Of a DNA stretch of 64,000 bases, positions 1 to 64,000 are shown one piece after another. Below the pieces are notes generated by a model, which saw nothing but the letters and a program-made list of their open reading frames with translations, was not told the DNA's origin and did not search any database. Within the stretch, counting starts at the first letter, position 1; every line of letters starts with the position of its first letter. The position numbers and the translations under genes are program-made. This DNA comes from Utricularia gibba (Eukaryota > Plantae > Magnoliophyta), in NCBI GenBank assembly GCA_002189035.1, contig NEEC01000010.1, positions 930,001-994,000 on the forward strand, in the 5' to 3' direction.

Positions 1-765
1 GGTTTTACACAATGGTCTAACTCTTGTGTCACTCAAGAGAGCTCATAGGCTTAAACTCAGTTTTAACATGTTAAAAACAGGGCAGAGGGTCGTGGGAGTA
101 GTAAACATGTTAAACTTAACCAAACATGAAGAGCTTAAATATAAAGAAGTTCATTAGAGATTTTTCGTTCACACCAAAGCATCAGAAATGTAACAAAAAG
201 TATGGAAAGAAAAAAGTAACAGTAGCAAGTTCAACAACATAAATGAAGTGCAGAAAACGAAAATAAAAGTATCAGGCTGCTTTTGTGGACTGTAGATATG
301 CTGAATCTGAAGTTCTGGGTGTAGATTTGGTCTAAAAAACGTAGATCTGAGGCTGGTCGAAGCTGTTCACCAGAGAAATACAACCTTGCTCACGCTCCTC
401 ACTGTTCTCTCTCATCTCTCTCATCTCTCTCTTCTTCCTCTTTCCTTTTCTTGCTCAAAGGAAAGGTATCTCCATCTTTTACATGGGCTTTTAGAAGGAA
501 GATCTATTCTCTAGATCTTATCTTTTCAAAAGGTGGCTTTTTCTCAACTTTTCTACTCCTTTTGACTTGTCAACATGAAAAATGCGTTGCCAGTACTAAC
601 TCTTACCCTGTTAAGACTTTAACATAGACTAGAGGAAAAAATGAGAGTTTTCAACTCAATTGTTGCGAATGGAGCATGTTTTCACAATAAACACATTTCA
701 ACAAACTACACAAGAGGAGACAATTTAGCACACTAAAGAATATTTAACCCTACAAAATATGGTTT
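1..765 (-). mobile_element. Athila-like (Ty3/gypsy) LTR fragment, 'family 1', running off the window start
   Basis: The reverse complement of 1-50 and 560-765 aligns by eye with the solo LTR at 49641-50727 (e.g. gagtgacacaagagttagac; tctagtctatgttaaagtcttaac; ttttgtagggttaaat). Confidence 0.75.
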
Positions 766-2520
766 GAAATACAATTGGTATTAAAAATATTACTTTTGAA
801 ACATATATAGTTAACGTTATTGATAATGTGGGGTAAATGGGTGATGTACCGTTTTCCCAAAAATTAGTTCGTAAAATACCCCCTGTCGCATTGTGAGATG
901 TACATCGTTCTAAATCACATGTTATTTGGATCGAGAGCCTATTTTGTTTTATTTTATTTTGTATTATTTGGATTCTTAGTTGTTATTTGAAGCGAAAGCA
1001 TATTTTATTTTATTTAAAATTTGTATTACCCGTCCATCCTTGCGCGTTATTTGGCTCGAGTGCGTGTTTTTTTTATTTTAAATTTGTATGACTCGTCAAT
1101 CGATGCTTAATTGTTATATGGATCCTATGCATATTAGCTATGAACACTATTCCCGCATCGGAGGAATTTGGGAATCCCCTACGGACGTTGGTTCCGGTTA
1201 ACCCACGCCCGTATGGAATCTACTAATGGTCAGACAGGGGCGTCGGTTAGCCCAACTCACGCCCGTATGTGATTTATTAGTGCCTCTTAGAAATCGCATA
1301 CCGGCACAGCCTGTGGCTAACGCACGCCTATATGTTTTCTTTTGCACCCCACGAGCCTAGCTTGTGCATGTACTATATGAGTTAAATAACGACGGTTTTT
1401 ATTCTCACAATGCGATAGGAGGCACTTTACTAACTAATTTTTGGGAAAACGTTATATCACCCATCTACTCAACATTATTTATAAAGTCAACCATATATGT
1501 TTCAAAACTAATATTTTGTATACCAATTGTATTTCAAAAATAATTTTTTATTCAAAGAGAGTATTGTATTTATTTAACGTCAAGTATTATATAACTCAAA
1601 TAAAAAAATCATTTCTAAAACTTTTCTGGGCACAGGATCGCCTTTGGAAGGGTTTGAGGAAGCGGTAAATTGTGATCGATCCTCACGCACATGTTAAATA
1701 GAATGCATTAAATAATTTAAGTATTATATAACTCAAAGAGCGTAGCTAGTTTATGCGTGCATTATTTAATGCATTCGATTCAACAGGTGCATGAGGAGCG
1801 AGCGCAATTTACCTGCTCCCCAAACTCTTCCTGTGCCCAGAAAAGTGTTGAAATTGATTTTTTATTTATTTATATAATACTTGATGTTAAATAAATACAA
1901 TACTTTCTTTGAATAAAAATTTATTTTTGAAGTACCATTGGTATTAAAAATATTAGTTTTGAAACATATATAGTTGACGTTAAAGTGCCTCCTGTCGCAT
2001 TGTGAGAGGGATGCCGTGTTATTTGGATCGAGAATGATTTTGTGTTATATTTAATTTGTATTATTTGGATCCGTAGTTGTTATTTGAAGTGAGTGCATAT
2101 TTTATTTTATTTGGAATTTTTGGTATCCGTCGATCCTTGCATGTTATTTGGCTCGAGTGCGTGTTTTTTTTTTAATTTCAATTTTTATGACTCATCAATC
2201 GAATCTTAGTTGTTATATGAAATTGAATAATAAGATTTTTGAAAGCCTTTTTGGTGATAAAATGTTTGATTAAAAATAAGAATAAAAGATGTGGTCAAAG
2301 TACGGGTATTTTGAAAAAATAAATTTCTGACACACGCAATATAATAAATTTCTGTAAATAGGATAACATGACTATAGCTCTCGATCATCACGCATGACGT
2401 AGCTCGAATGTATTAAACAATACATTTGAAATTCATGGAATAAATATTATGGCTTTCGAGATTTACGGTGCATTTTGATCGAATGGATAAATTTTTTTTG
2501 TGGAAAAAATCCTACAGCAC
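760..2520. repeat. Composite AT-rich foldback / non-autonomous DNA-transposon-like repeat with nested inverted repeats and ~60-bp tandem units
   Basis: 760-865 is an inverted copy of 1440-1540, and ~1480-1716 is an inverted copy of 1761-1985. ATTTGGATCGAG units occur at 915-1125 and 2020-2220. Related modules recur at 10040-10700, 21690-21800, 27560-28190 and 34330-35500. Confidence 0.7.
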
Positions 2521-3163
2521 TCGACAATTTTAAACTATGAAAATTGTGATTGTCACAATTTTAAAAATTCTATTTTTAATATTTCATAAAAATTCTCTCA
2601 AAATTTGAAGGTATAGTAAAAAAATGTTTTTGAAAATTTTAAACTATGAAAATTGTGATTATATTTTATATAATGTTATATCCACAAGAAATACGAAATC
2701 CGCACCGCCGCCCCCAAATAAACCAGTTCGTTTTGAAGAAACGGTCGTCAACCAACTCACTTCGCAACACTTATATTGCATCGTGATCATTCATATTGCA
2801 TCATCGCATTCTATTGTGTGTAGTTGGCATTCTTCATAGTTCAGGAGAGGTTACGTGATTTCCTATGCATGCTTCTTGCCTTCAGCTGAAGGATTCCTCG
2901 ATACAGAGTAGTATCTCCAATCTGTTGGTTTCCCAAGGGGGTCGTCAATTGTACGCTGAAAGGTCAGAACATGATTCAATTCCCAAACTCCTTAGATTGT
3001 TTTGTATGGGTTCAATATTTTAGTCAGCTGTTTTCTATTTCGTCAACAAGTTCTGGTGATGCCTACTTATTGTCTGTATGCAGAATCTTGATTTTGATTC
3101 TTTCGCATAATGAAGTTGAACCCCTTAATATGTTTTAACTTGATTTCATAGTTCATTCTCGTG

Positions 3164-3402
3164 TGATGAAAGATGGCTGTTTCCACTTGAAGCAGAATAA
3201 CCGAAGGCACAGAACAGATATTTCACGCTTTATGGGCCTATTGGCTTTCTTTTATTTCTTTGTAATTGTACATAGTTAGCCCAACAAACAACTCTGCACA
3301 ATTGTATATATTGAATATCGCTGAAGCGGTAACCAGTGGGTTGTTCTTCCACATTTGTGAGCTGCTATGTTATTCTTCCAGAATCCATCTTGAATTTGTA
3401 CA
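3164..3402 (+). repeat. 5' LTR of the Ale-like copia element
   Basis: Direct repeat of 8014-8252; begins TGATG and ends TACA. Confidence 0.97.
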
Positions 3403-3420
3403 TGGTGCGGTGAGCGTGGA
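3403..3420 (+). promoter_or_regulatory. Primer-binding site complementary to the 3' end of cytosolic tRNA-Phe(GAA)
   Basis: TGGTGCGGTGAGCGTGGA directly follows the 5' LTR. Its reverse complement TCCACGCTCACCGCACCA matches the plant tRNA-Phe 3' end plus CCA as I recall it. Confidence 0.85.
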
Positions 3421-3428
3421 GCTGAGCT

Positions 3429-4454
3429 TTGTCATATTCTATGGCATCATCCCAAGTCTTTCCCACTGCCGTCGCTCATCCTAGGGCAAACAACGATGAT
3501 AGCGTCCACTTACCTGATCCTCTGTTCATCTCAGGTTCAGATAACCCTAGTACTCCTCTGGTGTCATATCCGTTGACTCCTGATAATTTTCTTACTTGGA
3601 ACAAGGATATCAAGTTGGCGTTGTCTGCTAAGAACAAGTTAGGGTTCATAACAGGAAGAGTTCTTCAACCTGATGAGAACAACTCAAAATTTGATGCTTG
3701 GGTTCGAGCAGATGCCATGGTCCTCTCTTGGCTGCGAAATTCAATTTCCAAAGAGTTAGCCCCTGGGTTTCGGTCTGCTAAAAGCTCTCTGGCTTTATGG
3801 GAGTCATTGAATCAACATTTTGGCCAAGTAAACATGTCGCTAGTTTTTCAATTGCACCAGGAACTTTTTTCTTTAGTTCAAGGAGACATGAGTGTGCCTG
3901 AATATTACACCAAATTGAAAGGAATTTGGGGAGATTTAAATGAATTACTTCCGGATGCATGTGGGAAGTGCATCAAGGTCATTGGGATTTCTCAAGTAGC
4001 CAAGTTCTTACATGGTTTAAACAACAACTTTGTGCATGTGAAAAATCAAATCTTGGCTACTGATCCACCTCCAACTATTGAACACGCCTTTGCTATGGTT
4101 ATGAATGTAGTAATGAGTGGTGGAACTGATAGGAAGGACGTTATTGAAAGTGCGTTTCTTGTCCAAGGTGACCCATCTGCACCAAATCATTCACAACTGA
4201 CCCCACGTGATTGGAAGGATTCCAAGGGACGATTCTGTGAGAAGTGCAAAAGGCCTGGGCACACAACTGAAACGTGTTGGGCTGGTAAAAAAGAAAGACC
4301 CTTGTGGTTCATCAAGAAGTATGGAAAGGGTAAACATTACATCAATCTTGTGGATACTCCTCCTATGGACCATTCATCTTCAAGTTCTATACCGATCATG
4401 CAACCACCTCATGTATTTTCTAGTCCTGGACCTTTACAACAGATCATTCAATAG
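3429..4454 (+). CDS. gag: Copia Gag (Retrotran_gag_3/UBN2_3-like N-terminus, CCHC zinc knuckle)
   Basis: 341-aa ORF with LSAKNKLGFITG, W...DAMVLSWLRNSIS and CEKCKRPGHTTETCW. It ends at an in-frame TAG (4452-4454) and pol continues in the same frame. Confidence 0.9.
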   Translation: MSYSMASSQVFPTAVAHPRANNDDSVHLPDPLFISGSDNPSTPLVSYPLTPDNFLTWNKDIKLALSAKNKLGFITGRVLQPDENNSKFDAWVRADAMVLSWLRNSISKELAPGFRSAKSSLALWESLNQHFGQVNMSLVFQLHQELFSLVQGDMSVPEYYTKLKGIWGDLNELLPDACGKCIKVIGISQVAKFLHGLNNNFVHVKNQILATDPPPTIEHAFAMVMNVVMSGGTDRKDVIESAFLVQGDPSAPNHSQLTPRDWKDSKGRFCEKCKRPGHTTETCWAGKKERPLWFIKKYGKGKHYINLVDTPPMDHSSSSSIPIMQPPHVFSSPGPLQQIIQ

Positions 4455-7400
4455 GAGGTCTGTCGCATGCTCAATATATCTCCACAAATGGGTCATCAGT
4501 CGATGGCTTCGGCTACACCTTCATCCCAAGCTCAGTATGCTGCCCCACCAGTCCAACAATCCTTTTTGGTGCAGCAGCAACCCATCAACCCTTCGTACTT
4601 GCATGGCAGCAATAGTGGAGGCTCTCTACACATGACACATCTAGGTGATTTTGCAGGTATTCCTTTTCTTACACTTGCTGCCTCCTCTATTCCATTGTCT
4701 GTGCATGGTAAATTTGGTTTATGGATATTAGATACAGGTGCTACTGCTCATGTCTGCAGTGATCCTACTTTGCTGACTAATGTATGCTTCCTTCCTGTCC
4801 CTATTTCGTTGTTCTTACCTGATGGTTCCCATATTTCTGTTCAACAAATTGGCACAGTCCGTTTATCTGCACATATCCACTTAGACAATGTCCTTTTCGT
4901 TCCTAGTTTCCAGTATAATCTCATCTCCATTCGTCAACTCGCCTCCTCTGCATATCTAGACATGCTCTTCACTGGTTCTTGCTGCTTGTTGCAGGACCAG
5001 GCAACTAAAACTTTACTGGGGGTGGGCAGAGTTCGTAATGACCTCTATATCCTTGACAAAAAATCCTTTTTGCCGCATTTGTTGAAGCTTTATCAAGCTG
5101 CTCATCAAGGCCTTTTGCATTCTAGTTGGAGCAATTTGTGCTTGGGTTCTGCCTCCTTTTTGTTCAATAGTAAGGCCTATTTTGCCGCCACTATAAACTC
5201 TAATGATGCCAATTTGCTATGGCATTGTCGATTAGGTCATATTTCTGAGTCGAAAGCAGCACATTTACCTTTTGATTGTGGTTTATGCAATACCCCTTGT
5301 GATATTTGCCATATGGCTAAATTTCAGCGTTTACCATTCAATTTAAGTACTACTCGTGCTCCTTATCCTTTGCATCTCCTTCATTGCGATCTTTGGGGAC
5401 CATACAAAACTCTGACTATCACTGGAACTTCCTATTTTCTCAACATCGTTGATGATCACTCTAGGTCGACATGGACTTTTTTACTTGCTCACAAAGGTGC
5501 CTTGCACTCCTTATTTGCTTCCTTTATTTCCCTTGTGGAACGTCAATTTGATCTACCTGTTAAAATTCTTCGTTCCGACAATGGGAAAGAGTTCACTTCC
5601 CATCAACTCGTTGAACTTTGTAACAATTTAGACGTTTTCCAGCAAACTACCTGTGTTGACACTCCAGCGCAAAATGAAGTCGTTGAGCGTAAGCACAAAC
5701 ATCTCTTAGAGGTAACTAGAGCCCTCTTATTTCAGTCAAAGCTTCCGGTTGAGTTTTGGGGGGAGGCATTACTCACCGCCACACACATTATCAATCGATT
5801 ACCATCATCGGTGTTGCATTGGTTTACCCCATTCGAAGTTATTAATCATGAGAGGCCAGATTACTCTTACCTTAGAACATTTGGGTGCTTATGTTATGCT
5901 TTCAACTTAGGTTCTAAGAGAGATAAGCTCCTTCCTCGTGCACTGAAGTGCGTGTTCTTGGGTTACCCCACTGGAAAAAAAGGGTACAGGTTGTTTGATT
6001 TGGAAAACAAGAGGATAATAATTTCCAGGGATGTTAAATTTTATGAACAATTTTTTCCCTTTGCAAACTCTGCTGGTTCTTCTATTCACACCGCTCCATC
6101 ATCACATTGGGTCACCCAACTTCCATCAGAACCTCTACCCTCTTCCGTATTGCCCTACTCTGAATCTTCATCCAGTTCTATCAATAATTTTGCAGATGAT
6201 TCACTTCCTACTGATCCTCAGGTCATCATTGATGATCAACCCCTTGATGAGTCTCCTCATCTCCCTTCTAGTGTTCCAGATATCACTGAACCTTCTTCAT
6301 CAGCTAACTCCATGTCACAACCAGAGTCTTCACCTCCAACACCTAATTTTCCTAGTATTCGCAGGAGCACTCGTTCTCTTATGCCACCTGCCTGGCTCCG
6401 TGATTTTGTTGCTACTTCCACCACGAACCCATCACCTTTACATTCTGGTAGCACCTGCATATGTACTCTCTTTGAACCTGTTACTTATGCACAGGCTAAA
6501 GGCATCGCAGGATGGGAGCTTGCTATGCAGGAGGAGTTGGATGCACATGAGAAAAATGGTACCTGGATTCTCACCACTCTACCTCCTGGAAAACATGTGA
6601 TAGGTTCAAAATGGGTTTATAAAAATAAGTTGAAGGCTGATGGCTCTTTGGAGCGCCGTAAGGCTCGTCTTGTGGCTAAGGGATATAGCCAAATTGAGGG
6701 GATTGATTTTACTGATCGCTTTGCTCCAGTGGCGAAGCCTGTCACAATCCGATTGACATTGGCAATGGCCATACAGTTGAATTTGTTTATTCATCAAATC
6801 GATATCAACAATGCGTTTCTACATGGCCACTTGGATGAACAAATTTACATGGCATTGCCTGAGGACACCAAGTTGGCTCTAATCTGGTATGTTTTCTGCA
6901 GCGTTCTATTTACGGACTTAAGCAGGCGTCGCGCCAATGGAATTTAGAATTGACTCGTGTGTTGCTCCAGCTTGGTTTACAACAGTCTGCTCATGATCCA
7001 TGCCTCTTTATGCTATCTGATTCACAGCTCATTTTATGGGTGATAGTTTACGTTGATGATATCCTTTTGCTCAGTTCTCGTATGGAAGCTATTGACAATA
7101 TTAAAGAAACTCTACACCGTGTGTTCACCATTAAAGACCTTGGTGAAGCCAAGTTCTTTTTGGGAGTTCAGTTTATTCGAACTTGTACAGGTCTCCTTCT
7201 CACTCAGGAGCATTATGCTCGTCGCATATTAGAGGATTTTAACATGTTAGATCAAAAGGAGTCGCCTTCTCCACTCCCACGAAATCATAAATTCAATGAT
7301 GGCAAGAATCAACCAGTGCAAAACCCTGAAGGTTTTAGGCAGTTGATTGGTCGATTGTTATATCTCGGTTTTATTCGACCAGATCTTTCTTTTGCAGTGC

Positions 7401-8050
7401 AACAACTCAGTCAATTCATGGAACATCTGACTGCTGAGCACTGGGAAGGCGCTTTCCGCCTGTTAAGGTATTTACTAGGCACTGCAGGTTATGGCTTGTG
7501 TTACACTGCAGCAGCAGAACCTTCATTGCGAGCTTTCTGCGATGCGGACTGGGGTTCGTGCACTCTGACTAGAAAATCAGTGACTGGCTTCTGCGTTTTT
7601 ATTGGAAATAATCTTGTTTCCTGGAAGACAAAGAAACAGGATACTATATCTAAATCATCAGCGGAGGCAGAGTATCGCGCAATGGGATCAGTGACCTTGG
7701 AACTTCTATGGATTTCCTATATCTTGAGAGACCTTAGATATCGCATACCATTGCCTATTCCTCTCTGGTGTGACAGTGAACCGGCCATACACATAACCAA
7801 GAACCATGTGTTTCATGAACGGACGAAACACCTTGATATTGACTGCCACACCGTTCGTGAACAGTACAAGAAGGGCTTCTTGCTACCGCAGCATGTGTCC
7901 TCTTCCAAGCAAGTAGCTGACATTCTCACTAAATCTCTTGCAGTCGGCCCTTTTATGAATTTGAGGTCCAAACTTGGAGTTGTTTCTTCAAGGGATCCAA
8001 GTTTGAGGAGGGCTGATGAAAGATGGCTGTTTCCACTTGAAGCAGAATAA
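4455..8050 (+). pseudogene. pol: Copia Pol (protease, GAG-pre-integrase, integrase, RT, RNase H) with a 1-bp frameshift in RT near 6864
   Basis: Motifs [59 protein letters not shown] and HERTKHLDIDCH. One missing G at gaggacac shifts [28 protein letters not shown] out of frame. Confidence 0.93.
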
Positions 8051-8252
8051 CCGAAGGCACATAACAGATATTTCACGCTTTATGGGCCTATTGGCTTTCT
8101 TTTATTTCTTTGTAATTGTACATAGTTAGCCCAACAAACAACTCTGCACAATTGTATATATTGAATATCGCTGAAGCGGTAACCAGTGGGTTGTTCTTCC
8201 ACATTTGTGAGCTGCTATGTTATTCTTCCAGAATCCATCTTGAATTTGTACA
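8014..8252 (+). repeat. 3' LTR of the Ale-like copia element
   Basis: Direct repeat of 3164-3402, preceded by a purine tract and followed by the TSD. Confidence 0.97.
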
Positions 8253-8473
8253 TCGTGTTACGTCCATTATTCTTGTCTGTTTCTTGGTATATTGCTAGTG
8301 CCAGACCATGCAAACCAGTAAGCACTTGCGACCTAGCAACTAAGGTCAGGCATTCTGGTGTTGTAATTGGAGGGTTTGAAGGCAATCTTCAACCCATTTA
8401 AGCAGCTAAGAAGTTTTGATTCAGAACATTTGATTGTTTATTGCCTCTTGTTTGAAGGTGTGGAATCTCTTAC

Positions 8474-9490
8474 ATGGTGGAAGTTTCAGCGGATGTGCCT
8501 GATGATATCATCATGAAAGTGTTACTAGGGCTCCCAGTAAAAACTATTCTCAGATGCAGGAGTTTGTCACATTGCTGGAAGAGCATAATTGACAGCCATG
8601 ACTTTATTCGACACCACATGATTCAGCGAGACATGGAGCTCCAATTTTAAGGGCATCTTTATTCCTTACGTGAAACTTCTTATATGCCTGCAATTTTAAG
8701 GGCATCTTTTGTAGCTTTAAGCATGTCTGATCGTATTGCGATTCCTATTCCTGCTGAAATCCCCTCTATCAAGGAGGTTATCGGTGCCTGTTTTGGCTTT
8801 GGAATCCTGCTACCAGATATGTAAGGATGGTGGGGCAGCCTGTAGAGGATGCCACAACTCATGTAGCTGCTGGATTTGGTGCTGACAATGATGGGAACTA
8901 TAAGATTGTGCTTATACTGTGCAGGAATTCTTTTTCTGATGAGTTGATGGTTTATAGCTTGACTTCTTATGCATGGAGACATGTAGGTCTACCCCTTGAG
9001 AATGTACAATTTGAGATTAGAGGTGGCAGGATGCTGAAGGGGAAGTTGTATTGGGAGAGAAGGATTACATATCTCAGGCAACATATTCTTACATTTGATT
9101 TGATGATTGAAGTCGATGAATTCATCAGCTATCCACCATTGGTAGATGGCAGTTTTGGATACCAGATGTCACTAGTAGGAGCTCTAGGAAACAAGTTATA
9201 CTTGTTCGTAATGGAGAGTGATAGTCAGAGGGGTGTTATCAAAACCTTAGTGGAGGAGGAACATGGATAGTAGCTGCTAGGCTTCTTTTCACTAGAAATC
9301 TATGTGGTCAGTATGTTCTTCCCTACATAACACCCCTGTGTATTGTACAGGGGATAGAATTCTGATTTCCTGCAAGCATTTGAGGGCTTATGGTCTATGG
9401 GATTATAGCTTCAGCATGAGGTGCATTCATAGAGTAAATATCAACTGCTGTAGACCCTTGCAGTGGTATGACAGTCCAGTGAGGGTATGA
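8474..9490 (+). pseudogene. Intronless F-box protein with F-box-associated (FBA) domain, disrupted
   Basis: ATG at 8474 gives VPDDIIMKVLLGLPVKTILRCRSLSHCWKSII (F-box). TAA at 8648-8650. Then VIGACFG, a frameshift to LWNPATR, GFGADNDGNYKIV, VYSLTSYAWR, GKLYW and ILTFDL, with further stops near 9270. Confidence 0.88.
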
Positions 9491-10039
9491 GGTTCTACCT
9501 TGCAGTGGTATGACAGTGCTTTGGCTGACTACTCCTAACTCAAACTAAAGTGATGATTAGACTTGCATATTCCTAGTGTTTTGTGGCGAGGGCATCAAAA
9601 CAAAAACAAGAAGAAAATGGAGCGGCTAGAGGGGCAGCCTGATTATCCCTGGAGGTATGTGGGCCGAAGTCCCCCTGCATACCTTCTGCATATCTCGCCA
9701 TCATCTAACAAGTTCCAGACCTGCAAACCAGATGCTCTATGTTAGTAGTAAGCAGAGGACAAGACGAAGGAAGGATTCTGGTCCTAGTGCACAAGCAAAT
9801 TGGACCAACCTTCAGCTTGCATCTAGATCCCGCAATTGCCAAACTAAAAGGACTATCTTCTGAGAACGAAATGGAAAATACAGTGCCCTGAAAGCATATA
9901 TAAACATCTTCTTGATCAGTGCTACCAAATCCCTCTTTCTTTGGAATAACATCCAGAGGGGAGGGGAGAGGAGGCATCAGAAACATACAGTACACATTGC
10001 CCGGTGGTTTTCTCTTTTGAAACGCGGGAATCCATTGCC

Positions 10040-10700
10040 AACGGGAGAGAAAAGGAACTAATCCAGTCGTATGGTAAACACGCCAATCGTTAATAATTTA
10101 TATTTCTTCTCTTAATTCCATCCCAAATATCTAATTAATGTTCCTTGTTCGTGAGATAATTTCTATATATCTTTTAATTACCCGTAGAATACATTACATC
10201 ACCATTTTTTTATGAATTATAACTAGTAAACCGACTTACGACTAACCCCTAAAAGCAACCCACCCATTTGTTATGCCTAAACCACACTCGAATACAACTT
10301 CCCAAGCTATGTTCGCCGCACGGGCGAGGGTTACAGCTAAACAACGTTAATATAAAACACAAAAATAATGTTTTATTTTTGTTCGATTGGGTAATGGTAA
10401 ATTGCCCTCGATCCTCACGCACTAGATCGAGTGCATTAAATAACACACCCGAAGGCCGAAGCTCATGGAATACATATTATAGGGTTCGATATTAACGACA
10501 AATTTGGATCGAATGAACAAATTGCGTGGTATTTATGGTGGAAAAAGTCCCACACCGCTCACGTGTCCTTGTTGATTTAGATGGAAGCATAGAATGTATT
10601 ATTTTTTTTATTAAAAAAAGCACTCTATCCTTAAAAGTCATAAGGATAGAGTGCATTACTTGTTATTAAAATACTACTGCACTCACCCTCCACGTGGGTA
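10040..10700. repeat. Dispersed non-coding repeat modules (DNA-transposon-like)
   Basis: 10075-10205 matches 34920-35045 directly; 10400-10700 matches 34430-34720 in reverse complement. Confidence 0.75.
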
Positions 10701-12279
10701 TGCCACCCTCCACACGGGTGCGGGGTACAGTAACGCACGCTAGAGGTGGATTCGGTTCGAACTGGAGTTCCGGTTCAGTTCCATGAGGTGGATGTCTGTA
10801 CGGTTTTAGTTCCGGAACCGAAACCATTTGGAACCGTGGAACCGATGGTTCCAACCTATGTGTGAACCGTACTGTTTACGGTTCCGAACTATGAACAGTA
10901 CGGTTCAGATTAAAAAAATTTTAAAAAATTAAAAAATTAAAAATTTAAAAAAATTAAATAAAATTAAATAAAATTAAAAAAATTAAAAAATGAAAAAAAT
11001 TAAATAAATATATATTATTTCAGATACCCATATGATGGGATGTGGGTGCCTGGAAAATGATCTCAGGCGCCCTCATGACACTCTTACATGAGCAAGTGCG
11101 GGTGGCCGATGAATGGTCTCAGTCTCTCGGATGTTCTTCCCAGAAATTCACAATCCAATATGGGTGTCTGAAAAAATATTCCCGTTATCTATAAAATAGA
11201 TGATATTTTGTTTTTAATTTGAAAAATGCACAGTATTTATAAAAGATTAGATAAAAGGTTGTTATTAAAATGTAAAATAAATATAAAAAATAATTTTATT
11301 GATTTTATATAATTCGTAATGTTGTTCTATTTATTTCTAAAAATGTAATTTTATTGTATATATTTTCAATTACTGATAATTTTATCATTTTAATAAATTA
11401 TCTCATCTATTTAAGTCACTAATTATGCTGATATTAATTATAGTTTTTTAAGGTATTTTACAAAATACTCTAAATTAAGGTATTTTATAAATTAACATAG
11501 TATATTATATAATAAATTCAGTGAAATGTAACAATATTAAATATTCAATAAATCTATATGAATTATTTATAAATGATTATGAATAATTATTGAGTATATA
11601 CTATAAATTATAAAATTAGAGTGAGATTATTGAATATAAAATGTATAACCTCAATAGAAAATTACTAAATTACTCAAATTTATTTAATAATTTCGATAGT
11701 TCAATCAAATAAATATTTTAATATTTCAATATTTACATATTTTTCTCAATAACTAGTTATGCGTTGGCAAGGTTACTAATTTATCCATATTGGTAACACA
11801 ATACATATGATAAATTAGTAACACAATACATATTTAAACATAAGTATATATTTAAAATTCTCATGTGAATACTGCTGTGGCAGCATCATATTTAAAATAT
11901 ATAATTAAAATGTATTTTTTTTATGTATATATTAATCTCAATGGCTAGTACATGCATTTGTGACCGTGCACATTGTGAAGTTGCACATGGTTTTGAAAGT
12001 AATCGTTGCTATTAATTTAATAAAAAAATTTATCTATATATATGATAAATTTGCACATGGCTAGTACTTTCTTTTATTGTCTCATCACTCATTACCATAA
12101 ATAATTCTATTTGAACTTCTACATACAACTCGTGATTGGAGATACTCTCAAGTCTCAAGTTTCAAATTTCTACTTGGACGACATTGGTGAGGCCTGCAGG
12201 GTAACAAGTTTTTTTTATTTTTTACAAAATAAAGGGGTCTGGTTTACAAAATTCTTCTCAAGCTTCTCAAGCTGATTCT

Positions 12280-14270
12280 AATATACCTTGCATTTTTGAA
12301 AATGATAGAGAATTTTCTTTTGGGGAAGACCTTCACTTTTCACAAGAGCTTGAATGTGGTCCGTTACCTGAACATGAAGATTTTTCTAGTCCTCAAGAAG
12401 TGGGTTCTTCTACCTCATCGAGTCTCCTTGTCGTAAAAGATTAAAAAATACTAGTGATGATTCTTTGGATGTTGGAGAGCATTTTGTTGTTTCTAATCCT
12501 GAAAAAATTTCTTGTAAGCATTTTGGTAAAGAGTATACTTTCAAAAAGGGTTGGGGACCGGTACATATAAGAGGCATGTTAGGGAGAAGCATAATGATAA
12601 ATTACCTCAGTTTCATCAAACTAGATTATGTTTAGAGGGTGATAATAGTGTGGGATTATATAATTTTGTTTGTACTTATAAACTTTTTCAAGTAAGTGTG
12701 GTGCGTTATTTGATACTTAATGAACTTTTTTTTTCATTAGTTGAAAAACCTTCTTTTAATGATATGTTGAAACAAGCTCAACCGGGATACAAAAATTTTA
12801 CTAGGAAAACCGCGCATCATATGGCATTTGAGGTTTTAAAAACATGTGTGACTCTTTAATTTCTATTTTTAAATCTCTACAATGTAATTTTTTTTGACTT
12901 GTGATGGTTGGAAAGATTGTATCAATGAGAGTTATATTGTTATTACATGTTCTTGGGTAGATCTTGGTGTATGCAAAAACGAATTTTAGCTTTTCAAGAA
13001 TGGCCATCACCACATAATGGTTTTTATATTGCTAAAATCATTGAAAAGATCACAGCATTTTATGGAATATCTGATAGGATTTTTTCTATTTCTTTGGATA
13101 ATGCGTCTGCAAATATAAATGCTATTGACATTTTCAAAAGTAGCATGAATCCTATGTTGAAGAGCATTTTTTTCCACACTAAGTGCACTTGTCATATCTT
13201 AAATTTGTGTATTCAAAATGGGTTGAAAGAATGTGAAATTTTTTTAACTCCTATTCGTGATTTAGTTAGTATGGTTAGAACTACACCTAATAAAAGAGAT
13301 GATTTTAAGAGGATTTATCAAGAAAGAAATATCTCTTATAAAAAATTTAAGAGATATTTTGTGAAAATGTTCTTATTGAATTTTGTGAATCTTTTACGAG
13401 TCAATTTCTTGACTCATTTTATTTTTGAAACAATAAGAGGTTTAGTAAATTTATTAGAAATATTTTATTCTTGTACTAAGATTTTGAGTGGTATTTATTA
13501 TCCAACTTCTCAACTTGCGCTTTCATGTATTTGTAAAATTTCGTTTGCTTTTTATGATTATCAAACTGATTGTGATTTTTTGGGAGATGTAGTGCGAAAT
13601 ATGAAAAATAAGTTTTTGAAATATTTTGATAAAATCCCACATTTGTTTCTTATTGCACCTATTTTGAATCCTCGGGTTAAGTCTAGAGGTGTGAAAACAT
13701 TACTTGAATACATTTCAGAGTCATTTAGTGTAGATGATGTTGATTTTTCCATTAAAAATTGTGAAAAAAATAGATGTTTTACATGCCATGTATTCCTTTT
13801 ATGCTTCTAAATATAGTGATCTTAGTGTTCATATTCCTAAAACATGTAATAATTCGATGTTTGGCAGTGACAATCCGATGGACATTATTCGTAGAAAACA
13901 TAGCTCATTTGTGTCATCCTCTTCATCGTCTTCATTAAATTATGTTGATCAAATTACACTTTACAATAATACTCCTATTGTTGAGGAAGTTGATGATGAC
14001 AACTTTGATAAATTGGGTTGGTGGAAGAAAAATTCTACTACTTGCCCTATCTTGGCTAGAATGGCCAAAGATCTTCTAATACTTTCAGCATCTACAATGG
14101 CATCTGAAAGTGTGTTTAGAGTAGGGGGACGAGTTCTTAATCACAAGCGGTCCAAGTTGAACGTAGAGACCCTGGAGGCATGCATTTGTCTAAAGAATTG
14201 GCTAGAGGCATTGAAAAGAAATCAATTATTATACTCAAGTTCAAGTGAAGATGAAGTTAAAGACTCCTAA
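12280..14270 (+). pseudogene. hAT transposase (BED finger, RNase H-like core, C-terminal dimerisation domain), frameshifted
   Basis: SCKH.GKEY...GTGTYKRHVREKH (BED); SISLDNASAN; KCTCHILNLCIQ; SGIYYPTS; WWKKNSTTCPILARMAKDLLILSASTMASESVFRVGGR. These are split over several ORFs. Confidence 0.92.
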
Positions 14271-15345
14271 TTTGAAAACATTATGTGCTCCATGAAGTAC
14301 TATTACAAGTAATAGTACGTTGTATTCATGCCTTTCATTAAAATTATAAGATCCAGTCACTTACCGAAACCTTTGGATACATCCTTACCAGGCACCCAGA
14401 TGAGCAAATGTGGGTGCCTGGAATATGGTTGCACACATAAGGATAAAATGTAATATTTTTATTAAAATAAATAATGTACTCGATCCTTATTGTTCCTAAA
14501 GATAGAGTGTATTTTTTTATTATACAATGATGCATTCCATCCTTAGAAAATATAAGGAAAGAGTGCAATATTTTTATTAAAATAAATAATCCACTCGATC
14601 CTTATCATTTCTAAAGATAGAGTGTATTTTTTATTATATAATAATGCATTCGATCCTTAGAAAACACAAGGATAAAGTGCAATATTTTTATTAAAATAAA
14701 TAATGCACTCGATCCTTATCTAAAGATAGAGTGCTTGGAATATGATTGCACACTCGCAGACACCCTTCTGAGGCACTCACATGAGGGAAGTGGTGTCTGG
14801 AAAAAACTATCTCAAACACCCCTTCCCAAACACTCATAGGAGCAAATATGGGTGCCTGGAAATGGTCTCACCCACTCTTCCTAGATGCCCACATTAGTGA
14901 CTCTGAGTGCCTTAAAATTGGAGTAATTAAACAGCACTTCCAAAAGAATTACACAGTGGGTTCACATCGATTCAACCGAGCGATACTTCTCACCTGAAAA
15001 CAACAAAAGTAATTACCGACAACCTACAAACCTAGAGACACATTGCACGTAATCATTACCTCATGATTTGGGTAAATAAACCAACTCTCCACGCACCCAT
15101 ACACACGTTACACATCACCACCCCAATCCCCACTTTACCCACTCCCCATGTTGTCAATTAAGACAACCCTAATCCCCACCCATCCGGTAAGAAAATTTTT
15201 TTACCTACTTGGAGTGTTGTTTAAATTAAACAAGGTAAGTGATTTATTTTCCACCATGGGTTGCTGATCTGTGTTCCAAATTTGAAATATCTTGTCCAAT
15301 TATTGTAGTTTGATTTTTTATACAATACCTATGGGTGTTTTATAG

Positions 15346-17605
15346 ATGTACATTTCTGAAAAATTGAGAACTAGATTCTTGATACTGGTGAATATGAGAT
15401 TTGGGACAAAGAACCGGATGAGTTGATTGAGAGTGAAATTCCAAACCGTGTTTGTCCACTGGGATTTGCCTTAAGCACGGAGCATTTTCGTTGTGGTTGC
15501 GCTTACCATTATTGCCCTTTTTAGAAGAAATATTAAAATGTTTAGAGATTACTTTATCTCATTTGACTCCAAGATCTATCTCATATGTGTTGGCTTTTGT
15601 GAGTATTTGTGAGGAGTTATCTCTTGAGGTGGAACTTCGTTATTTTTTTGCTGTGAGTATATACTCTAGGATTCTAAACAAGAACCACTACACCCAAAAG
15701 GGAAAAAAAGGGTTGGTGCTAGTGAAGGATGTGAGAAGAGAATTTGAGAAATGGTGGACAAGTTTTGTTTTGATATGTCCTCCAATGGAAACTAAATTTC
15801 CTCAAATTCATCCTAATTCGAGTGAAGTAGGTAAGACAAAAGGTAAATCTTTCATTGTATTGTTAGAAAAAATATGAATAAAAATATTTCATATTTTTAT
15901 TTCATATTTGTATTGAATGTTTTTATTAAATGTATTATGATTGAGAATTTTTTTTAATCTACTTTGATTAAATCTATTGTTATTGAATAGTTTTCTTAAA
16001 TGTTTTTAGTGAAGTTAATCTTATTAAATCTAGTTTTTATTGAATATTTTTCGGAATCTACTTTTATTCAATCTAATCTAATTAAATTTGTTTGTTGATT
16101 TTTGTAATCTCTTATTATTCAATATTTTTGAAAGAGATTTTTTTTGAATGTATTTTTATTCAATCTATTCGTATTGAATACTTTTTTTATCTATTTTTAT
16201 TCAATCTATTATTATTGAATATTTTTATTGAATATTTTTAATTTATTCTTATTGAGTATATATTTATAGAGTTTAGTGTTATCGAATATTTTTATTCACT
16301 ACCCTTTTCGAATATGTGTATTCAATTTATTGATGTCGAGTTTAAACTTATCGAAATTACACATATTTAATATTTTTATTGAATATTTTTGTTGAATCTA
16401 TTGTTAATAAATCTACTTTTTTTGTATAATTTGATACATTGCACAAGAGGATGTACAAGATCTTATCCTCCTCTCGTCAAGTATGCAAAGAAGTTTTATT
16501 GACATTTTACCACCATTTGTGGATGCACTGGGGACAAAAAGAATAAAGACTTGTTTAGGAATGAGAGGACACATGAGAGTAATGATGTTGAAGAGGATGA
16601 GCTCACACATGGTCTCAATGATGTGGATGAAATGTTTGAATTTATAACAAAAGAGAATGAAGAGCTTCACTACAAGTTGGATTGGTATGAGAGCCGTTGG
16701 GCATATACTAGACCCTCTTTGAGTTCCTCTGAGCCTCAACGAAAGCTAATAATCTTGGATGTCAATGATGTGCTCCTAGACATTGTGTATAGGACTGGAC
16801 CGTCAAGGTCACGAATCCCTCCAGATAAAATTATATATGGCCGATCAGGTACTAAGACAACACTTATTTTTGTGTGTTATATGCATTCAAGATTTGTGAG
16901 ATATCATAGGTAAGTTTTGGTGTAATTTATGCAGTCTTTCTACGTCCATATGCCCGTAACTTTATTAAGTGGTGTTTGGATAATTTTGATGTAGCCTTAT
17001 GGTCTTTCTGTGGCGGGTACATGTGTTGCATTTTTTTTTTGTTGGTATTTAGAATGATGCCAATTCTTGCAATTGATTTGTTTTGTAGGGAGCAGCTACA
17101 AGCAATCACTAAATGGGTCTTTTCACCTTCATTATTTGATAAACTCATTTTTGTGTGGGATCAAACGATGACTATGGACACAGGTGCACGTGTTCACAAC
17201 AATCCTAGCAACACGGTCTACATGAAAGAGTTGAGTCGTGTATGGGCTTTCAACAATGGATTAAACACAAAATATGACCTTCACAATACCTTATCGATTG
17301 ATGATTCGCCCCACAAGTAAATGAAAAATCCGGTAAGTCATTTTTGCTATTCTACTCTAGCATACACTTAGTTATACATCAAAACTAACTCTTAATTTTT
17401 CAAGAAAATAATTGCAAGTCTCTATTCGCATACTAATAGGGATGATGCATCACTAAATGTTGATGGTGAGATGCGAACTTTCCTTGAAGGGTTACAGTAT
17501 GCTCATGATGTTCCAAGTTATGTTAATGAGAACCGAATAGGACAGGCTCCCATACATGAGGGACATGCCTTATGGGAGTATTATGCATGCCTACAAGATT
17601 GCTAG
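15346..17605 (+). pseudogene. Copy A of the spliced chimeric gene: Transposase_28-like module + acidic/coiled-coil linker + NIF/FCP1-like HAD phosphatase domain
   Basis: Inferred exons 15346-15842, ~16448-16848, 16935-17016, 17089-17332 and ~17405-17605 with GT-AG. Peptides LRLPLLPFLEEIL..TPRSI, KWWTSFVLICPP, KLIILDVNDVL, VFLRPYARNFIKWCLDNFDVALWS, LIFVWDQ, IDDSPHK*MKNP and GEMRTFLEGL. Frameshifts plus a TAA at 17318. Confidence 0.85.
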
Positions 17606-17927
17606 AGTGAGCCTCTAATATTAATTCTTTTGAACACCTATGTTGTAGTTGGAATATTTTTGTTGATGACTTTTTTTTTCTAATCGATAATTATGTTTTT
17701 GTTAGTGTTAAATTCATTAAATTCCCATATGCATCGTGTGAAATATGCTCTAGTGAATAGTGATCCTTTAAATCCATTTTGGAGGCACGTATAATGATTT
17801 CTAACGGTGCCTCTAATGCCTCGGCAACGTGTACCTCAGATTAGGGTTGTTGTTAGAGGTCATCCAGTCACTCTGATTCATTATCGAGGGTACCTGAGAT
17901 CTTCTCTGGAGATTGGACACCCTTAAT

Positions 17928-18240
17928 TAGACCTGGGCACGGGTCGTGACTCATCGGGTAATGAATCAGACTCGTCGAGTCTCTTTTCTATTACGGGTTC
18001 ACAAGTCGACGAGTATACGAGTTTTGAACCCCAACTCGTATCATACCCGAGTTGACTCATTACCCATCGATTCGTCGAGTTGACTCGAGTATAAACTCAT
18101 CAACTCGTATTTTTTTCTTATTTTTTTTAAATATTTTTCTATTTTTAAATTAATTATTTTTTGTGTGATTATGTTTTTATTTATATATATATTACTTGTT
18201 GTATGAATAAATACACAATCGTGTAACAGACTGTAACTCA
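17928..18240. mobile_element. Terminus of a second hAT-like element interrupting the first
   Basis: Starts TAGACCTGGGCACGGG followed by dense GACTCG/CGAGT subterminal repeats. Homology to the 55931-59289 element stops exactly here. The partner end was not found. Confidence 0.55.
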
Positions 18241-18780
18241 AGGAAGTATGCTAGAGCAGCGCTTCTTGAGATGTAGATGTTTTAAAGTACCTCAGTCATC
18301 CAACTCTCTAAAGCATGCCTACGTTGAGATGGATTAATATAAGTTAGAACAAAAATGCCACAAAACCAACTAATACTTATTGCCAAAGCAAAATTTCATG
18401 AAACGCATCCTCAATGTAGTGAACTTTTTTTAGATATCCATTTTTCATGCTCACACGATCGTTTGGAGGAGCAGGAGGCAAACTTGTATGGCTAAAGGAT
18501 TCTTGAGCTGCCAATATCAAGTAAACACGCCATAGTCCAAGAGATTTGCACATATTTTTATAGAAATTAAGGCAAGACAAGATATTGAGCAACTTGGGAA
18601 AAAAACTAAGAATGTAATAAGAAGGATATCATAGACAAGGCTGAACAAAACAGCCGGGCAGCAAGCTGTAATAGTGTGCATTCTTTGTGATCAAGACAAG
18701 ATTCAATGAGATAACTGAGTTGACAGATGCAGTAGAGATCACTGACCTCAGATGAAAGCTGTAAGAAATGACTTAATCTT

Positions 18781-21300
18781 TGATGGTGAATCTGCAAGTG
18801 AACAGAAACCGTCGAAGTAATAAAATAAGATCGTATCCACAGGGAATTGTTATTGGAATTTTCTTTTCAAACAAAGACTGAAAAAAGAACGAAAACAAAA
18901 GAAAGATTTGGTTTTAAAAACAATAAGAAAATTGGCCTTGGATCCAGGATTCACCTTGCTTAAAACTCGCCCAAACTTGTGTGTGTAAACCTTGAAAACT
19001 GATCTGCTGGCGTAAGCTCTGGAGGTGTTACTCTAAAGTAGTGCTACTCGGTGACCGTTATAGCACCGTCCCTTGTTTTGTGGGATTATAGAATCAACCA
19101 CTTCACCAGGGCCATTTCACCTCTTGTGATAACCCGTGTTTTCCCCACACCCAAATCTAACCCCTACACCTCACACCTCGCAGACAGATCAGATAGAATG
19201 TGCCTTACCAACGATGTCCGATTGAGCCCTTATCCTTAGGTGATTGAGGCCAACCTTTGATTCTCTCATACTCCCTTCGGGTTATGTGATACTAAAGAGC
19301 ATGTTGATAAAGAAAATGTTGCAAAAAACAGAATCAAACCTCAAATTAAATGTTGAAAAACATAGTAAAATAGTCTCACGCGCACGAGTTGTGCAAGCAA
19401 AGCTTCACCGCAGATCCTCAGCCGCAAACGCCTACAAGCGTAGACTTGACTCTAACATGAAAATAGACACGAAAATAGGAAAGATACAAAGGAAAAGTGG
19501 TCAAAGACGTTTTTAATGGTTGAGGGGGTGGGGTATTTATAGGAGAGTAGATCCAAGTCTTCGTATTGAGCTTATTCGATGGGCTTGGATAAGATCTTCT
19601 ATCCAAATCTTTTATCGAAATCTTTGAGATCATCTTCATATCTTTATCTTATTTATGAATCTTGAACCAAATCTTCATCATTTGACCGAGTCTTGGCTGA
19701 GATTCGTGGCTCATCAAATCCATAGATTGCAAGCCACCTTTGGAGAATCATTTCTCAATAACATCAAATCAAGTGTTTCCTACCCATAAAAGATACAATT
19801 GAACAAACCAGAAAATCCAAGGAAAAAAGAACGTTTTTTTTGGCGAAAATACCCAACTACGAGGACGGGGGCTACAATCCCTTCTGAGAGGCATAGGTGT
19901 TTTCCCTCCTCCTTTACCGTCCTAGGTCTGATAATGCGCCTGCGGGCCCTTCTCAGAGAGGTTCCACACCTCGATTTGGTCCCAATCTTGCTGCTGTGCG
20001 TTCCCGTGCAGGACTTGATCAGATCCATCGCTACGCCTTCGATATGCCCCTGCACGATTAGCAGCAGATCTGCCTATACCTGTTCCTTCATTTATCAGCA
20101 AGGCTGATCCAGTTGCCCTTTTTGGCTGGTGTCTTGGCATCCGTGCTCATTCACTATCTGGTTCGGACATCACCAGATAGTCCTCCTCATGTCCAGAATG
20201 CCTTCTAGACATGGTTTCCCTGCGTTGCGCTTGTGCTCGACGGCTTTCCAACCTAATTCTCCGACAGGTCCGGTCAATTTCCAAGTCCAACGGGTGTAGC
20301 TTGGTTGAAGCCCTGTGCCTGCGCATCCAACACTGATTAAAAGCAACTGCTTGCACATGTGCACTAAACAGAATGTCTCGAAAATAACAGAAAAATAAGA
20401 AATGATCAGAAAAGAAATCAGAAAAGAATTTCCAAAGGAATACAATTCCCCGGCAACGGCGCCAAAAACTTAATGGTAATTCTGCAAGTGCACAGAAACC
20501 GTCAAAGTAATAAAATAAGATCGTATCCACAAGGAATTGTTATTGGAATTTTCTTTTCAAAATAAAGACTTAAAAAAATTGAAAAAAAAAGAAAGATTTG
20601 GTTTTTTGAAAACAATAAGAAAAGTAGCTTTGGATCTAAGATCCACCTTACTTGAAACTCGCCCTTGCATGTGTGCAAACCTTGAAGACTGACCTGCTTG
20701 CGCAAGCTTTAGGGGTGTTATGCTAAAATAGTGCTACTCAGTGACCGTTGTAACACCGTCCCTTGTTTTGTGGGATTATGGAATCAACCACGCCACCAAA
20801 TACATTTCACCTCTTGTGATAACCCATATTTTCCCCACACCCAAATCTAACCCCTATACCTTACACCTCGTAGACAGATTAGACAGAATATGTCTTACTA
20901 CTGATATCCGATTGAGCCCTTCTCCTTAGGTGCTTGAGGCCAACTTTTGATTCTCTCACACTCCCTCAGGGTTATATGGTACTAAAGATCACATTGGTAA
21001 AGAAAACGTTGCGTAAAACAGAATCAGACCTCAAATTAAATGCTGAAAAACAGTCACACGCGCAGAACTTGCGCAAGCAAGGCGTGACAGAAGATCCTCA
21101 GTCGCAAGCGTTCACATGCGCATGCTTGACTCTAAACAACAAAAGTTGATGAAAAACGAAGGGAAAGGAATCCAAAACATGCTAGACTCGACTCTAAACC
21201 CTAGATTGACTCTCTGGTCGTCCACCCTTCGACTCTTTAGGTCTTTGCGTTTAGATCTTTTTATAATGGTGGAGACTTGTCGCACTTTTTTGATGGGCTC
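18781..21300 (-). mobile_element. Athila-derived deleted/non-autonomous element (LTR-PBS-gag start-short internal region-LTR)
   Basis: LTR 18781-19766 has TGATG...CATCA ends, and a related diverged LTR starts at 20471. tRNA-Asp-type PBS at 20447-20464. Athila-type gag start MRRHRASTKLHPLDLEIDRTCRRIR. The right boundary is uncertain and no TSD was confirmed. Confidence 0.72.
20447..20464 (-). promoter_or_regulatory. PBS complementary to tRNA-Asp (Athila type)
   Basis: The minus strand reads TGGCGCCGTTGCCGGGGA next to an LTR end. Confidence 0.9.
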
Positions 21301-22379
21301 ACATCAAATCATCTATCCGGCTCTTCTAAGATTTGATACATATCTTCTAGGTTAAGATACAAGTTTACTAAGATAAGATGCGAATCTTATCTTATCCGAG
21401 AATCTTTGACCGAAAAATCATCCGAATAGACCAAATCTTAGCTTCCATCGAAATAGCTCGAAATCCTCCAAATTATTCTGAAAAATCATGAAACACACTT
21501 TCCCCCAAACAGATCAAAGTGGTATGAAAGATATAAAATTCTTCTAAAAACATAAGGAAAGTGGGATAAAAAGAATGCAAAGCCCATCTAAATGAGTTTC
21601 AAAAACCACAAATATTAATCCACAAATTCTTCTACAATCCACGGTTACCCCTTATAGGATTAGCTACATGTCACTTCTGATGTGGTAAAATGGTAAATCA
21701 CCGATCTACTCAACATTATTAATATTTTTCATACCAATTGTATTTGAAAAAAAAAAAATTATTCAAAGTATTGTATTCATTTTACATCAAGGAAAATATA
21801 AATCAAATAAAAAATAGTCATATCATATCTAAGATTTAACGAGATTTTTGTATAAATGTTTAGTACAAATAGTCATATCATATCTATTATTTTATGAAAA
21901 TCATACAAACGTTTTTTCACACATTTTTTTCATACAAAAGTTTCTAAAAAAAATATATTGTGAACAATATACATTAAAAAAATTTAAAATTTAAATATTT
22001 ATATAGAAGTTTTAATCTAATCAACACGTCAAACTCATATAATACAATTATAAGTATTCCTCTTTTTTTATGCCATGATAAATGATAATTTTCTATAAAT
22101 TACTTACACTTTGTACTACAAAGTAAATCAAATTGCGAAATGATTGTTTCAAAACTTTTAGAGGTTTCTATTTTACAAACTTCAGTTTTACAAACTAAAT
22201 GTATAAGAAGGTTTTTGGCTCCAAAATACACTTTATTTCTAAGTTTATGTTATTTTTGTAGTAGAAAAGACTAGTTTTTTTATTCAAGATATATCCTAAA
22301 TTGTTTGTTCCAACTATGAAACTTCTTCCTCAACCTGTGAGTATTTTCTACACCTTGCAAAATTTGGATCGTAGACCCA

Positions 22380-22740
22380 TTGTTGGGTCTCAAATTCAAA
22401 GATCGAATGCATTTTTTTATGCATAGCGTATGTGCATAGCACACGGTTATGGGTTACCCATAACCGACGTCCGTGTGCATTTGATCCTTATGTGTTTTCA
22501 GGATCGAATGCACTGTTTTTTCAGCACACGGACGTGGGTTTAGGGTTTAGGGTTTAGGATCCTAAACCCACGTCTGTGTGCTTTCGATCCTTATGTGTTT
22601 TAAGGATCGAATGCACTGATTTTTCAGCACACAGAGTGTGCGCCGCACACGGGCGTGGGTTACCCATAACCGATGTCCGTGTGCATTCGATCCTTATGTG
22701 TTTTAAGAATCCAATGCATTCAAAATGTCTGAAATTTTTT
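22380..22740. repeat. Three ~100-bp GATCGAATGCA units with internal palindromes and a short (TTTAGGG)n tract
   Basis: Repeated gatcgaatgca...gatccttatgtgtttt frames; gggtttagggtttagggtttagg at ~22536-22558, followed by its complement cctaaaccc. Confidence 0.75.
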
Positions 22741-23139
22741 CAGACAAATTTTATTTTTTCAGAATAAAAGTACACAAATTTTCTCGAATAGTTTGTTATC
22801 AAAATTATCAAAATGTCTGAAATTTTTTGTATCACTACACAAATATATGTAGTTTATTATTTTTTTTATTTTATGAGAATATTTTATGAGTTATATAAGT
22901 TGTCATCTTTCCATCCTCTTCATTAAAATCGTCTGCGTCCGTGTGCCATGTTTGGTAAACATTTGTGTTAGAATCATTGTCTTTTCACAAACGTTTGTTT
23001 CAAAATTAAATTTATGAAAACATTTGTATCAAATCAATTAAATATCAGGAAAGGTTTGTTTTGAATGTGATTTTACAAACATGTGTGTTTAAATGTGCGA
23101 AATAACCCTACTTTTGTATCAAAACTAAACCTAGCCCAA

Positions 23140-24250
23140 CAAGAAAGTGCCATTTCTTTACTCTAAACTAGGCCAGCCATAAAAGGCATTGCAGGGCTCC
23201 CTTTGATGCCGGCATTTTCTCGTTTCTTTACTTTTTGAATTAAAGTCTGCAAATCTTCATTTATAGCAAAACATTTAACGTCTTCATAGTCGAACCACGC
23301 CGGACTCATCTAGGAAATCAATAGCAATGTTACTAAGATTGTAATAGTCTTATTAGCATTGTTGATTTTCAAATATGTACTTACCCACCCGATGTCTGAC
23401 TTAGGTGTAATGGCATGTGGCGCTTTGATCATAAATAGAAGTATGCTGCATTCACTCAACCCTGGCTGACGTGGTACCTGGAAATCGATCAATAGTTTAG
23501 GAGCATATTATTCATACTGATTGTATTGCATTACGTACCTCCACAAGAATAAGGGGAATGTTCCTAACAATTTCCCCTTCGGAGGAAGAATTCTCGACCC
23601 TAGACTGGTACATATGCCATATGAACCTGGATACGTACATAAGCGACTCAAAACTAAATATGCATATTCTTGTAAAGACTCAAAGAGAATCTTACATTCG
23701 TAATTCTTCAGCTTTTGTGTCCATCATGTTAGTGGAGCCCATGGAGTCTAAGTACAAGACACGTCGTTTTGCTGGTTCAATGGTAGCAAAGTTGCATAGA
23801 ATTAACATCCAAAAATGACCCCTAAAATGAAAAAGACAAATTGGTTGCCCTTTCCTTTCTCCAGAACCAACATACCCGACCTTCACACTACCGCTTCATG
23901 ACTCCCGCATTCAAACCTACTGCAAACGCACTCCCGCATTCTTTTCTACCGCATTTCGGCCGGTCATAGCTTTTTTTTTGTCATTAGGTTGGTCCAAAGA
24001 ACGAGAGTCGGCTTCCCTAAGTCTGTTGTTCCTCAGTAGCTCAGTGGTAGGCCAAAAAAAAAAAAGGTTTTGAATAAGAGCAAGCCAACCTTGAAACTGT
24101 TGGCACGATAAAGCAGGTGGCAAAGGTTTTCCTTCCCATGAATAGTGGTCCGAGATTCTTGGCTCGATGCTACTCAGTTGTGTCATAGTATTGAGAGCTT
24201 GTAAACTCATACATTTCCTGAATTGCGAGGGGAAATGATTCGACTATCTT
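23140..24250 (-). pseudogene. Ulp1-like (C48 SUMO protease) gene remnant associated with a Mutator element
   Basis: HFWMLIL...RRVLYLDSMG (catalytic His region) and QVPRQPGLSEC (Gln/Cys region) in separate exon-like blocks with stops. Confidence 0.7.
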
Positions 24251-24659
24251 CCTGCATCACATCACTCATGAGTAATAATCCAAATGTTCAACCATAACTT
24301 TGAAAATGATCATATACTTACGCCAATGCATAATCGAACATCAGATCATCGAGCATTCCATATACACGTAAATGCAGAGGGCGCTTAATTTTTTCTTGCT
24401 TACTTGAGCCTTGAGGCCGCATTTTCTACTTTGGATGTGTGGGAGTGGTTGATATTGTACTTTTTAGTTTGCTTCCATCTCCTGTTACAATTTGAACAAC
24501 AACCTTTGTGCGAGCCTTAACAGACAATTTGGGTCCTTCTTCACCCTCAACATTAGTTCACTGCCTCTTGTTCGACTGCACACATAACAAATAAAGTGCA
24601 GCAGCAACATAGTAGAATATAATTTGAGTTTATGACAGTGATAATAACCTTTCGATCAT

Positions 24660-25840
24660 TGATTGCACTGGAATCATGTTCTTGAAAATCAGACATGCCT
24701 TTGGTTTTGATTGGCGATGTCGATGTTCTTGGTGTGGCAGTCAGAATGCTTGCATCGCTTATACCACCAGTGACCTGTTTCCAATCGAAGAATCCCGTAT
24801 TTCTCTACAACGATATCAAATTATAATGAAGGTAGCATAGAAAAAAAAAGTGTTGTCTTTAGTGATTTACCTCTGACTCAGGTGCATTTCCATCTTCATG
24901 GGTTGGTCCATCCTGCTGATTATTCTCAAGAGGTGGTGATTCAGGGGTTTTTGCGATTTAGACTTTTGTTTACCATAACAGCGTTCACGCCTCTTCACTG
25001 GACATCGCCATGCTTTGTGTCCCGGTGCATTGCAAATAAAACAAACCTATAATTGACAAATCATTTTATGAAACCACAACTGTAAACTACTGTTATCATT
25101 GATTTATTGACGTACCTTAATGGAATCGTTATCTGGATCATCTTCGTTATAGTTGAATTCGAATTTCGTCTTCTCCTCACACCTTCTAGTGTTGTGACCA
25201 ACTTGGCCTCACCAAGAGCATCCTTGTGAAATAAAATTCCCATGTCTGAAACGCTTGCTGTCTTTAGTGACTGCACATTTCTCATTGTTTGTACATAACA
25301 AACACAAACACATGTTACCTCCCCATCATTTGCTGCATTTTTCCATGCCATATGCTCCTTACGATTACCACATACAAACTTGAGATATTGTGCATTATTT
25401 TTGGACACATAAAACTCGAATCCCTCTTCAATGCAAAAGTTGGTTAACACAATCTTAGCCTCTTCCTTTCATGTAAATTGAATACGCAACCTGAAATCAT
25501 TAATACAATAAAGATAAGGGCATCATGTATAATACGGTTTCAGATTCATACGAATAGAAGAGTTGTACATTAAATCTTCTTCTGTTAAATGTCTATCAGG
25601 CCGAAATGTGGGGTAATTCGGATCAGAGAATGAACTTATTTCATCAGCATCTCCCATATACGGAATAATTTGTAGTTCACGTACATTCCAATCTTCCTCC
25701 TTGACAAGTTGCCACTCTTCAAAAGCAAGTTTCGAATCTATATCATGCTTGCTCCAGTCAATGCCATCATCGGTATTTCCAAAGTCATCATTTTCATCAA
25801 TGGGAATATCACTGATATCCTCATCTATTTGAAACATTGT
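24660..25840 (-). pseudogene. Mutator (MuDR/MURA-like) transposase remnant: N-terminal DNA-binding domain, CCHC knuckle and a possible GRF-type tail; catalytic core absent
   Basis: KEEAKIVLTNFCIEEGFEFYVSKNNAQYLKFVC (MuDR DBD-like), CFICNAPGHKAWRCP and GFFDW, with an acidic upstream exon. Confidence 0.65.
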
Positions 25841-26759
25841 CGGAACCCCCTCACCTAAACATTATAGTAATTTCATAAACACTATAAATGAAAATGAAAT
25901 ATCATAAACATTATAGCCATCTCACTACTTAGAAAATAGTAGTGGAAAATGAGACTTTATTGCTACAAAATGAGTTCCATATCTCAAGTGTAGTAGAATC
26001 CCTATTGCAAAAAGAAAAAAAAAACTACAATTCATATCTACATAAGGATAATGGAAAAAATTGATCTTTAGTCATACTTTCACCATCAACCTCAGGAACA
26101 AAATAAAAACAATACCATAATATCATCAAATATTTCTTTAAGAAATCAAATAATCACTTGGTATGATAAACCCAACTACTGATGCATTTAACAGCATATG
26201 GGTAGCTTCTTCAAACTAGCCCATACTAAAGAAAGAACAAATCTTTATAAATGAGTAATAACCTACACATGGAAAGCATTCCAATGGAATTTGCATTTCT
26301 ATAAAAATGAACAGACACGAGAAGGCATTTTTCTTAATATTCATGAACGCACAATGCTCATAAAAGATGCACCGCTGAGTTAAAACCCTAAAAATCGAAG
26401 CCTTCTGATACTCCAGGGTAGGGCGACGCGATGTTGAAGCTGCTGTCTTCTTTGTACAGCTATCTTTCACCAAGCATAGGGATTGAACAGGAATGGGAGG
26501 GAGAAGACATCAATTGAATATGTGAAGTAAATGCATCACATTTAATGGGCCAGATTTGGGCTTTAGGATTCAATTAGTGAACCTAAATTTTAATAAAATC
26601 AAAAACATATTCTATAGTTATATTAACTGTGTTTTGAAATTTTTATATGGCAATCTATAATATAGCTATCAAATAAGAGTGGTTTCATATTTTTTCGATA
26701 TCATATGAATTTTTTAAAAATCAAAGACCAAAACTGAAACTTTTAAAAGGTGATGCACT

Positions 26760-26916
26760 ATTTTAATTAATTTCAAAATGTGATGTTTTAGAAATGAAAT
26801 ATCTGAAACGTGATGTTTTTGTTGAGTAGTTTTCAAAATGGAATGTTTGTGTTGAGTAATTTTCAAAATGCGATGTTTTGTTTGAGTAACTTTAGAAACG
26901 TAATGAACCAATTCTC
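26760..26916. repeat. ~30-bp tandem repeats ending in a MULE-like terminus (...GAACCAATTCTC)
   Basis: About four ttttcaaaatg.gatgttt...ttgagta units upstream of the MURA remnant; the partner TIR was not identified. Confidence 0.5.
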
Positions 26917-27559
26917 TAATTTTATTAACGTGATAAACTAGTATTGAAAAAATTTATAACGTGATGAACTCAAAGTGAACCTGTCCCTTTTAACTAATAC
27001 GAAACTACGCACGTGAGTTAGGTGTAACCAACGTGTGTATTAACTTCACACCAGTGATGTTAAAAATAAAACATTATTGTTGTTTTTTATGTGAACGTTG
27101 TCGTATCACTTACAAAAAGCCACACGAACGTCGTTTACTAACCCATGCCCGTGCAGTAAAAATAGGTTGCAAAATCGCATACGAGCGCGGGATATGCGCA
27201 TATGCGGAGACGGATTGAGTTGGTGTTAGGGGTTAAACGTAAGTCGGGTTACTAGTATTATAATTCATAATAATTGGTGATATAATGTATTTTACTGTAA
27301 TTAAAGAGATACATAAATCATCTCACGAACGTAAAACATTGTAATGGAATTAAGGGAGAAAATATAACTAATTAATGATATGAGTTGATTAGTTCCTTTT
27401 CACTCCCTTTTGTAATGGATTCCCACCTTCCAAAACAGAATACCACTCGGGTGATGCAAAATCGAGATCAGTGAACCCTTCGTCCAATGAAAACCAGACT
27501 GCCTGCGCCCCGAAGGCCACTAAGGAAATTTCTACGGCACTTTTTGCTTACCAGAGATA

Positions 27560-27950
27560 ATGAATGAGTTATTTGAATTGAGTGTTCTTTGATTGGAGTG
27601 CTTATTTTTTTTATATCACTCATGAATCTATGCTTATGCGTTATTTGAATCGAGCGCATATTTTTATTTTAAATTTGTATTACTCATCAATCAATCCTTC
27701 ATTGTTATTTGGATCGAGTGCATATGTTTTTATTTAAATAAAAATTACTCATCAATCGATCCTTACATGTTATTTGAATTGGGTGCATAATTGTTTCTTT
27801 TAAATTTGTATTACTCAGCAATCGATACTTCGTTTTTATTTGGATCGAGGGCATATTTTTTATGTTAAATGTGTTTTACTCATCGATCGACCTTAGTTGT
27901 TATTTGGATTGAGTTCATATTTTTTTATTTTAAATTTGTATTATCACATA
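27560..27950. repeat. ~60-bp tandem array (ATTTGG/GAATCGAG...AAATTTGTATTACTCATC), 6-7 units
   Basis: Units are visible directly; same family as 915-1125, 2020-2220 and 35240-35450. Confidence 0.85.
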
Positions 27951-29981
27951 CGAGCATGGGTTAGCCGCAACCCACGCACATATGAAACCCTCCATTTTTG
28001 GAGATACAAGCGCCACTTTGCAATAACCCACGCCTGTCTATGATTTAGTGGCACATATATGAAATCGCATATCAGCATGGATTAATGATAACCCACACCC
28101 ATATCTTTTTATTGCACCCCACAAGCGTAGCTTATGCATATATTGTATGAGTTAAATTATGATTGTTTAATAACACAAAATTTAAATTGTATTTTTTATC
28201 TTCACAAATCAAATCAATGTAGATGAAGGGAGCGTCATAGAAATTTCCTTAGTGGCCCTCGAGGCGTAGGGGGACGGTTTTCATTGTATGAAGGGTTCAC
28301 TCCACCGAAAAGGGATTGGCAGACTGGTGGAAGAGAATTTTAAGACCTTCCTGATAGGGGACTGGCGTAGATGGTTATCCAGGTGCTGCGGAGAAGGCTG
28401 CATTCCACGGCTTTCTTGAAAAGCCACTGGTGGTCCTTCGTGAGCGTTACCTTCCGGCTCGATGGATCGGCGATGCTCTTCATCTTGATTTTGTTAGTGT
28501 ATGTGTTCTAGAGACAATCAACTCATTGGCAAATCTTATTTTTTGATATTTACTTTGAATTGTGATCAAATTTATATCATTGATAAAATCCTCTACTTGA
28601 TCTATATGCTATAGAAATTATGATGAGATCATAATGTGAGATTCTTCAAGCACTCATGATCAAGTTACAAACTCCCTGGCTAGAGTGTTTGTGAAATGAG
28701 GATATCACAAATACGGATAAGCTGGCACACATTGAGTTCCCTAAACTGTTTAGGCAATGGTTCTCATAATTGACGTAATGAGATTACTAGAACCTATGTG
28801 TGGGTGTCGATTAGAGAATCGATTCACTGGATGACTCATCTTCGAGATGCTACTATGGGAAGCTAACCAAGTGTCAGTAGCAAGATCTCGAATATGACAG
28901 CCGTGCAAGTAAGCTTAGACTTGAGGTCAACAAAGTTGTCTTGATCTTAAGCTCACATTTTCGCTCATTACTAATAGGAGCCTAACCATGGCTTGCCTAG
29001 CATGGATGAGTAGGGATGTGACTCCTTAAGGTTGGAGATAGTTGATTGATCAATAAAGGATTTATCACTCATGTTAGCGATGAGATCATATTTCAAGTAA
29101 TTGCACCAAAGCCTAACAGTAAGTCCTGGGCCCAGGGTAATGACACTTGAATTGTTTGAGTAGGTCATTGAGTGTTAGTGCTTGAATGCAATTATAAGTT
29201 CGATACATCAGAAAGACACACACCCATGTTCTGGTAACGAATGAGATATAAGTATGATGAAAGCTGTTCATTGCATGGTAGCTGGTCATGGAAAGGCTCA
29301 ATCAGTTCACCTGATTATTCTTTAATTTTGGGGATCATGATATGTTGCTAGACATCACTCATGATCGATAATGATGGATTTGATTAATTAAGAGTTAATT
29401 AATAAATCCATTATTACGGCCTTGATTGAGGAAGCCTATAGTGTCACACACAATAGTGGAGTCACTCATCGATATAAAATAGAATAACACAATTACATGA
29501 GATGTAATTGGTAAAGTGGATAAATTACATTAGAGAATTATTTTGAGACTAATATTGATGAAACTCAAAATAAAAGATCTCATATAGATATGATTTGATA
29601 TGTCACAAAATATATATCAAAAAGATTTAGATCTTGAGATCTCCTCGAAGGTCTTCGTGCTCTCTGAGACTGATCCACAAGGAGGCGTTTTTCTCTACTA
29701 GCACCTGAGAAATTCGACCAGCATTCAAGAGCCTTGAGAAGGTTATCGACGGAGTGCTCCACGTGTGGATACCATAGAGGCTGTCTGCTATTGGCAGTTG
29801 GTGAACAACGGAGTCATCTGAAAGGTACTTCGAACATCCCTATGTCTGATGTATACCGTATTCCAAGATCTGCGTTGGAGGTTTCTCAAAAATTTTAAAA
29901 TTCCGCTGCTTTTGAGACATACGATATCTACGAGAAACCCAACAGTGGTTTCAGAGCGAGGTTACGGAATACGTGTATACG

Positions 29982-30150
29982 TTAGAATCTTTGCTGACTT
30001 TACGAGATGTTCTCGTATGTTGCCTTGCGGTGACACATTAGAATCTTTGCTGATTTTACGAGATGTTCTCGTATGTTGCCTTGTCGGTGACACGTTATAA
30101 TCCTTGCTGATTTTTCGAGATGTTCTCGTATGTTGCCTTGTCGGCGATCA
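29982..30150 (+). repeat. Three ~57-bp tandem repeats in the 5' leader, each with a stem-loop of the type TACGAGA-TGT-TCTCGTA
   Basis: Units are visible directly, ~25 bp downstream of the PBS. Confidence 0.85.
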
Positions 30151-31004
30151 TGATAATAGCATGTGATGCACGAAATCTGATTATGTTGGATTGTTTTGCT
30201 GCCCTAGGATGCATGAAATTTGATTGATGATTGATGCTTTTGAGAATCATATCTTACGTGTATATGCGCAGCATGTTGATGGTTTATATGTGTGTAATTA
30301 TGGGGCATGATGGCCTTTGCACAAATTTTGATCATGTTGATCATATTGGTGAATTATCGATGCATATGATGTTTGATAATTTATTTGTGACCAAGGAATC
30401 TAGGGTCAATTAGGATTTTCGAGCTTTATGTATGAAAATCTAGGGAAATGATGCGTTATTAACGAAAGGGAAAGGGTTGTCATGATTCCTATCTGATAGG
30501 ATATCAATATCCATAGTGCAAGGGTTGCCTATGGAAAAATCCCCTATCAAATAATTTAGTGCATAGAGTTGTTGGCTACCGTCAACCTCCCCACTACACA
30601 TGACATGTTCGAATTATGGAATTAGATTCATGGTGGGTTGGGTTAACTGATTTTATCAACGTGTTGACTAAAGCCAAGGTTGGTAAAATTGGAGGAAAGG
30701 TTGATGTAAATAGTTTTTACATCATGAGTTGATGACTCAATCATACAGTGGTTGTATGAGATATACAATTGGCATGAGATGACTACTTGTTTCATTCATT
30801 AAAGCTTGTTGGCTACAGTCAAGGTGGAGATGAATGAAATGGGACACTATCCCACTAAGAAAATCTGATTTTCTCGTTTTGTTAATAAGGGGCTGCCATC
30901 TCGAAAAACATAGTGGGAGTATATCACATTTAGTAAAGACCAGTTAGATGTGATTTAAGGAACACTACATGATGTGCTTGCTTTCTCTTCTTCAGGTTGA
31001 AGAT

Positions 31005-34000
31005 ATGTCTTCCAGCGTGAATTTGAAATCCATTCTAGAGTCCAACAAGTTGGTTGGCTCGAATTTTACTGATTGGCACCGCAATTTGAGAATTGTTCTC
31101 AAGGCGGAGAAGATTGCTTACATCCTTGAGCAAGATGTTCCTGCACAACCCAGGGCTAATGCAGCTGAAGATGTTCGGTGTGCATATCAGAAGTATCTAG
31201 ATGATGCTGAGCTTGTCTCCTGTATCATGCTTGCTTTGATGGCCCCTGATCTCCAAAAACAGCACGAGGCGATGACTTGCCAACAGATGATAACACACCT
31301 CAAGGATCTGTTTGGTGAGCACTCACGACTTGAAAGGTTCAAGACATCAAAGCTGTTGTTCAATTGTCGCTTGGCAGAAGGAAGTTTTGCTGCTGATCAT
31401 GCGACATTGATGTTGAGTTACATTGAGAAGTTGTCCACTCTTGGTTTTGTGTTGGATAAGGACTTGAGTATTGACTTAATCCTTACCTCACTACCTGATA
31501 GCTACTCACAGTTTGTGATGAACTATAAGATGAACAAGATGGATCAAACTGTTCTTGAATTGATTCAGTTACTCAAGTCTGTTGAGACAACTATCACAAA
31601 GGAACAAAAGAATGTCATGCTTGTCTCTTCAAGGAAAAAGGTTTCCAAGATGAAGAGTCAAGACAAGAAACTCAAAGATAAAAGTGAGATCAAGAAGAAG
31701 AAGCCTATTGAAAAACCGACTAAGGGTGAATGCTTTCATTGTGGGAAATCTGGTCATTGGAAGAGAAACTGCAAAGCCTATCTAGAGTCAATCAAGGGCA
31801 AGAAGCAGAATGAGAATTCAGCTTCAGGTATACACATGATTGAGATAAACACTACTATCAAGAATGGTTCTTGGGTGTTAGATTCTGGTTGTGGTGCTCA
31901 CATTTGCACTAACTTGCAGGACCTAATGAGTAGTAGAATCTTGAAGAAAGGCGATGTTGACCTAAGAGTTGGGAATGATGCACGAGTTGCTGCCATGGCA
32001 GTTGGGACTTGCCACATCGCCCTACCTTCTGGATTATCTCTTGAATTAGATTTTGTTTATTGCGTTTCTTGATTGTCTAAGAACATCGTCTCTATTTCTT
32101 GTTTGGACAAGATTGGTTTCGAGTTTTCTATAAGGAATAGTTGTTGTTCCATACGACGAGGGAATGTGCATTATGGTACTGCTACGATAGTAAACGGAAT
32201 ATATGTTTTGGATCAGCATGATTCGGAACAGATTAACATGTGCATAAAAAGGCCAAGGATTGACAATGTCTTGAATTCTTACCTCTGGCATTGTCGTTTA
32301 GGCCATATAAACAAGAAGCGTGTTGAGTACTTATATCGATTGCGATATTTGGACTCAGAAGATTTTGAATCTTATGAAACATGCGAATCTTGTTTATTGG
32401 GCAAAATGACAAAGCAACCTTTTCTAGGAAAAGGAGTAAGAGCTGAAAATTTATTGGATTTAATACATTCTGATGTATGTGGTCCAATGAGCATCACTGC
32501 TAGAGGGGGTTTCTCGTATTTCATCACTTTTATAGATGACCATTCAAGATATGGATGCATCTACTTGATGAAACAAAAATCTGAAGCCTTTGAAAAGTTC
32601 AAAGAGTTTCGGATGGAGGTCGAGAACCAGCTTGAGCGTTCCATCAAGAAACTTCGATCAGATCGTGGTGGGGAATACTTGAGTAATGAATTCAAGAATC
32701 ATCTGAAGGACAATGGTATTGTCTCAGAAAGAACTCCTCCTGATACACCTGAGCACAATGGTGTTTCTGAGAGGAGAAATCGACTTTTGCTTGACATGGT
32801 TCGATCCATGATGAGTTTTGCAGAACTACCAAAGTCCATGTGGGGATATGCTTTAAAGGCAGCAGCTCATGTTTTGAACAAAGCCCCATCGAAATTGGTT
32901 GAAACCACTCCTTATGAGATTTGGACTGGCAGAAAACCGAGTTTCTCCTATCTCAAAGCTTGGGGGTGCCCTGCTTATGTAAGAAGGTTGAAATCAGATA
33001 AGTTGGAGAACAAATATGACAAGTGTTTCTTTCTGGGATATCCACAAGAAACCATGGGATACTACTTCTATAATCCTCAAGAGGGAAAGGTTTTCATCTC
33101 GAGGAATGCTGTCTTTTTAAAAAAAGAGTTTCTCCTCAAAGAAGCAAGTGGGAGTCGTTTTGAACTTGAGGAGATGTTTGAGAACGAGCCAGTGACACCT
33201 ATAGAGATGCCAGTGGGTGACTCAAAAGGTAATCTAGGCTCACCATCTCGAAATTGTGTCCCAGAAGCTGGTAATGTACCAGTGAGCAATCAACCTGAGC
33301 AATCTGACTTGCCAAATGTACCAAGCACGTTTTCTGTTAGAAGATCAGTCCGACAACGTAACCCTATTGTGAGATATGGTTTCATTGTTGATGTCGAAGG
33401 CATGGGAGACCTCATATTAGATGAGGAACCTCGGACTTATGGCGAAGCAATCAATAGTGCTGAGTCAAGTAAATGGCTTGTTGCCATGAAGGCAGAAATG
33501 GATTCCATGTATGAGAACAATGTATGGACATTGGTCAATGCTCCAGAGGGAGTAAATCCTATTGGATGCAAATGGGTATTCAAAAGGAAAACTGACATGG
33601 ATGGAAATATATCTACCTATAAGGCACGACTTGTGGCAAAAGGGTATCGTCAAAAACAAGGTGTTGATTATGACGAAACCTTCTCGCCTGTTGCTATGCT
33701 GAAGTCCATTCGAATTTTACTTGCCATTGCTGCTCATTTTGATTATGAGATATGGCAGATGGATGTGAAAACAGCCTTCCTAAATGGAAATTTGGCTGAG
33801 GAAGTGTACATGACACAACCTGAAGGTTTCACACAAGATCCTAGTAAAGTGTGTAAACTGAATAAATCCATCTATGGGCTAAAGCAAGCTTCAAGAAGTT
33901 GGAACATCAAATTTGATGAGACAATCAAAGAGTTTGGTTTCTCTCAAAATGAAGATGAACCTTGTGTATACAAGAAGGTAGATGGCTTGGCAATCGTATT

Positions 34001-34005
34001 TCTCA
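31005..34005 (+). pseudogene. pol: Angela-type gag-pol polyprotein with an in-frame TGA at 32070-32072, truncated in RT
   Basis: [61 protein letters not shown] and [11 protein letters not shown]. The frame ends just before the YVDD motif. Confidence 0.92.
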
Positions 34006-34330
34006 AAAGGAGTACATGTTTACCCAAAAGGAGCTCAACCTGTGGTAAGGATGATGGTTAGAACTGATTAAGGATTTCGAATTGGAGGTAAATTACAACC
34101 CTAGCAATGCTAATGTCATGGAAAATGCGCTATGCCGAGTGATGGTGCATGAAGACTTCGCAATGGAATTGGCAAGGATGGAGATTTGCATGGATACAAC
34201 CACTAGCATAACTATGCTTCGAGTAGGGACGAATTTCTTGGAGCAAATACAGGCATCGCAACATGAGGATGACATGGGAGAAGTACTGCGGGAGGACATG
34301 GAGAAATCAGTTGGACTGTATAGCATAATA
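34005..34330 (+). mobile_element. Ty3/gypsy (Tekay/chromovirus-like) RNase H C-terminal fragment
   Basis: [10 protein letters not shown]...[28 protein letters not shown] corresponds to the KELNLRQRRWLELIKDY...HPGKANVVADALSR motif. Confidence 0.8.
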
Positions 34331-35500
34331 GAATGTACTCTATCCTTAGAAAACATAAGGATCGAGTACATTCTATTTTTTATTAAAACTATCGGCATGC
34401 GGAGGTGGCCTACCGGCATGGGTTACGGTAACTCACGTCCGTATGGAGGGTGGCATCCATGTGGAAGGTGAGTGCAATAGTATTTTAATAACAAATAATG
34501 CACTCTATCTTTATGGCCTTTTTTTAATAAAAAAAATAATACATTCCATGCTTCCATCTAAATCAACAAGGACGACTTTTTCCACCATAAATACCATGCA
34601 TTTTGTTCATTCATCCAAATTTGCCGTTAATATCGAACCCTATAATATGTATTCCATGAGCTTCAGCCTTCTGGTGTGTTATTTAATGCACTCGATCTAG
34701 TGCGTGAGCATCAAGCGCAATTTACCATTACCCAATCGATCCATACTCACCGGTAGTGTCGAACGAGGGCACAATTGGGCCAAAATTTACCTTCTAGTCG
34801 ATCCTTTCAGCTTGAGTAACCTCGACCACACGGTGGACGCAATTGAGAAAATTCGCTTTGATATATCAAATCCCACGTCAATACGGTCTTGAGATTGCGT
34901 CCACAGGCACTCAGTTGACACACCTATCGTTACTAAGTGATATTTATCTCTTAATTCCATCCCAAATATCTAGTTAATGCTCCATGTCGTGAGATAATTT
35001 CTATATCTCTTTTAATTACTGCTAAAATACATTACATCACCATTTTTTGATTTATATTTTACTTGATGTAAAATAAAAACAATACTTTCTTTGAATAAAA
35101 ATTTTATTATATAAATACAATTGGTATTAAAAATATTAATTTTGAAACATACGTTATTAATAATGTTGAGTAGATGGATGATATACCGTTTCCCCAAAGT
35201 ACCTCTTGTCGCATTGTGAGAGGGACGCCGTTCGAAATCACGTGTTATTTGGATTGAGAGCACATTTTGTTTTATTTTATTTTATATTATTTGGATTCTT
35301 AGTTGTTATTTGAAGCCAAATCATATTTTATTTTATTTAAAATTTGTATTATCCATCCATCCTTGCACGTTATTTGGCTCGAGTGCGTGTTTTTTTTTAT
35401 TTTAAATGTGTATGACTCATCAATCGATGCTTAATTGTTATATGGATCCCGTGCGTATTAGCACTGAACACTACTATCGCATCCGGAGGAATTTGGGAAT
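34330..35500. repeat. Cluster of dispersed non-autonomous repeat modules
   Basis: Matches 10400-10700 (inverted), 10075-10205, 760-1190 and the GCACTCTATC units at 14450-14730. Confidence 0.7.
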
Positions 35501-35504
35501 CCCA

Positions 35505-36600
35505 TGCCCTCTCAATAACATTCCTAAGCATGCTGCATGTTGAAATATTCCTTCGCATTCTGTGGAGCATTGGACCTTGCACACCACTCTTTTAGATGGT
35601 ATCGAACACCCCTGTAGGGTGCTAGAAATCCCTATGCGTTTGTGTAGCCATTATCACACAAGTAATAATGCCCTACAAAAAAATGGAATGCATGAAAGTC
35701 ACTCATAACTATGGACTTATACACATTGTAAGCACTTACCTTTGCATACAGTGAATGCTCTTTGTCAACAAACTACATCAAGCAGCATGCTATCAGCAGC
35801 GGACACCTTCCAACCGGACAACAAAGAGATGAACTTGAGCTTCTCATCACACACTCCTAGCACATTAGTGGACACGATTCCTTTACGATTCCTCCACCTA
35901 GAAATATGAACCATCTAATGCGCCCAAGCAATTCTGAAAAATAGAGCAGAAAATTACAGCATGCAGAATACACATTGCAAATTCACAACTATAATGAAAA
36001 ATCTCCTTGCATACCTTGAAAAATCTGAAGCTAGAATTAGGATCAAAAACATCAATTGGCATAGGTGTCTTAAGTAAATTTTGGTGCAATGACAGCACCG
36101 TTGACAATACCACATTGAAATATTTGGACACTGATCAGCTGCTTCGCATGAATTCAAATTTTTGTTGCCTTGTTTTCCTGTGATGACCTAAAATACCCAA
36201 AAACAATGCAACTTACTCTGGAACATTGACATACCTTGAAGTGGATAGTCTACCATTACTTCGAAGAACATAGCACAACTTGTTGAAAACATCTACACTT
36301 AATCGTAAGTTTTCAAGACAAGCACTCCTTGAATCAAATAACAAAGCAGTCAAATGCTCTATTTGTCGCGATATCTTTTCTCGGTATGAGAACCGAATTC
36401 TCCTATCGGTTGGTGTACAGTAGAAATGCAACATTATAACAATCATAATTCGCATAACACATAAGTGCTGACCAACGCAATGCGCCGCAGCAAGGGCAGC
36501 CAAAATAATCTTCTTTGAAACCATTGCAACAGCCTGAATAAGCAACGCACAACCTACTGCAATTTTCGGAAAAAAATCACCCGACTCCATCATATGCGAA
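35505..36600 (-). pseudogene. PIF/Harbinger transposase (DDE_Tnp_4/HARBI1-like) pseudogene
   Basis: CLENLRLSVDVFNKLC, SKYFNVVL, FQNCLGALDGSY, YYLCDNGY..GFLAPYRGVRYHLKEW and RNVIERAW, with stops and introns. Confidence 0.88.
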
Positions 36601-37139
36601 ACAAAAAATAAGAACTCTTGACTTAAATTGAAGTATGGGTTTTCGTCGAAATATCAGAATTCGAATTCACTCACCATGTACCTGCAAAAACCCACAGATT
36701 TGTATTGAAGAGGATGAACCAATACACAGATTTACTGTTGCGAATTTGCTTATGCAGCGCCACAATGTAACGACCCGCAACCTGCACCCTAGACGCTAGT
36801 TCATTACCGACATCCTACCATGCCCCGGGTGTCACCTCATTGAAGGAGATGGGCTAGGGACATGTGTTTGGGTGCATGCTCCCTCGCCAAACTACTTGTC
36901 CTCGACACGCAGTGATCCATGACGGCTTGTTCGCAGCAAGGAACGGGGCGTACGAAGGTCCCTCACCATATCCTCTCACCATGACACCTCCCATCGCAAC
37001 CCATTGGTAGTAAAGCATAATTTATTAGAAAAAAATGTGAGCAAGATTCAGCCCAACCGAAAAAAACAAGGAATCACGAAACGAGTAGCATGCGAAGACA
37101 ACCAACAAGAAATGCTCCCTCTACACTCACTCGGAGACC

Positions 37140-37453
37140 CTCACTACGTGCCCGCCTCTTGAAGGAGCGCTTCATCGCGTTCCATATACTTTCTCCTCCA
37201 CTCATCCACCTCTTGATCCCGGTGCATAGGATGAATCTGAGGTGGCATATCATGGGATGGCTCCCCATCGCCCACATCGATGTCATCGTCGGGAGTAACC
37301 TGACGATAACTTCGAGGATCACGACTATACGATGCAGGCGCACCCCTTGTAAGCCGCTAGGAACCTAGAACATATCATTCAAAAGCAATACTCAAATTTG
37401 AATAACACGTAAAATTGCATACCCTCCTCATCAATGATCATGATGGAAATCAT
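37140..37453 (-). pseudogene. Copy C: continuation (end of exon 2, part of exon 3) of chimeric gene B on the far side of the copia insertion
   Basis: Nearly identical to 40860-41185, but carries TAG in place of CAG and a 36-bp in-frame deletion. It abuts the ATCAT TSD at 37449-37453. Confidence 0.8.
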
Positions 37454-37875
37454 TGTTGGCTGATGATAAGCTAATCTTGGACAATTTTATGAGACCCGCT
37501 GAAGATTCTGAAGTGCTGTTTGAATATGCTGTGTGCGACGAGGAAGAAGAACGAAAGGGGATGGGAAAGAACTGATGGCTGAATCAGCAGATGCTGGGCC
37601 AAATACCAGCTTCAAATGGTGTAAGATTGCATGCGGGCCCTTCGTAAGCAGCCCAAGTCTGTGCCCAAGAGAAGGACCAAATCCAAGATGGCCCCGATTG
37701 ACGGCAACGGTAACCTGCAAAGCATTCCTGTGCTCAACGGTCACAAAAAAGGGGTCTATAAATAGAAAGACAAATATGTAACCAAATATATTTTTTTATA
37801 CAGTTTTCTTCCAGAATTCTTGCCTAATCTCTCGAGCACTAAGGCTCCCAGTTAGTGAGCTACAGACTTCTTACA

Positions 37876-37895
37876 TGGTGACAGCTGTGGGATTT
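37876..37895 (+). promoter_or_regulatory. PBS complementary to the 3' end of cytosolic tRNA-Leu
   Basis: TGGTGACAGCTGTGGGATTT directly follows the LTR. Its reverse complement AAATCCCACAGCTGTCACCA matches the plant tRNA-Leu(UAG) 3' end as I recall it. Confidence 0.82.
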
Positions 37896-37970
37896 CCTTG
37901 AGAAATCACAAGCATAGATTCAAGTTCGGCTACAAATCAGATCCTACCAATCTTTAGCAAGTCACACTCC

Positions 37971-40500
37971 ATGGCCTCATCATACTTCATGCCTCCTCCT
38001 ACATTCGATGGCAGAGGTGACTACGATGCCTGGGCGGACAAGATGTCTGTCCATTTAGACAATCTGGACCTCTGGGACCTGTTTGAAGAAAATGAAGAAG
38101 AAGAGCAAGCGGATACGGCTCAATCAAAAGAACGAAAATCTTCTTCTTCAGATATGGAAACTGCAGCAGAAAAGAGGCACAGAAAAAAGAGGAAAAAGGC
38201 AATGCATGCACTTACCTTGGCCATGACTGATGAGGCCTATGATCTCATTCTGGACTGCCGATCTCCTAAGAAAGCCTGGAACATACTGCGAAAAATTATG
38301 CCATGACAACAGAAAGGCGACAAAAGGAAATAGCAAAGCAGTGGCATATTCTCAACAACCTCAGCCTGAAACCAGGTCAGTCCATCAGTGATTTAACGCT
38401 CTCTATGAGTGCAGTGGCAAAGCGGCTAAAAAAACTGGGACAACCTGTTGACGATGGTAGAGTTAAAGACAAAATCCTTAAGTGTGTGGGAAAGGACTTC
38501 AGAGCATGCATTGGGATGCTATCCACAACTGGTCTTCTAACCACATACAACTACGAAAAATTGCTGGACACACTCTACAACTTTGAGCAAGTTTAGAAGA
38601 CATATGAAAGGCATGACGAAACTGAGCAAGCTTTCCAGGCAAAGTCTCAAAAAAGAGTTGAAAAACGAGGAGCATACCCTGAATGCCCACACTGCAAGCA
38701 GAGGAACCATCCAGTTTCGAGTTGTTTCTATAACCCAGATAAGATCTGCAACTTCTGCAAGGAGAAGGGCCACATCGAAAGGGTATGCAAGAAGAGATTT
38801 GAAGAAAAATTCGCACAGAAAAATGATGACAAGAAAGAATCAAACTCTACTGCATTGAACTCTGTATGCTATTTTTCTGATGCCAAGGAAGTCATTGATA
38901 TCTACAAGCTGCACAAAGACACATACTCTCAATCACTAACGACATCACAAACAAAGGAACGTGGCTTATAGACAGTGGATGCAGCAACCACTTAACTCAC
39001 AAATTCAGCGCATTCACAAGCTACAAGCCACTGAATGGGAAATCAATAGAAGTCACTGATGGACGACTAATAAGAGCACATGGGATAGGGACTGTACAAC
39101 TTGAAACTTGCGAGCACATACTAAAGATACAAGATGTATACTACGTACCCAAAGCCTCCCACAACCTTCTGAGTGTAGGACAGCTTACCTCTAAAGGGCT
39201 GAACGTCACCTTCAATGGAGCTCTTTGTAGCATATATTCATCATCTGGAAGACTTCTTCTTGAAGTCAAGATGGAAAGCAGAATTTTTCCTATAAGATTT
39301 CAAACTGATAAAAACCTAACTGACACCTGTTTTGCAGCTAAAGATGATGCCTCACTCTGGTACAAAAGGTTTGGCCATGTGAACTACTCCTCACTGGCTC
39401 ATGCGTCAAAATCCAACCTGATGGAGGGAATACCAAAACTGGAACAAGACCATAGGATATGCGAAATCTACCAAATCGGTAAACTCTCTAGACGACCGTT
39501 CGGAAAACGCACCTGGATCACCACCCAGAAGCTAGAGCTAATCCACAGTGACGTATATGGACCCATAAACATCTCAACATCTACAAGAAATAGGTATTTC
39601 TTAATTTTCGTAGATGATTACACTAGATACTGCTGGATATTTATCATCCCTAGCAGATCAGAAGTGGTGAACTGTTTCAAAGCCTTCAAGGCTCAAGTTG
39701 AGAACCAAAGCAGGCAAAGAATTAAGTACATTAGATCTGATAACGGTGGTGAATACATACCGTATGAGTTCACTGAAATGTGTGAACGAGAAGGGATTAT
39801 TCACCAGTTTACTGCACCCTACGAGCAGAATGGCGTAAGTGAAAGAAGAAACAGAACTATAATTGAAATGGCCAGATGTCTGATGTATGAGAAAACCGTA
39901 CCAATGACCTATTGGGGTGAAGCAGTCAACACCGCCGTGTACCTCCTGAATCGACTGCCCACCAAGGCACTGATCGAAAAGAAAACCCCATTTGAGATGT
40001 GGCATGGGAGAATTCCACGGGTTGATCACATCCGCATCTTCGGTTGTGTATGCTATACTCACATCCCAAAACAAAGAAGAAGGAAATTAGACAGGAAAGC
40101 ACTAGTAGGTGTCCATCTAGGATGCAGTGATATAACCAAGGGATACAGGGTATTGGACTTGTCGAGCATGAAAATAAGAATTAGCAGAGACGTGGTCTTT
40201 GATGAATTGAGAGCCTGGGATTGGAGTTCAGGTTACATTGAACCAGTACAGAATCAAGGAAAAGATACACTGGGCCTATTCCTCGAGCTCAAGGAAATTG
40301 ATGAAAATACATTTGAAAGAAAACACCCAAGCCAAGAGACAATCGATACACATGAAGCAGAATCAGACTCTCATCAGAATACAAATCGTGAACTTCAGCC
40401 AAATGTTGAAGGCAATTGGGAACCAACAGATAGTGAAAATATGGTATCAGACCAACAGATATTGACTTCTACTCATTACACGGAACCTGATGAGAGGAAT
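37971..40500 (+). pseudogene. pol: Copia gag-protease-integrase pseudogene (no RT)
   Basis: PTFDGRGDYDAWADKM..LDLWD, twin knuckles CPHCKQRNHPVSSC and CNFCKEKGHIERVC, WLIDSGCSNH, LWYKRFGH, IHSDVYGP and RSDNGGEY; frameshifts in gag. Confidence 0.9.
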
Positions 40501-40542
40501 TTATCTATTGACAGAAATAATGAAACAGAGGGTAATAGGTAC

Positions 40543-41196
40543 CATAACCTTGACGACCATACAGCGACGTCGAAATAGGCGAAGCATAATTGCAGGAACC
40601 TCGAAACATGCGGCCTAATAAACACTGCATCCAAAGACGGGAGGGATTAGAAAGCATTATAAAAGTCACAATGGAAATTAAATAACTTACAGGCTGTCCC
40701 GTTTCCCATCCGTCTATTTGGAGACCTGTTGACTTGCCCATGAATGACATGAGCAAGCAAGCCATTCACGTCTAGAATGAGCAACTTCATCACCCGTCGC
40801 ACGGTTCGTGGTACATGAGTTGAGGAGCGCTCTGCAGACTCCTCTCTGGTCTTGGTCTGTGTTTGAAGGAGCGCTTCATCGCGTTCCATGTACTTTCTCC
40901 TCCACTCATCCACCTCTTGATCCCGTGCCTCCAACTCCCGTTGCAATCGCTGGATTTCAGCTTCCATAGGATGAATCTGAGGTGGCATATCATGGGATGG
41001 CTCCCCATCGCCCAGATCGATGTCATCGTCGGGAGTAACCTGACGATAACGTCGAGGATCACGACTATACGATGCAGGCGCACCCCTTGTAAGCCGCTGG
41101 GAACCTAGAACATATCATTCAAAAGCAATACTCAAATTTGAATAACACGTAAAATTACATACCCTCCTCATCAGTGATCATGATGGGCATCGTATA
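40543..41196 (-). pseudogene. Copy B-inner: exons of the chimeric gene (coiled coil + first part of the NIF/FCP1-like domain) lying inside the copia element
   Basis: Exon 41104-40691 (...EAEIQRLQRELE...MKLLILDVNGLLAHV) and an 82-nt exon 40624-40543 (LFIRPHVSRFLQLCFAYFDVAVWSSR) with canonical GT-AG. Frames are open. Confidence 0.85.
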
Positions 41197-41295
41197 TGTA
41201 ACCAAATATATTTTTTTATACAGTTTTCTTCCAGAATTCTTGCCTAATCTCTCGAGCACTAAGGCTCCCAGTTAGTGAGCTACAGACTTCTTACA

Positions 41296-41949
41296 ATCAT
41301 GGGCATCGTATAACCCTTGGCCACCCAAGCTGACAATAGTAAATCACGGGTCTCCTTATCATATGCCCTCACGCCTAGGAGACAAAGAGATGAAATGAAG
41401 CCACATTAAAATTGAAATAGATGAACAAGTAAACAAAAAATATTACCTTTTATCTTGCCTGTGACACCCGGCTCCAAAACTCGAGGGATGCGATACACGT
41501 CTTCCAAAGGTGGACGTATCCACAGAAAAGTGCGCCACCATGAGCCGAATGACTGTGGGAACCCGAAGTGGATACCCGACCCCCGGAGCGGTCGTATCGA
41601 GAAGCGGCCATCGCGTAGAGCAATGACCTCTACAATTGAACGGAAGGCACGCAAATCACATGGCGCATCCTCTTCCTCACACATCATGATAAATGCTCTA
41701 ATCGTCCCTACCGACTGAGGAGTGATACGGGCGAGAGGCACTCCCATAGCTCGCAGCACTATCTCGTTGAACGAGTGAAGCGGGAGTCGAAGACCACATT
41801 CCATATGGCTCAAGGCAACTGAGAACCCAGTGGCACCTACTCTGCTAGGTGGCTCATCGTCAATTGTCTCCCATTCCTCCGGCATGAATAACGTATAATC
41901 TTCAGGAACATAATACCTTACCCTCACATTATCGACTACTTCTATCGCA
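41296..41949 (-). pseudogene. Copy B-outer: exon 1 (Transposase_28-like) and the start of exon 2 of the chimeric gene, disrupted by the copia insertion
   Basis: Exon 41949-41447 encodes RVRYYVPEDY..GLRLPLHSF..ITPQSVGTIRAFIMMCEE..SWWRTFLWIRPP..GKIKG with a phase-1 donor; exon 2 starts at 41374. Confidence 0.85.
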
Positions 41950-43944
41950 CTACAAGCAAATATAAATGAAAACTAGTTATTTAATTACAAATAATGTTTA
42001 AAAACAAGCAAATAAAAATTCATCTTTTGTTACACCAAAAATTTCTTTATTAAATTAAAAAAATTATTTCTTATTGAATGAATATTTTAGAAAAGAAAAG
42101 TATCATTTATTCCAATAATAAATCATTCTTAAAAAAAAAGAAAAATAAAAAACATTTTTTGTAACAATAAAAGTTATTTACATAGCAAATACTTGTTTAA
42201 ATGAAAAGTAAATCATTTCTTTACATAATGCATCATTTAATAAAATAAAAAGTTATTTATTTACGTAAAAATCATTTTTATAAAGACGAATCATTATCAT
42301 TGGATTAAAAAACGCTTTTTAGACAAATAATAAAGAAATCATTTCTTCAATTGACTATAAAAAATAAAATCTTACATGAACCTTTAAACTTTAAATCATT
42401 CCAAACCCTAAAATTAAATTCCCACCAATATCAGAATAAAAAACAATCCAAAAAACCTAAATTAAAGACATAAACAATTTTCGCACAAACCCATACCTTG
42501 GTTGCAAAAGAATTGGGCGGAACTTGAGTCGATGGAGGCTGCTGTGGTGGCGACGGCGACAGGCCCACGCCGGTCTGGGACTTCCCGCCAAACGGCGGTG
42601 TGAGGAGGAGGAGGAGGTGGTGGTGGTGCGGCGGAAGGAATAAGGGCATGGATTATTTGGTGGGTGGATTGTAGGGTTTACTTTAATTTATTTTAATTGT
42701 TTTACAAATTAATTTACTTCATTTCTAATACCCATAACTATTTTAATTACCATTAAAATACATCAAATAAAATAAATTTATTTATTTAAATAACACATTA
42801 CCCGTGGTTTATTTTAATTACCCACGGTAACCCACGCCCATCAGAGTGTAAAGTGTTTACCTTTTCTTATTTTTCTTAATTTGTTATTATGTTTTATATT
42901 TATTAGATATCTGTTTTTTCCATTTACTCGTTTTTCAAATAGATGGAAGTGTGACATATGAAATGAATTGTATAGGTTTTTTTTATCATATTCATATCTC
43001 ATATTAATTTTGTTCGCGATTTTTTTTAAAAGATTAGGAACCAAATATAAAATTGGGGGTGGGCAGGGAAAGCAGTGCAATTGAATTATGATGGGTATGA
43101 ATGGAGACTGAGAGCACCCATCCCTCCCGCATCACCACCGAAACCCTCATAAGTGTTTATTTATGGAAGACAAGAAGCAGCCAACCAGGCATTCATTGAT
43201 TTGGTTCCATTCCGCTTGCACATGATTATTATTTTAAAAAATTAGTAATAGTATACTTCACAATATTAATATAATATACATAATAGATATTTATATTAAA
43301 ATCTTTTTTGGAATAAAAAGCATAATATTGTATTTATATCATTTACTATATTAAATTGAATATATAATGCACAACATTAAATATCAACATGTTTCATTAA
43401 TATGTGATTTAACATTAAAAAAACATTCATGTCATGTCAAATAAAATTTTATGTCAGGATTTAAGTCTGATTGCAAATACTACCAACTTTGCTATGTTTT
43501 TGTCCAATAAATATACTTTATAAAATATTCTATTTATTTACAGAATATCAATTATAAAAATTGAGGACAAAAATGAAAAAAAAATGTAAGTTGTTTTTTT
43601 AAAGGAATAAAAATGTAAGGTGCACCTGAATCACTTGGCGATTTTTACCAAGATGGTGTAGCGAATTCAAAACAAGGTGTTTCTAGAATTGGCATTTTCA
43701 TAGCTGATTGGGTGTGTTAATGCAGAGCAAGATCCCCTTTGATGGACATAAAATTCTAAAGGTGTTGCATTCCTAAAAGTTTTTTCCATCAAATAAAATT
43801 TATAAAACTCAACAAGCATTCTGCATAACATTCATGAAGAAAATAATGCAATAGTGGCAAGTCTACATTGATCCACAAGGAGCAAACGATTTTTAATTAC
43901 AAGTCATATGCCGTAAGCAGGATTAAACAGAAGGTTTTTTCGGG

Positions 43945-44480
43945 TAATAACCATATTTTTGAGTGTTTAGGAGTAGTAAAATGTCTAATATTTTGACACA
44001 AAACCCAAGTTCTAGCATGAATTTCTATGCTTTTGCGACTAGTACTGAATGTTGCATGTTTTATTTCTAGTTGGGACTAAATCTATGATTTAGTCTCAAC
44101 ACCATTTTTAATTGTTTCCAGAGCAATGCAGCAATTGTCGGCCAACTTAGTTCCCTAGGAGTCGAAAAGAGCACAGTGAAATTGCAGAGGATATGAACAA
44201 AAAACTGAAGGAAGTACAATCAAATTCTAAGGAAGAGAAGAAAAGGATTTTGAAAATAATAAGGAAAGAAAAAATATCTCTTCATTGAAGAACATGAAAA
44301 ACAATTCTGGGAGGGAGATCTGGTAGAAGGGAGTAGCAGAACCATGAAGGACAAAGAAGATGAAACCATGATGCAAGCTCTTCGTTGAAGATTTCTTCTA
44401 CTCTTGAAGAACATTGTTTCTAGCTGAGACTAGTTCTAGTTTTCTTACGTGAACAATTTACTGCTTATGTTCTGTTATGC
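43945..44480 (+). mobile_element. Partial Athila LTR ('family 2')
   Basis: Aligns with the 5' half of 45515-46680 and 59345-60435. Confidence 0.7.
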
Positions 44481-44589
44481 CATGAAAGGAACATATCGGC
44501 AGAGAGTTCACGTTATCACACATAGCTCACGAAAGGAACATATCGGTAGATAGCCTGGCTCGGTTTGCGGGGGGGGGGGGGGGGGGGGG

Positions 44590-45490
44590 TTCATGATCTG
44601 AGAGAAGGAAGTGTGGTAATTCGGTTACAAGACCAACCTTCAGTAACTCTACAAGCGGTAAATCACATCTGTCATCAACCCGTGAATGATATCTCTCCTC
44701 AACTGAGCCCTCATGAGGATTGGATGGAACTATATATTCAGTTCCTACAAATGGGGAAAAGCCAACCGATAGGCTAAAGCCTCGAAAAATGGGAATTAGA
44801 GCATGAAGATATTTGATGCTCGAGGGAGCTCTCTATAAAAAGCTTTTTGTGGGCCCTTGCTAAGATGTATTGGAAGAGAGCAGTCTCAGGAGCCTATTGC
44901 CGATTGGCATGAAGGGGAGTACGGTAGCCATATCGGCATATGATCCCTATGCAAAAAGACATTGAGAAGTGGATATTAGTGGCCAACCATGAAGCATGAT
45001 ATTATGGACTTGATAAAGAAGTGAAAAGCTTGCCAATATCATGCAAGCGAACCCAGGAAACTGGTCAATGGCCTCACAATACTACCACTGTCATGCCCAT
45101 TTGACCGTTGACGAATAGATATTATGGGACCCTTCCCCCAGACTTCCAGCCAAAGGAAGTTCGTGCTCATGGCAATTGAATACTTCTCCAAATGGGTAGA
45201 GGCAGAAGTTGTGGCCATAATATCAAAAGAAACTGTTATCCATTTTTTGGAGGAATGTTCTTATCTAGTTTGGAATACCCCCAAGTTGGTAACAGACAAC
45301 GGAACCCAATTGGCAGGGGCAAGATGGTGCTTTCTTAGATAGGTATTCCATAAAACATAATTTCACCTCAGTATATTATTTGTAGAGTAACGATCTTACA
45401 GAAGTTACGAATTGGATGCTCAGACAAGGACTGAAAACTAAACTTGAAGAGGTAATGGGCGGACCGGCTGGATGAGGTTTTATGGTCATA
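44590..45490 (+). mobile_element. Ty3/gypsy Tat-like integrase fragment, degenerate
   Basis: GPLLRCI, HEG..GSHIG, GY*WPTMK, IDIMGPFP, AIEYFSKWVEAE and VTDNGTQ. Confidence 0.8.
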
Positions 45491-46879
45491 TCGCTGAGTC
45501 AAGAATATATATACTGATAACACATATTTTAGAGTCTTTAAGTGCAGGAAAACAACTCATATTTTGCTACAAAGCTCAAGTTTTATTATATATTTATGTG
45601 TTTTTGTGATTAGTGCTGCAGTTGCGTCTTTTATTCCTAGTTGGTACTAAATCTACAATTTAGTCCCAACCTTAGTTCTAATAGTTCTCTTAAACAATAC
45701 TGCGTATGTTAGCAACTCAAATACCAAGGAGTTGGATATGAACATTGCAGTGGCAGAAGATGAAGCCAAAGTTTGAAAAGGACACAAAATCCAAGGAGAG
45801 GAAAAAGTAAGATTTTGGACACAAAAGGAAACAAGATGGAGAGAGAAAACAAAGATCTCCCCATTGGAGAACAAGACGCACACTAGAGGGGTGAAAACTC
45901 GCAAGTACTTACAGGAGCAAAAATGAAGAAGGAAACTGAGGGATGAAGCTCATGCATGAAGACTGCCTTTTGTTTTTAAAGGATATTACTCCTAGCTAGG
46001 AGTAGCTTGCAATAGTTTTAGCTTTCTACCTAAAATTTTTACATTTTGTACTTGTTTACTTTCTGGTTATCAAACTATGATATGAGTGCAATGTGGATGA
46101 TGCTTTGTGTTTTAATTTCATTCACCTTAAACTTGGGGTGTCTTAGGACAAAAGAGGGAGCAATGTGCTAATCGATCCTTAGACTTTGTTAACCATAAAT
46201 CACACCACTTCCTTAACAAACTAGGATAGATCCATGAGGGGGAAGTAATGAAACTCATCGTAACAACCCTAATTAGAGGTAGACCAAAGATTAGGGGGAA
46301 AACAAGAATTAGGATAGACCTAGACTTTGTTTGTTAGATGTTTGATTTGTGATTTAGGTGAGAGTGTTTTAGAGATAAGTATGCATCCCCTGAGAGTCCT
46401 AAGGCATCATCTTATCTCATTCTACATAGAGTTCCGTTTTTACCTGTTTACTGCCTTTCTGCATGCCATACGAACTTTTTAATCCTAGCTCAGACTAAAT
46501 CTCTTAATGGTGACATCTACTAAATGCATTGATAATCACATAACAAACACCTACTCTTCGTGTTCGATCCTAATCACTGTGCTCATAATTGTATTATGCT
46601 TGAATGTGTATTAGGTTTATAAATTTTATTTGATAGAAGAATTTGTATTTTAATGACATTGCAAATTTTTTCGTTTATGAAATTGGCGCTGTTGCCGAGG
46701 AACAGTGTTCAATTGTTGTGATTCGGTTGATGCATTTGCGTTCTTTTGGTGCAAGTGATCTTGTTCTCTATACAGAAATCAAGAGACCTATCAGTAATGA
46801 TGTGACTCTCTAATCTAAAGACATTAGCAACCCATGAACAAGAGGTGATTTTGAAGTTTAGAAAGAAACCCACTCATGT

Positions 46880-47450
46880 CTACCCTCAAGAGAATGAATC
46901 TCTTGCAACTAGACTTTGAAAGAAAGGAGTTAGGAGCCACACTTCAGAAGGAGGAGGAATTGGAAGTGATAATCCTAGGATACCACAAGCTAAAAGCTTG
47001 ATAAGTCAAGAGTGTTCAAGCACTTAAAGTAGAGGAAATTCCTCACAAGATACATGAAATGAACTAAAAGATCCTCAAGGAGTACATCTCTTGAGTTCTT
47101 ATAGTCTAGAAGTGGGCTCTAACATTACTTAGTCCAAACTACATAAAGGGTTAAGTCCAATAGCACACATCAAAGTTGAAAACATGTTTTGGGCTCTAAG
47201 ATAGATTCAGCTTCAAGTAGTTGAACTCATTTGATGGTAAGTCTTCAAGCCCAAGTTTGCTTCCAATAGTGTTGAGTAGATCTTTGAGTGTATCTTCAAC
47301 CATCTTGCTCTTGTTCCTTGTCATTGGTCTTAGTGGAATGATCTTACCCTCCAAATTGTTCACTTGTGCAACATTCTCATCATTCTTTAAATACTCTTCA
47401 TCATCTTCCTGGGGCTCATCAAGTAAGAACCGCACAAGAGTGAGAGAAGC
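46880..47450 (-). mobile_element. CRM-like chromovirus 3' end and LTR fragment inserted in the Athila leader
   Basis: RPMTRNKSKMVEDTLKDLL resembles the CR motif (PMTRARAK) at the integrase C-terminus of centromeric CRM elements, followed by LTR-like sequence. Confidence 0.55.
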
Positions 47451-49640
47451 ATCAAGGTTGAAAAGACTCTCTAATGCAACTCAAGTAGATTTTATCATGG
47501 CAGAACAGGAGAAGACCATGAATGAGCTTGACGCAGTTGACCATATGTACATGGGTTTGAGCATCAGGTTTTCTGATGACATAGCCAATGAATTGAAGCC
47601 TGCTATGATTAATTTTCTGTCTAAGTACTATGGAAAAGTGAATGAAAACCCACACGAACTCTGGAACTTTTTTTATTTCTTGCAAAATTGGTGACTTGAA
47701 TATCAAGAGAGCAATGGCTGATCATGGAAGCCATTACTTTAACAAGGCTATGGAGAGATTGTTGAAAAGCTATGGAGTGTGGTACAAACCATCTAACACT
47801 TACTACCCTCAAATCAATGGGAAGGCAGAGGTTTCTAATTGAGAAATCCAACAAATTCTAGAAAAGGCTGTAACTTCCTCTCGCAAGGACTGAAGCTCCA
47901 AGCTTAATGATTCCTGGTGGGCAATTCGCACATCCTTCAAAAACCCAATTGGTATGTCTCCTTTTTGCCTTGTATATGGTTAACATTGTCATTTGCCCAT
48001 TGAACTAGAGCAGAAGGTCAGATGGGCAATCCAGCGAGTGAACTTGGAGATTCAAGGTAGTGGTTATTTGAGAAAGCTTCAACTTTTAGAGGTTGATGAG
48101 TTAAGGCACGAGGCGTACATGAATTCTAAGATCTTCAAGGAACACACAAAGTAATTCAATGATCGTCAAATCTTGCGAAAGCACTTTGAGCCTGGTCAAA
48201 ATGTATTGTTATTTTAGTCAAAACTCAAACATCACCTAGGTAAGCTGATGAAGTTGGACGCCCTGTGGATGCCGTGGAATTCACAGAAATTCCTCTTTAA
48301 GTGACCTTGCACTTAAGTGTTACCCTAAGACTTATTCTAGGGTCCTCGCTAGGAGGTAACTAGTATTTACTCCTTATATTTTCTTTATGCACTTTTATTA
48401 CCTTTCTGCAATTTCTCTTTATGCATTTTGTCTTATGTGCTGGGTTTCTTTGAAACTGCTAGCAATGTAGATTGAGGCTGATATTTTGCAGTCACTGCTG
48501 GCCTTGCAGGTGGAACATCTTCACACCCTTGCCTTCAGCACCTCTTTGCCCATCCCTGCACGGCAGCCAACCTCTGTTTCCGTTGCTGTGCCACCATGCC
48601 AATGCACTCCCACACTCGACGTCCTTTTGGTACCAGATTTGGACGATTTTGTCAATTTCTCCCTCACTTTGGTCCCTCCCTGCCCTTTTACCATGTTCCC
48701 TGCCTATGAATCGATGCACTCCTTCAACCCCACCTATGGTGACTATTTCTGCTGCCCCTCCACCATCGAAGCATTTCACGCCTAGCCCCTCTCAAACTCT
48801 AGACTACATTTATGCTTATTTCCTTGAGGGCAAGGAAACTCCAGAACCCCCGGAGAGGGTTATTTCTAAAACGACGGCCCTTGCTACTAGATCCGCTCCA
48901 AATGCTGCACCAGAAGCCACCAGAGCAATGCTCTACCAAGGAATACTTCGGCAAGATATATGACTAGCAAGAGAAGTAGGGCCAAGTAGTGTGTGACCCA
49001 TAGGACTTACAACATGCAGAAGCAGAGAGTAGCAGAAGACAACCTTCCTGCCAAATACTGGGAAGAGGAGAATATAGCCAGCAAGAAAAAGGCAGCGGCC
49101 GAAGCAGGCAAGAAGAAAAATGCAAAGAAGGATCATGCGACTACCCAAGTAACTTCTGAGCCAGTGAGAGAGGAGAATGCCTCTGCCCGTAGAGAGAAAC
49201 CAGAGAGGGCTATGAAAGAACAGAAGAAAAGGCCTCGAGAAGAGAAGGAGATGGGAACAATGAAGAAGCAAGCAAAGACTAAACAGTGGAAAGCGGAAAA
49301 GGGTAAAGAGAAAAAGATCGATCCCCATGCTGGATCCACTTTTTTTGCAGACAGAAACGTCACCATGGAAAATCAGGAGGACTGCTCCAGGAGAATGAAA
49401 AGAGAAGGGCGTGCATTTCTCAGTAGGAAGATACAGAAATCTTCACAATATATCTCTAGTTCAGCAGTAGAGCCCACAAGGAAAAACTGGACACAATTTT
49501 TGGAGCAGGGCCAAAACTAGTGCGCTGTGTAGATGCTGAAACTCTTCAACCCTTAGGCATTGAACAAGAGGTAAAGGGCAGATTGGCCAAAACTGCTTGT
49601 GCTAAATTGTATTATGAATTTTTCACTACTTTTGTATATG

Positions 49641-50727
49641 TGATAACACTGTTTTTATTTTATTTTTATATATGTTTTTAGGTGTGTTTTGTAGGGTTAA
49701 ATGTTGTTTAGTATGCTAAATTGTCTCCTTTTGTGTAATTAGTTTTTTGAAATATGTTTCTTGTGAAAACAGACTCAATTGGCAACAATTGAGCCGAAAA
49801 CTCTAATATTTCTTCTAGTCTATGTTTAAGTCTCAACAAGGTAAGAGCTAGTACTGTCGCAGTGCATTTTCCGCATTGACAAGTCAAAAGAGATAAAAAA
49901 GTCACTTTTTGCCGAAAGCAGCCACCCTTCTGAAAAAATAAAGTTTGGAGTAGAGATCTTCCTTCTAGAAGCTTGAGGAAAAGATGGAGCTACCCTTACT
50001 TTTGAGGGGGAAAAGTAAAGAGGAAGAGGAGAGAGGGAAGCGAACAGTAGCGGAGCATGAGCAAGGAGAACTGTGTGTCTCCGGCGAACGGCTCCGGTGA
50101 CCTTTAAATCTACATTTTTACACCAGCTTTCTACCCAAAACTTTGATTTCCAGTAGATCTACAGCCCATAGAAGCAGCCTGACACTTTTATTTGCGTTGT
50201 TGTCGAACCAGCTACTATTATGTTTCTGGTACCTTGTTGTGAACGAGAAATTTCCTATAGACCTCATTTTAGGTTATGAACATGATCTTGTTTAGACCCG
50301 TTGTGTTTAGTTTTAAGTTTAATATGCTATTTACTGTTCTTGCGAACCTTTGCTTTGCATATGGGCTCTCTTGAGTGACACAAGAGCTAGACCCTAGTGT
50401 AAAACACAGCCAAGTCACTTTTATTTTATGTTTTCTGCACATTCACATTAATTTCAGTGCCTTTTCACACCTGCAACTTGTTTATTTTAGCTACTGTTAT
50501 TTTATATCTTACACGCATGAGAGTTAAATCCCCAGAAACCCCCTATTTCCAATAAATGTGATCAACTTCAGGAAATTACAATTATTCCCTATGGATTCGA
50601 CCCTTACTTGCCACACTACTTTAATTTCTGTGATTTGTGTAGTAGAATAGATGGGTTTATAAATTTCTTTTGATGCGCTGAATGTTCTAGACCACAATAT
50701 TTAGTATTCCATTCTAAACATTCATCA
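49641..50727 (+). mobile_element. Athila 'family 1' solo LTR inserted in the env-like ORF
   Basis: TGATA...CATCA ends; perfect TSD ATATG at 49636-49640 and 50728-50732; the env-like reading resumes after it. Confidence 0.92.
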
Positions 50728-52449
50728 ATATGATGTGCTTGAAACTGTGTTTGCCCGCGTATTCTTCGATTTCGATTATTTGGGAAATGGTTTGCATATT
50801 CTTTGACCGAATGGAACAGAGCATTATGTTTTATTTCTAAGGAGGACGTGAACTCCACTGCTTTCCAAATGTCCATGTTTGATTTTCCTGGAATTGAATA
50901 TTTTGATGAGCATGAAGTGTATAAACAACTGATTGAACAGTGTGAGGTTATTTTTAAGAAAAAAGGGACTAAGGCCAGCCTCATAGTAGATCATGTGTGG
51001 AGGATGATCCATGTGCTCCTTTCTACTTCCTTCTTTCAGCACCAACGTGCTTTTAACTCCTTGTTTAAAAATGAGACCCCCTAATCTCCCCATTGACTTG
51101 TCTTTCCTCACAAACATTGGCATGATTCGAATTGCCAATGGTAAGATCGTATTTTTATTGAGCACAGGTGATGGAAACCTTGTGGGACAGCCCCTGCCCA
51201 ACGCCCAAGAAGCTTATACATCCGCTGGGACAGGGAAAAATACCTATGAAAGGCGGAGGTTGCTGCTATTTGAAGGACATTCGTGAGTTGAGATGTATTG
51301 TAGGAACTCTGAAGATGTACTTAGAGATTATGCTTGATTTGCAGACTAGCACAGGTCCTACTTCTCCACCTAAACATTGACTAAAATCTTACCCTACATG
51401 TTTTGTATATTTGTCTTCTGTGTTTCACTTATGAATATCTTGTACATGGCTTGCTAGTATGTGGCTATGTGGGAGCATTGAGTTAGTCACATAGATCGTG
51501 GTTGATGCACATAAAAGATTTGAATGATAAAAGGCAAGCTCAATTTTAAATAGCCGAGCTATTATAATTATAAAAAAGGGGAAAATAAAAAAAAGAAGAA
51601 AAAAAAAGACAATATATATTGCAATCAAGGTTCATCAATGAATATCGTATTCAGTTTTAATCGGGTAATACAATATACTATGCTAGGCATCTCTTATATT
51701 TTATGAGAGACACGATATCTTGGGACAATACCATTAGAGAAATGAGATTTCTCACCTCTCATTGCCAATTAAAATCAACCTAGTAATCACACACACAAAG
51801 AATTAGAAATTGTCCGAGACGCTTGTGATTCGAGTTTTAGTGGACTCTAGCATGTCTTTAAATTTGGATCACAAATTGGTTAAATATCGGTTATATGGGC
51901 TCACACCTAGATTGGTAACCAAGGCCCAAAATAATATGGGCTGATGATTTGGGCCATGAGGCCCAAGTTTATATTCCTAAAGCCTATGCCCATATTTATT
52001 AGCCATTGAAAAGCATGCCGCATTAAAATGCATGCCAATGCTCGGCTATAAATAGGAGCCAATTGGCCTACTTCCTAAGGTTTTGGAGTTCTTCTTCTGG
52101 GAAGAGGTGTTCAATCTCTGAAAGAGGAAAAGCGATCAAGGAAGAAACGAGACCAGTGAACAGCGATACGAAGAAGAGAACTCAACTCTGGTTTCGAGTT
52201 TGGTAATTTTCTTCGCTTATCCCCCGTGTTTCTTCAATGTTGATGATCAATGTTAATATGAGATATTAGCATTGGCTTCACTGTGTTTTTCCCAACATGT
52301 TGATTCAATGAGATATTGGCGTTCAACGGATGTTTATTCCATGAGATGGTTTAAACATATTTTGGGCAAGATGTATGTAATACATTTGTTAGTTTAACCT
52401 TGTCAGATTGATTTCTAGTTCGTGTGGACGAGCTAGAGGCATTGTAGGT

Positions 52450-54600
52450 TCGATGCTATTGGAGATATGAGATATCATTGATTACAAAAAGGAAAAAAAT
52501 TTTAATGAAGCTTCCAAACGACTTTGGAAGCAATTGTAGAACCAGATCAATCTTCAGATCAACATCCATCTTGAAATCAAGATTTTCCAGCCCTTCTATA
52601 AGCATAATCATAGAATTCATATAGACACTGACATCTAAACCTTCCTCCATACGCGCACCAAACAGCCTACTCGATATCTCATATCGAGAGGATTTGCTTG
52701 AGGCACCGTACAGTTCTCGCAGGTGTTCCAAGATGGAAGCTGCTGCGGTGTAATTCTCATGTTGCCTCTGCAAATAAGAATTCATAGAGGCCAACATGTA
52801 ACACCTTGTTGTGTTGTCATCCGTCTCCCACTAAACAAGGAACTCGTGCTCCATATCTCTGGGATTAGATGGGTCAACTGGCACAGGAGGCTTTCCACCC
52901 AATACACTAGCAGCTCGCTCATACTACAGAACAAGTTTCAGGTTCCTTAGCCAATCCACAAAATTGGGGCCAACCAACTTGTGGTCATCAAGAATACTGG
53001 TAGTTGGATTGTTTGATTTCAAATTCATTTTTCCTGTAAATGGAAAACTAGCAAGATCTGCATATACTCAAGCATCCACATCAATTAAGAAGTCATGGAC
53101 TTTGACTAATTGATTACTACATTCATGTTTATCACATAAACAAGGTATACACAATGTAATAGAAAAAATTATCCTTGCCCTACATCTCCTCAAGTACATA
53201 TGCTATTCTTGGAGCATGTAAAACAACAATCAACAACTTGATTCACATATCTCATATGCAATTCTATCTCTGCTCCTAACATTTCCATTTTCAGGTACCC
53301 ATGCCATTCTTGATATAAAAACTCACATAGTCACAACATCTCATGCTTTAACAATAAACGAACAATATCACATATCATTCATAATATTGCCTGAATGGAG
53401 AGCCAAGAAACATTAACATAAAATGTTTCAAAACTTGATCTTTGATTTTGAAAAATAAATTCTGAAAATCAATAAACCAATAAATTTCCAGAAAACCATT
53501 TTTCCCTTGTTTAAACCAAGTCGTGTATCGAGCTAGCCAATACAGAATTCCAAACTCCCACTCAAACTAGAGATGGTAGTTTTGAAAAACAAATGGTCTT
53601 AACAACCAAGAATCAACAATAAAAATAAACCAACATGTGTAAAATATTGCACAACCCATGGTTTAAATCTGACAATGATCAGATAGTTGCTAAACAAGCT
53701 CTAATACCATTGTTGGGTTACGCGTAGCATAAGGTGGGAAAAAAAAATTTTCCTTTTCGTAACCAGCGATATCTCAAGCATCACAAGTTCGGTCAGCTCA
53801 TCTCATGAGCCCCCACATGTTTATTCTGACATCTCATGTCATACAACATTCGACAAACATTCGAATATTTTATTAACACAGTAAAATAAACAGAGGTGAT
53901 AGTTAAACCAACAATGATGCCCAATTAAAGTATTCAAACTGTGAATCATTCAAATATGCATGTTACAGGAGAATCTGTCGAATATTTTTAACAACTTAAA
54001 AATACAATCTCCAAAATTACATGTTTCGAGAATGTATTTTTGGACATTGCCGTAAAAGGGAGAACAACAATTATGGGATGCTAGATTACATGGCTTTTGA
54101 GCATACTTCCAACAATCTCCTACTTACGCTAAAGCCATTCACTTCAATATCTCAATCCCATCTTCTCAAGATGAAAATCCAATTGTTGTTGATTCATAGG
54201 CTTAGTAAGTGGATCAGCCACATTCTCTTTCGACACTATTTTCTCCATTATCACATATCCCCTTGCCAAGATTTATTGTAGGATGTGATATCGCTTTTCT
54301 ATATGTTTGGAGTTCTTATGGGATCTTGGTTCCTTTGCCTGGGCAATGACACCATTGTTGTCACAATTAAGGGGAATTGATGACTCAATGGTAGGAACTA
54401 CTCCCAACTCAAGAATAAACTTATTGATCCAAACATCCTCCTTTGCAGCTTCTAATGCTGCTATATACTCGGATTCTGTGGTGGAATCTGCAGTCGTTTC
54501 TTGTTTGGAACTCTTCCAATCGATTGCTCCACCATTACAGGTAAAATTGGGGCAAGATCTATCATCCCACTTGAGAATCCACGAAAGCTATCTGCCAACT
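52450..54600 (-). mobile_element. Angela-like copia remnants arranged RNase H-PPT-LTR-PBS-leader-gag around one shared LTR (53711-54114)
   Basis: Minus strand: GGAIDWKSSKQETTADSTTESEYIAA..CDNNG..KEPRSH..SKHI (RNase H), AAGTAGGAGAT PPT, TGTTGG...CCCAACA LTR, TGGTATTAGAGC PBS at 53697-53708, and gag MLASMNSYLQRQHE..LRELYG. Confidence 0.82.
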
Positions 54601-55139
54601 CCTTGGCATGGCAAATATTAATACCGTTGTTAACACCAGCAATTAAAGAAGTACCAGTGCTCAAGAACCCGGATTGATGGTGATATACCGGGAACAGCCT
54701 AAGGCCTTGATGACAGAAATAATTTCAAATATCAAATCATCATCCTGGCTGAACTCAAATGCACAAGAGAAACCCTGAAAACGGCAAGAGGGGCTTTAAA
54801 GGAACCAATGGAGCAAGAGTACCTTCAAGAAACTGAGATTGAGTGATAAACGGTGGAGGAGTTGTTGAGAAGAAAAAGGTGCGACAAAATCATCTATGAG
54901 CCAAGCACGAATAGGAAAGAAAGGGCAAGAGCGATCTTAGATAGAAGTTAAGGGGAGCTAAGGAAAGATTTGGAAGAAGTTCTTGCCAAGAAAAAGGAGA
55001 TCGGTTTGAGGACAGAGCAATTAGTAAGGGAAGGCTAAGGTTTCCAAGATGCCTTCCAACCGAACGTTTGCATGGGGCGCGGGGTTGTACTGATCGACAT
55101 TAATTTGGATTTGAAAAGCAGTGCACAGGGTTTAATCAG

Positions 55140-55720
55140 AACATTGGCCCTGTGCTTCGACCCTTTTCGGATGAACTAATTAGGGAAGAACCTGAAAGAG
55201 GATTCAGAGTACCAGACAGTTTGCTGACATATCATGAGAAGGGGAATCCCATATCCCATGTTATCGATTTCAATATGAGGATGGCAATAGTTCGACAAAC
55301 CAAGGCTATGAAATGCAAGTTGTTTGATTGCTCACTTCAGAGGAGAGCGAAGACTTGGTTCAAACAACCGGAACCATGTACTGTGACATCTTATAGGGAG
55401 CTGGTGTTACTCTTCACGACCTGATATGATGTTAACATCGAAGCCTCATCATCCAAGGTGACGTTATATTCCATTCAGTATGACCACCAAAAGAGAGTCT
55501 AAGGATGCTTATCGATTGGTTCAACTGTCTAGAATAGAATGTCCTACTGGATCTCAAGGAAATAGTTGATATAATGAAACGGGCTCTAGGAACTTCCAAG
55601 CTGGGGTAGAGCCTATCAAAATCCCCACCAAAAAACCTCAGGGAACTACTGAGGAAGATTATGAAGTACATCCCAAGCGATGACGATCTTACAAACAAGG
55701 CTAGAAGTCCGATAGACATA
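55140..55720 (+). mobile_element. Ty3/gypsy Tat-like gag fragment
   Basis: PFSDELIREE..FRVP..TY...NPISH..F..RM...MKCKLFDCSL..RAKTWF....TVTSYRELVLLF, a Retrotrans_gag-like pattern. Confidence 0.75.
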
Positions 55721-55930
55721 CGGGTGGCCCAAGAGATCGGCAGGGCAAGCGTTAAGAGATATATCAGGTGGAACCCTTTAATTTTTTAATTTTTCAAGAT
55801 ATATTAAAAAATTATTTGTAATTGTTTCTCTTGTGTATGCTCTTTATGATATAGTGGTGATAACACCGTTTTTATTGTATTTTTGTGTGTGTTTTTAAGG
55901 TAGTTTTATGTGGTAAAATATTGTTTTATA

Positions 55931-58900
55931 TAGAGGTGGGTTCGGTTCCGAACCGTACGGTTTCGGTTCGGAACCGAACGGTTTCAACGAACCGTCGGTT
56001 CCAAAACCGCGGTTCACTGTAGACAACGGTTTCGGTTTCGGTTCGGAATCGTACGGACGAAACCTTGAACCGAACCGAAACCGGAACCGTACGGACGGTT
56101 TCGGTTTGGAACCGGAACCGAGATTCGGGAACCGAACCGTAACCGGAACCGATCGGTTATTGTTTATAGGTGTTTTCCAGGCACCCATATGAATCATTGT
56201 GGATGTATGGCAGTGAAATTTATAATAATTATTATTTTTTTAAAATTTAAATATTATCAAACAATATATTTAATAATATTTATTTTTGTATTTAACTAAA
56301 TATATTATGTAATATACTATATTAATTTATAAAAACTATAACTTAAATTACTTGATAGACTATCTCAATAAAATATAATTAAAATCAATATAATATATGT
56401 CTTAAATAAATGAAATAAATAATTAAATTATTAGTATTTGAATATATATTTGATAAAATTAAATTTTTTAAAACAAATACAACAAGATTACAAATCATAT
56501 AAAATGAATAGAATTATTATTTATATATTTGTTCTTTTAAAATGAAGATGTTTATATAGTTGTTTTATATAATGTTTTGTAAGTATTGTGTATTTTTCAA
56601 ATTAAAATAAAACAACATCTATTTCATATATTTTGGAAACAAAATATTAGAAGGATTAAATATATTGCATTTTCAAAATTAACATCACATATTTCACGTC
56701 TCTTAATAATCGTTAAGGGTGTCAAGGCTCCAGAGAAGATCCCAGTCACCCTCAATAACGGATCAAAGTGTCTGGACAACCTCTAACCGTAATCCTAATT
56801 TTAAAGTGTGCGCTGCCTTCATTAAGAGTGTCCAGACTCCAGAGAAGATCTCAGGCACCCTGAATAATGGATCAGAGTGCCTGAACGACCTCGAATGACA
56901 ACCCTAATTCTGAGGCTCACGCTGCTAAGGCATTAGAGGCACCCTTAGAAATCATTATACGTGACTCCAAAATGAATTTAATGGATCACTATTCACTAGA
57001 GCATATTTCACACGATGCATATGGGAATTTAACGAATGAAACACTAACAACATAATTGTCTACTAGAAAAAAAAGTCATCAACAAAAATATTTCAACTAC
57101 AACATAAGTGTTCAAAAGAACTAATATTAGAGGTTATCTCTAACAATCTTGTAGGCATGCATAATCCCATTAAATGCTCCGTGCTTAAGGCAAATCCCAT
57201 TGGACCCACACGGTTTGGAATTTCACTCTCAATCAACTCATCCGGTTCTTTGTCCCAAATCTCATACACATCCGGTATCAAGAATCTAGTTCTCAATTTT
57301 TCAGAAGTGCACATCTACAAAACACCCATAGGTATTGTAATCAAACTACAATAATTGGACAAGATATTTCAATTTGGAACATAGATCAGCAACCCATGAT
57401 GAAAAATAAATCACATACCTTGTTTAATTTAAACAACACTCCAACTAGGTGGTGGGACTATGGGGGCGTTCGGTCGCTTTCGGCTGGGGGGGGGGGGACG
57501 GGGGAAAGAGGTAAGAAAATTTTCTTACCAAATGGGTGGGGATTAGGGTTGTCTTAATTGTCAACGTGGCGAGTGGGTAAAGTAGGGACTGGGGTGGTGA
57601 TGTGTAGCGCTATGTATGGGTGCGTGAAGAGTTGGTTTTCAGTAAATATTTTTGCTGATTTCAAATGAGAAGTGTCGCTCGCTTGAATCGATCCAAACTC
57701 ACTGTGTAATTTTTTTGGAAATGCTGTTTAATTACTCCAATTTTGAGGCATCCAGAGTCGCTAATGTGGGCGCCTGACACCGTCACCCGTAAAATTATAT
57801 TATCTAGGCACCCGTACCCTAATATTTGGGAATTGCGCAATTTTAAAAGAAGACTTAATTTTCAAAAATATACCATTGTTTTCGTGCATTAATTGGATTA
57901 TAAGAAATTGAAAATGAAATTCTTTCATATATCCTAAAAATTACAAAAAAAAATTAAATGACATGTTAATTAAACATTGAAATAAAATTTCAGTAAATAA
58001 AAAATTTTCATGTGTCGTTTAGACCATCTTCCAGACACCCACATTGTATCGTGTGATTGTCTGGAAAGACAGTAGGATACCCTTTTCCAGGCACCCACAA
58101 TGCCTCGCGTGGGTGTCTGGGAAGAGTGGGCGAGACCATTTCCAGGCACCCATATTTGCACATGTGGGTGTCTGGGAGTGTGCAATCATATTCCAGGCAC
58201 TCTATCTTTAGGAACGATAAGGATCGAGTCCATTATTTATTTGACTTAAAAATATTGCACTCTATCCTTATGTTTTCTAAGGATCGAATATCAGTGTATA
58301 ACAAAAAAAATGCACTCTATATTTAGGAACGATAATGATCGAGTGTATTATTTATTTGACTTTAAAATATTGCACTCTATCCTTATGTTCGATCCGTATG
58401 AGTGCAACCCTATTCCAGGCACCCACATTTGCGCATGTGGGTGTCTGGTAAGGATGTATCCAAAGGTTTTGGTAAGTGCTCGGATCATATAATTTTAATG
58501 AAAGGCATGAATACAATGTACTTCATCTTCATACAAAGTAATAGTACTTTATTGGCAACGCATAACTAGTTATTGAGAAAAATATGTAGGTAATGAAATG
58601 TTAAAATATTTATTTGGTTGAACTATCGAAATTATTCAATAAATTTGAGTAATTTAGTATTTTCTATTGAGGTTATACATTTTATATTTATTAATTTCAT
58701 TCTAATTTTATAATTTATAGTATATAAATAAATGAAATAAATTATTAAAGTGATAAAATTATCAGTAATTGAAAACATATACAATAAAATTAAATTTTTT
58801 CAGACACCAACATTAGCTTGTGAGTATTCGAGAAGAACATCTGAAAAACGGAAACCATTCCCTGACCACCCACATTTACTCATGCCTCATGTAGGAGTGT

Positions 58901-59289
58901 CATAAGGGTGCCTCAGATCATTTTCCAGGCACCCACATCTATTGTCTGTGTCTAGGAAGGGGTGTTTCAAAAGATTTTCCAGGCATCCACTTTCATCGTA
59001 TGGGTGTCTGAAATCATATACATTTATTTTTTTTAAAATTTTTTAATTTTTTTTAATTTTTTAATTTTTAATTTTTTAATTTTTAATTTTTTTTTAATTT
59101 TTTTTGGTTCCGAACCGACGGTTTCGGTTCGGAACCGTGAACAGTACGGTTCATACATGGGTCGGAACCGTCGGTTCCACGGTTCCAAATTTGCCGAACC
59201 GAACCGAACCGGAACCGTACGGACATCCACCTCTTGGAACCGAACCGGAACCGGAACCGCGGTTCCGGTTCGAACCGAACCCACCTCTA
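55931..59289 (-). mobile_element. Non-autonomous hAT element, an internal-deletion relative of 10741-17927, retaining an exon-1 fragment of the chimeric gene (~57150-57330)
   Basis: TIRs TAGAGGTGGGTTCGGTTC at both ends; 8-bp TSD GTTTTATA/GTTTCATA (7/8); GAACCG subterminal arrays; internal CCAGGCACCC repeats; EKLRTRFLIPDVYEIWDKEPDELIESEIPNRV. Confidence 0.9.
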
Positions 59290-59344
59290 GTTTCATATGT
59301 GTAATTGTTTACTTTCGTGCATTTAGTTTGTAGTAATGTATTTA

Positions 59345-60435
59345 TGATAACACATATTTTTGAGTGTTTTAAGGTAGGAAAATTATTAATATTTTATTAT
59401 AAAACTCGGATTATATTGTGGATTTCTGTATTTTTGTGATTATCACCATAGTATGTCTTTTATTTCTGATTGGGACTAAATCAAGATTTAATCCCAATCT
59501 TAGTTCTAATCAATTTCTGGAGCGATGCAGCACGTTTCAGCAACCCAAATCATAAGGGGCCGAAAGATAACAGTGAAATTGTAGGAGATATGGACAAAAG
59601 TTGAATCAAGTACACCCAAATCCCAATGTGAAGAAAAAAATAGATTTTTGGAATAATGAAGAAAGAGAAGACTATCTCTCCATTGGAGAGCACGCCACAC
59701 ACAATTCTGGGGATCTGGTAGGAGGTTGTAGTAGAACCATGGAGGATGAAGCAGACAAAACCATGAGTCAAACTATCTTCTGAAGCTTTCTTTTGCTTAT
59801 GAATGACATTATTCTTACTTAGGAGTTGTTTCAGTTTTTCTGTGAGAACTATTTATTGTTTATGTTTCTTTTATGCGTTTTATATTGTTGTTGAACTTTA
59901 GAACCGAAGTAATGTTCATGAAATGTCACAAAAGTATTTTTCTTTTTCTTAGTATGAGTGGTTATGCACTTAAAGGTGTCTTGGGACAAAGGGGGATGAG
60001 CATGTTTATTGTTCATTAGACCACATTACTACTTAATCACTCTACTTCCTTAACAAATCAGGATAGATCTAGGAGGGGGAGGTAGTGGTTTTTATCATAA
60101 ACATCTTTAATTAGAGGTAGATCAAAAATTAGGGAAAAGTAAGGGTTTGGATAGACTTGAGACTTTGCTTGTTAGATAAATGATTTTAGGTTTGAGTGGA
60201 ATAGTTGTGGTGATTAGCATGTTATCCCGTTTACTATCTTTCTGCACATTATCATTGAATTGATTAAATCTTAGTTTAAACAAAATCTCTTAACCGTGAC
60301 GAAATCTGAATGCATTGACTCTCACATAGCAAGCACATATCTCCTTGTGTTCAACCCTAATTCACTATGGTTTATAAATTCATTTGATAGGAGAAATTTG
60401 CATTTTAACGACATTGCAATATTTTTTGTTTATTA
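59345..60435 (+). mobile_element. Athila 'family 2' solo LTR
   Basis: Full-length match to 45515-46680; TGATAAC start; flanks ATTTA/ATTTT (4/5 TSD); no PBS follows. Confidence 0.82.
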
Positions 60436-60862
60436 ATTTTTTTGTGAAAATAGGCTCAATTGGAAACAATTGAGCCGAAAACTCTAATGTTTCTTTCTAG
60501 TGTGTTTCTAAGTCTTAACATGGTAAGAGGTAGTACTAGCAATGCACTTTCTGCATTGAAGAGTCAAAAGGGACAGAAAAGCTATGAAAAAGTAGCTTTT
60601 AATCGAAAGTAGCCGCCCTCTAAAAAGATAAGATTTAGAGCAGAGTTTAACATGTCTACTGTTCACACTACCCTTTACTCTTTTTTTTGGGCATGACAAA
60701 GCTGGGTTTAAGTTATGGACTCTCTTAAGTGACACAAGAGTTAGATTCTCGTGTAAAACCTAGCCAAATCACTTCCGCTTTACATTTTTATGCATTCCCA
60801 TTAATTTCTATGTTCATTCACCCTTGCAGCTTGTTTATTTCAATTGATATTATTTTATATAC

Positions 60863-63576
60863 AGGAGGAGCACCAAGACTGTGTCTCGGTGCTTCCAAAA
60901 GGTGTTGCATGTGGTAATTTGCCTCCATGAGGTGGTGTTAGAAATCCCGGTAGTCGCTGCAGAACGTGCATCCGAAGGAAAGTTTAAACACTTCCAGGTT
61001 GACACATCTTTCATGCTTCTTTTTACAGATGCTTGTAGCACACCACCGTTGTGGGCAGCACCACGTGTTTCACCGTATCCGGTGCTCATAAAAATTAAAG
61101 ATGAGATGAGTGTGAAGCTGATGCATAGTAGTGAGGGTATTTGGTAGTACAGTTAATCGTCATTTGACGAAACACCGCGAACCGTAATATGCGGTGCTTC
61201 TGTACGCTTGGGCTATGCCGCGTTCAGTGCTGCACCGGATGTTTCCTCGTATCCGGTGCTGTCAAAATTTAGAAGTAGATGTGTATGCAACTGGTATATG
61301 TTAGCGTGGGTGATTGGTAGTACAATAATACTCCATTTGACCAAACACCGCGATCCGTAATATGTGGTGTTTCTAAATGCCTGAGGTACGCTACGCATTC
61401 CACAGCACCGCGAAAACATAATCCGGTGTTCTGAGTTCCAAAAACAAAATGCCATAAAATATTGCAGTTATCCAGCATTAAATGCGAAGGGCGGTTGACA
61501 ACCGCCCAGCGCTATTAATACCCCCTAAAAATAAGCGCACAATAAAGGCGCCTGACATTGTGCACTTTCCAAAACAACTTCATTAATTCTACCCATCCAA
61601 CTCCACCCTTTCGGAAAACGTGCAGCAGCACTGCGAAAACGGGGAGCCCGCACTACTCGCTTCATGGAAAACCTGGTGTGGTAGTGGTTACAGACGTGAG
61701 AAGCGCATATGATGATTGGTGGACTAGTTTTGTATGGGTATGCCCACCCACCGCTACAGAATGGCCAACAACGTTGACAGTGTCAGAAAATGTGGGACAC
61801 CCATCAGGTAATCATAAACAATTACTTCGGATATTCACATGTCTTGTTGAACAGTACTCATATTTTTTTGCTGTTTGCGTTGTAAGCATAGAGGTATTGC
61901 CAAAACGTGCGGCAAGGAGGTTTGTGAATTTATTCTCTTGCAGAACAAAGTCCTTGGAGGACGTCTTGCCCCCCTTCATCAATGCCCCTAGGAAACAGTA
62001 TCTGTGGTGCGGAACCCCTCGACACCGTAGACAACGTAGCAGTACAAATGATGATCTTGAGGAGGTGACCCATGAAGAGGATGAAGATGTGCAGCCAGAA
62101 GTCGGGGGCAACACGGAGGGGCCAACACCGATTACGACACATGACGACGGGTGCGGTGCTACCACTGCAAAGTATATCCAAATGGACAGACTGTATGCAG
62201 AGAATCTTGATCTCTGTGGTCGGCTTGCATGGTATGAAGCAAGGTGGCCATACGGTGGACCATCGAGTGATAACACGGCCCCCACCACGGAAGTTGCTTA
62301 TATTTGACGTGAATGGCGTACTTTCGGACAGTGTGTATCCTCGCGAAGTCAGATGGGGAGCGCCAAAGCCGGATGCCGTCATTTACGGGCGAAACGGTAA
62401 TGCAATGTCATTGATATGCATTTAATATTTGGTGCATGTGTCAGTACTATTTCTTGTGCTTGTAGTGTATCTTCGACCAGGTGCACGTGAGTTGATACAG
62501 TTTTGCATGGAACACTTTGACGTTGCCATCTGGTCTTCAAGAGGGCGGTAAGACTGACCACCTAGCAGACAAGGGGGTCCGCATTCCTACTGACATTTTT
62601 TTTTCTGACGACATGTGGCAATGAACAATTGCACGATGTGATTCAGTGGTTACTAGGGACTGCAGCAGCCAGCAAGCTCGTCTTCCAATGGGATGGATCC
62701 AGGTGTGTGGACACCGGCTATCCGGTGCACGATAACAGGAACACAGTTAAGCTTAAGCTTTTGAATCATGTATGGGGCGCCAACCAAGAGTTCAAGGGCA
62801 AATATCACCGTCTTAATACGCTTCTCATCGATGATGCGCCGTACAAATCACTACACAATCCGGTGAGTTTCTGGTTGTGCTCATTCTCCACCATCTTGCA
62901 TCCTATTTCACTTGTTTAGTTTCATTCGACAGCCCGAAAATGTCATATTCCCAACCACCTTCAAGTACACCGCGGTCAATGATTGTTCGCTGGTTCAAGG
63001 GGAGATATTAGGACGTTCCTAGAAGCTCTCATTGACCAAATGGATGTACCCACGCACGTCGATCGCCGTCGGGTAGGTCAACGTCCAATAGACGAGGAAC
63101 ACCCATTGTGGAAGCATTAAAAGACTCTTGTGTAATCGACAGTGCACCTTTGAAATTGCATGGATCTTGCGTGAACTATCCTATGTTGACCTTGTTAGTT
63201 TTTTATCGACCACTTATCGTAATGGCACCGGATGTTCAACATCCGGTACCGTCTCTAGATTTGAAACCTTGTGTCTAGACTTGGTGCTTCGTAATATGCA
63301 GCACCAACGCGGTGCTAGTCCACTTATCGCGTTAGCACCGGATGTTTTAACATCCGGTGCGTTCATTGGATATGCTTCTTTGTGTCTAGACGTGGTGCTT
63401 TGTAATATGCAGCACCAACGCGGTGCTAGTCCATCACTTCTCAATAGCACCGCTATGAATGTGGCGGTAGTCGCAATACAATGTTTGCGGAAAAGTGATC
63501 AAGAACGAAACACCGCGCTTGTTCATACGCGGTTCTTCCACATACGAAGTCAGAACACCGTCTACCCTTTGCAGTG
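60863..63576 (+). mobile_element. Probable CACTA(CACTG)-like DNA element with palindromic ACCGC/GCACCG subterminal arrays flanking chimeric gene copy D
   Basis: Dense CACCGCG/GCGGTGCT/GCACCGGATG motifs at 60870-61560 and 63200-63576. The right arm ends ...CCCTTTGCAGTG. A matching left TIR was not found. Confidence 0.5.
61645..63120 (+). pseudogene. Copy D of the chimeric Transposase_28-like/NIF-FCP1-like gene (5'-truncated, slightly damaged)
   Basis: Exons ~61645-61807, 61892-62396, 62466-62547, 62622-62862 and 62933-63120. Peptides DWWTSFVWVCPP, RKLLIFDVNGVL, VYLRPGARELIQFCMEHFDVAIWSSR, LVFQWDGSRCVDTG, NTLLIDDAPYKSLHNP, VIFP and GDIRTFLEAL. Two homopolymer indels and one acceptor reading CAA instead of CAG. 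Confidence 0.87.
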
Positions 63577-63680
63577 CTCATGCCAGTTTAAAGGATGAAT
63601 AGAAGATGAAATACATCTAGTCCATGAGTCTAACATAAGGCGGAGCACCACACAACAGATTTAAGATCTACGTTCTGATG

Positions 63681-63926
63681 CTAAACCACACAACAGTCAC
63701 TGGAGGCAAGGAAGTAGCGCGATCTCGCAAGGTTGGAACGAATTGTCTCTACTATGGTAAAACATTCGATGACAGTTAATTGCACCGACATACCTCTAAT
63801 GATCTCCCCTGCCTGACGCTGATTATCCACCAACTCCCGCGCTTGCTGCACCACTGTTAATCCCAAGTGATGTAGCTCTTCGCATGTGCGCACGTTAAGC
63901 TCCTTCATTTCTTTGATGAACTGCAC
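63681..63926 (-). other. Unassigned helical/coiled-coil-like coding fragment
   Basis: 81-aa ORF with coding-like composition; no recognised motif. Confidence 0.2.
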
Positions 63927-64000
63927 ATCATCGTCGATTCCCCTCGGTCCCCTGCCGCTTCGTCCAATCCGCCGTGATGAGTCGGTGCTGTTGTGTGACT

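Follow-up and report, generated by a model that had tools for sequence, protein, structure and literature searches.

Few accessory genes are known from plant DNA transposons, all of them confined to a single superfamily: MURB belongs to MuDR, VANB and VANC to VANDAL elements, the Myb-like ORF1 to PIF/Harbinger elements and TnpA to CACTA elements. To our knowledge, no hAT element has been found to carry such a gene. Capture of genes by MULE, CACTA and hAT elements is common. The NIF/FCP1/SCP family of HAD phosphatases includes a non-catalytic member, Tim50, in which the fold is used without catalysis, and general HAD enzymology holds that a NIF domain with the sequence DxN in motif I is unable to catalyse. 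TRP28 (Transposase_28) proteins are encoded antisense in Retand Ty3/gypsy retrotransposons and have been published from transposable elements only (PMC11963269).

Here we describe, in a window of 64,000 nucleotides of Utricularia gibba DNA (contig NEEC01000010.1, positions 930,001 to 994,000), three copies of a putative cargo gene that combines this retrotransposon-specific domain with a catalytically altered CTD-phosphatase fold. Its five exons would encode a TRP28 module of ~150 aa, a coiled-coil linker and an HAD domain of the NIF/FCP1 fold with a DxN motif I.

Results

The copies, which we refer to as A, B and D, are listed in Table 1 together with two hAT elements, E1 and E2. When translated pieces were compared with the window by tblastn, A, B and D recovered one another reciprocally, with 43-51% amino-acid identity between A and D (E down to 2e-17) and 28.6% identity over 140 aa between A and B (E 2e-14). 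The three are true paralogs of about 28-50% amino-acid identity that diverged anciently, as the original prediction had proposed, and their flanking DNA has nothing in common.

Table 1. Position of the cargo-gene copies, hAT elements and adjoining features within the window
Feature	Position	Strand	Basis or detail
E1, decayed autonomous-type hAT element	10741..17927	+	left TIR; collinearity with E2 as far as 17927
hAT transposase remnants of E1, over several frames	12465..14270	+	Pfam
Copy A, five exons	15346..17605	+	Pfam Transposase_28 and NIF, re-derived junctions
Copy A exons	e1 15346-15830/15842, e2 16448/16460-16848, e3 16935-17016, e4 17089-17332, e5 17405-17605	+	
B', partial duplicate of copy B	37159..37446	-	beyond copia fragment
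Copy B, exons 1-3 only	40543..41927	-	41927-41447, 41104-40691, 40624-40543
Left 8-bp TSD of E2, GTTTTATA	55923..55930		partner GTTTCATA at 59290-59297, 7/8 matching
E2, non-autonomous member of the E1 hAT family, derived by deletion	55931..59289	-	TIRs, collinear blocks, deletion junction
Cargo-gene remnants inside second hAT copy (E2)	57140-57306		
Left flank of copy D	60864..61650		adjoins truncated exon 1
Copy D	61651..63120	+	tblastn, Pfam NIF on exon 3, Atlas features for exon 4, junctions
Copy D exons	e1 remnant 61651-61807, e2 61892-62396, e3 62466-62547, e4 62622-62862, e5 62933-63120	+	
Right flank of copy D	63200..63540		

Re-derivation of the splice junctions gave the exon-intron structure that had been claimed for these copies. 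Exon 3 is exactly 82 nt long in A, B and D, and in all three it is preceded by a phase-1 intron and followed by a phase-2 intron; intron 1 can likewise be placed in phase 1 in each of them, and A and D have in common a phase-0 intron after the residues NP. The listed junctions are all GT/AG, except that the exon-4 acceptor of D is AA (62620-62621). The protein motifs that had been described are present as well, namely WWTSF/WWRTF...PP, KL(L/I)I(L/F)DVN(G/D) and (V/L)(F/Y)xRP...FDVA(L/V/I)WS in the copies, and IDDxPxK...NP in A and D. In copy B, predicted GT-AG splicing of exons 1-3 over two introns yields 325 open codons that span both modules, which places the two modules in one frame.

Each of the copies is damaged, as had also been noted. 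In copy A the frame is shifted near 15480 and again near 16550 and is interrupted by a TAA stop at 17318-17320, and copy B ends after exon 3 at its junction with a copia fragment. Copy D is truncated at its 5' end, and for this reason is without the TRP28 core; it has frameshifts near 62290 and 62995 in addition to the lost exon-4 acceptor. Every copy in the window is therefore inactivated, and what we describe are fossils only.

The original prediction had assigned the N-terminal module to Transposase_28, and with scores of 31.9 bits in copy A and 38.2 bits in copy B the module exceeds the gathering cutoff of the Pfam family (PF04195, 26.2 bits). A profile of the module, compared with 1.84 billion representatives, found weak TRP28 matches only (best E 4.9e-12). 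PF04195 was present in all of the 81 library matches that were scanned, the NIF domain was present in none of these 81, and no NIF exons lie near the best TRP28 match in its genomic locus. An AF2 model of the copy B module (pLDDT 86.5) aligned with Atlas TRP28 clusters at a TM of 0.79 over 158 residues, and the module is thus predicted to have the fold of other members of the TRP28 family; no solved fold in the PDB matched it in Foldseek and VIA-align searches (best Z 3.8). The cargo gene therefore resembles the genes for Retand TRP28 proteins in its N-terminal module of ~150 aa, which scores above the Pfam cutoff, shares the predicted fold and precedes a coiled-coil-like linker; the paper on the Retand proteins reports neither a NIF partner domain nor carriage by a DNA transposon (PMC11963269).

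For the C-terminal module, the NIF assignment is upheld by copy A, in which a stop-free unspliced stretch comprising exon 3, intron 3 and exon 4 (16910-17317) scores 24.0 bits (E 3.4e-5, 2 stretches) against a gathering cutoff of 21.8 bits for PF03031. The single exons of copy A had no NIF match in Pfam, and the longer stop-free stretch was needed. With exon 3 by itself the scores, 18.6 bits for B and 19.1 bits for D, come close to the cutoff without reaching it, and NIF is the sole Pfam match for this exon in both copies, at identical profile positions. Atlas features assign NIF to exon 4 of D (0.93, 97 of 100 matches) and to the motif-I exon of B (0.88), while exon 5 had no usable match in Atlas. 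When exon 4, exon 3 and a 136-aa stretch were compared by sequence with solved structures, chance matches were all that emerged.

The catalytic motifs depart from those of the family at one point. Motif I reads LDVNGLL in B, FDVNGVL in D and LDVNDVL in A, so that the nucleophilic Asp is kept and the second Asp is replaced by Asn in all three copies. Motif II is WSS in B and D and WSF in A, and motif IV has its acidic pair (IDD) in A and D. Like the NIF/FCP1/SCP phosphatases, then, the cargo protein has the HMM match together with motif II (Ser/Thr) and motif IV in the expected order; unlike them, it has D-V-N-(G/D) in motif I, lacking the second of the two catalytic Asp residues in DxDx(T/V), and it is fused to TRP28 and borne by a transposon. 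Judged by its sequence, the domain belongs to the fold and falls outside the catalytic membership.

Copy A lies in the interior of a hAT element, and for this copy the claim of transposon carriage holds. E1 contains a left TIR (TAGAGGTGGATTCGGTTCG at 10741), transposase remnants with Pfam matches to hAT-like_RNase-H (E 6.4e-10) and Dimer_Tnp_hAT (E 4.8e-22), an intergenic repeat array and, downstream of the transposase on the same strand, cargo gene A. A right TIR of E1 was searched for within the window and not found; ~0.9 kb of the right end is missing. E2 has 19-bp TIRs at both ends, with 1-2 mismatches, and has undergone two internal deletions with short filler at the junction. One of these deletions took out the cargo gene and left its 5' start (about 57306-57172) and its 3' end (57165-57140). 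Blocks collinear between E1 and E2 flank the gene to the left and to the right, and in E2 the two ends of the gene and the DNA on either side of them are all within the TIRs. No inverted repeats or foreign termini were found around the gene inside E1. Transposase domains, TIRs and the 8-bp TSD place E1 and E2 in the hAT superfamily. Because E1 is without its right end and E2 without most of the gene, transposition of a complete hAT element with its cargo is inferred from the two copies together. The E1 family yielded the deletion derivative E2 as Ac yields Ds: like Ac/Ds pairs, the two elements share TIRs and subterminal DNA, and E2 shows internal deletions, filler and an 8-bp TSD; unlike Ac/Ds pairs, the E1/E2 family has an extra spliced gene.

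The codon-position pattern among A, B and D suggests that the protein was under purifying selection for a long time before decay set in. In a protein-guided alignment, which inflates the asymmetry somewhat, and among copies that are all decayed and none intact, differences at codon positions 1, 2 and 3 amounted to 38, 29 and 64% between A and D (p 2e-16), 58, 43 and 69% between A and B, and 39, 21 and 57% between B and D. Third positions thus differ far more than second positions, which would fit past purifying selection of the kind the original prediction had suggested. Introns and third codon positions are essentially randomised among the copies; since dS is saturated, dN/dS is undefined.

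No intact copy, close protein relative or TRP28-NIF fusion protein was found in the searched libraries, and we found no paper that describes such a fusion. The 249-aa ORF of D, exon 4 of A and an alignment of exon 4 from A and D had no match in word-indexed protein searches, a result of little weight, since searches of this type depend on sequence length and on words in common. None of the RNA runs searched contains the stretch. One contig, ~83% alike, covers 17431-17574; it shows no splicing, since it carries an intron-like flank, and looks unspliced or genomic.

Discussion

We consider it likely that A, B and D are the dead remains of an accessory gene, in three copies, that was borne by transposons and kept by selection because it aided its carriers. 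Since copy A lies inside a hAT transposon, the gene is probably a transposon helper of a kind for which we found no description. Like MURB, VANB, VANC, ORF1 and TnpA, it is a second, non-transposase gene in a TIR element and was apparently kept by selection; unlike those genes it has a hAT carrier, in the case of copy A, and it has no sequence relationship to any of them.

It is possible instead that fragments of a host NIF gene and of a retrotransposon TRP28 gene were captured and amplified by Pack-TE transduplication and never made a useful protein. Such capture is well known, as noted above, and a neutral origin would sit easily with the broken state of all copies in the window and with the lack of a transcript in the RNA runs searched. 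The locus is also like Pack-MULEs and other transduplicated fragments in having a host-like domain inside a DNA transposon. Set against this, exon lengths, phases and motifs have been kept while third positions and introns became saturated, and the domain has been retained whole, over several exons, with its intron phases conserved and with what appears to be a purifying-selection signature, unlike a neutrally decaying fragment. We therefore regard neutral capture as unlikely.

A further explanation, to which we likewise assign a small probability, is that the gene is another mobile unit, or a MULE or Harbinger fragment, that once landed in a common ancestor of the two elements E1 and E2 and was simply carried along thereafter. 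The absence of common flanking DNA among A, B and D would be in keeping with such a landing, but within E1 the gene is bordered by neither inverted repeats nor foreign termini, and E2 indicates that the gene region was already in the hAT family before E1 and E2 split; carriage of the gene by a hAT family would, moreover, still match the reading of a helper gene. Descent of the copies from a multi-copy host gene family, as ordinary pseudogenes that lie in transposon-rich DNA by chance, is highly improbable: the NIF part presumably resembles plant host NIF genes, but copy A sits within a hAT element, a NIF domain is absent from all 81 TRP28 proteins scanned, and TRP28 has been published from transposable elements only (PMC11963269).

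If the copies do derive from a selected helper gene, purifying selection would have kept it through a divergence of its lineages down to 28-50% identity, and from this retention we infer that the gene served its carrier elements. The mechanism we envisage is the weakest step of this reading. The TRP28 module and the coiled coil might target and dimerise the protein. The DxN NIF fold could then act as a module that binds phosphorylated proteins, much as Tim50 uses the fold, or at best as a very slow phosphatase. Its target would be the host transcription or silencing machinery, to the benefit of the transposon. An action on host phosphorylation or silencing, which the original prediction had raised, is speculation. 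If the proposal is correct, the orphan TRP28 domain, which is retrotransposon-specific and to which no function has been assigned, would gain a partner activity that can be tested.

More tentatively, a single TRP28/coiled-coil/DxN-NIF gene may have moved among at least three unrelated superfamilies of DNA transposons and been selected in each, a scenario that we find rather doubtful. Had it moved in this way, the gene would be a general-purpose transposon helper, for example a decoy or trap for phosphorylated transcription or silencing factors of the host, and not the partner of one particular transposase, and a helper common to different superfamilies would point to a host pathway that all of those transposons must manipulate.

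Lastly, we note some features of the DNA around copies B and D. Beyond the copia fragment at which copy B ends lies B', a duplicate of part of that copy (40863-41186) that is 86% identical to it. The left flank of copy D consists of arrays of short GCACC/GGTGC palindromes, and arrays with the same motifs lie in its right flank.

Structure of the TRP28-NIF gene

The feature is real and was correctly described by the original prediction, which had proposed three divergent paralogs (copies A, B and D) of a spliced gene joining a TRP28 module (Pfam Transposase_28, PF04195) to a NIF/FCP1-like HAD domain (PF03031). Within the window, tblastn with ORF pieces of each copy recovers the other copies and no unrelated matches: A and D match in five blocks at 43-51% identity (lowest E 2e-17), A and B match over 140 aa at 28.6% identity (E 2e-14), and at the 82-nt exon B matches both D and A; there is no DNA-level alignment at all among the three. 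The motifs claimed for the gene were found in the copies, and splice junctions re-derived from the sequence give five exons and reproduce both the proposed 82-nt exon with its flanking phase-1 and phase-2 introns (exon 3; see the table) and the proposed phase-0 intron (intron 4) directly after the NP codons of A and D. Phase 1 fits intron 1 of all three copies, and the junction dinucleotides are GT/AG throughout, the sole exception being AA at the exon-4 acceptor of D. Intron 1 of A (15866-16447) is taken up by an AT-rich minisatellite, whose roughly nine degenerate units contain TTATTGAATATTTTT.

The two modules were also said to be joined in one gene, and splicing exons 1-3 of copy B at GT-AG sites bears this out as a predicted frame of 977 nt, or 325 stop-free codons, that runs from the TRP28 module through a coiled-coil linker to motifs I and II. 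Order, orientation and intron phases are the same in A and, minus the TRP28 core, in D. The stretch is absent from all listed RNA runs. Contigs from two small public runs (of either RNA or DNA) with the same species label are ~83% identical to exon 5 of A (17431-17574), one of them flanked by intron-like sequence, which indicates that diverged relatives of the gene occur elsewhere in Utricularia gibba.

The two protein modules

Both A (31.9 bits) and B (38.2 bits) pass the curated Pfam cutoff for Transposase_28. A three-module profile searched against 1.84 billion representative proteins returned 283 at E <= 0.001 (best 4.9e-12); among the 81 of these that were scanned, long ones included, 80 carry PF04195, the remaining one has no Pfam family, and none has a NIF domain. 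An AlphaFold2 model of the B module (41406-41927, minus strand), built from an alignment of 43 homologs plus copy A, is a compact alpha/beta domain of ~150 aa (mean pLDDT 86.5, >90 up to about residue 140) that matches Atlas Transposase_28 clusters with a TM of 0.79 over ~158 residues; among solved structures nothing comes credibly close to it (Foldseek E >1; best VIA-align Z 3.8). MerR-type DNA-binding proteins reach a Z of ~2.7, which is not significant. Within the larger TRP28 domain, the WW(T/R)(S/T)F...PP motif forms the second of the conserved blocks and falls outside the 69-residue Pfam core. TRP28 has been reported from transposable elements alone, Retand retrotransposons having it as their hallmark antisense ORF; its DNA binding is a prediction, and its function is described as unknown (PMC11963269; PMC6317226). 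The top library match to the N-terminal module, from the 169-Mb record of a plant chromosome (GCA_054771495.1), is a plain TRP28 gene (8001-9812 of locus L001), with a second TRP28-like stretch 1.2 kb downstream and no NIF exons within 8 kb.

For the C-terminal part, single exons of A have no match in Pfam, and NIF is the sole family matched by the 82-nt exons of B (18.6 bits) and D (19.1 bits; E ~1e-3), which cover identical profile positions (36-63). Intron 3 of A is by chance open and in frame, so that 16910-17317 is stop-free across exon 3, intron and exon 4; this stretch passes the NIF cutoff of 21.8 bits, with 24.0 bits (E 3.4e-5) in two stretches, giving the proposed NIF assignment its profile support. 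Language-model features, which serve as leads only, place exon 4 of D with NIF clusters (0.93, 97 of 100 matches) and the motif-I exon of B with NIF and other HAD phosphatases (0.88). All copies have D-V-N-(G/D) as motif I: the nucleophile Asp is retained, and Asn stands in place of the second Asp in DxDx(T/V). In HAD enzymes, loss of that second Asp is loss of the general acid/base, and the DxN NIF domain is therefore more likely to serve in binding or to catalyse only very slowly; Tim50 is a precedent for a NIF fold without catalysis.

Probable past selection and present decay

Purifying selection had been proposed from sequence alone, and third codon positions do differ far more than second ones, in a protein-guided alignment that exaggerates the asymmetry: positions 1/2/3 differ at 38/29/64% between A and D (269 aligned codons; chi-square p 2e-16), 58/43/69% between A and B, and 39/21/57% between B and D. 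For A and D, dN is 0.45 and dS is saturated, so no dN/dS ratio can be given. An amino-acid identity of 49% and exact exon lengths have been kept amid randomised third positions and introns; even allowing for the protein-guided alignment, this combination could not be expected under neutral drift, and it suggests that constraint acted on the copy lineages through most of their divergence and that they died only afterwards.

Every copy in the window is a fossil; that all are damaged had been stated. Frameshifts interrupt copy A near 15480 (exon 1) and 16550 (exon 2); it also carries a TAA stop at 17318-17320 and a mutated motif I (DVND). Copy D begins at 61651 within exon 1, which removes the TRP28 core, and has frameshifts near 62290 and 62995. 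Copy B retains exons 1-3, with no in-frame ATG found upstream of the first, and then gives way to a rearranged copia fragment (integrase ORF 39271-40578); 37159-37446 (288 bp) is an 86% duplicate of 40863-41186 in B. The copia fragment (gag 37971-38596, integrase 39271-40578) separates B from this partial duplicate in a complex rearrangement (37159-41186) that lacks the RT region.

Copy A as cargo of a hAT element

The new result of the window is that a hAT element, E1 (10741-17927), carries copy A as cargo, downstream of hAT transposase remnants on the same strand. A 19-mer, TAGAGGTGG(A/G)TTCGGTTCG, occurs at 10741 (+), 55931 (+) and 59271-59289 (-), and the latter two sites bound a relative, E2, that is flanked by an 8-bp duplication (GTTTTATA/GTTTCATA) and is collinear with E1 in reverse orientation (blocks at 70-93% identity). 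Beyond its last block E2 continues into an inverted left subterminal region and its terminal inverted repeat.

Coordinates of element E2, the E1 blocks aligned to it, and exon 3 of each copy
Feature	Coordinates	Remarks
E2	55931-59289	3.36 kb, non-autonomous hAT; bounded by 19-mer copies as 19-bp TIRs, with an 8-bp TSD
E1 left-end block	10741-11177	aligned to E2
E1 block	11595-11770	aligned to E2
E1 block	14314-14765	aligned to E2
E1 block	14887-15487	aligned to E2
E1 block	17580-17927	aligned to E2, where it directly adjoins the block ending at 15487
Exon 3, copy A	16935-17016	exactly 82 nt; phase-1 intron before, phase-2 after
Exon 3, copy B	40624-40543	exactly 82 nt; phase-1 intron before, phase-2 after
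Exon 3, copy D	62466-62547	exactly 82 nt; phase-1 intron before, phase-2 after

Two internal deletions in the manner of Ac/Ds set E2 apart from E1: one took the transposase (11771-14313), the other the bulk of the cargo gene (15488-17579; junction GAGCATTT-AATGGG-ATTATGCATG). Because E2 keeps the first ~140 nt and last ~26 nt of the gene together with the DNA on either side, the gene already lay between the ends of the common ancestor of E1 and E2. No inverted repeats surround the gene within E1. The window lacks the right end of E1 (~0.9 kb); the DNA replacing it starts at 17928 with TAGACCTGGGCACGGGTCG, for which the window contains no inverted partner. Hairpins sharing the core AAGGATAGAGTGCA (10603-10671, 14437-14746, 34317-34392 and 58166-58522) recur within each of the two hAT elements as well as in flanking, unrelated repeats and may be a MITE-like module.

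The fusion was said not to have been described, and full-text literature searches found no paper naming PF04195 together with PF03031 and no NIF or CTD-phosphatase gene described as transposon cargo; the main text of a 2025 survey of active TIR transposons mentions neither domain. Transposon accessory genes are a known category, and the TRP28-NIF gene, here carried as copy A in the E1/E2 family, is a variant within it: a new kind of accessory gene, as judged from its sequence, with a putative function.

Surroundings of the other copies

No flanking DNA is common to A, B and D. Copy B has the copia fragment on its 3' side and, on the other, AT-rich DNA with no recognisable transposase. Copy D is flanked by arrays of short GCACC/GGTGC palindromes, at 60864-61650 and 63200-63540, and its truncated exon 1 adjoins the first of these, much as a deletion derivative would; a repeat resembling an LTR ends at ~60863, and the window ends at 64000. 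Elsewhere, a copia element (3164-8257) has 244-bp direct repeats (3164-3407 and 8014-8257) that are 99.2% identical, together with long ORFs for gag, integrase and RT (3429-8050), and is thus probably a young insertion. Two ~680-bp direct repeats (18780-19455 and 20470-21135; 84% identical) resemble the paired LTRs that would bound a small element at 18780-21135.
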